From NCBI GenBank assembly GCA_049976425.1, contig JBMFIG010000014.1, positions 1-39,842 of the forward strand: a DNA stretch of 39,842 bases, in the 5' to 3' direction. Origin of the DNA: Thermoproteus sp. Lineage in GTDB: Archaea; Thermoproteota; Thermoprotei; Thermoproteales; Thermoproteaceae. The position numbers and the translations under genes are program-made. Below are positions 1-39,842 of this stretch, in pieces; position 1 is the stretch's first letter, and each line of letters begins with the position of its first letter. A model generated the notes under the pieces. It was not told the DNA's origin. It saw only the letters and a program-made list of their open reading frames with translations, and did not search any database.

Positions 1-204
1 GCGAGCTCAGATCGGTGTCCGAGGCCGTCCGGCATCTAGTCCTCAAAGGCGTAGCCGAAAACCTCCTCCTTTTTCCCTCTACCCCCTCCCTAGGCCGCCT
101 CCAGCACGCCCGCATCCCCGCGGGATTGGACCAGCCGGAGTTGAAATATGGACTGCCTCGAGATCTCTTCTAAGTAAATACGACAGTGATAATTTGGAAA
201 AGAA

Positions 205-285
205 TAACGGGGGCCGGACGCCTAAGATCCACCCCGTGTCCCGGGTTCGAAAGGGGCGTCCCCGAACGTCCCGGCCGGGGCTCCA
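205..285 (+). tRNA. Orphan tRNA 3' half (probably tRNA-Thr, U73) with a T-loop intron at 59/60 (252-268) and a probable variable-loop intron at 45/46 (215-237); the 5' half is absent
   Basis: Removing 252-268 at a perfect bulge-helix-bulge (ggg-TTCG-aa|a...CGAA-cg|t-ccc) gives CCGGG-TTCGAAT-CCCGG-CCGGGGC-T-CCA, i.e. T-arm, acceptor 3' strand, discriminator and CCA. Also removing 215-237 gives TAA-CGGGG-GCGTC (positions 36-48). No GCCCCGG 5' exon is present in 1-204. Confidence 0.7.
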
Positions 286-732
286 TCAACTTTCTACTAT
301 GGCTCTGGGCTTTACGGCGTAGCCCCTCCTCAGCGTCAACTCCCTTACGCTGTATAGAAGCCGGCCGACTGCGACGGGCTTTCCCCCCTCGTCGACTACG
401 AAGACCTCGGCGTTGGGCCTTAACTCGCGCGAATGCGACTTGACGAACTTGGCGGGGACGCTACGTCCTTGCGAGACGAACTTGGCAGTCTCCCCGTCGA
501 CGACGACGTACGGGCCCTTCATGTAGGGGGCCGCATCAGCGAGGGGGAGCAGATAGCCGTCGTTGTTCCTGAAGGCGAATATCGGCTTGCCTTCGTAATA
601 TATATATTTTATTCTTTTAGATTTATTGTATTTTATTTCCAGTTTATTTTTATCAATATCTATATTTCTATACCCGTATATATATGTCAAGAGGCCGTAA
701 GCTTGTTCTTCCGGCGTCATGCTTTTAACCAT
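286..732 (-). CDS. PUA-domain RNA-binding protein resembling the C2+PUA C-terminus of archaeosine TGT
   Basis: PUA signature VVVDGETAKFVSQGRSVPAKFV...EVFVVDEGGKPVAVGR, preceded by an IKYIYYEGKPIFAFRNNDGYLLP C2-like segment. Confidence 0.8.
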   Translation of the reverse strand: MVKSMTPEEQAYGLLTYIYGYRNIDIDKNKLEIKYNKSKRIKYIYYEGKPIFAFRNNDGYLLPLADAAPYMKGPYVVVDGETAKFVSQGRSVPAKFVKSHSRELRPNAEVFVVDEGGKPVAVGRLLYSVRELTLRRGYAVKPRAIVES

Positions 733-749
733 GTATCGGATCTGTATTA

Positions 750-1235
750 ATGCTGTATTGCGATATCTGCGGCGCCCCGATAGAGGGGCAACCCTATATA
801 ATAAAACTGGACAACGCGGTCCTCCACGTCTGTAGGCGCTGTGCGGCGTCGTACGGCGCCGTCTCAGCCTCGGCGGCCGCGGAGCCGCAGAGGCGCGCGG
901 CCCCGCCTCCTCCGCCCAGGAGGGCGCCGGCTCCTAAGAGGGCGGCCGATAGGTACGAGGTCGTCGAGGAGTACGCCGAGGTTATAAAGAGGGCGCGGGA
1001 GTCCATGGGGCTCAGCAGGGAAGCGCTGGCGTCTTATATAGGCGTCAAGGAGAGCGTGTTGAGGCGCGTCGAGAGCGGCCAGCTGGTGCCCGACGTCCAG
1101 TTGGCCAGGAAGCTGGAGAAGGCTCTCGGGATCAAGCTGTTGGTGCCGGCCCAGCAGGGCGAAGCCGCAACGGGCGCCCCTGCCAGGAGGGAGCTCACTC
1201 TAGGCGACGTGGCTGAGGTAAGGGATGAGGAATAG
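750..1235 (+). CDS. mbf1: Archaeal multiprotein bridging factor 1 (Zn ribbon + HTH)
   Basis: N-terminal CDICG...VCRRC, HTH IKRARESMGLSREALA...VESGQLVP, C-terminal LTLGD. Confidence 0.92.
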   Translation: MLYCDICGAPIEGQPYIIKLDNAVLHVCRRCAASYGAVSASAAAEPQRRAAPPPPPRRAPAPKRAADRYEVVEEYAEVIKRARESMGLSREALASYIGVKESVLRRVESGQLVPDVQLARKLEKALGIKLLVPAQQGEAATGAPARRELTLGDVAEVRDEE

Positions 1236-2427
1236 GGCCCTTCTGGCGTATGTAGGCCCCAAGGATAGGAGGCTCGGCAGGAGGCTTGCGGAGTTCGAGG
1301 CGTTGGCCGAGGTGGCCGGCTACGAGGTGGCCGGCGTTGTGACGCAGTTCGGCGAGAGGGATTCCCGTTTTTATCTAGGCAGGGGGAAGCTCGACGAGGT
1401 GGCCGGCATGGATTTCGACGTGTTCGTGGCGTACCACGAGCTCACCCCTCTCCAGACGTATAATCTGAGGAGGAGGCTGGGCGTCGAGGTGATGGACAGG
1501 GTGCTCTTGATCCTCAAGATATTCGAGCGGAGGGCCGGCAGCATCGAGTCTAAGTTGCAGATAGAGCTGGCGGCGTTGAGATACCGACTTCCTCTAGTCA
1601 AGGAGTATCTCAGGAGAGCCAAGATGGGCGAGCAGATAGGCTATATGGGCGCCGGCGAGTATGCCGTCGACGCCTACTATAGGCATATGGTGAGCAGAAT
1701 CTCCTACATAAAGAGGAGGCTCGACAAGATGAGGGAGGATAGGGCTAGGCTGATGAGGAGGCGTAGGGACTTCGGCGTGCCCGAGGTCGTGTTGACTGGG
1801 TACACCAGCGTGGGGAAGACCACGCTCTTCAACCGATTGACCGCGGAGCACAAATACGTCGACGGCAGGCCCTTCGCCACGCTGGACACGTACTCGCGCC
1901 GTATAAGCCTGTGGGGGAAGGAGATCGTGCTGACGGATACCATCGGCTTCATAGAGGATCTGCCGCCTGTCTTGATAGAGTCGTTCTACTCCACTCTCCA
2001 GGAGGTCGCCGACGCGGATCTGGTCCTCCTGCTGGCCGACGCGTCGGACGACGAAGAGGAGTTCGCGAGGGAGCTCCAGACGTCTATCGACGTGTTGTCG
2101 ACCATCGGCGTACACAAGGAGCGGGTTCTCCCCGTCTTGAGCAAAGTAGACGCCGTGGGCCTCCCGGAGCTAGTCAGGAAGGCCGCGATCGTCAGGAGGC
2201 ATTTCGCCTTCTTCGCGCCCGTCTCGGCCTTGACGGGCTTCGGCGTCGACACGCTCAAGCTCTTGCTCTTCTGGAAGACGCCGGGCTACGCGATATACGA
2301 GGCGAGGCCTCCCGTCGGGGGGCTCGTGCTGGACGGCAAGTCGTATCTGCCGGTCAAAATAAGCGAGGTTAGGCGTTTCGAGAGCTCGTCTCTTAATTTA
2401 TATACCGAGCTGAGGAGAGTTCTGTGA
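1225..2427 (+). CDS. hflX: GTPase HflX
   Basis: DRVLLILKIF..RA, KLQIELA, G1 GYTSVGKTT, FATLD, DTIGFI, FYSTL. Confidence 0.95.
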   Translation: MRNRALLAYVGPKDRRLGRRLAEFEALAEVAGYEVAGVVTQFGERDSRFYLGRGKLDEVAGMDFDVFVAYHELTPLQTYNLRRRLGVEVMDRVLLILKIFERRAGSIESKLQIELAALRYRLPLVKEYLRRAKMGEQIGYMGAGEYAVDAYYRHMVSRISYIKRRLDKMREDRARLMRRRRDFGVPEVVLTGYTSVGKTTLFNRLTAEHKYVDGRPFATLDTYSRRISLWGKEIVLTDTIGFIEDLPPVLIESFYSTLQEVADADLVLLLADASDDEEEFARELQTSIDVLSTIGVHKERVLPVLSKVDAVGLPELVRKAAIVRRHFAFFAPVSALTGFGVDTLKLLLFWKTPGYAIYEARPPVGGLVLDGKSYLPVKISEVRRFESSSLNLYTELRRVL

Positions 2428-2960
2428 GCGAGGAGAGGCTAAACGCCTACCTCATCATGGTGGAGCGTAGCGTCTCCTTCGAGTTCAACAGCCCCGAATA
2501 CGGCAAGCTCGCCCGAAAGATGGTGGAGATGCTTTATTCCAGGAAGGAGCAGCTCTCGGACGACCGGATAGCTATCTTGATGAACATATCGACCGCCGAG
2601 GCCAGGAGGATACTACAGTTCCTCTCTAAGACGAACATGATAGGGGTCGTCAAGACGACGACTCCGGACTACCGCGTCGAGTACACGTGGTATGTTGACG
2701 ACGTGGTGATAACGAACGCCATAAAGAAGAGGATAGAGCTCGTCTCCGGGAAGCTGGCCCTTTTGGTGCGGGCCCTGGCCGAGGGGACCTACTACGTCTG
2801 CCCGAACTGCCACAGGCGCTACTCGCTCGACGAGGAGCTGGCCTACAACGGCATATGCCCTATATGTAAGGTCCAGCTAATTTATATAAATAATATTGAT
2901 GAAATAAATAGAGTAACTAAAATTCTCGAAAAACTAGAGAGATATGCGGGTAGTATTTAA
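2424..2960 (+). CDS. tfe: Transcription factor E (TFE alpha)
   Basis: N-terminal winged helix (LSDDRIA...ARRIL...YTWY) and Zn ribbon YVCPNC...CPIC. Confidence 0.85.
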   Translation: MSEERLNAYLIMVERSVSFEFNSPEYGKLARKMVEMLYSRKEQLSDDRIAILMNISTAEARRILQFLSKTNMIGVVKTTTPDYRVEYTWYVDDVVITNAIKKRIELVSGKLALLVRALAEGTYYVCPNCHRRYSLDEELAYNGICPICKVQLIYINNIDEINRVTKILEKLERYAGSI

Positions 2961-3645
2961 TATAACCAAGCCGTTTACAAGAGAGATCTTCGTCACGGGC
3001 TTCCACGGCGTAGGGATAGTCGGCCACATAGCGGTTAAGCACCTATCGAGGAACTGCGATGTCGTGGGCTACGTGCGCTACAAGAAGATGCCGCCTGTAA
3101 TCGCCTACGAGGGCGACCGGCTGGCGCTCCAGTCGGAGATATTCTCCTGCGGCAGAGTGGCCGGCGTCGTCAACAACTACGGCCTCGTCGACGAGGCAAT
3201 GTACGACTTCGTCGAGGCGCTCTCCGACTGGGTCGTCAGAAGCGGGTTCAAACTCGCAGTGCTCTTCGGCGGGCTGGACGGCAGATTTAGGCGGGAGCCC
3301 GGCGATCTTTTGAGGGTCGCCTATACGTCGTCCTACATAAAGGCTGGCTATCCTCTCGAGGGCAAGCGGCTGGAGCAAGGCCTGCAGATAGTCGGCCCTC
3401 TAGGGCTTCTCCTGTCCTATTTCGAGATGAGGGGCTTCCCCGCCTTGGTCATCCTGCCCTATGCGGACAAGCCCGCGGATCCCCAGGCGGCCAGCATCGC
3501 CCTCGACCACTTCGGCAAGCTCTTCGACATAAGGATCGACACGGCGGATCTGAGGCAACTAGCCGAGGAGCTGGAGAGAGAGTACGCCGAGGTTAGACGT
3601 CAACTTGAGGAGACTAGGAAGGAGGAGTCGCGGTATTATATATAG
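2944..3645 (+). CDS. PAC2-family proteasome assembly chaperone homolog
   Basis: GFHGVGIVGHIA, FGGLD, IVGPLGLLL, DPQAA; C-terminal YYI resembles an HbYX motif. Confidence 0.85.
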   Translation: MRVVFNITKPFTREIFVTGFHGVGIVGHIAVKHLSRNCDVVGYVRYKKMPPVIAYEGDRLALQSEIFSCGRVAGVVNNYGLVDEAMYDFVEALSDWVVRSGFKLAVLFGGLDGRFRREPGDLLRVAYTSSYIKAGYPLEGKRLEQGLQIVGPLGLLLSYFEMRGFPALVILPYADKPADPQAASIALDHFGKLFDIRIDTADLRQLAEELEREYAEVRRQLEETRKEESRYYI

Positions 3646-5140
3646 CGTTTAAAATATTAATTATTTCATCAATATCATTAACATTAACTATATTTCTTCC
3701 ATTTATATAATAGTTGTAAGTAATTATAAATTTATATTTTTTCGAGATAAACGCAACGTCGTCGTACAAGGCCTCCGAGGCGCCCCAGGATTCGTGTTGG
3801 GAGAGGGGATAAACCTCGGCGACCTCCTCCGGAACTACCCCGAATATATCATCTATGAAATAGATGTGGACGTATTTCCTAAACTTGTCCAATATCTTAT
3901 TTAAATATATATACTCCCACGATTTATTGTACGGCCTGAAATCTACCTTCAACAACACGGCGACGGGCTTATCCGGGCGTTGGTAGTAATGTCTGATCCT
4001 CAACCTGTGCCTATACGGCTCAGGCCTCGAGGCGGACGTGTCACCGAAGAAGAGCAGGCCGCTCGGCTCCGGGTGCGTCACTGGGTCGTACTCCTCCACG
4101 AGCTTCAGGTACTTCCTCATAATCCTCAGCGCGTTGTAAAGCGATCTGTGGGCGCGCGCCTTCTCCTCGAGATATTCCCAAAGCGTCCCCTCGTAGATCC
4201 TCTGCTTGATCTCGAGGATCTCCTCCCTGAGCATGGCCAGGTTGTGCTCAGCTATGAGCTCCGTCCTCTCCATCTTCGGCATCTCTCTAATCTCCTTGAC
4301 GGGCTTATCGCAGAGCTTGGTGCTACAGGGCAGATAGTCCACTCGCACCTCGTCGAGCCTCACTGTCCTGTCCCTCAACATTATCCTGTCGTCTCTGGCG
4401 TACAACACATAGGACGCGCTGTCGAATAGGTCCACGCCTGCGGCGACCGCGAAGGGGAGTATCAACGGGTGGCCCGCGCCGAAGAGGTGCAGAGGCGCCT
4501 CCCTCCTTATGTTCAGCTTGACCCTCAGTACTATGTCTAAGATCTCGTCGAACCGGTACTCCTCCAGAAGCGTGGTGGGACTCCCCACGGCGTATATGTC
4601 GAAGGGCAATGCCGACATGCGCCTGGCGGATCTCGCGAGCAGATCTCCGTAGATCCCGCCTTGTATGGGCCCCACGAGCAACATCCCGCCCAGCTCGCCG
4701 CGCATCTCCGCGGCCCTCAGAGCTCTTCTCAAGGTCTCCTCTACCTTTATCGAGGCCGAAAAGTACGACTCCTCCGAGTCCATCGGGAGGTCCAACATCA
4801 CGCCGATATCGCTCCCTATCTCTGACTGATACCTAAGTATCTCGTCGGGCTCTATGTCTATGACGCCGTACCTCATCAACTGGTAGGCGCCCGAGTCAGT
4901 CATCACTATGCCGCTCCACCCGAGGAACTTCCTCACATCGATAGGCTCTTTAAAAATACTGTATATAAAGTATGAATTAGTTATTATATTTTTAAAATAT
5001 TTATTAATTATACTTAATTTAAGCTCTTGTTTCTTAGGATCAACTACTGGAAATATAGCTGGGGTCTCCAGCACGCCGGATTTGGTGTAGAGCCTCCCAA
5101 CCCTCCCCAGGAGATCCTTCGCCTCTATCTCAAAACTCAT
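3614..5140 (-). CDS. tgtA: Archaeosine tRNA-guanine transglycosylase (catalytic form without PUA)
   Basis: GRVGRL...ETPAIFPV, MTDSGAYQ, GPIQGG, HLFGAGHP, GVDLFDSASY, EHNL. Confidence 0.93.
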   Translation of the reverse strand: MSFEIEAKDLLGRVGRLYTKSGVLETPAIFPVVDPKKQELKLSIINKYFKNIITNSYFIYSIFKEPIDVRKFLGWSGIVMTDSGAYQLMRYGVIDIEPDEILRYQSEIGSDIGVMLDLPMDSEESYFSASIKVEETLRRALRAAEMRGELGGMLLVGPIQGGIYGDLLARSARRMSALPFDIYAVGSPTTLLEEYRFDEILDIVLRVKLNIRREAPLHLFGAGHPLILPFAVAAGVDLFDSASYVLYARDDRIMLRDRTVRLDEVRVDYLPCSTKLCDKPVKEIREMPKMERTELIAEHNLAMLREEILEIKQRIYEGTLWEYLEEKARAHRSLYNALRIMRKYLKLVEEYDPVTHPEPSGLLFFGDTSASRPEPYRHRLRIRHYYQRPDKPVAVLLKVDFRPYNKSWEYIYLNKILDKFRKYVHIYFIDDIFGVVPEEVAEVYPLSQHESWGASEALYDDVAFISKKYKFIITYNYYINGRNIVNVNDIDEIINILNAIYNTATPPS

Positions 5141-5565
5141 TCACCGCGTTGTCTCTTGACAAACTCCTCATAAATCTGCCTAACCCTCTCGGCGAGCGGC
5201 CCCGATCCCTCTATACCTATCTCGCTCACTCTGACCTTATCGCTGATCAACACTATGTTGGACTCCTCGACGTATTTCACCATTCCGGGGAAGAACTTCT
5301 CTGCATATTTGGCAAATGCCCGCAAATCTATTTCTCTTTCAATAGAATTTATATATATTATATATCTAGACATTAATAGTGATTTTGTGTATTTATTTCC
5401 AGATTTTGTTATAACATTTATGAGAATTATATTTAGCTGGCTATCAACTGCGTGTAAGACGCCCCTATATTCCTCGCCGTTGTGGAGACCTACCACCACC
5501 TCCTTCCCCAGCAGATTGTTTATCTCTGCAACGAACCTCTTGTTAGCCTCGGCAAGCACCGACAT
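5137..5565 (-). CDS. Sm-like protein SmAP3 (Lsm + C-terminal domain)
   Basis: Sm1 motif LGKEVVV...YRGVLHAVDSQLNIIL plus a ~60 aa C-terminal extension (VSEIGIEGSGPLAERV). Confidence 0.88.
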   Translation of the reverse strand: MSVLAEANKRFVAEINNLLGKEVVVGLHNGEEYRGVLHAVDSQLNIILINVITKSGNKYTKSLLMSRYIIYINSIEREIDLRAFAKYAEKFFPGMVKYVEESNIVLISDKVRVSEIGIEGSGPLAERVRQIYEEFVKRQRGE

Positions 5566-5727
5566 ATGGAGGCCAATATATTTAGTTTTAAAGCTTTTAT
5601 TCTTATTGATACTTTATATTTTATTGAAATATACTATATAAATAAATTAAATTAACTATATTTTTAATAAATAGTTACCAGAGAAGAAGAGATTAAAACT
5701 TTATATTTTCAGCGATTTCGAGACGCC

Positions 5728-6060
5728 ATGTTGCTGAAAGAAACGGTTAGGGATATAGGGAAGCTGGAAGGCCCGTTGAGCAAGATCTGGCTTGTGGGCG
5801 ATGCAGAGGCCGAATTGGAAATTCCTCTAGATATTTTAAATATAAATTTAAGTAAAAATAATACTTTAATAATAAATATTGATAAAAGTAAAGAACAAGA
5901 TTATAAAACTAAATACGATATCTATATGTGGGGTATTCTATATAATAAAAACAATGATACTACCTATATATCTATTGGCGGTCTAATATTTAAAATAAAG
6001 TTAAATTTGCCATATAATATAGGTGATAAAGTATATATTGGTATCAAGATTAGTTCATAA
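5728..6060 (+). CDS. rpo8: RNA polymerase subunit Rpo8 (RpoG)
   Basis: 110 aa OB-like protein with YIMWGILY and ISIGGL motifs; context next to SmAP3/tgtA. Confidence 0.8.
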   Translation: MLLKETVRDIGKLEGPLSKIWLVGDAEAELEIPLDILNINLSKNNTLIINIDKSKEQDYKTKYDIYMWGILYNKNNDTTYISIGGLIFKIKLNLPYNIGDKVYIGIKISS

Positions 6061-6125
6061 CAACTCTCACGGTCTACTCCTCCCCTATCTATATTAGGCT
6101 TATCATTCCCCCCGGTCGTAACCTC

Positions 6126-6611
6126 GTGATCTGTCCCTACTGCAGATCGCCTAGGATCGTCGTATCGAACGGGGAATATGTGTGCGCTGAATGCGGTAGC
6201 GTTGTGGGGCCCGTCCTCTACGTGCCGCGCCAGAACGTCCAGACCCCCTATGTCATAAGGAAGATCTCTCTCAAGTTCTTGTTGTATAGATTAAATAAAG
6301 AAACAATAATATATTCTAATAAAATAAAATATAAAGAAAAAATAAAACAATATATAGAATTATTAGTTAAAGATCTAGAGGCGCCTATCTATGTCTTAGA
6401 CAGCTCTATCAAGATCTTGGAATCTATAGATAAGAGAAAGATCCAAGGCAAGAACCCGAGAGTTATCGCAGCAACGATATTTTACCTAGTCAGCAATAGG
6501 TATGGTCTTAGTTACGATAAGGAAAATATAGCTAAAAGACTAAATATAAGTAAATTAAGTATTAGGGATACTGCAGTTTATCTAAGAAAGATATGCAAGG
6601 AATTGCGCTGA
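6126..6611 (+). CDS. tfb3: Truncated TFIIB paralog (TFB3-like): Zn ribbon + single cyclin repeat
   Basis: CPYC...GEYVCAECGSVVG ribbon, QGKNPRVIAATIFYL cyclin motif, only 161 aa, located between rpo8 and thermosome. Confidence 0.75.
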   Translation: MICPYCRSPRIVVSNGEYVCAECGSVVGPVLYVPRQNVQTPYVIRKISLKFLLYRLNKETIIYSNKIKYKEKIKQYIELLVKDLEAPIYVLDSSIKILESIDKRKIQGKNPRVIAATIFYLVSNRYGLSYDKENIAKRLNISKLSIRDTAVYLRKICKELR

Positions 6612-7624
6612 TCGGGTTGGTCAGACTGATAGAGCTGGGCTATATAGATGAGAACGACAAGATAGCTAGATATAAAGATGATATAATTAATATAATATCA
6701 AGAATATATTCAAGAAATATAGATAAAACTATTTATTTAAGATATAAACTTTTTTATAAACTAACTAAAGATCGTTCAGCGGCGCTTTACTATCTCACGA
6801 AGTCGCTCAATATAGATAATCTACATAATTTATTAATTAATAAAAATATTGAAGATATTATATTAATTCCTGGAAAATATATATATATAACTACTAAATT
6901 TGGTAAACAAAGAACAGATATATACGCCACAGGCGACCTAGTCGCTAGGTTCCTCTCACTGGCGAGGGCAAAGGGCTATAGGCTTCTCCAGTCCAACCCG
7001 TCCTTTAAGTACGGCCTAGCGCTCGGCCCGTTGCGGCTCAGGATCTCCGTGGACCTTCCTCCTATAGTCTCGGCGCCGCATGTATATATTAGGGTACATA
7101 GGGGCGTTAAAACTCTCGACGATTTGGTCCTAGACGGATTTTTAAATAGGGATCATATTGTGACGATAAGGAGGGAGGTTTTAGCGAATCGCAGAGATCT
7201 CGTAGTCGCGGGGCCTCCAGGTAGTGGGAAAACGACGTTGTTGCAAGCAATAGATCTAGAGCTGCCTCATTGGCTACAGAGGGTATACATAGACGAGGCC
7301 GATGAGTTTATCGATTCGCCTATCCTTAATCAAATAAAGATAAATTCTTTAAATAAATTAAAGGAAATATTTACTTCTATGAATAGAAATATAGATTTAT
7401 TTATAATAGGAGAGCTTCAATATCCAGAACACTTCGAGGCCTATAGATCTGCGCGTAGTATAGGCCTACAGAGCTTCGGCACAATGCACGCAACTGATCT
7501 GGGAAAGGCGAAGAAGAGATTGGCTGAGGCTAATATAGATCTAGAAAATATAGTTATAATACAACTTAAAAAGAAATATGAAAATAAAATTATTAGATAT
7601 ATAGATGAAATATATGTTGGATGA
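6593..7624 (+). CDS. Type II/IV secretion / pilus-type ATPase (VirB11/TadA-like)
   Basis: IEDIIL, LRLRIS...YIRV, Walker A GPPGSGKTT, Asp box IDEADE, Walker B FIIGE, His box TMHA. Confidence 0.85.
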   Translation: MQGIALIGLVRLIELGYIDENDKIARYKDDIINIISRIYSRNIDKTIYLRYKLFYKLTKDRSAALYYLTKSLNIDNLHNLLINKNIEDIILIPGKYIYITTKFGKQRTDIYATGDLVARFLSLARAKGYRLLQSNPSFKYGLALGPLRLRISVDLPPIVSAPHVYIRVHRGVKTLDDLVLDGFLNRDHIVTIRREVLANRRDLVVAGPPGSGKTTLLQAIDLELPHWLQRVYIDEADEFIDSPILNQIKINSLNKLKEIFTSMNRNIDLFIIGELQYPEHFEAYRSARSIGLQSFGTMHATDLGKAKKRLAEANIDLENIVIIQLKKKYENKIIRYIDEIYVG

Positions 7625-8177
7625 GCTAATAAATATAAAAATAAAGAAAGTTCTCGAGAAGGAGTATAACAAGTTCGTCATTGTTAACGGCGCCATACTT
7701 TTACTAGGAATTCTATCGATTGGATTATCTTTCTTTTTATATAATTTAATTTATATATCTTTATTTCTTTTTTTAATTTATCTATTTATGCTATATTTAA
7801 GCTTAATTAGGTTAAGGAATAGAATAAGAGCTCTCGTGAATAGGGCCTTGTCGGTCAAGGAGTTTAAGGAGTATCTCAAGGACGTGCTCGGCGAATATAC
7901 GTATGGCCTAGACTACATAATGTTGTTGGAGGCTGAGGAGGCCCGCGTGTTGTCCGATATCGAGGACGCCGAGGAGAGGAGGATGCGGGCGTCCAGCGGC
8001 CTGTATAGGGCTATGCTGTCCGGGATTAAATCGAGGATCTTAGCATCCTCGCTCGCCGGAGTATCGGCCGGCGTCGTGATGTCGGCAGTAGTCCCTATTG
8101 ATCTGACGATCAAAATAGTGATGTTGGCGATGCTTATAGCGTCGATGTACTATGTATATAGAATTGTTTCTCTATAA
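7605..8177 (+). CDS. Hypothetical membrane protein (about 2+2 TM segments), possible platform partner of the ATPase
   Basis: Hydrophobic pairs near residues 24-68 and 147-190; overlaps the ATPase stop; the start may be 7614. Confidence 0.6.
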   Translation: MKYMLDELINIKIKKVLEKEYNKFVIVNGAILLLGILSIGLSFFLYNLIYISLFLFLIYLFMLYLSLIRLRNRIRALVNRALSVKEFKEYLKDVLGEYTYGLDYIMLLEAEEARVLSDIEDAEERRMRASSGLYRAMLSGIKSRILASSLAGVSAGVVMSAVVPIDLTIKIVMLAMLIASMYYVYRIVSL

Positions 8178-8195
8178 AAGGGGGTTGTTGGGGGC

Positions 8196-9869
8196 TTAGT
8201 CGAACTTAGTCTCGCTCTTGCCCTCCTCCTCTTCCTTCTTTTCGCCCTTCTTCTCCTCCTTCTCTAGCTTCGAGGCCGCTATTATTTCGTCTATTCTGAG
8301 GATCATCGAGGCGGCCTCCACGGCGACCTTGAAGGCGTTTACCTTAACCGATAGCGGCTCTATCAAGCCCAGCGAAACCATGTCGACAACCTTGCCCTGA
8401 TAAACATCTAGGCCGTACTTCCAGCCGTCGGCCTGCTCGTGTTTGTGCCTCAGCTCGGTGAGTATATCCACCGCGTCGAGCCCCGCGTTCTCCGCAAGGG
8501 CCTTGGGTATGGACTCCAGCGCATTGGCGAAGGCCTCTATCGCGTACTGCTCTCTGCCTCCTATCTTGGTGGCGAACGCCCTGACAGCCTTCGCCGCCTC
8601 GACCTCGGGAGCGCCTCCGGCGGGCAGTATGAAGGGCTCCTCCACCACGTCCGCGACCACGGACAACGCGTCGTCTAGGTTGCGCTCGGCTTCGTCCACA
8701 AGCCTCTCGAAGCCTCCTCTGATCAATATCGACACGGCCTTGGGGTTCTTGCACTGCTCCACGAACACCATCTTCTCGTCGCCGACACGCCTCTCCTCGA
8801 CCAGCCCGGCGAAGCCCAGATCCGCCTCGGACAGATCCTCTATGCTGGTGACCAGCCTAGCGCCCGTGGCTCTGACCAGCTTCTCTATGTCGGAGCGCTT
8901 CACGCGCCTCACGGCCAGTATCCCGGCCTTCGCCAGGTAGTACTGGGCGATGTCGTCTATGCCCTTGGTGGTGAACAACACGTTGACGCCAGCGGCCTTC
9001 AGCTTGTCCACATAGCCCTTGAGTATTGTCTCCTCTTCCTCCAGGAACGCCCTCATCTGGGTGGGGTCGTTGATCCTGATCTCGGCATCTATCTCGGGCT
9101 TTTCGACCTCCAGAGGCGCGTCGAGGAGGGCTATCTTGGCGTTCACCACGCGCTTCGGCATGGCCGGGTGCACCACCTCCTTGTCCACAACTATGCCGTA
9201 GACCAGCTGGGTGTCGAGGAGGGAGCCGCCGTGCTTCTTGACGAGCTGGACGTTGTCCAGGTCGGCGACCCAACGGTCGCCCCTCTGCTCCGCTATCTGC
9301 AGGATGGCCTTCACGGCCAGATCGGCGAAGTAGTCCTTCACGGTCTCGGAGATCTTGCCGCCCATAGCCGTGGTGGCTATCTTCTTCAACATCTCGGCAT
9401 CTGTGCGGTTGACTGGAACGGCGACCTTGCGCAGGTGCTCCACAGCCACGTCGAGGGCCTTCTTGAAGCCCGACACGACGACCGTCGGGTGTATGTTCTT
9501 CTCCAACAACTTCTCGGCCTCATCTAGCAGAGCCCCCGCCAACACCACAGCCGTGGTGGTGCCGTCGCCGGCCTCCTCCTCCTGCGACTTGGATATCTCG
9601 ACTAGGAGCTTCGCTATGGGGTGCTGGACGTCCATCTCGTCGAGTATGGTTGCGCCGTCGTTCGTTATGGTTATATCCCCTAGCGAGTCTATGAGCATCT
9701 TGTCCATGCCTTTAGGCCCTAACGTGGTCCTCAGCACCTCGGCGACAGCCCTCGCTATCATTATGTTTAACCTCATCGCCTCCTTGCCGAACGCCCTCTG
9801 GGTACCCTCCTTGAATATCAGAACGGGCACTCCGCCTATCTGCGTCAAATACGCGGTTTGGGAGCTCAT
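8196..9869 (-). CDS. Thermosome (group II chaperonin) subunit
   Basis: TTLGPKGMDKML, ITNDGATIL, GDGTTT, ALAENAGLD, ILRIDEII. Confidence 0.98.
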   Translation of the reverse strand: MSSQTAYLTQIGGVPVLIFKEGTQRAFGKEAMRLNIMIARAVAEVLRTTLGPKGMDKMLIDSLGDITITNDGATILDEMDVQHPIAKLLVEISKSQEEEAGDGTTTAVVLAGALLDEAEKLLEKNIHPTVVVSGFKKALDVAVEHLRKVAVPVNRTDAEMLKKIATTAMGGKISETVKDYFADLAVKAILQIAEQRGDRWVADLDNVQLVKKHGGSLLDTQLVYGIVVDKEVVHPAMPKRVVNAKIALLDAPLEVEKPEIDAEIRINDPTQMRAFLEEEETILKGYVDKLKAAGVNVLFTTKGIDDIAQYYLAKAGILAVRRVKRSDIEKLVRATGARLVTSIEDLSEADLGFAGLVEERRVGDEKMVFVEQCKNPKAVSILIRGGFERLVDEAERNLDDALSVVADVVEEPFILPAGGAPEVEAAKAVRAFATKIGGREQYAIEAFANALESIPKALAENAGLDAVDILTELRHKHEQADGWKYGLDVYQGKVVDMVSLGLIEPLSVKVNAFKVAVEAASMILRIDEIIAASKLEKEEKKGEKKEEEEGKSETKFD

Positions 9870-9887
9870 GAGTTTTACGAATTTCGC

Positions 9888-9974
9888 GTATATAAAAACT
9901 TTTCCTAGTTACGGCAATACAGGCCTCGACCAGAACGGCGGAGGTCCGCGCGCTCGGCGTAAAGTATTTTTAAG
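9888..9974. promoter_or_regulatory. Divergent TATA boxes for thermosome (-) and rps17e (+)
   Basis: Minus-strand AAAAGTTTTTATATA at ~9888-9903 and plus-strand AAAGTATTTTTAAG at 9961-9974, each ~20-25 nt from its start codon. Confidence 0.55.
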
Positions 9975-9994
9975 GCCTTGTTCGTGGCCCTTCA

Positions 9995-10222
9995 ATGGGC
10001 AGGGTGAAACCGCGTTACATAAAATCTTTGGCGGCGAAACTCTTGGAGATGTACCCGGATAAATTCACTGACAGCTTCGAGGAGAACAAAAAGGCGGTGG
10101 CCGAGCTAGCCGATCTGCAGAGCAAGAGAGTCAGGAACAGAGTAGCCGGCTACATAACGAGGATCGTCAAGGCTAGGAAGATGTCCCAGAAACAAGAAGA
10201 GGTGCCGGCTACATCGCCATGA
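9995..10222 (+). CDS. rps17e: 30S ribosomal protein S17e
   Basis: [10 protein letters not shown]...FEENKK...[13 protein letters not shown]. Confidence 0.97.
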
Positions 10223-10914
10223 CGCTCAATAAGGGCGACTACATATTATTTGACTACACCGTCGTGGTCAAGGACGACAACAAGGTGATAGAGACTACTA
10301 GCGAGGCGACGGCCAAGGAGGCGGGCATCTACAGACCTGAGGAGGTCTACGAGCCCCGACTTGTGATACTCGGCGAGACCAAGCTCTGGGAGCCTCTCGA
10401 GAACGCTCTCCTGAACGCGGATGAGGGCAGAGACGTTGAGGTCGAGATCCCGCCGGAAAAGGCCTATGGACAGAGGGATCTCAGCAAGATAAAGATACTA
10501 TCCATAAGGGAATTCCACAGACACGGCATAGTGCCTCGCGTGGACGACGTGGTGGAGATAGAGGGGAATAGGGCGAGAGTTATCTCCATCTCCGGCGGCA
10601 GGGTCACGCTCGACTTTAACCATCCCCTTGCCGGCAAGACGTTGGTGGTTAGAGGCAAGGTAGTGAAGAAACTGACATCCAACGAAGAGAAGATCGTCTA
10701 TCTGATAAGGCAGTATATGCCCAGGATACCTCCCGACAAGATCTCGGTATCCTTCTCGCAAGACGGCTCCGAGGCCCAAGTGAGGTTGCCCGCCGAGGTT
10801 CTACTCTACGAGAAAATTGGGAATATACTGCTTCAAGCTGCGTCGGAGATAGGTAGCAGATTCGCCGAATTGAAGAAGGTAAATTTCGTGGAGGAGGTAG
10901 AGCTCAAGAGATAA
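10219..10914 (+). CDS. FKBP-type peptidyl-prolyl isomerase (long archaeal SlyD-like)
   Basis: [19 protein letters not shown]. Confidence 0.93.
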
Positions 10915-10936
10915 AAGAGGATCTCCAATTCTATTT

Positions 10937-11536
10937 ATGACTACCACTGTGGGTATAAAGGCTCGCGATGGAGTCGTCTTGGCGACCGATAAAAGGGTGA
11001 CCGCCGGATACTACATAGCACATAAACGCGGCGAGAAGATCTGGAAAATCGACGAGCATGTGGCCGCCACTATGAGCGGGGGCGTGGCGGATCTCCAGGG
11101 GCTGTTGAGCGCGCTCACAGTATTGGCTAGGGACTACAAGACGGAGCACAAGAGGCCTATACCTGTAAAGACCTTGGTCAACTACGCCTCTCTACTCCTC
11201 TTCTACTCGCGGCCGGTGATATACATCGTCCATTCGATCTTCGGCGGGTTCGACGACGAGGGGCCCCAGCTGTATATGCTCGATTGGCTGGGTAGCTACA
11301 GCGAGGAGCGCTACATCTCCACGGGGAGCGGCTCGCCCTACGCCATGGGCGTACTGGAGGTGGGCTATAGAGAAGACATGACAGTCGACGAGGCCGTGAA
11401 GCTGGCCGAAAACGCGGTGAAGGCGGCCATGAGGAACGACCCGGGCTCCGGCGAGGGAATCGATATAGTGACCATAACTAAGGACGGCTTTAGACGGGTG
11501 TTCTCGGCCAGGCAGAGGGTGACAATCGCCGAATAG
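10937..11536 (+). CDS. psmB: Proteasome beta subunit
   Basis: MTTTVGI...VLATDKR, GGVAD, TGSGSPYA, DPGSG. Confidence 0.96.
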   Translation: MTTTVGIKARDGVVLATDKRVTAGYYIAHKRGEKIWKIDEHVAATMSGGVADLQGLLSALTVLARDYKTEHKRPIPVKTLVNYASLLLFYSRPVIYIVHSIFGGFDDEGPQLYMLDWLGSYSEERYISTGSGSPYAMGVLEVGYREDMTVDEAVKLAENAVKAAMRNDPGSGEGIDIVTITKDGFRRVFSARQRVTIAE

Positions 11537-11569
11537 AAAAATATATAAGACCATAGTGGGGGCTAGGCC

Positions 11570-13477
11570 GTGGCGTATTCTTTAGATATCGAATCTAAGA
11601 TCAAAGAGATTCTGTCGAGCGTCGAGGTATCTAAGGTAGAGGTGGAGGGGCCATCTATCTGTGTTTATGTCAAGAATCCTGCTAATTTAAGCAACGAAGA
11701 GGTCGCCGAGTTGGCAAAGACCCTTAAAAAAAGGATAGTAGTTAGGAGCGACTCGGCGGCGCGGCTGTCGAAGAAAGATGCTGAGAAGGTAATCCTCTCA
11801 CTCGCCCCGGATCTAGTAGAGCACATATATTTCGAGGACGTGGGGGACGTCTACATATACCTCTCCAAGGCGGTGCCCGAGAAGGACTTCAAGAAGCTCG
11901 CCAGAGAGATCTTCTCGTCGACGGGCTGGCGCGCCATAATAGAGATGGGGGTGCCCAGCATGATGAAACTGCCCTCCAAGGACATAGTGGACGTCAGGAC
12001 GATCTACCACAGCGCCTACGACAAGAGGGCCGCGATGATGAGGGAGTTGGGGGCCAGGATACACCACGAGCCAGTCGTAAAGGAGGGGCCTATAACCGTC
12101 TCGTTCCTCGGGGCGTCTATGGAGGTCGGCCGGAGCGCTATATTGGTCGACACCACCGAGAGCAAGGTGCTCTTGGACTGCGGCCTCAAGCCGTCGCAGT
12201 ACGAGGAGGAGTTCCCGCTACTGGAGCAGGTAGACCTAGACTCCCTCGACGCCGTCGTGCTGTCGCACGCGCACATGGACCACGTAGGTTGCCTCCCCTA
12301 CCTCTACAAGTACGGATATAGAGGCCCTGTATACATGACCGACCCTACCAAATATCTGACCTACATACTCTTGACAGACTATGTCGAGTTGAAGGAGCGC
12401 GAGGGGCAGATCCCGCCGTATACTAAAAGCGATATAGAGACCCTTATGTACCACATAATCACGTTAGACTATGAGGAGGTGACGGACATAGCGCCAGACA
12501 TTAAGCTGACCCTATACGATGCCGGCCACGAAATAGGGTCGGCCTTAGTACATCTACATATAGGCAACGGGCGCTACAACATATTGTATACAGGCGATTT
12601 CAAGTTCGGGAGGACTAATCTTCTGAATAAGGCCGTGAACAAGTTCAAGCGCGTGGAGATGTTGATAATGGAGTCCACATACGGCGGCCGCGACGACGTC
12701 CAGCCGCCTAGGGTCGAGGCAGAGAACACCTTAGTTAAGGCAATTACCGAGACCATAGAGAACAGAGGCAAGGTCCTCATACCGGCCTTCAGCACAGGCA
12801 GAGCGCAAGAGATCCTATACATATTGAATAGAGAGATTAACAGAGGGAACTTGAAGAGAGTGCCTATATACGTCGACGGCATGATAGTAGAAACCTTAAA
12901 TGCGTATCTGATGTACCCGCACTTCTTGAACCGAGAGGTGGCGGAGGAGATCTACGGAGGCGTGAACCCCTTCACGTCGTCCGGTAGCATAGAGGTGGTG
13001 GAGAGGGCCAAAAGGATAGAGGACAGGATAAACCAAATAGCGCGCATAACGCAAGACGAGAGGCCCGGCGTAATAATAGCCCCCCACGGCATGCTTAACG
13101 GCGGACCTATACTCGACTACTTCGTTCACCTAGCCCCCGATCCAGCCAATAAGCTGATCTTCGTCTCCTACCAGGCCGAGAACACATTGGGGCGGCGCAT
13201 CCTCAACGGCGAGAGGGACTTCATAGTCAGGAGCATATCCATGGGGGAGACCAAGGTATCCATGAGGATGGGCGTCGTGTCGATACCCGGCTTCTCGGGC
13301 CACAGCGACCGGAGAGAGCTTATGAAATACGTGGAGACGGTAGAGCCCAGGCCGCGTAAGGTCGTCCTAATACACGGCGAGCCTTCCAAGATAGTCAGCC
13401 TGGCCACCTCCATAGAACTGCGTTATAAGATAACCACAGTAATACCTAGGGTAGGCGAGAGGATAAGGGCTCTCTGA
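11570..13477 (+). CDS. fttA: aCPSF1 / FttA beta-CASP ribonuclease with KH domains (transcription termination factor)
   Basis: N-terminal KH region, EVGRS, SHAHMDH, AGHEIGS, YTGD, ESTYG, GRAQE, FSGHSD, HGE. Confidence 0.95.
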   Translation: MAYSLDIESKIKEILSSVEVSKVEVEGPSICVYVKNPANLSNEEVAELAKTLKKRIVVRSDSAARLSKKDAEKVILSLAPDLVEHIYFEDVGDVYIYLSKAVPEKDFKKLAREIFSSTGWRAIIEMGVPSMMKLPSKDIVDVRTIYHSAYDKRAAMMRELGARIHHEPVVKEGPITVSFLGASMEVGRSAILVDTTESKVLLDCGLKPSQYEEEFPLLEQVDLDSLDAVVLSHAHMDHVGCLPYLYKYGYRGPVYMTDPTKYLTYILLTDYVELKEREGQIPPYTKSDIETLMYHIITLDYEEVTDIAPDIKLTLYDAGHEIGSALVHLHIGNGRYNILYTGDFKFGRTNLLNKAVNKFKRVEMLIMESTYGGRDDVQPPRVEAENTLVKAITETIENRGKVLIPAFSTGRAQEILYILNREINRGNLKRVPIYVDGMIVETLNAYLMYPHFLNREVAEEIYGGVNPFTSSGSIEVVERAKRIEDRINQIARITQDERPGVIIAPHGMLNGGPILDYFVHLAPDPANKLIFVSYQAENTLGRRILNGERDFIVRSISMGETKVSMRMGVVSIPGFSGHSDRRELMKYVETVEPRPRKVVLIHGEPSKIVSLATSIELRYKITTVIPRVGERIRAL

Positions 13478-13586
13478 TGGCCCGACCGCCTCGTGCGGCC
13501 CTGGGATAGAGTCGGCTCGCCCCGCTGAACCCGGAGCGGCGATTGCCTTAGAGAAATCCTTAAATATCCGGTGTGGGGCCGACGCC

Positions 13587-13826
13587 ATGTCAAGTGACAT
13601 GTCGAAGTGCCTAGCCACACTAGGCGCAACGCTCCAAGACTCCATAGGGAAGAGGGTGTTGGTGAAGTTGAGGGATGGATACGAGATAAGGGGCATTCTA
13701 AAGTCCTTCGATCAACACGTTAATCTACTGCTTGAGGATGCCGAGGAGGTCATCGATAATGTGATATTGAAAAGAGGCACCATGGTCGTGAGAGGGGAAA
13801 ACGTCCTCTTCGTCTCGCCGACATGA
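13587..13826 (+). CDS. Sm-like protein (SmAP1 type)
   Basis: [33 protein letters not shown]; directly upstream of L37e. Confidence 0.95.
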
Positions 13827-13981
13827 AGGGCACGCCCTCGATGGGGAAGCACAGCAGGGGCAAGACGCACATACGCTGTCCTAGGTGCGGACGCCACTCC
13901 TACAACGTGGCCAAGGGATATTGCGCAAGTTGCGGCTGGGGCCGCTCGCGGAGGCTTCGTAGATACAACTGGGCTAAGTAG
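13823..13981 (+). CDS. rpl37e: 50S ribosomal protein L37e (52 aa, missing from the ORF track)
   Basis: Manual translation [52 protein letters not shown]; ATGA overlap with the Sm stop. Confidence 0.97.
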
Positions 13982-13983
13982 CT

Positions 13984-14133
13984 CTATCGATCTGGCCGCG
14001 ATCTCGGAGATCGCTCCGCCGCCGACGTCAGTTTTCTGATCTCGGCCAGTTGCCACTCGAGGATTTCCCGAGGCAACGAGCCTTGTCTGAACAGCTCTGC
14101 GAACTCCTCCAGACATATCAAGAGCGACTGCAT
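13984..14133 (-). CDS. Possible small hypothetical protein (49 aa)
   Basis: ATG at 14133 gives MQSLLICLEEFAELFRQGSLPREILEWQLAEIRKL...; fills the gap between rpl37e and polB and looks like an amphipathic helix. Confidence 0.4.
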   Translation of the reverse strand: MQSLLICLEEFAELFRQGSLPREILEWQLAEIRKLTSAAERSPRSRPDR

Positions 14134-14159
14134 AGATAAATATGGACAGTATAATAAAT

Positions 14160-16517
14160 GTGGAGCTTGAATTCTGGCTCCTCGATATAACATACTCGAT
14201 CGCTGGAGGGGTGCCGGAGATTAGGATGTTCGGAATTACCAAGGACGGCGAGCGCGTCGTGGTGGCGGACAGAGGGTTTAGGCCTTATTTTTACGTAAAG
14301 GGCAATCCGTCCAATCTGAGACAAGCCTTGGCCAGGGTAGCCCCTATAGAGGCAGTGGAGGCAGTCGAGAGGAAGTATTTCGGCAAGCCCGTCAAGTTGT
14401 TTAAGGTCACGGCTCGGGTGCCCGAGGACGTGAGGCGGCTGAGAGAGGCCGCCCTAGCCCTAGACGGCGTCGAGGAGGTTCTAGAGGCCGATATTAGGTT
14501 CTATATGAGGTATATGGTCGACGTGGGCGTCACGCCGTCCACGTGGCATCTGGCCGACGTCTCCGAGGAAGGCACGCTGGGCGGTTTAAGGAAGTACTTG
14601 GCGCGGAGACCTCCCGTCCCGATCTTGGAAAAGACAGGCGTGTTGCCGGACCTCAGAATAGCGGCGTTCGACATAGAGGTATACAACGCGCGGGGCACCG
14701 CAGATCCTGCCAGAGATCCCGTGGTGATCATCTCTATTAAGGACTCCTCGGGCAAGGCCTTCGCGATAACTGCGGACGGGCGAGATGATAGGAAGGTGTT
14801 GCGGGAGTTCGTCGAATACGTGAGGGAATACGATCCCGACATCATACTCGGCTACAACTCTAACGGCTTCGACTGGCCCTACCTGGCCGAGAGGGCCAAA
14901 AGGCTCGGCGTAGCCCTGTCCGTGGATAGGCTGGGCGGGGCGCCCCAGCAGAGCGTGTACGGCCATTGGTCAGTCGTGGGGAGGGCCAACGTGGATCTCT
15001 ACAACGTCATAGACGAGATACAGGAGATCAAGGTCAAGACGTTGGATAGAGCCGCCGAGTACTTCGGCGTCATGAAACGCGACGAAAGGACTTTGATACC
15101 CGGCCACAGGATCTACGAATACTGGGACGATCCCTCGCGGAGGCCTATCTTGATCAAATACGCGATGGAGGACGCGGCCTCCACATACGGGCTGGGCGAG
15201 AAGCTACTGCCCTACCTGATCCAGCTCTCCTCTGTGTCCGGCGTGCCGTTAGACCAAGTGGCCGCGGCCTCCGTGGGGGCGAGGGTCGAGTGGCTGTTGA
15301 TGCGGTACGCGTACCGCATGGGCGAAGTCGCGCCTAACAGAGAGGAGAGGCCCTATGAGACCTACAAAGGCGCCATAGTGTTGGAGCCGCGGCCAGGCAT
15401 CTACCAAGACGTCGCCGTGTTGGACTTCACGAGTATGTACCCCAGCATAATGATGAAGTACAACCTATCGCCTGACACCTATCTGGAACCCGGCGAGCCG
15501 GATCCGCCCGAGGGCGTCTACAGAGCGCCTGAGGTCGGGCATAGGTTCAGGAAGTCCCCGACTGGCTTCATACCGCAAGTCCTAGCCTCTCTAGTAAAGC
15601 TGAGGAAAGAGGTGAGGAGCGCCATGTCCGGCCTCGATCCTAACAGCGTAGAGTATAAACTGCTGGACGAGAGGCAAAGAGCCTTGAAGATTATGGCCAA
15701 CGCCATGTACGGCTATATGGGCTGGCTCGGGGCTAGATGGTATAAAAGGGAAGTCGCGGAGTCCGTCACCGCCTTCGCGAGAAATATATTACTAGATGTT
15801 ATAAATTTCGCTAAAAATATAGGAATAAATGTAATATATGGAGATACTGATAGTTTATTTGTTAAATATTCCAAGGATATAGATAGAATAATAAATTATG
15901 TAAATGATAAATTTAATATAGAGATTAAATTAGAGAAAATATATAAGAAACTTCTATTTACGGAATCTAAGAAACGTTACGCCGGTCTCCTGGACGACGG
16001 CAGAATCGATATCGTGGGATTCGAAGTTGTGAGAGGTGACTGGTGCGAGCTGGCGAAGGAGGTGCAGTTGAAGGTCATAGAATATGCGCTTAAGTCTCAG
16101 AACTTGTCTGAGGCTAAGGATAAGATTATTAGCTATGTTAAATCTATTATCAATAATATTAAAACATATAATATAGATCTTGATGATTTAATTATATGGA
16201 AAACTTTAGATAAAGAATTAGATGAATATAAAGTAACTCCTCCACATGTATATGCAGCTAAATTATTGGAGAAGCACGGATATAAAATACATAAAGGTAT
16301 GAGTATAGGATATGTAATAGTTAAAGGTAGTGATAAATTGAGTTCTAGGGCTAAGCCCTATATCTTGGTAGAAGATATAAAGGAGGTAGACATAGACTAC
16401 TATGTAGAGAAGCAGATAGTCCCCGCGGCGTTGAGGATAGGCGAAGTGATAGGCGTAAGGGAAGGCGACTTGGTAGGGAAAGGCGGCTCCAGAAGTCTGC
16501 TCGACTTCCTCGGCTGA
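14160..16517 (+). CDS. polB: Family B DNA polymerase (PolB3-like) with 3'-5' exonuclease
   Basis: FDIEV, YNSNGFDWPYL, DFTSMYPS, KIMANAMYGY, YGDTDS, KKRY; GTG 14160 preferred to ATG 14142 (both in frame). Confidence 0.96.
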   Translation: MELEFWLLDITYSIAGGVPEIRMFGITKDGERVVVADRGFRPYFYVKGNPSNLRQALARVAPIEAVEAVERKYFGKPVKLFKVTARVPEDVRRLREAALALDGVEEVLEADIRFYMRYMVDVGVTPSTWHLADVSEEGTLGGLRKYLARRPPVPILEKTGVLPDLRIAAFDIEVYNARGTADPARDPVVIISIKDSSGKAFAITADGRDDRKVLREFVEYVREYDPDIILGYNSNGFDWPYLAERAKRLGVALSVDRLGGAPQQSVYGHWSVVGRANVDLYNVIDEIQEIKVKTLDRAAEYFGVMKRDERTLIPGHRIYEYWDDPSRRPILIKYAMEDAASTYGLGEKLLPYLIQLSSVSGVPLDQVAAASVGARVEWLLMRYAYRMGEVAPNREERPYETYKGAIVLEPRPGIYQDVAVLDFTSMYPSIMMKYNLSPDTYLEPGEPDPPEGVYRAPEVGHRFRKSPTGFIPQVLASLVKLRKEVRSAMSGLDPNSVEYKLLDERQRALKIMANAMYGYMGWLGARWYKREVAESVTAFARNILLDVINFAKNIGINVIYGDTDSLFVKYSKDIDRIINYVNDKFNIEIKLEKIYKKLLFTESKKRYAGLLDDGRIDIVGFEVVRGDWCELAKEVQLKVIEYALKSQNLSEAKDKIISYVKSIINNIKTYNIDLDDLIIWKTLDKELDEYKVTPPHVYAAKLLEKHGYKIHKGMSIGYVIVKGSDKLSSRAKPYILVEDIKEVDIDYYVEKQIVPAALRIGEVIGVREGDLVGKGGSRSLLDFLG

Positions 16518-16588
16518 CGTTGGGCCTCGCCGATCGGCGAGCGTTAGGAGATGAGTAAATACTTAAAGGTGTTACTAAGGTGTGGGCC

Positions 16589-17803
16589 ATGGGAGCCTTA
16601 ACCATAGTCTCAAAGTACATGATTGTCGCCCAGATAGAAGTGAACGGAGTGGTTGATAAATCCGACATAATAGGCGCGTTGTTCTCGCAGACGGAGGGCT
16701 TGCTCGGCAAGGATATGGATCTTAGAGAGCTACAGATGATGGGGCGTATCGGCAGAATCGAGATAGACATATTGGAGAAGGACGGGCGCACAAAGGCCCG
16801 GGTCAACATACCGTCGAACTTAGACCGCTACGAGACCGCCTTGATAGCCGCGCTCATCGAGAGCGTGGAGAGGGTCGGGCCTTATCCGGCCAGCGTCAAG
16901 ATTCTGGAGATAAGGGATTTGAGGGAGGAGAAGAGGAACAGGATAGTCGAGAGGGCCAAGGAGCTTATCAAGATGATGGAGGAGGAGGTGCTTCCCGACA
17001 CCAAGGAGATACTCGAGAAGCTGAAGGAGGATGTGGCCAAGGCCGAGGTGATAGAGTACGGCCCGGAGAGACTACCGGCAGGGCCCGACATCGATAAGTC
17101 CGACAGCATAATCATAGTTGAGGGCCGCGCCGACGTCGTGAATCTGGTCAAACACGGCTACCGCAACGTAATAGCCATAGAGGGTATAAGCCAGGGCATA
17201 CCTCAGACCATAATAGATATAAGCAAGCGCAAGAACGTGACGGCGTTCGTCGACGGGGATAAGGGCGGCGAGCTCGTGTTGAGGGATCTATTGAAGGTTG
17301 CACACGTCGACTACATAGCCAGAGCGCCTCCAGGCAAGGAGGTTGAGCAGTTGACGGCTAAGGAGATCGCGAGGGCTCTGAGGAATAAAATGACGGTCGA
17401 GGAGTATCTGGCCCAACAACAGATAAAGTCACAAGAGCAGGCCCAGGCGCAACAAACCCAGCCGCAACAACCGCCGCAACCTCAGCAGGCCGGGCGTCCG
17501 TTAGAGGTGCCGGACTTCGTAAGGACTAAGATAGACGAGATGCTCGGCACGCTTGAGGCGGAGATCTACGACGAGAAGTGGAGCCCTGTGAAGAGGTTAA
17601 CTGTTAGGGAACTCCCCGACTTCTTGTCGTCGTCCGAGGGCAACGTATACGCCATACTGATGGACGGGATAGCCACCCAGCGTATAGTGGATCTAGCCGC
17701 CAAGAGGGGCGTCAAGTACATAATAGCGGCGAGGGTCGGGCCCGTGACCAAGGCGCCTGAGGATATGTCGATAATATCGTTCGACGATTTAAAGACATCC
17801 TAG
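16589..17803 (+). CDS. dnaG: Archaeal DnaG (TOPRIM; primase / exosome-associated)
   Basis: DIIGALFSQTEGLLG, VEGRADV, DGDKGG, DGIATQR; Q/P-rich linker; start 16580 or 16589. Confidence 0.94.
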   Translation: MGALTIVSKYMIVAQIEVNGVVDKSDIIGALFSQTEGLLGKDMDLRELQMMGRIGRIEIDILEKDGRTKARVNIPSNLDRYETALIAALIESVERVGPYPASVKILEIRDLREEKRNRIVERAKELIKMMEEEVLPDTKEILEKLKEDVAKAEVIEYGPERLPAGPDIDKSDSIIIVEGRADVVNLVKHGYRNVIAIEGISQGIPQTIIDISKRKNVTAFVDGDKGGELVLRDLLKVAHVDYIARAPPGKEVEQLTAKEIARALRNKMTVEEYLAQQQIKSQEQAQAQQTQPQQPPQPQQAGRPLEVPDFVRTKIDEMLGTLEAEIYDEKWSPVKRLTVRELPDFLSSSEGNVYAILMDGIATQRIVDLAAKRGVKYIIAARVGPVTKAPEDMSIISFDDLKTS

Positions 17804-17954
17804 TTATATCACCCCGCGCTTCCTCCAACAAACAACAAATGCCGCTTTTCCACGCCCACGCCTATCGTTGAATTATATCTAACATATCCGGCCCGAAGCG
17901 GTGGGGCGTAGCTAGGTAGCCTTGATTTATTAATGGAACCCGGAAGAAGATCTC

Positions 17955-18833
17955 GTGAACGAGCTAGTCGGGGCAGGCGATGTTGTCCACAGAGCTTTGA
18001 AATACGCCATGGACATAATCCATCCCGACATGCCTGTCTTGGAGCTCTGCGAGAAGATAGAGCAGTTCATAATCGCGCAGGGAGCCAAACCTGCGTTTCC
18101 GGTCAACATAAGCATTAACGAGGTAGCGGCGCATTACACTGCGACGAGGAACGATGGAAGTAAAATCCCCAAGAACTCTGTGGTTAAGATAGATGTAGGC
18201 GCCCATAAGGACGGCTACATTGTCGACGCCGCAGTCACAGTCGCGTTGGGTACTAACGCATACGACGGCTTGATAAGGGCCTCCTACAACGCGCTCAAGA
18301 AGGCCTCAGAGGCGTTGAAGCCCGGCGTCAGGGCTTGGCAGATCGGCGAAGCCATCGAGGCGGCCATAAAATCGTTCGGCTACAAGCCTATCTACAACTT
18401 GACCGGCCATCGAATAGAGCGCTACGTCCTCCACGCAGGGGACGTGATACCTAACTACGGCGATAGGTCCGCGTCGCAGAACATCAAGACGGGCGATGTA
18501 TATGCCGTGGAGCCCTTCGCCACCAACGGCAAGGGATATGTCGTAGATAGAAAAAATATTACTATATTTAGACTTTTAAGAAATAAATCGAAAAAATATC
18601 AGAAATATATAGATATAATATATCAATTTTCTAATAATTTGCCGTTTACGCCTAGATGGTTTCCTCAGATCCCAGACGCCTTCTATAAAGACGCCTTGTC
18701 GGAGGGGGTTCTCTACGGCTACGAGGTGTTGGTCGAGGAGGCCAACGGCTTCGTGGCCCAGTTCGAGGACACGTTCTTGATCGAGGACGATGGGGCACGG
18801 CCTCTGGCGAGGACCCTTGAGCTAGTCACTTAA
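17955..18833 (+). CDS. map: Methionine aminopeptidase type II
   Basis: AFPVNISINEVAAHY, KIDVGAHKDGYIVD, LTGH, AVEPF, AQFEDT. Confidence 0.96.
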   Translation: MNELVGAGDVVHRALKYAMDIIHPDMPVLELCEKIEQFIIAQGAKPAFPVNISINEVAAHYTATRNDGSKIPKNSVVKIDVGAHKDGYIVDAAVTVALGTNAYDGLIRASYNALKKASEALKPGVRAWQIGEAIEAAIKSFGYKPIYNLTGHRIERYVLHAGDVIPNYGDRSASQNIKTGDVYAVEPFATNGKGYVVDRKNITIFRLLRNKSKKYQKYIDIIYQFSNNLPFTPRWFPQIPDAFYKDALSEGVLYGYEVLVEEANGFVAQFEDTFLIEDDGARPLARTLELVT

Positions 18834-19281
18834 CCAAGCGCAACCTAACCACCGAGTTGCCTATCTTAACGACGGCTTCCTCCCCCGCCTTGGCCACGTT
18901 GACCCTTTTCCCCTCCGGCATTAGATACGTCCCGTTGGTGCTGCCGAGATCCTCGAGGATTAGCCCTTCGGAGGATACCACGATCCTTAGATGTCTCCGA
19001 GAGACCGAGGGATCCGGCAACACGAAGTTGTTGTCCAACGCCCTACCTACCGTCACTATATTTCCCAGGGCCTCCAAGTCGAATGCCTTAGCCGCGCCTG
19101 CCAAGCCCTTGACAGGCGTCTCGAGGATCTCAACGACAAGTTGCCTATAGTAGGCGACCACTTTGGGGCCCCTCTCGGCGACGCTCACAGTGCTCGCCGT
19201 CGGCCTCGCCGCGCCGCATATCCTGCACGTGTCCACATCGTCGGGGTTCTCTGTGCCGCAAATTGGGCATTTCCAAGGCAT
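18826..19281 (-). CDS. Zn-ribbon + FHA domain protein (ArnA-like architecture)
   Basis: WKCPICGTEN...CRICG ribbon; FHA motifs VGR, SVSRRH, DLGSTNGT. Confidence 0.9.
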   Translation of the reverse strand: MPWKCPICGTENPDDVDTCRICGAARPTASTVSVAERGPKVVAYYRQLVVEILETPVKGLAGAAKAFDLEALGNIVTVGRALDNNFVLPDPSVSRRHLRIVVSSEGLILEDLGSTNGTYLMPEGKRVNVAKAGEEAVVKIGNSVVRLRLVK

Positions 19282-20781
19282 TTATTGAGGCACGCCGGCT
19301 CCGCTTATATAGTTTTCGAATATCCTCAAGATCTGCTCGGCCGTAGGCCTGGCCTCAGGCCTTGGGGACAACATGGACATTATTAAGCCCGAGAGCCAAG
19401 ACGGGATCTCCGGCCTGTATCTGTCGGGAGGGGGTATCTCGTATCCGTTAATCACGAACGACTGCGGGTTTATCCCGGTCAAGCTCTCGTACATAACGCA
19501 ACCGAGTGAATATATGTCGGAGGCTTTAGATGCCGTCTGACTGTAGAGGGTCTCAGGCGCCGCGTAAGCTGGTGAAAGATACGACGCGGCCACCGCCTTG
19601 CCCACAGCCAGTTTGGCAATGCCTAGATCCCCTATCTTGACCACGGCCTTTTCCCTATCCTTAAACATTATATTTTCAGGTTTTATATCTAGATGAACTA
19701 AATTATTCTTATGAATATCATTTAATCCCTTCAATATCTGTATAAATATTCTAAAGAATTCATCGAGGGATAGAGTCCTCTTCTCGATCAGATACTCCCG
19801 TAGGGATCCGCCCTCCATGTACTCGAGTATCATGTATGGGGGATTCCTCATGTAGTCGCTCAAAGATCTGTACTCGGTAGATGGTATCGACACCTCGTAC
19901 GCCTTCACCACGTAGTCGGACAACACCTCCAGATACCTGTTCATCTCCTGCCCGAATATCTTTATAACGTCCCAGCTCGACGCGAGGGGAGCGCCTCTAT
20001 CGTCGACATACCTAAGCACCTTAGCGGCGAACTTCTGCCTACCCGCCGAGACCTTTAAGACGTAGCTAAAGCCGCCTACTCCCACTACGTCCTCGACGTA
20101 GTATTTTCCGCCGAGCCAGGAATTGAGCCACCCCACCGGCGGCGATAGAGACCTATAAGCGATCCTCTTGCTAAATACAAAATATGCTACTAAAAATAGA
20201 AAAATATTAATAAAAATAAAAAGGAAAGTATAATTTATCTTAAATATATAAATTAAGATAAAATAATTCAATAGATATACAAAAGAGGCAAGGGGACCGT
20301 ATATCTGTATCGGTAGGTCAAATATGGCGAAAATAAACCCCTGAAGGATAGGCAATGCAAACATATAGGGGCTCTGGAAAGCCAAGGACAATATAGCAGG
20401 TATGGCAATATCCTTAGTTTTATTAATTCTATAATATGAATATTCATATATTTCAAATAGTAAAATTATAAGAAATATTATAATAGAATCCAATACAATA
20501 TTAATTATATTATATTGTTCAATCAGAAATAAATTTGAATTGAAGAACATTAAACTCGCAATCACGATGTAAAGAGCCGCGCGCATCGCCATTACGTACC
20601 TACCTATAATAGCTCTTACCAACAATATCGATATAATTAATATATAAAATTCATCTTCAATAATATTGTTTATAAGGTACGTTTGAATAAATATTAATAT
20701 GATTAATATGGTGAATAGAGTAAAGAATCTGGCGAAAATTTTCCGCGCCTGATATGCGATTGCTATCGCCGAGAGGAGCAT
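19282..20781 (-). CDS. Multi-pass membrane Hanks-type Ser/Thr protein kinase
   Basis: ~200 aa hydrophobic N-terminus; GVGGFSYV, AAKV, EYMEGGSL, HLDIKPEN, GDLG, YAAPE, SDIYSLG. Confidence 0.92.
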   Translation of the reverse strand: MLLSAIAIAYQARKIFARFFTLFTILIILIFIQTYLINNIIEDEFYILIISILLVRAIIGRYVMAMRAALYIVIASLMFFNSNLFLIEQYNIINIVLDSIIIFLIILLFEIYEYSYYRINKTKDIAIPAILSLAFQSPYMFALPILQGFIFAIFDLPIQIYGPLASFVYLLNYFILIYIFKINYTFLFIFINIFLFLVAYFVFSKRIAYRSLSPPVGWLNSWLGGKYYVEDVVGVGGFSYVLKVSAGRQKFAAKVLRYVDDRGAPLASSWDVIKIFGQEMNRYLEVLSDYVVKAYEVSIPSTEYRSLSDYMRNPPYMILEYMEGGSLREYLIEKRTLSLDEFFRIFIQILKGLNDIHKNNLVHLDIKPENIMFKDREKAVVKIGDLGIAKLAVGKAVAASYLSPAYAAPETLYSQTASKASDIYSLGCVMYESLTGINPQSFVINGYEIPPPDRYRPEIPSWLSGLIMSMLSPRPEARPTAEQILRIFENYISGAGVPQ

Positions 20782-20862
20782 TTGAAGAACTCGAAGATCA
20801 AGCCTTTAAAGTATACGTATACTACACGTCTACATAAAAATACATGTCGCAAAGAGGTATTG

Positions 20863-21807
20863 GTGCTGGTCGACAGATACGGCAGGCCGTTCCTGAAGCT
20901 CAGAGTGGCCGTCAACGACGTCTGCAACTTCTCCTGCATATTCTGCCACTTCGAAGGGCAGTTGAGAGGTGTTGGCCGCCTTCTTGACGCAGACGACTAC
21001 GGTTTTCTGGTCGACGTGCTTTCTAAGATAGGCGTAAGAGACTATAAACTAACGGGCGGCGAGCCCCTCTTGAGGAGCGACATAGTGGATATAGTGCGGA
21101 AAATGAACAGAGATGGCGTCGAGATCTCGATGACTACCAACGGCTTCAGGTTGGCGGAGTTGGCAGAGGATCTCGCCGCCGCGGGTCTCCGGCGCGTCAA
21201 CGTCTCGGTCCACACCACAGATCCTGAGAAGTTCTCCAAAGTGGCTGGAGTGCCCAAGGAGTGGTTCCGCAGAGTGCTAGACGGCGTGCACGCGGCCGTC
21301 AAGGCCGGCATGAAGGTGAAGCTCAACGCGGTGCTCCTGAAAGGGATAAACGACGACAGGGAGTCTCTGAGGTCGTTGGTTAAACTCGCCGCATCTATCG
21401 GCGCATCTATTCAGCTGATAGAGCTCATGCCCGTAGGTCTGGGTAGCAAGATATTCGGCGATCTCCGCGCCTCGGCGGACGAGGTGGCCGAATTGCTCGA
21501 GGGCATGGGCGCGAGGCCTGCCTACACCAGGAAGGATCTACACAACAGACCTATTCTGAGGCTGGCCGGCGTCGATGTAGAGATTGTCAAGAACTGGAAC
21601 AATCCCTACTTCTGCGCTGGTTGCACCACCATGAGGCTTACGAGCGACGGCAAGCTGAAGCCTTGTCTCTACAGAGAGCCCGTCGTGGATCTCTACGGCC
21701 CCATAAAGGAGAGGGACGCCAAGAGGGTATACGAGGCGGTATCTCGCGCCGTGTATGTCCGCGAGCCTACCTTCAAGTTGAAGATAGACTACTCGTCCTC
21801 GCTGTAG
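20863..21807 (+). CDS. moaA: GTP 3',8-cyclase MoaA (radical SAM)
   Basis: DRYGR, CNFSCIFC, TGGEP, TTNG, FCAGCTTMRLTSDGKLKPCL; GTG 20863 follows GAGGT. Confidence 0.95.
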   Translation: MLVDRYGRPFLKLRVAVNDVCNFSCIFCHFEGQLRGVGRLLDADDYGFLVDVLSKIGVRDYKLTGGEPLLRSDIVDIVRKMNRDGVEISMTTNGFRLAELAEDLAAAGLRRVNVSVHTTDPEKFSKVAGVPKEWFRRVLDGVHAAVKAGMKVKLNAVLLKGINDDRESLRSLVKLAASIGASIQLIELMPVGLGSKIFGDLRASADEVAELLEGMGARPAYTRKDLHNRPILRLAGVDVEIVKNWNNPYFCAGCTTMRLTSDGKLKPCLYREPVVDLYGPIKERDAKRVYEAVSRAVYVREPTFKLKIDYSSSL

Positions 21808-22214
21808 AGCGGCAACTCCTCCTCGCCCTCTTGTTCCGAAGAGATCTCTCTATATTTGTCCAGAGAATCTATGATTGCCTGGAATTTGCTCTCCCAAGTA
21901 GGTACAAGCCTATTGATTTCCGAGTTTATCTCCTCGTAATGTCTCAACAGAAGCTGGCCCACCTCGGTCAACTCGGTCTTGCCCCTCTCCCGTCCGCCCC
22001 GCTTAGACTGTACCAGAGGGACTTGCAAGATATCCTCGAGTTTTTTCAGGTAAGTCCATATAAACTTATAGGAAAATCCCAATTTACGCGCCGCGGAGGC
22101 TATGGAGCCCGTCTCGTCTATGGCCTTCAGGATATCGTATATGCCCGGCCCTATTATCTGGTTGCCGTTCCACTCTACCCAGACTCTGTACTTAACCTTG
22201 ACGTCGTTAGGCAC
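21789..22214 (-). CDS. ModE-like winged-helix transcriptional regulator (no molybdate-binding domain)
   Basis: GPG..ILKAIDETGSIASAARKLGFSYK..W, RGG...TELT; sits between moaA and moaC. Confidence 0.85.
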   Translation of the reverse strand: MPNDVKVKYRVWVEWNGNQIIGPGIYDILKAIDETGSIASAARKLGFSYKFIWTYLKKLEDILQVPLVQSKRGGRERGKTELTEVGQLLLRHYEEINSEINRLVPTWESKFQAIIDSLDKYREISSEQEGEEELPLYSEDE

Positions 22215-22282
22215 GGATTAAGGATAGCCGTTATTATTTACTTTTACAGTATGATTTTTCTACTGGAGAGGCGGCTGTAGAT

Positions 22283-23020
22283 GTGATGGTCGACATCTCG
22301 GCGAAGGGCGATGTGGGCAGATACGCCGTAGCTTCCGCCGAGGTCTCCATAAGCGACGCTGTAAGTTGCGTCGTAGCGGCCTCTCTCGCGACGAAACAGG
22401 CATATAGGTATGTGCCGCTTCTACACCCGGTACCTCTATCAGCCTCGGCGGAGTGTAGCGGAGGCGCCGTCAAGGCTAGGGCCTGGACTGTGTGGAAGAC
22501 GGGCGTGGAGATGGATGCGTTGTTCGGCGCCCTCGTGGGCGCCATAGCTGGCGGCGCCACCTACATCAAGAGATTACGCGTAGATACGAAGGTCAAGGGT
22601 GTAGAATACAGTCTGGAGGAGCCGAGGGGAGCCATAAAGGTCAACCGCCCGGATCTCGGCTATGTAGTTAAGGCATACGGTTATATACATCTAACCTCCA
22701 CAAGACCTATAAAGGCCGGCTCTGTCGAGAAGGGCGACCCCATCTGCGCGGCGAGGACGATAGCCCCGCTCAACGCAAAGAGGCTATGCGAGCTTCTGCC
22801 GGCGGAGTGCGTGAAGCTCGAATACGCCAACAGCAGTATAGAGATAGGAGACGACTCGGTGGCCGTCGAGGTGGTCTTAAAAGGCAGAGACGCCTCGCCG
22901 AGCTTGGAGGCCCTGTTCGCCGCGGGCTCCGCGCTCCTGACCATCTGGGACATGTTGAAGAAATACGAAAAGGACGAAAACGGACAGTACCCCAACACCT
23001 ACGTGGAGCTAGGACTTTAG
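22283..23020 (+). CDS. moaC: Cyclic pyranopterin monophosphate synthase MoaC, tandem two-repeat form
   Basis: MVDIS, PLLHP and TGVEMDAL in the first half; KGD and TIWDMLKKYEKD in the second half; 245 aa. Confidence 0.85.
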   Translation: MMVDISAKGDVGRYAVASAEVSISDAVSCVVAASLATKQAYRYVPLLHPVPLSASAECSGGAVKARAWTVWKTGVEMDALFGALVGAIAGGATYIKRLRVDTKVKGVEYSLEEPRGAIKVNRPDLGYVVKAYGYIHLTSTRPIKAGSVEKGDPICAARTIAPLNAKRLCELLPAECVKLEYANSSIEIGDDSVAVEVVLKGRDASPSLEALFAAGSALLTIWDMLKKYEKDENGQYPNTYVELGL

Positions 23021-23401
23021 CTTGTCGCCTCTAAACGGCGACGGGAAGAGATCCCTGAGATTCGCCGTAATCACCTTTCTCTTGTCGGCCGTCGCCATGA
23101 TCACAAGGGCGTTGGGGTTGAACTCGGCTATGACCTGTCTACACGCCCCGCAGGGGGCCACCGGCTCGTCCGAGTCGACGACCACCGCTACGGCCACTAT
23201 ATCCCTATCCCCCTCCGACACGGCCTTAAATACGGCCACCCTCTCGGCGCATACGGTCAGCCCGTAGCTGGCGTTCTCCACGTTGACGCCAGTGTAGATC
23301 CTGCCGCTTTTGGTCAACACGGCGGCGCCTACGCGGAACTTCGAATACGGCGCATATGCGTTTTTTAGGGCTTCCCGGGCCTTTTCCACGAGCTCCTCCA
23401 T
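23009..23401 (-). CDS. cdd: Cytidine deaminase
   Basis: AYAPYSKFRVGAA, NVENASYG..CAER, PCGACRQ. Confidence 0.96.
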   Translation of the reverse strand: MEELVEKAREALKNAYAPYSKFRVGAAVLTKSGRIYTGVNVENASYGLTVCAERVAVFKAVSEGDRDIVAVAVVVDSDEPVAPCGACRQVIAEFNPNALVIMATADKRKVITANLRDLFPSPFRGDKLKS

Positions 23402-23428
23402 AAAAATATAAGGGGTAAAAGAGAGTTA

Positions 23429-24352
23429 GTGGCCGCAGAGGTAAGAGAGGCGATTGTTAAGACGGGGGCAGAGGTGGAAGACGGAGTATTGGCCACTATG
23501 CCTAGGAGTTTGAAATACACAGCGGCTCAGATAAGATCTATAATAGAATCATATAAAAGCTCAGATATATCTACTATTATTAATAATTTATCAAATATAA
23601 GAAATATTGAAGATGTGATACTATATATTACAATATTATCATATCTAGTAGGTAATAACATCAAGGGCGATGGGATGTTGGAAGCGTACTCCCGAGAGTT
23701 CGAGAAAATGGACGGCATATCAGCATCCAAGCTGAGACACCTTCTCACCAATATATTGGGCGAGGAGGCTCCGATAAATATACATGTAAATAAAATTTTA
23801 AAGATTATAGAATTTCTAAAGCATAAAAAGGGAACATATCTCTGGATATTAAAAGAAAAACGATTAGATAGATTTGAGAAAGATGTGAGAGAATTTGTCT
23901 TCGAAAACAACGGTGGTTATTCTATCGATAGAGGAATTAAGTTATTTATAAGAATTTTTATAGATAAAAATACTATTCCTCTTGCATATAAAATAGCTTA
24001 TAATAAAAATGAAGTTAGAAAATATAGAATACATGGGGATTTCTACACAACCCTTGTTGCCATGCGTAGCGGCTCCTTCGAGGACGTCGATTCGCCGACC
24101 GCCTCCAAGATAAAGCAGAGAGTGGCGCGGGCCCTGATTTGCAGAAGCCGGAAGGAGCGTTGCGATCCGTTACGGATACGCCTCAAGTCCGTGCGGGGTC
24201 TGGTGAGGACGATCGCCTATCTGAGCGGCGATCCCATAGCGTTCGAGAGAGGCGCGTACCACATAGGCAAGAACTACTGCGCTAGGCTTAGATGCGAGGA
24301 ATGCCCTATAAGGAACGTCTGCAAGAAATATATATTTATAGAAGTCAAGTAA
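23429..24352 (+). CDS. Hypothetical protein with a C-terminal endonuclease III-like Fe-S motif
   Basis: C-terminus GAYHIGKNYCARLRCEECPIRNVC (C-x4-C-x2-C-x5-C). Confidence 0.65.
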   Translation: MAAEVREAIVKTGAEVEDGVLATMPRSLKYTAAQIRSIIESYKSSDISTIINNLSNIRNIEDVILYITILSYLVGNNIKGDGMLEAYSREFEKMDGISASKLRHLLTNILGEEAPINIHVNKILKIIEFLKHKKGTYLWILKEKRLDRFEKDVREFVFENNGGYSIDRGIKLFIRIFIDKNTIPLAYKIAYNKNEVRKYRIHGDFYTTLVAMRSGSFEDVDSPTASKIKQRVARALICRSRKERCDPLRIRLKSVRGLVRTIAYLSGDPIAFERGAYHIGKNYCARLRCEECPIRNVCKKYIFIEVK

Positions 24353-24353
24353 C

Positions 24354-25133
24354 ATGTTAAAGGGGAAGACGGCTATAGTGACCGCCGCCAGTAGAGGCAT
24401 AGGGAGAGGGGTGGCCAGAGTCCTCGCGCGGGAGGGGGCCAACCTCGTCATAGCGTCTAGGGATCTAGAGAGGCTTTCGAGGACGGCGTCGGAGATAAGG
24501 TCAGAGTTCGGCGCCGAGGTCGTGCCCGTGCAGGCCGATTTAACTAAAAGGGCCGATGTGGCCAAGATTGTGGAGACAGCCGCGAGGAGTTTCGGCGGCG
24601 TGGATATACTTATCTACAACACAGGTCCTCCCAAGCCGGGGACCTTCATGGAGCTCACCGAGGAGGACTGGGACTACGCGGTGAGGCTTCTGCTGATGAG
24701 CGCCGTCTGGCTGACCAAGGACGCGTTGCCGTATATGATCGAGAAGAGGCAGGGCCGTATAATATACATAACGTCGTTGACGTTGAAGAGGCCTCTGCCC
24801 AATCTGACGCTCTCCAACGTGATACGGCTCTCAATAGCCGGCCTCGTCAAGACACTGGCGTACCAACTGGCCCAGTACAACATACTCGTCAACGGAGTTC
24901 TCCAGGGCTATGTCGAGACCGAGAGGGTGTTAGAGGTGGCTAGGGACAGAGCCGCCCGCGAGGGCAAGCCTCTGGACGACGTGCTGAAGGCTATGGCAGG
25001 CGAGATACCGCTGGGCCGTATGGCCAAGCCCGAGGAGATAGGGGAGCTCGTGGCGTTTTTGGCCTCGGAGAGGGCCAGCTACATAACGGGCTCTCTGATA
25101 TCTATAGATGGGGGATACGTGCAGTGTATCTAG
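24354..25133 (+). CDS. Short-chain dehydrogenase/reductase
   Basis: TAASRGIG, DILIYN, IPLGRMAKPEEI, SYITG...IDGG; atypical SNVIR in place of YxxxK. Confidence 0.92.
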   Translation: MLKGKTAIVTAASRGIGRGVARVLAREGANLVIASRDLERLSRTASEIRSEFGAEVVPVQADLTKRADVAKIVETAARSFGGVDILIYNTGPPKPGTFMELTEEDWDYAVRLLLMSAVWLTKDALPYMIEKRQGRIIYITSLTLKRPLPNLTLSNVIRLSIAGLVKTLAYQLAQYNILVNGVLQGYVETERVLEVARDRAAREGKPLDDVLKAMAGEIPLGRMAKPEEIGELVAFLASERASYITGSLISIDGGYVQCI

Positions 25134-26431
25134 AGCGTCAGCCCCATGCTCCCCAACAGCCTCCTGGCCAGCTCTCCGTCTACGCCGTAGCCGTACTTCA
25201 CCTCCAAGAACTGGCTCCTAAACTCGACGACCTTTCTACGTACTTGGCCGGGCTCTCTGCCGTCTATTAAGAGCTCCTTGAAGAAGCCCGCTATCTCGGC
25301 CATATCCCCCTCGCGCATGCCCCATCTGGTGACTTCCTGAACTCCTAGCCTGATCCCGCTAGGCTTAACCGCGCTTTTATCCCAGGGCAACATGTTCTTG
25401 TTAACTATTATATTGGCGTCCTCGAGCAACTTGGACACAGCCTCGCCGCCTCCCAGCTTCGAGACGTCCACGGCCACCTGGTGGGTCCGTGTGAACCCGA
25501 GATGCTCCGCCACCACGTCGAATCCATTGGCGTGTAGCGCCTCGGCGAGCGCTCTGGCGTTTCTGACTATCTGCTCCGCGTATTGGGCGCCGAACTGCCG
25601 CATCTCGGCCAGAGTGACGTAGGTGGCTGCGTACCTATGCATGTGGTAGTTCGACGTGAAGACGGGGAACACGCCGCGGGCGATCGACTCGTTGACCTCC
25701 CCCTCTAGGGCGCTGGCGATAAGCCCTCCTTGAGGCCCCGGGAAGGTCTTGTGCGTAGAGGAGGTAGTCACGTCGGCGCCCTCCCTCAGCGGGTTGGGGA
25801 ACTTGCCCCCCACCACTAGGCCGAAGACGTGGGCTGAATCGTGAAGTACGTAGGAGCCCACCGCGCGGGCGGCCTCGGATATCTCCTTTATCGGGTGGGG
25901 GAACAGATAGAGGGAGCCCCCCAAGATCACTATATTGGGCCTATTCTCCTCTATTAGCCTACGCGCCTTGTCGACGTCTATGTTGAACGCATCGGGGTCC
26001 CAAGGCAGTTCGAGAACCCTGAACTTCAACGCCTTGGGGCCGCCCACTTGGTTGTGGCTTATATGGCCGCCCGCCCTAGTTGGCAATGAGGCTATGGTGC
26101 CCCCCTCCGGCGCCAGGCCGTAGTACGTCGCCAGATTCGCTATGGTCCCCGAGATAGGCCTAACGTCGACGTACTTGGCGCCGAGGATCTCGGCGAAGCT
26201 CTTGGATAGGGCCTCCTCGAGGAGATCCACGTATCTGGTCCCTCTATAGTACCGCCGGCCGACGGAGCCCTCGGCGTATCTGCCCATGAGATCGTTGAGG
26301 TAGACCAACTCGGCGAGGGGCGACATCACGTTCTCGGCGGCTATTAGGTTGATCGTCTGCCTCCGCCTCCACTCGTTGTGTTCCAGAAGCACGTCCAACA
26401 TCTTCTGTACGTCCTCGGGATACTGCGCCAT
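25130..26431 (-). CDS. glyA: Serine hydroxymethyltransferase
   Basis: INLIAAEN, RYAEG...RYY, GGHISH, SSTHKTFPGPQGG, SGIRLG. Confidence 0.96.
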   Translation of the reverse strand: MAQYPEDVQKMLDVLLEHNEWRRRQTINLIAAENVMSPLAELVYLNDLMGRYAEGSVGRRYYRGTRYVDLLEEALSKSFAEILGAKYVDVRPISGTIANLATYYGLAPEGGTIASLPTRAGGHISHNQVGGPKALKFRVLELPWDPDAFNIDVDKARRLIEENRPNIVILGGSLYLFPHPIKEISEAARAVGSYVLHDSAHVFGLVVGGKFPNPLREGADVTTSSTHKTFPGPQGGLIASALEGEVNESIARGVFPVFTSNYHMHRYAATYVTLAEMRQFGAQYAEQIVRNARALAEALHANGFDVVAEHLGFTRTHQVAVDVSKLGGGEAVSKLLEDANIIVNKNMLPWDKSAVKPSGIRLGVQEVTRWGMREGDMAEIAGFFKELLIDGREPGQVRRKVVEFRSQFLEVKYGYGVDGELARRLLGSMGLTL

Positions 26432-26464
26432 AGGACTAAACCTCCCGCTATTTATAGATCTGCC

Positions 26465-27388
26465 CTACTCGCCCTGCTCCTCGTCCTCGCCAGGTAGCTT
26501 CATCAACGAAATCCTCTTGGGCTTCTCCTCCTTGATCTCCTGCCTCAGCTTATCGGCGTATTTAGAGGCCAAGGCGTCCACTATGGACATTATGTGTTTG
26601 ACAGTGCCGTTGTCCAAGGTCAAGAACTCGTGTAATTTGCCCTCATCTAGATGTTTCGAGAGTAGCGGGTCCATGGGTATCTGGCCCAGGAAAGGCACGC
26701 CGGCCTTCTCGGCGATCCTCTTGCCGGTCCCCTCGCCGAATATGTAGTAGGTCTTGCCGTTGTCGGGGCAGACGAAGCAGCACATGTTCTCCACTATGCC
26801 GGCGACTGGTATCTGCACCTTCCTCGAGAAGTCTATAGCCTTGACGACTATACGGCGGGAGATCTCGGACGGTATGGTCACTATGATACTGCCATCTATC
26901 CCGCCCTGTAGGCTTTGGGCTATGGTCAACGGAGCGTCGCCGGTGCCCGGCGGGAGGTCGACCATCAACACGTCGAGAGGTCCCCAGTCGACTTGCGAAA
27001 TGAAGTCCCTCAACGCCTGGGTGACCAAGGCGCCTCTCCAGATAACCGCCGTGTCCTCGCTGGGCAACATGAAGTCTATCGAAACCACCTTGACGCCGAA
27101 GGGTCCCGACACGGGCACTATCTTCCCCGTCTTGGAGTCGACGTAGAGCGCGGAGTCCGTCACGCCCAACAGCTTAGGTATCGTCGGGCCGTATATATCG
27201 CCGTCTAATATGCCCACCCTATATCCCCGTAGCGCGAGGCCGAGCCCAACGGCCGCCGTGACCAAAGACTTCCCCACCCCGCCTTTGCCCGAGATAGTGA
27301 CCAGCTTGACCTTCACGCCCTTCAAATAGTCGGCCAAAGAGCCCGGGGGCGCCGCCCCGCCGCGTATGTTCACTCTGATATTGCTCAT
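26465..27388 (-). CDS. Mrp/ApbC/Nbp35 Fe-S cluster carrier ATPase
   Basis: SGKGGVGKS, DIYGP, WRG, DLPPGTGD, ENM..FVCP. Confidence 0.93.
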   Translation of the reverse strand: MSNIRVNIRGGAAPPGSLADYLKGVKVKLVTISGKGGVGKSLVTAAVGLGLALRGYRVGILDGDIYGPTIPKLLGVTDSALYVDSKTGKIVPVSGPFGVKVVSIDFMLPSEDTAVIWRGALVTQALRDFISQVDWGPLDVLMVDLPPGTGDAPLTIAQSLQGGIDGSIIVTIPSEISRRIVVKAIDFSRKVQIPVAGIVENMCCFVCPDNGKTYYIFGEGTGKRIAEKAGVPFLGQIPMDPLLSKHLDEGKLHEFLTLDNGTVKHIMSIVDALASKYADKLRQEIKEEKPKRISLMKLPGEDEEQGE

Positions 27389-27434
27389 AGCTCCCTACCG
27401 AAGGTAAGTATATATCTATATTGCCGTCACGGTC

Positions 27435-27941
27435 CTAGAGCCTCGCCACCACGTCCCTGAACTCGCGATACACGTCGCCGCCTGCCCGGGCCCATCTGTT
27501 CAATAGACCACATGCGACGATGAACTGCCCCATACGGCTGTATACGTCAAGACATCCCACCTCGTCGACCACCGCGACAGCTCCATCTAAGCACACCACC
27601 TCGAGACCTAGGTCCCTCACCAGCGGCAGATCGATCTCCAAAGGTCCCACCCTCGACTGCACTAGATCCCCCATACGTACAATCCGGCCATCGGTCCTGC
27701 AAGGTATCGGGAGGCTACAATAACCCCTAACGCGGTCGCCCAGCCCGTAAATAGTCAAGCCGACGGGCACATCCCCCGAGATCTTCGAACCCCTCTCGAA
27801 GTGGATGCCCACGAGGACGAAACCGCCGAGCGAGGCCGTGTAGATCTGCGAAATGCCTAGAACCCCGGAATAGTTTCGGTGGAGCCAATCGGCGAATTCT
27901 CCCAGCTCGTTGCACATACAGATTTTAACCAGAATTTCCAT
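27435..27941 (-). CDS. Hypothetical protein
   Basis: 168 aa ORF filling the gap, with no recognisable motif; the start may be 27917. Confidence 0.55.
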   Translation of the reverse strand: MEILVKICMCNELGEFADWLHRNYSGVLGISQIYTASLGGFVLVGIHFERGSKISGDVPVGLTIYGLGDRVRGYCSLPIPCRTDGRIVRMGDLVQSRVGPLEIDLPLVRDLGLEVVCLDGAVAVVDEVGCLDVYSRMGQFIVACGLLNRWARAGGDVYREFRDVVARL

Positions 27942-27949
27942 TTTATCGG

Positions 27950-28003
27950 TAATGAGGTAGGCCCGTCATCGCGGATAGATGAAGAGAAATCTGGGTTCTG
28001 AGC
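27950..28003 (+). ncRNA. Candidate box C/D sRNA
   Basis: Degenerate C ATGAGGT (27952), 13-nt guide, D' CGGA (27972), C' ATGAAGA (27979), 12-nt guide, D CTGA (27998). Confidence 0.5.
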
Positions 28004-28089
28004 AAAAGCCGGCGTCTCAAGATCTAGCGCCTTAAGGGGAGAACGCCTAGGGCGAAAATAATTAAAAGGAGTGGAGTGGCCCCGCCTCG

Positions 28090-28722
28090 ATGAGCGAGAG
28101 CGGTGAGAGCTACGAGTACCTAGTGCCGTTGGAGAGGTATCTGTCCTCAGGCATTAGGTTGGGTACCAAGATGTCCAATAAGTACTTGGAGAAGAGGGGC
28201 TTTATCTACGCTGTGAGGCCCGACGGGCTTAGGATCTTCGACATAAGGAAGATCGACGAGAGGTTGAGGATAGCCGCCAAGTTCATAGCGAGGTACAGCC
28301 CCGACAGGATATTGGTCCACACGACTAGGCCCTACGGCTTCAAGCCCATAGAGATGTTCTGTAAATATGTGGGCTGTAAATATATAGCCGGGAGGTTCAC
28401 GCCCGGCATATTGACCAACCCCTATCTGCCTGAGTATATGGAGATAGACCTATTGGTGGTGGTGGATCCTAAGCTGGACTCGCAAGCGGTCAGAGAGGCG
28501 GCTATCATGGGCATACCCGTGGTGGCTCTCGTCGATACCGACACGCCCCACGACTTCATCGACTTAATGATACCTTGCAACAACAAGGGGAGGCGTAGCC
28601 TCGCCCTTATATTCTGGATATTGGCTAGACAAGTCTTGAGGGAGAGAGGGGAGCTTAAACCCGACCAAGATCTGCCAGTCCCGCCTGAGGAGTTCGAGAC
28701 CAAGCTCGTGGAAACTAGATAA
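28090..28722 (+). CDS. rps2: 30S ribosomal protein S2
   Basis: [36 protein letters not shown]. Confidence 0.97.
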
Positions 28723-28742
28723 AGCGGTGATATACTCCCTTC

Positions 28743-29588
28743 ATGGCTAGAATTAGGAAGCCGGCCGTCGCCGGCTATTTCTACGAGGCAGATCGGGAGG
28801 CCCTTGTCGAGAGGATAAGGTGGAGCATATATCACGACTTAGGCCCTAAGACAGAGTCGTTGAGCCCGGAGGGGGCCAAGGCTCTGGGGGCTGTGGCGCC
28901 CCACGCGGGCTATATCTATTCGGGCCCCGTGGCGGCCTGGGCGTATGCGGCTCTCAGAGGCTACGGGAGGCCCGATACGGTGGTGGTCATAGGGCCTAAC
29001 CACTACGGCGTGGGGGCGCCGGTCGCGATAATGAAATCGGGGGTCTGGGAGACCCCTCTAGGCGCTTTAGAGATCGACGAGGAGGCGGCCGAGTTCTTGT
29101 CCTCGGAGTATAGATCTCTCGAGGACGACTTCTACGCCTTTTCCAAGGAGCACTCCATCGAGGTCCACATGCCCTTCATCCAGTATTTCTTCGGCGACGT
29201 CAAGATCGTCCCAGTGGCTCTATGGCGCCAGACGCCCTCCACCGCCAAGGAGCTGGGAGCCGCCTTGGCCAAGATGGTGGCCAGCTTCAAGAAGAGGATA
29301 TACATAATAGCCAGCTCCGACCTTAACCACTACGAGCACCACGAGGTGACCGCCAAGAAGGACGAGCTGGCCATATCCAAGATAGTCGCGGGCGACGTCG
29401 AGGGTTTCTTCGACGTCGTCTCTAGATACGACATCTCGGCGTGCGGCATAGGCCCCATAGGGGCTTTGATGAAGGCCGCAACCGCGTTGGGGTTCAAGGC
29501 CAAGCTGTTGAAGCACGCCACCTCGGGAGACACCAGCGGGTATAGGGAGGAGACCGTCGGCTACGCCAGCGTGTTGTTCTACTCATGA
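28743..29588 (+). CDS. MEMO1 family protein
   Basis: [45 protein letters not shown]. Confidence 0.93.
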
Positions 29589-30643
29589 TAGACAAGCGTA
29601 AGAACGACCACATATTCCTGGCGGCTTCGCCCGAGTCGCAAATCGGCGATAGTTGGCTGGACGAGGTGGTCCTAGTACATAGGGCCCTGCCGGAGCTCGA
29701 CCTAGACGACGTGGATACGAGGACCACGTTTCTAGGCCGAGAGATATCCATGCCGTTCATAATAGGCGCCATGACGGGCGGGACCGAGCTCGCCGAGAAG
29801 ATAAACGCCAGGCTCGCCAAAGCCGCCGAGGAGTTGGGGGTGCCCATGTACGTGGGCTCGCAACGTGTAGGCATAGTGAAGCCGGAGGCCAGGCGTAGCT
29901 TCGAGGTGGTCAAGGCCAACGCGCCGACGGTGCCCAAGATAGCCAATCTAGGCGCCCCGCAGATCTCCAGACTGCCCGACGACCAGCTACTGCGCTGGGC
30001 GGAGGAAGCCGTCGACATGATAGACGCGGCGGCTTTGGCGATCCACTTGAACCCAGCCCAGGAGGTGTTCCAGCCGGAGGGCGAGCCCTATTTCAAGAAC
30101 GTGCTGGATAGGTTGAGGTTTCTGAAGAGGTCTTTAGGGGTGCCGTTAATAGTCAAGGAGGTCGGCAACGGCATCTCCAAGGAGGTGGCGGGCCTCCTAA
30201 ACGGGGTGGCGGATATAATCGACGTGGCCGGCGCCGGCGGCACCTCCTTCGTAGTCATAGAGGGTCTGAGAGCCAAGGAGGCGCGTCCCGAGCTCTACGA
30301 GCTGGCCCAGGAGTTCAAGGGCTGGGGCATCCCCACAGCGGCGGCCATATGCGAGGCCAAGGCCGCCTTCAAGGGCCCGGTGATAGCGTCCGGCGGCATA
30401 AGGAACGGGCTTGATGGGGCGAAGGCGCTGGGCCTCGGGGCCGACTACTTCTCGGCGTCTCAGCCTCTGCTCAAGGCCGCGTTAGACGACAAGGTGGCCC
30501 AAGCCATATCCAGAATACTGCAGGAGCTCCGGATAGCCATGTTCTTGACGGGAGCCGCCAAGGTCCAAGATCTGAGGAAGGCGCCCAAGGTCTTCGGTCC
30601 TCGCCTAGAGTCTTGGCTGAGGCAACGCGGGGTGAGCTGTTGA
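29585..30643 (+). CDS. fni: Type 2 isopentenyl-diphosphate delta-isomerase
   Basis: RKNDHI, HRALPE, AMTGG, GSQR, HLNPAQE..QPEG, KEVG, GAGGTS, SGGIRNG. Confidence 0.96.
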
Positions 30644-30718
30644 CGCTACCTCGCCGTTTGAGATGATACGTAGCGCCCTATCAAGGGAGGTATTATAAAC
30701 TGGCAGAGACGTATTCCT

Positions 30719-31042
30719 ATGGCCTGCCCCAAATGCGGTAGCAGGGACATAAGAATCTCGCCGTCCGGCAAATATGTCTGTAATTCGTGTGGGTACTCTT
30801 GGCAAATACCTATGGCAGATTTGGGATGGGCCCAGAGGATCTTCCGCGTGGAGAAGCTCTACGAGGAGTTCAAGGACGTGAGGCCTATAGACTGCGCCAG
30901 GATGAAAGACGAGATGGTCAAGAAAGGCGTGAGCGAGGACGACGCGGCCAAGATCGTGAGGAGGATAGCGAGGAGGGCCGCTCGCCTAACCAACGACAAA
31001 AGGGAGAAGGACGCGTTGACGGCTATTATAGAAGGGTGTTAG
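30719..31042 (+). CDS. Small Zn-ribbon protein of unknown function
   Basis: CPKCGS...YVCNSCG plus a helical C-terminus; TTATAAA at 30693-30699. Confidence 0.8.
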   Translation: MACPKCGSRDIRISPSGKYVCNSCGYSWQIPMADLGWAQRIFRVEKLYEEFKDVRPIDCARMKDEMVKKGVSEDDAAKIVRRIARRAARLTNDKREKDALTAIIEGC

Positions 31043-31773
31043 GCCCTCTGCTGGGCACGCGCCCTTCTGCAACCGCGACCTGTACACCTCGACGCTATGA
31101 AGCCGACTTTTTGGCCAGGCGGCGCGGTTCTCGGAACCGGCGTGCCGCCCTTCGGGTGGCTACCGCCTCCGTGCGGATGGGCGTACGGGCTCATGGCCTT
31201 GCCCCTAACCAAGGGCCACTTCCAAGCCTTCGCCCTAGATCTATGGTACTTGGCTCCGGCCTTCAACATGGGCTTCTCTATTCTGCCGCCTCCGGCGACG
31301 ATGCCGATGGAGGCCCTGGCGTCCGAGCTGACGTCGATCACGCGGCCGCTGGGCAGCCTTATGGACGTCTTGCCTACCTCGACCTTATGGGCGAGGACCA
31401 CGGCGTAGGCGCCTCCCGATCTGGCGTACTTGCCGCCGTCGCCGTACATCTTCTCCACATTGTATATCATAGTTCCCTCCGGTATTTTCCGCAGAGGGAG
31501 TATATTGCCCGGCCTCACCGGGGCGTCCTCGCCTATCTCTATCCTCTGCCCCACGTACATGCCCTCGGCGGCGAAGTTGAGGAACTCGGTCCCGTCGGCC
31601 ATCCTTATTTTGGCCACAGGCGCGTTGAGCCCCGGCTCGTGGAGCAGCTCGACGACATAGCCGTAGCCGGAGACGCCGCGAGGATACCTAACGGCGCCGT
31701 CCCTCCTCCAACTGGGCGATCTGAACTGGCTACCTCCCCTCCCCCTCCTCTGCACCAATATACGCTTGCCCAC
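31039..31773 (-). CDS. rpl2: 50S ribosomal protein L2
   Basis: GKRILVQRRGRG, GGGRIEKP, WPLVRGKAM, HPHGGG. Confidence 0.97.
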   Translation of the reverse strand: MGKRILVQRRGRGGSQFRSPSWRRDGAVRYPRGVSGYGYVVELLHEPGLNAPVAKIRMADGTEFLNFAAEGMYVGQRIEIGEDAPVRPGNILPLRKIPEGTMIYNVEKMYGDGGKYARSGGAYAVVLAHKVEVGKTSIRLPSGRVIDVSSDARASIGIVAGGGRIEKPMLKAGAKYHRSRAKAWKWPLVRGKAMSPYAHPHGGGSHPKGGTPVPRTAPPGQKVGFIASRCTGRGCRRARAQQRA

Positions 31774-31820
31774 AGCCCGCGAAGCCTCAAGCTATATAAA
31801 CATTACCGGGGTAGGCGTCC

Positions 31821-32111
31821 GTGAACGTGTTGGAGGAGCAAGTGCTCAACGATCTAAGATCGAGGGGGTTCAAGATCGTCGAGAGGATAGAGGACGGGCT
31901 CTTCGTGGCCGAGAAAGGCGAGCGCTATCTGTTCTACGTAATGGTGGAGGGCGTAGAGAGGCCCTTGAGGCAACTCTATAGGGTTCTCAACATGGGGGAG
32001 ACCCTATCCACGCCGGTGGTGCTGGCTCTGGTCAGCAACGACGGCGTGGTCACCTACTACTCGGCACATAAATTAAGGCTACCCCGTAACGTCCATGCTC
32101 AAGCTCCTTGA
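31821..32111 (+). CDS. tRNA-splicing endonuclease structural (beta) subunit
   Basis: 96 aa, VLNDLRSRGF...VVLALVSNDGVVTYY, matching the short crenarchaeal structural subunit. Confidence 0.85.
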   Translation: MNVLEEQVLNDLRSRGFKIVERIEDGLFVAEKGERYLFYVMVEGVERPLRQLYRVLNMGETLSTPVVLALVSNDGVVTYYSAHKLRLPRNVHAQAP

Positions 32112-32382
32112 GAGGCTGATCTCCATATCGAGGGAGAAGGGGGTGAAGATAGAGATCTCCTTCAGCAGATGCAGGGGGAGGTTGCTTATAGATAGGGAGG
32201 TAAAGGCGCTGGACGAGTACGGGAATGTGGTTCCTTGGAACCGCGCGTTCCCCGGCATAGCGATCCAGAACATACTAGACCAGTGCCGTGTGAGGAAGGT
32301 AGAGGCTTTTAGAGGCCAGGAGAAGGTGGTCGAGGCGCCCGACGCCGAGTCCGCAATCCGCGAGCTCTCCTCGCTTAGGTAG
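32095..32382 (+). CDS. Hypothetical protein
   Basis: 95 aa with genome-typical codon usage; overlaps the upstream stop. Confidence 0.65.
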   Translation: MLKLLERLISISREKGVKIEISFSRCRGRLLIDREVKALDEYGNVVPWNRAFPGIAIQNILDQCRVRKVEAFRGQEKVVEAPDAESAIRELSSLR

Positions 32383-32414
32383 ACCTCGAAAACACTTTAA
32401 ATAAGGGCCGAGTA

Positions 32415-33764
32415 ATGCAGGTGTACACCAAGGTTGTAGCGACGTTGGGGCCGTCTACCGATAGACTGGCCGACTTGGGCCGGTTGTTGGAGCTGGTGGA
32501 CGGGGTTAGGATAAACATGTCGCACGCGACCGAGCGGGAGCTGGAGGCGAGAGTAAAGGCCGTGCGCCGCTTCGAGAAGGACAGAGGCAAGCCGATAGCG
32601 GTGATCGCCGATCTGAGAGGGCCCAGCGTGAGGACGGGCCTCATGGAGCCGCTCCGGATAGCCGCTGGCGCGAGGATTGTCTTTAAGTTGGCCGACAAGA
32701 GCGACGGGAGCTTCGTCCCGATACCCAGACGCGAGTTCTTCGACGTCGTGGAGAGAGGCGACGAGATACTCATGCTGGACGGCAAGCTTGTCTTGAAGGC
32801 GATAGCCGCCTCCGGGCAGCTGGTAGAGGCCGAAGCCCTATCGTCGGGAGAGATAACCAGCAACAAGGCCGTGGTGGTCAAGGGCAAGGACTTCGACATA
32901 CCCCTACCAGTTGAGGAGGACCTCGCGGCGCTCGCCGTATTGGCCCGGTACAAGGAGGATATAGACTACGTGGCGTTGAGCTTGATAAAGAACGGCGCCG
33001 AGATCTCGCTCATGAGGAAGATCGTCGAGGAGCACGGGCTCGCCGCAGACGTCATGGCCAAGATAGAGACCAAGGGCGCCGTGGATCGCATAGACGAGAT
33101 AATCGACGCCGCCGACTACATAGTGGCGGCCAGAGGCGACCTCGCCCTGCACTACGGGCTTGAGTATATACCTAAGGTCCAGAGGACGTTGATAGAGAGG
33201 GCCTTAGCCAAGGGAAAGCCGGTGGCGGTGGCCACCCAGTTGCTGGACTCCATGCAGACAAACCCGACGCCCACCAGGGCGGAGGTCAACGACGTGTACG
33301 CAGCGGCATCTCTCGGAGTCGACTCGCTCTGGCTCACCAACGAGACTGCCAGCGGAAGCTACCCCCTAGAGGCGGTCTCGTGGCTCAGGAAGATCATATC
33401 GGTGGCCGAGGTGAGGCCGCTCGGAAGGCCCAGCCCCGCCAACGCGAGGGACAAATTCGCCGAGGCGGTCGCCGATATGGCCGCCGATCTCGGCGCAGAC
33501 ATAGCGGTCTACTCCATGACCGGCACGCTTGCAAAACGCGTGGCCAAGTTCAGACCGCCCGTCAAGATATTCGCCGGAGTGAAGGAGGCGTCGGTGGCCA
33601 GAAAGCTGGCGCTTATATGGGGCGTCGAGCCGTTGTTGTTGCCGGCCCAGACCTACGAGGAGGGGCTAGAGAGGCTGATGGCCCGCTTCCCGGACAGAAC
33701 GTTAGTGGCCACCTACGGTCTGAAGGGAGGCGTCCACACAATTAAAATAAACATCAAGGACTAG
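32415..33764 (+). CDS. pyk: Pyruvate kinase
   Basis: TKVVATLGP, RINMSH, DLRGPSVR, AKIET, ARGDL, ATQLLDSM, PTRAE, ETASGSYP. Confidence 0.97.
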   Translation: MQVYTKVVATLGPSTDRLADLGRLLELVDGVRINMSHATERELEARVKAVRRFEKDRGKPIAVIADLRGPSVRTGLMEPLRIAAGARIVFKLADKSDGSFVPIPRREFFDVVERGDEILMLDGKLVLKAIAASGQLVEAEALSSGEITSNKAVVVKGKDFDIPLPVEEDLAALAVLARYKEDIDYVALSLIKNGAEISLMRKIVEEHGLAADVMAKIETKGAVDRIDEIIDAADYIVAARGDLALHYGLEYIPKVQRTLIERALAKGKPVAVATQLLDSMQTNPTPTRAEVNDVYAAASLGVDSLWLTNETASGSYPLEAVSWLRKIISVAEVRPLGRPSPANARDKFAEAVADMAADLGADIAVYSMTGTLAKRVAKFRPPVKIFAGVKEASVARKLALIWGVEPLLLPAQTYEEGLERLMARFPDRTLVATYGLKGGVHTIKINIKD

Positions 33765-33818
33765 ACGTGGGGAGATGCATCTAAGCTGACCGGTGAGGAG
33801 CTCACGGTACGCCGACGT
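33765..33818 (+). ncRNA. Candidate box C/D sRNA (D guide antisense to 23S rRNA GUACCGUGAG)
   Basis: C GTGGGGA (33767), 12-nt guide, D' CTGA (33786), C' GTGAGGA (33793), 12-nt guide GCTCACGGTACG, D CCGA (33812). Confidence 0.65.
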
Positions 33819-33835
33819 TTGCCCACTGGGGCGAT

Positions 33836-34339
33836 CTAACGGGCCTCGGACAGCCTCCTCCTGATCTCCTCCACGAACTTCCTAGTCCTCTCCACGAGCT
33901 CCTTGACGTCCTCCTCCACCTGCTCCAGACTGGAGTACCTGCTCAGAACTCCGCTCTCGTCGCCGTTGTACTGGACCTCGTGGAGGTTCAAGGCGATAGC
34001 CGTCAGCAAGACTACCTCGTCGCCGTAGACGCCCCTCAACGCGCGGGCCGCCTCCCACATACGGCCGGTGGGCATCAACGCAATGAGCCAATCGACGAGC
34101 TCCACCTCGTACCCCTCGCGCGTCGAGACCCTCCCCCCAAATCTGGATCGCAAGGCCTCTCTGGCTGAGGCCGCCGCGGCGGCTAGAGCCGCCTTCCAGG
34201 CTTGGAAGGCCTTGCCTGCCGCATTTCTGTGCAACCCCTCCTCCAGAAACCGCAGAGAGAGGTCGGCCTCCGCCAGAGCCTCCTCCAGCCTTATCTCGGC
34301 GTACCTCTTGAGATCCCTCCACGGATGGATTATCTGCAC
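33836..34339 (-). CDS. PaREP1 family (HEPN-related) protein
   Basis: HPWRD...YAEIRLEEA, RNAAGKAFQAWKA, LNLHEVQYNG; GTG 34339 with a TTTTATA box ~25 nt upstream. Confidence 0.88.
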   Translation of the reverse strand: MQIIHPWRDLKRYAEIRLEEALAEADLSLRFLEEGLHRNAAGKAFQAWKAALAAAAASAREALRSRFGGRVSTREGYEVELVDWLIALMPTGRMWEAARALRGVYGDEVVLLTAIALNLHEVQYNGDESGVLSRYSSLEQVEEDVKELVERTRKFVEEIRRRLSEAR

Positions 34340-34512
34340 ACACGGCACGGCCCATATCGATATAAAATTGAATCGCCGGCGATCGGCAGAGCGGGCCGTT
34401 CGACGACGGCAAGACGGCCGCTCCGCGGATCCCGCCTGTCGTAAATCGGATGTCGATCTCGCCGATCTTACGCGGTCCGGAAGCTCTTTAAAAACGGCTT
34501 GTGTATACACGC

Positions 34513-34929
34513 GTGGGGGTGTTTACAGTTAAGGCCAGGGTATGGGCCGTGGGCCGGACGTCCGGCGCGGTGGAGGTTGACCTCCTAGTGGATACCGGCG
34601 CAACGTACACGGTGTTGCCGGCTAGCCTGCTCGCGAGGCTCGGGGTAGCTCCCCTCAGGACGGTTAGGCTCAGGCTGGCCGACGGCCGGGTCGTCGAGAG
34701 GGAGCTAGGCGAGGTGGGGATAGAGGTCGAGGGCCTTAGGGCGTCGGCCACCCCCGTGGTGTTCGGCGAGGAGGGCATATATCTGCTGGGCTCCGTCACC
34801 ATGGAGCAATTGGGCCTCGCCCCGGATCCCGTCGAGAAGAGGCTTAAGCCGGTGGAGGCGCTCCTTATGTCAACGCCTTCTGTAGGTGTAGTAGGTCCTC
34901 TGGCCGAAGTCGTGGAGATCTACGCCTAG
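34513..34929 (+). CDS. Clan AA (retropepsin-like) aspartic protease
   Basis: LVDTGATYT, LADGR, LLGSVTMEQLGL..DP; TTTAAAA at ~34487-34493. Confidence 0.88.
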   Translation: MGVFTVKARVWAVGRTSGAVEVDLLVDTGATYTVLPASLLARLGVAPLRTVRLRLADGRVVERELGEVGIEVEGLRASATPVVFGEEGIYLLGSVTMEQLGLAPDPVEKRLKPVEALLMSTPSVGVVGPLAEVVEIYA

Positions 34930-36312
34930 GGCCGCCAGCCTCTCCCTTATCTGATCCGCCAGCTGGTACTGCCTCTCCTGCCTCAGCCTAGATCTGGCCT
35001 CCACCAGCGCCTTGACAGCCTCCTGCACCTCCTTCGGCACCTCCCTCCTCTCCAACAAGCCCAACACGTCGGCCATCTCGACGTATTTGGAGAGCACGTC
35101 GAGGGCGGCCTCCCGCGAGATCTTGTCTATTTTATGTAGTACAGTGGAGATTATGTAGCGCGCCGCGTCGTACAGCCTCTGGGCGGCCTCGTTGGTGGAG
35201 AAGTCGTCGTTGAGGGCCTCGTAGAACCCCTCCACGTATTTGTAGAAGGGCTCGACGACGGGCTCCGAGCCCCTCTCGCCGGCGTCTGCCACGGCCTGCC
35301 CCAACTCGTCGTAGGCCGTGTATAGGGTCTTGACCATGTCCTCGGCCCGGTCCAAGAGCTCGTAGCTGAACTCCATGGGCTTGCGGTAGTGGCTCATGGC
35401 GTAGGCCAGCCTCAGAGCCTCGCCGCTGTACTTAGAGAGGACCTCCCTCAAGGTGATTATGTTGCCGAGCGACTTCGACATCTTCTCGCCCCTAACGGTC
35501 AGATAGCCCACGTGGATCCAGTACCTGGCGAAGTAGTCCACGCCGAACATGGCGCGGGCTATGGCGATCTCGTTCTCGTGGTGGGGGAATATTAGGTCGG
35601 CGCCGCCGCCGTGGAAGTCGAAGGGGACGCCCAGATGCTTCGTCGACATGACTACGCACTCCAGATGCCAGCCCGGCCTGCCGGGGCACCAAGGGGAGTC
35701 CCACCAAGGCTCGCCCGGCGACCAGCTCTTCCACAGGGCGAAGTCGAGAGGATTCCTCTTGCCGGGCTCCGGCTCGACTCTGGCCCCCGCCACGAGCTCC
35801 TCTATCCTCTGGCCGGAGAACTCGCCGTAGCGCGGCACCTTGCCCACCTCGAAGTAGACCGAGCCGTCGGGCGCCACGTAGGCGAAGCCCTTGTCCACGA
35901 GGGCCTTTATCCATCCCAACATATCCTCCACGTTCTCAGTCACTCTGGGATAGGCGTACGCCGGCTTGACGTAGAGCCTCCGCATGACGTCGAAGTACTC
36001 GGATATGTACCGCTCCGGCACCTCGCGCCACCGTTTGACCGAATCCGCGCCGAACTCCTCCCTAGCCCTATTTATTATCTTGTCGTCGATATCGGTGAAG
36101 TTTACGACGAGCCTCACCTGGAGGCCCAAGCGCTCTAGATAGCGGCGGAACATGTCGAAGAACACGTAGACCCGCCCGTGCCCCACGTGCACCGAGTCGT
36201 AGGGAGTTATGCCGCAGACGTAGCCGGAGGCGATCCCAGGAGTCCTCACGGAGAACTGCTCCACTCTTTTAGTCGCCGTGTTGTATATCCTCAGAGGCAG
36301 GGTCTGCGACAC
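34870..36312 (-). CDS. cysS: Cysteinyl-tRNA synthetase
   Basis: YVCGITPYD..HVGH, NFTDIDDKI, DFALWK, GRPGWHLEC, HGGGADLIFPHHENE, KMSKSLGN; in-frame GTG at 36312. Confidence 0.96.
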   Translation of the reverse strand: MSQTLPLRIYNTATKRVEQFSVRTPGIASGYVCGITPYDSVHVGHGRVYVFFDMFRRYLERLGLQVRLVVNFTDIDDKIINRAREEFGADSVKRWREVPERYISEYFDVMRRLYVKPAYAYPRVTENVEDMLGWIKALVDKGFAYVAPDGSVYFEVGKVPRYGEFSGQRIEELVAGARVEPEPGKRNPLDFALWKSWSPGEPWWDSPWCPGRPGWHLECVVMSTKHLGVPFDFHGGGADLIFPHHENEIAIARAMFGVDYFARYWIHVGYLTVRGEKMSKSLGNIITLREVLSKYSGEALRLAYAMSHYRKPMEFSYELLDRAEDMVKTLYTAYDELGQAVADAGERGSEPVVEPFYKYVEGFYEALNDDFSTNEAAQRLYDAARYIISTVLHKIDKISREAALDVLSKYVEMADVLGLLERREVPKEVQEAVKALVEARSRLRQERQYQLADQIRERLAALGVDLHDFGQRTYYTYRRR

Positions 36313-36388
36313 CCCGACATGAGGTCTAGGTGGTGCCGGCTTTTTAAATAAAGCGCCGCCACCTTTAAGTACGCCTCCAAACGTCCAC

Positions 36389-37636
36389 ATGGTCGACACA
36401 ACGATAGAGGAGGTAGCCGCGAGGCGCGTCTTGACGGGCAGAGGCGACCTCACGGTGGAGGTCGAGGTGTACACCGCAGACGGCTTCGGGAGGGCGGCGG
36501 CCCCCGCCGGGGCCTCCAAGGGGAGGCACGAGGTGGCCTTTCTGCCCGAGGGCGGCATCGACGAGGCCCTCGCGGCCTTCGAGAGGCTGGTCGCGCCGGA
36601 GCTGGCGGGCCTCGACGCGGCGGAGCAGTACGCCGTGGACGGGAAGCTGGAGGAGGTCGACGGGACCGGCCGTTTCGAGAAGATAGGCGGGGCCGTCTCG
36701 GTGGCCACGTCCATGGCGGCCGCGAGGGCCGCAGCCAACACGTTGGGTATACCGCTCTTCAGACATCTGGGAGGCGCCACGGCGAGGACGATCCCACTGC
36801 CTCTGGGCAACGCGATAGGCGGGGGCAAACACAGCAGAGGCCTAGGCCCCGATCTGCAGGAGTTCCTCGTCATCCCGCTCAACCCGCCGGACGCGGCCGC
36901 CGCAGTGCTGGCCAACCTGGAGGTGCACAGAAGGGCCCTCAAGTACATAACCAAGGTGGATCCCCACTTCACGGGGGGCAAAAACGACGAGGGGGCCTGG
37001 ACTCCCAGGATCTCGGCAGAGACGGCGTTGAGGATACTGAAGGAGGCCGCCGCGGAGGTGTCCAAGGAGACGGGCGTGGAGATAGGGCTCGGCGTGGACG
37101 CGGCCGCGTCGAGCCTCTGGAACGGGGCCAAGTACGTGTACCAGAACGAGGGCAGGGAGAGGACCCCGAGGGAGCAGCTGGAGTACATGGCCAAGCTGTT
37201 GGACGAGTTCGGGCTGGTGTACCTCGAGGACCCCTTCCAGGAAGACGACTTCCAGTCCTTCGCTGAGCTGACCGACAGATATAGGGACAGGCTGATAGTC
37301 GGCGACGACCTCTACGTGACCAACGCGGCGAGGATAGAGGAGGGGGGCAAGATAAGGGCGACCACCGCCGTCTTGATCAAGCCAGACCAGACGGGGACTT
37401 TGACGAGGGCGGCCGAGGCCGTGAAGACGGCGCGGAGGTACGGCATGAAGGTGGTCGCCTCCCACAGATCGGGCGACACGGAGTACGACACGCTGGCCCA
37501 CGTGGCGGTGGCCCTAGGCGCCGAGGTTATAAAGACGGGGATCGTCGGCGGCGAGAGGACGGCCAAGCTGAACGAGCTCATCAGGATAGGCGAATACCTA
37601 GGCAAGTGGGGCAGGATGGCGGCGATTAGGCCGTGA
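36389..37636 (+). CDS. eno: Enolase
   Basis: PAGASKG, GGGKH, QEF, DEGA, GVDAAAS, LEDPF, IVGDDL, SHRSGDT, RTAKLNEL. Confidence 0.97.
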   Translation: MVDTTIEEVAARRVLTGRGDLTVEVEVYTADGFGRAAAPAGASKGRHEVAFLPEGGIDEALAAFERLVAPELAGLDAAEQYAVDGKLEEVDGTGRFEKIGGAVSVATSMAAARAAANTLGIPLFRHLGGATARTIPLPLGNAIGGGKHSRGLGPDLQEFLVIPLNPPDAAAAVLANLEVHRRALKYITKVDPHFTGGKNDEGAWTPRISAETALRILKEAAAEVSKETGVEIGLGVDAAASSLWNGAKYVYQNEGRERTPREQLEYMAKLLDEFGLVYLEDPFQEDDFQSFAELTDRYRDRLIVGDDLYVTNAARIEEGGKIRATTAVLIKPDQTGTLTRAAEAVKTARRYGMKVVASHRSGDTEYDTLAHVAVALGAEVIKTGIVGGERTAKLNELIRIGEYLGKWGRMAAIRP

Positions 37637-39558
37637 GGAGCCTGATAATCGCGCTGGCGGCCGCCGCGGCGGTCGCGATAGCCCTCTACGCGCTGGCGCC
37701 CTATCTGACCGGCGCCGGGCCTCATCAAGCGAGCCAGACGGCGCCGCCGGCGGGCTCGACGACCTCGGCGGGGGCGGGCACGGCGGTCGCCCCGGCCTCT
37801 ACGTCCAGCGCCTCGACGCCCTCAGCCGCATCGGGGACGGCCGCGGGCACCACGAGCCAGCCCGCCGCACAGACGTCGACTACAGCCACATTGACCACTA
37901 CGTCGACGCTCGCCGGCGCGCCGAGGCCGAACATAACCCTAGTGCTGGAGACAGCCGCGGTCAACACGACCAAGTTGCCCGCCAACGCGACCCTTACGTT
38001 CAAGGCGGAGAACCGCGGCGAGGCGCCCGGCGTGGTGTACGTCAACGGGACCGCCGTGAGGCTGGGGCCCGGCGAGGCCGCCTTGCTCAACTTCACCGTC
38101 GCCGTGAGCCGCGCGGGGGCCAACTACGTGTTGCTGTACGTCAACGGGACGCCGGCTGTGTATAGGTTCACTGCGCTGTACTACACGCCGGTGTTCGCGG
38201 CGGAGCCCGTGACGGTGAGGACGTACAGACTGCCCGCGTTGGTTGCCGTTAACGTGACGGTTAGGAACGTGGGCAACTACACCGGCTACTTCAACGGAGT
38301 CGCGGTGCCGCCTGGAGGGAACACCACGGCGCAGGTGGAGATAAACGCGACGGCGGCGGGGACGTACTGGGTAGAGGCAGGCGGAGTGCCCGTGGAGGTG
38401 CGCGTGGTGTATCTGGCCACCGGCTACTCCGTGGCTATATGGTCGCCGACCGTCGAGGCGGTCCCCGGCGAGCCCGTGCCGGTAGGCTTCTTTATCAGGA
38501 ACACAGGCAACGCCACAGAGGCGATTACGGTCAACGGGACGCTCTACGTGTTGAGGCCCGGCGAGAGCGTCTGGGCCAACTACACGGTCCCCGCCTACAG
38601 CCGCAGGCCCGTGGCGCTTATCGTCAACGGGACGACGTGGAGGTGGGCCCTCAACGTGAGCATCATAGCGGTTAAGGCCCTCCTGAAGATAGACGGAGGC
38701 GTGTACAACCCCGCCACCTCGCCCCAGATAGTCATATCGTCGAGCCAAAGCGCCGTGCCCTACACTTGGATCCTCTCCACAAACGCCACCAAGAGGGCAG
38801 TCGCTCTGGTTATCGACGGCACGGCGTATACAGTCCAGCCAGGAGGGCGGCTCCTCATCAACGGCACTCTGCAGGCGAGGCTCAACGACTGGAACACCGT
38901 GTCCATCGCCGTTAACGGCACGACGTACTCTATACAGGTATACGTCGAGCTGAAGCCGCCCACGCTTTATGTGGCCCAGATAACCGGCCTGTCGTTCACG
39001 GACACGAGGACGTACATAGAGTACACCAGCTGTAGCGGGACGCCCATAGGGTCGGTAAAGTTAACGGCGACGGTCTACAGCATGAGCGGCTCCGTGACGT
39101 ACTCGGGCAACACCATAACCTTCTCCGGCTCGATAACTGTATACATAGATAAATTAGGCGAGACCATCACGGCCAGCTACAGCGGCAGCTCGACAAACGG
39201 GGTGGGGCAGGTGACGTCCACCATAGGCGACTACACCATAGTCGTGTCCTTCTCCGGCGGCACGGTGACCTCGGTGACCGTCAACGGCCAGCCGGTGAGT
39301 TGCGGCGCATCGATTATACCCATACCCGCCTTCATGTACCAGAAGCCGCCCACCGGGACTATAGACGCCGTGTCCTTCGCGTCCCAGATAGCCAACCTAT
39401 TCGCGAAGGGGGGAAGCGAGGCGATAGTCGACGCCTATTATAACGGCCGCTACGTCGTGCTCGTCGACGCCAGCGTTAATAAGATGACCTACAGCGGAGG
39501 CGCCATAAACGGGCCGCTACAGGTATCGATATACGGGCAGATATCCCAAGTATCATAA
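37633..39558 (+). CDS. Secreted/surface glycoprotein with a S/T/A-rich linker and repeated beta-sandwich (CARDB-like) modules
   Basis: N-terminal hydrophobic segment; recurring units ENRGEAP/RNVGNYT/RNTGNAT, VNGT and LxPGE; many N-x-S/T sequons. Confidence 0.8.
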   Translation: MRSLIIALAAAAAVAIALYALAPYLTGAGPHQASQTAPPAGSTTSAGAGTAVAPASTSSASTPSAASGTAAGTTSQPAAQTSTTATLTTTSTLAGAPRPNITLVLETAAVNTTKLPANATLTFKAENRGEAPGVVYVNGTAVRLGPGEAALLNFTVAVSRAGANYVLLYVNGTPAVYRFTALYYTPVFAAEPVTVRTYRLPALVAVNVTVRNVGNYTGYFNGVAVPPGGNTTAQVEINATAAGTYWVEAGGVPVEVRVVYLATGYSVAIWSPTVEAVPGEPVPVGFFIRNTGNATEAITVNGTLYVLRPGESVWANYTVPAYSRRPVALIVNGTTWRWALNVSIIAVKALLKIDGGVYNPATSPQIVISSSQSAVPYTWILSTNATKRAVALVIDGTAYTVQPGGRLLINGTLQARLNDWNTVSIAVNGTTYSIQVYVELKPPTLYVAQITGLSFTDTRTYIEYTSCSGTPIGSVKLTATVYSMSGSVTYSGNTITFSGSITVYIDKLGETITASYSGSSTNGVGQVTSTIGDYTIVVSFSGGTVTSVTVNGQPVSCGASIIPIPAFMYQKPPTGTIDAVSFASQIANLFAKGGSEAIVDAYYNGRYVVLVDASVNKMTYSGGAINGPLQVSIYGQISQVS

Positions 39559-39568
39559 TTTTGGACGC

Positions 39569-39584
39569 GAAAAGTTTAAATATA
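39569..39584 (+). promoter_or_regulatory. BRE/TATA box for the downstream gene
   Basis: GAAAAGTTTAAATATA ~20 nt before ATG 39602. Confidence 0.65.
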
Positions 39585-39601
39585 CCCTCCACCACACGGT
39601 T

Positions 39602-39842
39602 ATGCATAACCCCAAGACAACGGTACTCCTAATACTGGTAATAGGCCTAATAACAATAGGGATAGCCCACGCTCAAATAGTGCCGTCCTCACAAGCGGGC
39701 GGCGGGCTCTACGCCCCCGTAGCGACCATAACCTACAACATGACTTGGCAGATAAACACGGAATGCCCGCTATGCCAGAACCTCGGGATATACCCGTGGG
39801 CCCAGACCGTCAACAGCTACTCCTGGGCCGCCGGCAAGCAGT
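39602..39842 (+). CDS. Secreted protein, 5' part only (truncated by the window end)
   Basis: Manual translation MHNPKTTVLLILVIGLITIGIAHA-QIVPSS...; signal peptide with an AHA cleavage site; open to the window end. Confidence 0.75.
   Translation, partial: MHNPKTTVLLILVIGLITIGIAHAQIVPSSQAGGGLYAPVATITYNMTWQINTECPLCQNLGIYPWAQTVNSYSWAAGKQ

Follow-up and report, generated by a model that had tools for sequence, protein, structure and literature searches.

AT-rich patches in the window

The window analysed here is a 39,842-nucleotide stretch of a draft genome (G000) of the heat-loving archaeal genus Thermoproteus. The first 24 kb of the window includes genes for archaeosine tRNA-guanine transglycosylase (ArcTGT), family-B DNA polymerase (PolB), methionine aminopeptidase and a protein kinase. 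Using a two-state HMM of G/C versus A/T, applied to the window and to the whole genome, we determined that the window contains 21 patches with GC of 0.13-0.32, compared with about 60% elsewhere (Table 1). All 17 tracts listed in the preliminary description were found again within tens of bases, two of them (6285-6370 and 6665-6925) as a single patch, and five short patches were additional. That description also had the tracts vanishing after about 24.35 kb, and there are indeed no HMM patches in 24362-39842. Recovery by the HMM, step-like edges and in-frame reading confirm that these abrupt low-GC tracts are real.

Across G000 (mean 60.1% GC), 106 of 18,364 non-overlapping 100-nt segments have less than 24% GC; a chance origin is excluded because these segments fall short of the mean by over 7 binomial standard deviations. 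The median patch length is near 110 nt, with 13-30% GC compared to near 60% for the remaining genome. The averaged patch edge is a step, somewhat sharpened by alignment on the HMM edges, in which GC falls from 0.57 to about 0.25 within 10-20 nt.

Table 1 AT-rich patches of the window. All were called by the HMM; further support is given in the third column. G002, G003 and G007 are other genomes of the same genus (g1), and g2 and g3 are sister genera.
Position	Patch	Further support	Location	Relatives
596..690	AT patch, 16% GC	open frame, Pfam	5' part of PUA-domain gene 286-732 (-)	GC 0.12 in G007, 0.16 in G003
2861..2965	AT patch, 24% GC	Pfam	3' end of TFE-alpha-like gene 2424-2960 (+) and start of PAC2 gene 2944-3645 (+)	GC 0.24 in G007, 0.15 in G003, 0.13 in G002
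3634..3751	AT patch, 14% GC	open frame, Pfam	3' end of ArcTGT gene 3614-5140 (-), convergent with PAC2 gene	minimum in 7/7 g1 genomes, 0/14 g3 genomes
3843..3931	AT patch, 26% GC	open frame, genome comparison	within ArcTGT, aa about 404-433	
4949..5057	AT patch, 17% GC	open frame	within ArcTGT, aa about 28-64	core bin 4-13% GC in 7/7 g1 genomes vs 22-48% in g3
5324..5435	AT patch, 17% GC	open frame, Pfam, genome comparison	within Lsm/SmAP gene 5137-5565 (-)	
5575..5709	AT patch, 13% GC	no open frame	between divergent genes starting 5565 (-) and 5728 (+), ordinary promoter position	
5813..6063	AT patch, 20% GC	genome comparison	most of RpoG-like ORF 5728-6060 (+); weak Pfam match, E 1.8e-4, below cut-off	
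6249..6924	long AT stretch, 27% GC	Pfam	short TFB-like ORF 6126-6611 (+) and start of ATPase ORF 6593-7624 (+)	GC 0.39 in G003; no alignment in G002
7302..7423	AT patch, 21% GC	open frame, genome comparison	within ATPase ORF 6593-7624 (+)	
7531..7827	AT patch, 21% GC	genome comparison	end of ATPase ORF 6593-7624 (+) and start of ORF 7605-8177 (+)	
8096..8179	AT patch, 32% GC	Pfam	3' end of ORF 7605-8177 (+), convergent with thermosome gene 8196-9869 (-)	no alignment in G003 or G002
15782..15979	AT patch, 19% GC		within PolB 14142-16517 (+), codes for YGDTDS	minimum in 9/9 g1 genomes, mild dips in 18 g3, none in 2 g2; 5' edge about 80 nt further on in G002
16077..16411	AT patch, 29% GC, core 5-15%	genome comparison	within PolB	
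18536..18640	AT patch, 15% GC	open frame, Pfam, genome comparison	within methionine aminopeptidase gene 17955-18833 (+)	
19656..19763	AT patch, 20% GC	open frame, Pfam, genome comparison	within protein kinase gene 19282-20781 (-)	
20172..20845	long AT stretch, 28% GC	Pfam, genome comparison	N-terminal 200 codons of kinase gene 19282-20781 (-) and divergent start of MoaA gene (20782, +)	
22231..22262	short AT patch, 16% GC		just upstream of gene start 22283 (+)	
23531..23664	AT patch, 19% GC	open frame, genome comparison	within ORF 23429-24352 (+); no Pfam family matched	
23774..24034	AT patch, 23% GC	open frame, genome comparison	within ORF 23429-24352 (+)	
24323..24361	short AT patch, 18% GC		junction of genes ending 24352 and starting 24354, last patch of window	

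Position relative to genes and effect on coding

The tracts were originally placed within reading frames. This applies to 10 of the 21 window patches, which lie entirely inside a single open frame of at least 158 amino acids, but not to seven others, which are intergenic or cross gene junctions or stops and fall in no single frame. Genome-wide, the coding share of patch bases is between 55% (our own gene calls) and 71% (counting every open frame of 120 or more amino acids). At least 161 of the 375 patches of 60 nt or longer are entirely within open frames, and 103 sit at least 150 nt from both ends of their frame. Overall, about a quarter to two fifths of patches are deep inside genes, with the remainder at promoters and gene ends. 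Patches occupy 9-13% of positions from -100 to -1 of gene starts, versus about 1.5% in gene bodies, along which their placement is uniform, and about 7% just after stops. Many patches lie in essential, GC-rich genes, and the host genes (including those for polymerase, tRNA enzymes, kinase, PGK, ThrRS and an ATPase subunit) show no gene-class bias.

Synonymous sites and amino acids are both altered, as had been suggested, and GC falls at all three codon positions (GC1/2/3 of 0.29/0.22/0.24 in patches versus 0.60/0.44/0.81 outside). Within patches, Asn, Ile, Lys, Tyr and Phe are 1.6-3.5-fold more frequent, and Ala, Gly, Pro and Trp are 3-4-fold less frequent. The PolB YGDTDS motif does lie inside a patch. 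Third-position A and T are nearly equal (0.39 and 0.37), with no strand-coordinated bias. The pressure works at the DNA level, not on codons or protein.

Distribution and inheritance

In the preliminary description, the patches were confined to one chromosomal domain, thought to be origin-like. Neither part holds. G000 has 450 patches on most of its contigs, comprising 3.1% of bases, and the closed genome G007 has 494 across the whole 1.94 Mb, a density of one per 4 kb in these genomes. On the G007 chromosome, patches are most crowded in the part equivalent to the window's first 24 kb (20-22 patches, 99th percentile), and a second region near 1.72 Mb is about as dense (20-21 patches). The single Cdc6_C match in G007 is about 30 kb past the window's end, with the equally dense region about 300 kb off on its other side. 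Patch spacing was also tested for periodicity; it is clustered rather than periodic, with a dispersion index of 2-3 and 25 gaps greater than 15 kb where 10.8 are expected.

We compared nine g1 genomes: G000 (96 contigs), three single-contig genomes and five other drafts. Low GC is found at 21/21 window patches in G007, at the 20/21 that align in G003 (GC 0.11-0.39) and at the 16/21 that align in G002 (0.11-0.35), although overall identity to G003 and G002 is just 73-76%. Of the G000 patches of at least 60 nt, 57/375 have no alignment in G007; of the 318 aligned, 301 were also called there and the remaining 17 are borderline (GC 0.30-0.47). Besides the PolB minima (Table 1), those in ArcTGT are present in 7/7 g1 genomes searched and in 0/23 other genomes profiled. 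Sequence windows whose GC is lower than the median by 0.35 or more account for 0.8-1.0% of g1 genomes versus 0-0.28% of the g3, g2, f2 and f3 samples. Patch edges move between species, and 3/22 aligned G003 patches are missing from the window. The conservation check proposed at the outset therefore finds the same sites throughout g1 and sister genera without them: patch positions were inherited from the ancestor of the genus.

PolB patch peptides align without gaps to the sister-genus protein at 60% identity, versus 70% outside patches, and are orthologous to it. This, together with the shared positions across the genus, bears out the earlier view that gene transfer is no explanation. The segments that are patches in g1 also lean to AT in g3: patch bins have lower GC there than other bins in ArcTGT (0.45 vs 0.52, p=0.003) and PolB (0.43 vs 0.56, p=0.0003), two genes whose bins are not fully independent. 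In ArcTGT, the g3 sequence is also less conserved in patch bins than in other bins (0.69 vs 0.85, p=0.001), while the PolB difference (0.79 vs 0.845) is not significant.

Substitution patterns

Identity to G003 at third codon positions is 0.57 inside patches and 0.52 outside, and A/T-versus-G/C differences at sites called as patch in both G000 and G007 are symmetric (973 vs 966). Synonymous sites have largely turned over, yet patch composition is at equilibrium. Defining patches by composition introduced an ascertainment bias into the first G000-G007 spectrum, which was corrected in the symmetry and four-fold analyses.

At four-fold sites, G000-G007 divergence is 11.2% in patches (n=2,086, GC4 0.232) and 10.5% outside (n=246,762, GC4 0.841). 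The transition flux per site is 0.089 versus 0.064, a 1.40-fold difference, and A<->T changes per A/T site are 0.0131 versus 0.0128. A:T>G:C change per site is 3.5-fold lower in patches, at 0.058 versus 0.200. A rate model assuming equilibrium, neutral four-fold sites and the same mutation rates inside and outside patches, with intervals treating sites as independent, gave S of -0.59 within patches (95% interval -1.26 to +0.04; bootstrap P(S>=0) 0.037), S of +2.28 outside (1.59-2.93) and a neutral GC of 0.35 (0.22-0.52). Under this model, the rates fit a fixation bias that strongly favours GC outside patches and, within them, is absent or slightly reversed. Intergenic DNA outside patches is at 58.8% GC, so the GC push is not codon selection.

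Origin of the patches

The explanation that we tentatively prefer, though it falls a little short of probable, is that local base composition in g1 genomes is stable in either of two states, with the GC-favouring push missing inside AT-seeded, self-sustaining patches. Judging from substitution rates, a strong fixation bias (scaled S about +2.3) would push the whole genome, non-coding DNA included, to G/C; candidate sources are GC-biased conversion or repair and selection acting directly on DNA. In patches this push would be lacking or run weakly the other way (S about -0.6, interval -1.3 to 0), leaving them to drift to the AT-biased side at an unchanged underlying mutation rate. Comparison with the sister genus suggests that patches were seeded where the sequence was under less constraint and already leaned to AT, for example at promoters, terminators and Lys/Ile/Asn/Glu-rich peptide stretches. 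The AT-rich state may then sustain itself, with edges creeping by tens of bases. Our leading guess is that at growth temperature such DNA is open or free of the usual chromatin and would escape the GC-favouring process, with the patches mainly a by-product rather than purpose-built elements. The genus-wide pattern may reveal what keeps the remaining genome GC-rich.

This by-product model gives no reason for patch absence in g3, which resembles g1 in its similar GC, one reverse gyrase, NucS and lack of histones. Nor would a diffuse physical process readily be expected to leave step-like edges. Some cores, at 5-15% GC in all nine g1 species, are lower than the patch average for GC4 (0.23), a hint of an active A/T pull or a context-dependent rate. 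Since the point estimate of S is negative, with P(S>=0) of 0.037, weak A/T-favouring selection accounts for the rates no worse than pure relaxation does.

The patches could instead be selected DNA-level elements, short segments kept AT-rich because easy opening or special binding is useful, a reading that we consider unlikely but worth weighing. Possible uses include torsional-stress sinks, loading sites for reverse gyrase or nucleoid proteins, chromatin gaps, and dispersed starts of replication or recombination. Binding sites for a chromosome-organising protein, put forward in the preliminary description, would belong to this class. Positions strictly conserved in nine species despite synonymous turnover, the step-like edges, the extreme cores, the fitted lean to A/T and the clustering along the chromosome all count in favour of selection. 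By an empirical formula, 110-bp duplexes with 20% GC should melt some 16-22 degrees C lower than DNA with 60% GC, which we take to bring patch-length duplexes near or below the growth temperatures of such organisms. Conversely, motif enrichment found no motif shared by patches beyond composition, and there is no 10-11 bp helical periodicity in them. The spacing is irregular, edges and a minority of patches vary among species, and a search for candidate binding or repair genes separating g1 from g3 yielded none. The preference for weakly constrained, AT-leaning segments is what permissive drift predicts.

A locally raised mutation rate, with repeated thermal opening speeding cytosine deamination or with repair blocked in patches, was proposed in the preliminary description and appears improbable. 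G000-G007 changes in patches are 81% transitions overall (186/233 at four-fold sites, stated as 89%), patches grow from AT-leaning seeds, and AT-rich DNA opens more easily, which would provide positive feedback. However, deamination alone predicts a 4.8-fold four-fold transition flux instead of the 1.40-fold observed, and it does not explain the lower A:T>G:C rate. The equal A<->T rates and almost equal total divergence inside and outside patches also oppose it.

Just as doubtful is the idea that patches are internal transcription signals, either promoters for downstream genes or for internal or antisense RNAs, or terminators. It would account for the enrichment upstream of gene starts and after stops and for the gene-junction patches (2861-2965, 3634-3751, 5575-5709, 8096-8179, 22231-22262 and 24323-24361), and in patch DNA a score matching the median of real promoters comes up roughly every 6 nt. 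The normal promoter is compact, however, with A at -31/-30, a TATA element at -27 to -20, a leaderless start and surroundings of 50% GC, so a 100-300 nt AT tract is unneeded. Promoter-matrix matches in patches equal the composition-matched shuffled expectation on both strands, 103 of the 375 longer patches are far from both frame ends, these operons are expressed in the sister genus although patches are lacking there, and the window contains no Rfam family or tRNA.

A foreign or artefactual origin (a low-GC donor mosaic, in-frame selfish-element insertions or a chimeric metagenome assembly) would suit the sharp edges, the composition alien to the genome and the 96-contig draft, but is extremely improbable: chimerism and transfer are ruled out by the same minima across g1 genomes, three of them single-contig, and by the orthologous peptides, whose gapless alignment also argues against insertions; synonymous divergence is near saturation with no drift back to genome composition; and we know of no archaeal genome with an average as low as the 5-15% GC cores.

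Comparison with known systems

In the literature that we searched, we found no description of such intragenic AT-rich micro-islands, in keeping with the initial suggestion of an undescribed system. GC-biased gene conversion (gBGC) is hypothesized for bacteria by Lassalle et al. 2015 (PMC4450053). As in regional gBGC or fixation bias (mammalian isochores, hotspots), the compartments here would differ in the fixation of A/T>G/C versus G/C>A/T changes and not in mutation, and synonymous, non-coding and amino-acid-changing sites are all affected. Regional variation of that kind spans kilobases to megabases, whereas the patches are about 100 nt with step edges within single genes, the AT-rich state is the exceptional one, and positions are stable across the whole genus.

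Stress-induced duplex destabilisation (SIDD) sites of bacteria are reported to be preferentially intergenic (PMC1468432, PMC2211533). Compared with SIDD sites, the patches are similarly short, strongly AT-rich and predicted to open easily, and many are at promoters or terminators; the patches wholly in open frames, and those deep inside them, set the two apart.

The xenogeneic silencers H-NS, Lsr2, MvaT and Rok of bacteria bind AT-rich targets, mostly acquired genes. The patches are likewise AT-rich in a GC-richer genome and would attract AT-preferring proteins and contain spurious promoter-like sequence, but they are vertically inherited core sequence. No H-NS/Lsr2/MvaT/Rok-type protein was found for g1, and to our knowledge none is known for the genus. 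The A+T-rich islands of fission yeast are intergenic replication origins of 0.5-1 kb. Like the patches, they number in the hundreds, are dispersed and owe their definition to base composition and not to any motif; the patches differ in their density of one per 4 kb and often intragenic position.

Fungal blocks of repeat-induced point mutation, like deaminase mutation clusters, are AT-rich tracts with sharp borders that arise chiefly through transitions. The patches share these features, but they are non-repeat, lack strand-coordinated bias, are at equilibrium rather than one-off, and have rates that misfit raised deamination. Rickettsia palindromic elements are inserted in frame within genes and, like the patches, are 100-150 nt DNA-level features in frame in conserved genes. 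The patches, by contrast, are neither insertions nor repeats and encode orthologous residues.

AT-rich patches are sharply bounded segments inside GC-rich genes

The source assembly (G000) spans 1.84 Mb in 96 contigs at about 60% GC. A 500-nt GC profile of the window dips to 30-43% at 3.5-8, 15.5-16.5, 20-21 and 23.5-24 kb, with no dips beyond 24.5 kb. A two-state HMM, emitting 62% GC in one state and 25% in the other, called 21 patches in the window, ranging from 32 to 676 nt and from 13 to 32% GC. All 17 AT-rich tracts of the preliminary description were recovered to within tens of bases and are real. Across G000, 106 of 18,364 non-overlapping 100-nt windows (mean 60.1%) fall below 24% GC, against essentially zero under a binomial model. 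In the raw sequence of PolB, the family-B DNA polymerase, GC-rich codons give way to AT-rich ones within a few bases while the frame is kept, and the YGDTDS motif is, as had been described, spelled by AT-rich codons. Synonymous sites and amino acids are indeed both shifted: the three codon positions all move (GC1/2/3 of 0.29/0.22/0.24 in patches vs 0.60/0.44/0.81 elsewhere), and usage goes to N, I, K, Y and F. The mean edge profile is a step from 0.57 to approximately 0.25 GC with no gradient, its sharpness somewhat overstated by alignment of the profiles on HMM edges. There is no GC clamp at patch edges; the flanks, at 0.56-0.58 GC vs 0.61 for the genome, are slightly AT-richer.

Patches occur around the whole chromosome

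G000 contains 450 patches of median length 108 nt, which cover 57,399 nt (3.1% of the genome) and lie on most contigs, the richest being C14 (the window), C13, C6, C1 and C5. G007, a single-contig whole genome of the same genus, aligns to the window at 96.3% identity and is collinear with it almost throughout; G007 carries 494 patches (3.8%) spread round its entire 1.94 Mb. These two genomes contradict the proposed confinement of the patches to one chromosomal domain. Patches are clustered, with a dispersion index of 2-3 and 25 gaps longer than 15 kb vs 10.8 expected. The first 24 kb of the window corresponds to the densest equivalent stretch of the G007 chromosome (20-22 patches, 99th percentile), about equalled by a second region near 1.72 Mb with 20-21 patches. 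Gap lengths, checked for the periodic spacing suggested earlier, have no period; short gaps are over-represented and the distribution is long-tailed.

The sole Cdc6_C match in G007 is some 30 kb past the end of the window, and patch density has no peak at this locus. With 494 patches on the chromosome and this single distant match, the suggested origin-like domain was abandoned. Nor do the number and placement of patches fit replication origins or DNA unwinding elements, which are few per chromosome and sit beside orc1/cdc6. G007 also has a cluster of kilobase-sized stretches of low GC. Being only moderately AT-rich, these are ordinary-looking islands, a class separate from the micro-patches.

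Patches are inherited in place and arose within one genus

Used as a DNA query, PolB matched over its full length in each of the other eight genomes of the genus (g1), of which three are single-contig, and the two PolB patches occupy the same sites in 9/9 g1 genomes. Patches of the window are low in GC in G007 (21/21), in G003 (all 20 that align of the 21; GC 0.11-0.39) and in G002 (all 16 that align; GC 0.11-0.35), the last two being g1 genomes just 73-76% identical to the window. Genome-wide, 301 of the 318 aligned G000 patches of at least 60 nt are also called in G007; the remaining 17 give borderline values there, and a further 57 patches failed to align. Between G000 and G007 we found no recent patch birth or death, as borderline calls alone differ; the greatest difference is 0.29 vs 0.47. 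Relative to the orthologue from the sister genus (g3), the PolB patch peptides are ungapped and collinear, with 107/178 residues identical (60%) vs 422/603 (70%) outside patches, which indicates that the DNA changed in place.

Transfer or chimerism is thereby ruled out as the source of the patches. The earlier view that whole-gene transfer is inadequate was borne out, since patch peptides are orthologous and sit at the same sites throughout the g1 genomes examined; a horizontally acquired island or mosaic gene is rejected by the same collinearity with g3 and presence in all g1 genomes examined. Transfer followed by drift back to host composition is rejected because the A/T-G/C differences between genomes are symmetric and GC is equally low at 73-76% identity. 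Assembly chimerism is rejected by the presence of patches in single-contig G007, G003 and G002. Likewise, an RPE-like in-frame selfish insertion is rejected, as the PolB alignment is ungapped through both patches and patches have no common sequence beyond composition.

Outside g1 the picture is different. Codon-aligned core bins of PolB have 5-15% GC in 9/9 g1 genomes, vs 23-51% in 18 g3 genomes and 50-56% in two genomes of another genus (g2). ArcTGT, the archaeosine tRNA-guanine transglycosylase, has three minima in 7/7 g1 genomes profiled, and none in the 14 g3 genomes, one g2 genome and eight genomes of another family (f2) profiled. For both genes, the check for conserved position in orthologs recommended earlier thus gave the same sites across g1. 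Windows at least 0.35 under median GC account for 0.83% of G000 and 1.0% of G007, vs 0-0.17% in g3 (240 kb, three genomes), 0.09-0.28% in g2 (87 kb) and 0% in f2 (80 kb) and in a further family, f3 (about 54 kb). Since the pattern marks g1 and is lacking or rare in the g3, g2, f2 and f3 sequence sampled, the trait arose on the g1 stem. The genus g1 is probably Thermoproteus, which the preliminary description had named, with Pyrobaculum, for comparison; small-RNA data have been published for one species of this presumed genus (PMC4731332). The accessible text of the T. tenax genome paper describes just three extended low-G+C regions, <47%, and no micro-patches (PMC3189178).

Two blocks of the window are inverted in other g1 genomes. 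These inversions are small and single-gene with intergenic breakpoints, and the 39 kb around them is collinear. In a further genome, G004, the ArcTGT orthologue may be broken, or the assembly may be faulty there.

Patches lie in genes of every kind and show no sign of a specific element

Patch occupancy is 9-13% of positions at -100 to -1 of gene starts and about 7% directly after stops, vs about 1.5% in gene bodies. Among the 375 patches that are 60 nt or longer, 161 lie wholly within an open frame of 120 aa or more, and 103 of these (median length 112 nt) are at least 150 nt from both frame ends. Placement along the host frame is uniform. A frame kept open across 100 nt of 20% GC is strong evidence of coding. 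Patch hosts are of every functional kind: within the window they include the PUA and ArcTGT tRNA enzymes, TFE, PAC2, Lsm, an RpoG-like ORF, PolB, methionine aminopeptidase and a protein kinase, and on C6 and C13 a V-ATPase subunit, ThrRS, PGK, malic enzyme, ribonucleotide reductase, tRNA splicing endonuclease and AGOG. Window genes with no patches are those for the thermosome, proteasome, FKBP, aCPSF1, DnaG and HflX. A composition-trained gene caller overlooked the AT-rich RpoG-like ORF. Further open frames of the window, two of them mostly in the AT-rich state and aligning poorly in G002, are listed below with the other located features.

Located features of the window and of related genomes
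Location	Strand	Feature
Window 6126-6611		Short TFB-like ORF, 161 aa, zinc ribbon and one cyclin repeat; mostly AT-rich state
Window 6593-7624		T2SSE/AAA-type ATPase ORF following the TFB-like ORF; mostly AT-rich state
Window 13554-13977		Inverted in G003 relative to neighbours
Window 16588-17796		DnaG primase gene; inverted in G003 and G002 relative to neighbours
Window 34870-37194	-	Long open frame, GC-rich part; overlaps the next by about 800 nt
Window 36389-37636	+	Long open frame on the opposite strand
C1:128557-128662		Greatest patch difference between G000 and G007
G000:C13 11811-15566		Ribonucleotide reductase large subunit with intein, LAGLIDADG domain
G004:C23 22512-23912		ArcTGT orthologue; one in-frame TAG, first 39 residues unmatched
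G007:C1 6717-19780		Cluster of kilobase-sized stretches of 30-38% GC
G007:C1 8515-12982		Example from this cluster, 30% GC
G007 1,420,096-1,420,380		Sole Cdc6_C match

Neither a motif nor helical phasing marks the patches as nucleoid-protein sites: no 8-mer exceeds 2.3 times its second-order expectation, and the 10-11 bp AA/TT periodicity is absent, with autocorrelation flat at lags 10-11 (283 and 314 patches). The only periodicities in patches are those of codons and TA repeats. Rfam families (at gathering score) and tRNAs were not found in the window. On both strands, patches have 3-4-fold fewer homopolymer runs of at least 6 than mononucleotide shuffles do (A, 29 vs 101; T, 11 vs 49), a shortfall that supports no conclusion because this null is not codon-aware.

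Promoters of G000 are compact and leaderless, with A at -31/-30, a T/A-rich TATA element at -27 to -20 and C at -1 (682 upstream regions). Over 156 intragenic patches, the promoter matrix gave 3557 sense and 3408 antisense hits vs 3469 +/- 77 in shuffles. With hits equal to those of shuffles and 103 patches deep in frames, the archaeal core promoter (BRE/TATA) was rejected as the identity of the patches; those at gene junctions may contain real promoters.

We also looked for a gene that separates g1 from g3, and found none among the histone fold, NucS, DprA and reverse gyrase. The histone fold is present in 0/9 g1 (including G000), 0/18 g3 and 2/2 g2 genomes. NucS/EndoMS occurs in both g1 and g3, DprA is sporadic (2/9 g1, 5/18 g3), and reverse gyrase is present as one full-length copy in nearly all genomes.

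Patches and their surroundings apparently share mutation rates and differ in fixation

Identity to G003 at codon positions 1/2/3 is 0.78/0.87/0.57 in patches vs 0.85/0.91/0.52 outside. Judged from these substitutions, patches evolve like ordinary coding sequence, with protein constraint somewhat weaker and the DNA under no special conservation. Synonymous sites are near saturation, yet GC is low in every lineage. At sites that are patch in both genomes, A/T-G/C differences between G000 and G007 number 973 vs 966, a symmetry which places the patches at compositional equilibrium. An apparent A/T excess of G000 over G007 in patches (1337 vs 1017) was discarded as ascertainment bias, as it is gone at shared sites.

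Four-fold sites in patches and outside
Measure	Patches	Outside
Number of sites	2,086	246,762
GC4 (GC at four-fold sites)	0.232	0.841
Divergence	11.2%	10.5%
G:C>A:T transitions per site	0.19	0.038
A:T>G:C transitions per site	0.058	0.200
A<->T transversions per A/T site	0.0131	0.0128

Since A<->T transversions are neutral to composition, their equal rates suggest one underlying mutation rate for both compartments. The preliminary description had proposed repeated melting with C deamination as one possibility. Faster deamination alone predicts a transition flux 4.8 times as high in patches as outside; the observed ratio is 1.40, and four-fold divergence is nearly the same in the two compartments, so raised local C deamination is not supported. 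Local hypermutation is an improbable maker of the patches and fits less well than exemption from a fixation bias.

In the model that we then fitted, mutation rates are common to both compartments and each compartment has its own fixation bias; S is the scaled GC-favouring bias, and negative values point towards A/T. S is -0.59 in patches (95% interval -1.26 to +0.04) and +2.28 outside (1.59-2.93), intervals that are optimistic because the model presumes equilibrium, neutral four-fold sites and independent sites. The fitted neutral GC is approximately 0.35, and the fit speaks against equal and opposite values of S in the two compartments (P=0.009). Intergenic DNA outside patches has 58.8% GC, which argues that the GC-favouring force works on DNA as such rather than on codon choice. 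Under this model, patches are a compartment at equilibrium that lacks the GC-favouring fixation bias, with like mutation rates and unlike fixation.

Possible causes of the patch state

We tentatively favour the reading that a genome-wide GC-favouring fixation bias does not reach the patches, perhaps since DNA this AT-rich may be open or unbound at growth temperature. The patch state would then be a largely non-adaptive, self-sustaining by-product. Selection for AT-rich DNA that is easily opened or specially bound is a less likely cause; the very low GC of patch cores, invariant across species, and the negative point estimate of S speak for it. That patches are internal transcription signals is quite unlikely, and such signals also fit less well than exemption from the fixation bias.

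A further-reaching reading, which we consider doubtful, is that the genus evolved or lost a DNA-maintenance component, leaving about 500 heritable "open" tracts of 100-300 nt that would be melted or unprotected at growth temperature and invisible to the GC-favouring repair or conversion acting on the remaining genome. Such tracts may serve the cell, for instance in buffering torsion or in admitting reverse gyrase, recombination or replication. If this is true, patches would be a sequence-encoded map of the physical state of the chromosome and a built-in neutral control, and the high GC of a hyperthermophile would be actively kept against AT-biased mutation. If the DNA of patches is open or unbound at 85-90 degrees C, they also bear on how duplex stability is handled in hyperthermophiles.

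Why some prokaryotic genomes are GC-rich despite generally AT-biased mutation is a long-standing question, with selection and biased gene conversion as candidates. The genus g1 seems to offer an internal control, with two compositional compartments inside single genes; the two are expressed alike, replicated at the same time and apparently mutated at one underlying rate. Fixation of A/T<->G/C changes differs about four-fold between them, whichever the direction, making the question directly testable. Where composition drives amino-acid replacement in core proteins, as in PolB, phylogenies and gene finders can be misled, and in metagenome bins patches could pass for transfers or chimeras. In the full-text literature searched, which holds few subscription journals, we found no account of AT micro-islands that are conserved and lie in frame within prokaryotic genes. 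The concepts that come closest are regionally varying biased gene conversion, SIDD sites, AT patches bound by silencers, AT islands of fission yeast and RIP blocks, from each of which patches differ by scale, location, origin or dynamics.

Seeding and movement of patch edges

Bins that are patch in g1 lean more towards AT in g3, both for ArcTGT (0.45 vs 0.52, p=0.003) and for PolB (0.43 vs 0.56, p=0.0003). Their protein is less conserved in g3 for ArcTGT (0.69 vs 0.85, p=0.001); the PolB values (0.79 vs 0.845) do not differ significantly. Patch edges also shift between species. The first PolB patch starts approximately 80 nt later in G002, where YGDTDS is in GC-normal codons, and 3 of 22 aligned G003 patches have no counterpart in the window, where GC at the corresponding sites is 0.41-0.50. 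Together, the AT-leaning g3 bins and the shifting edges look like patches seeded on permissive AT-leaning segments that then entered a self-sustaining state.
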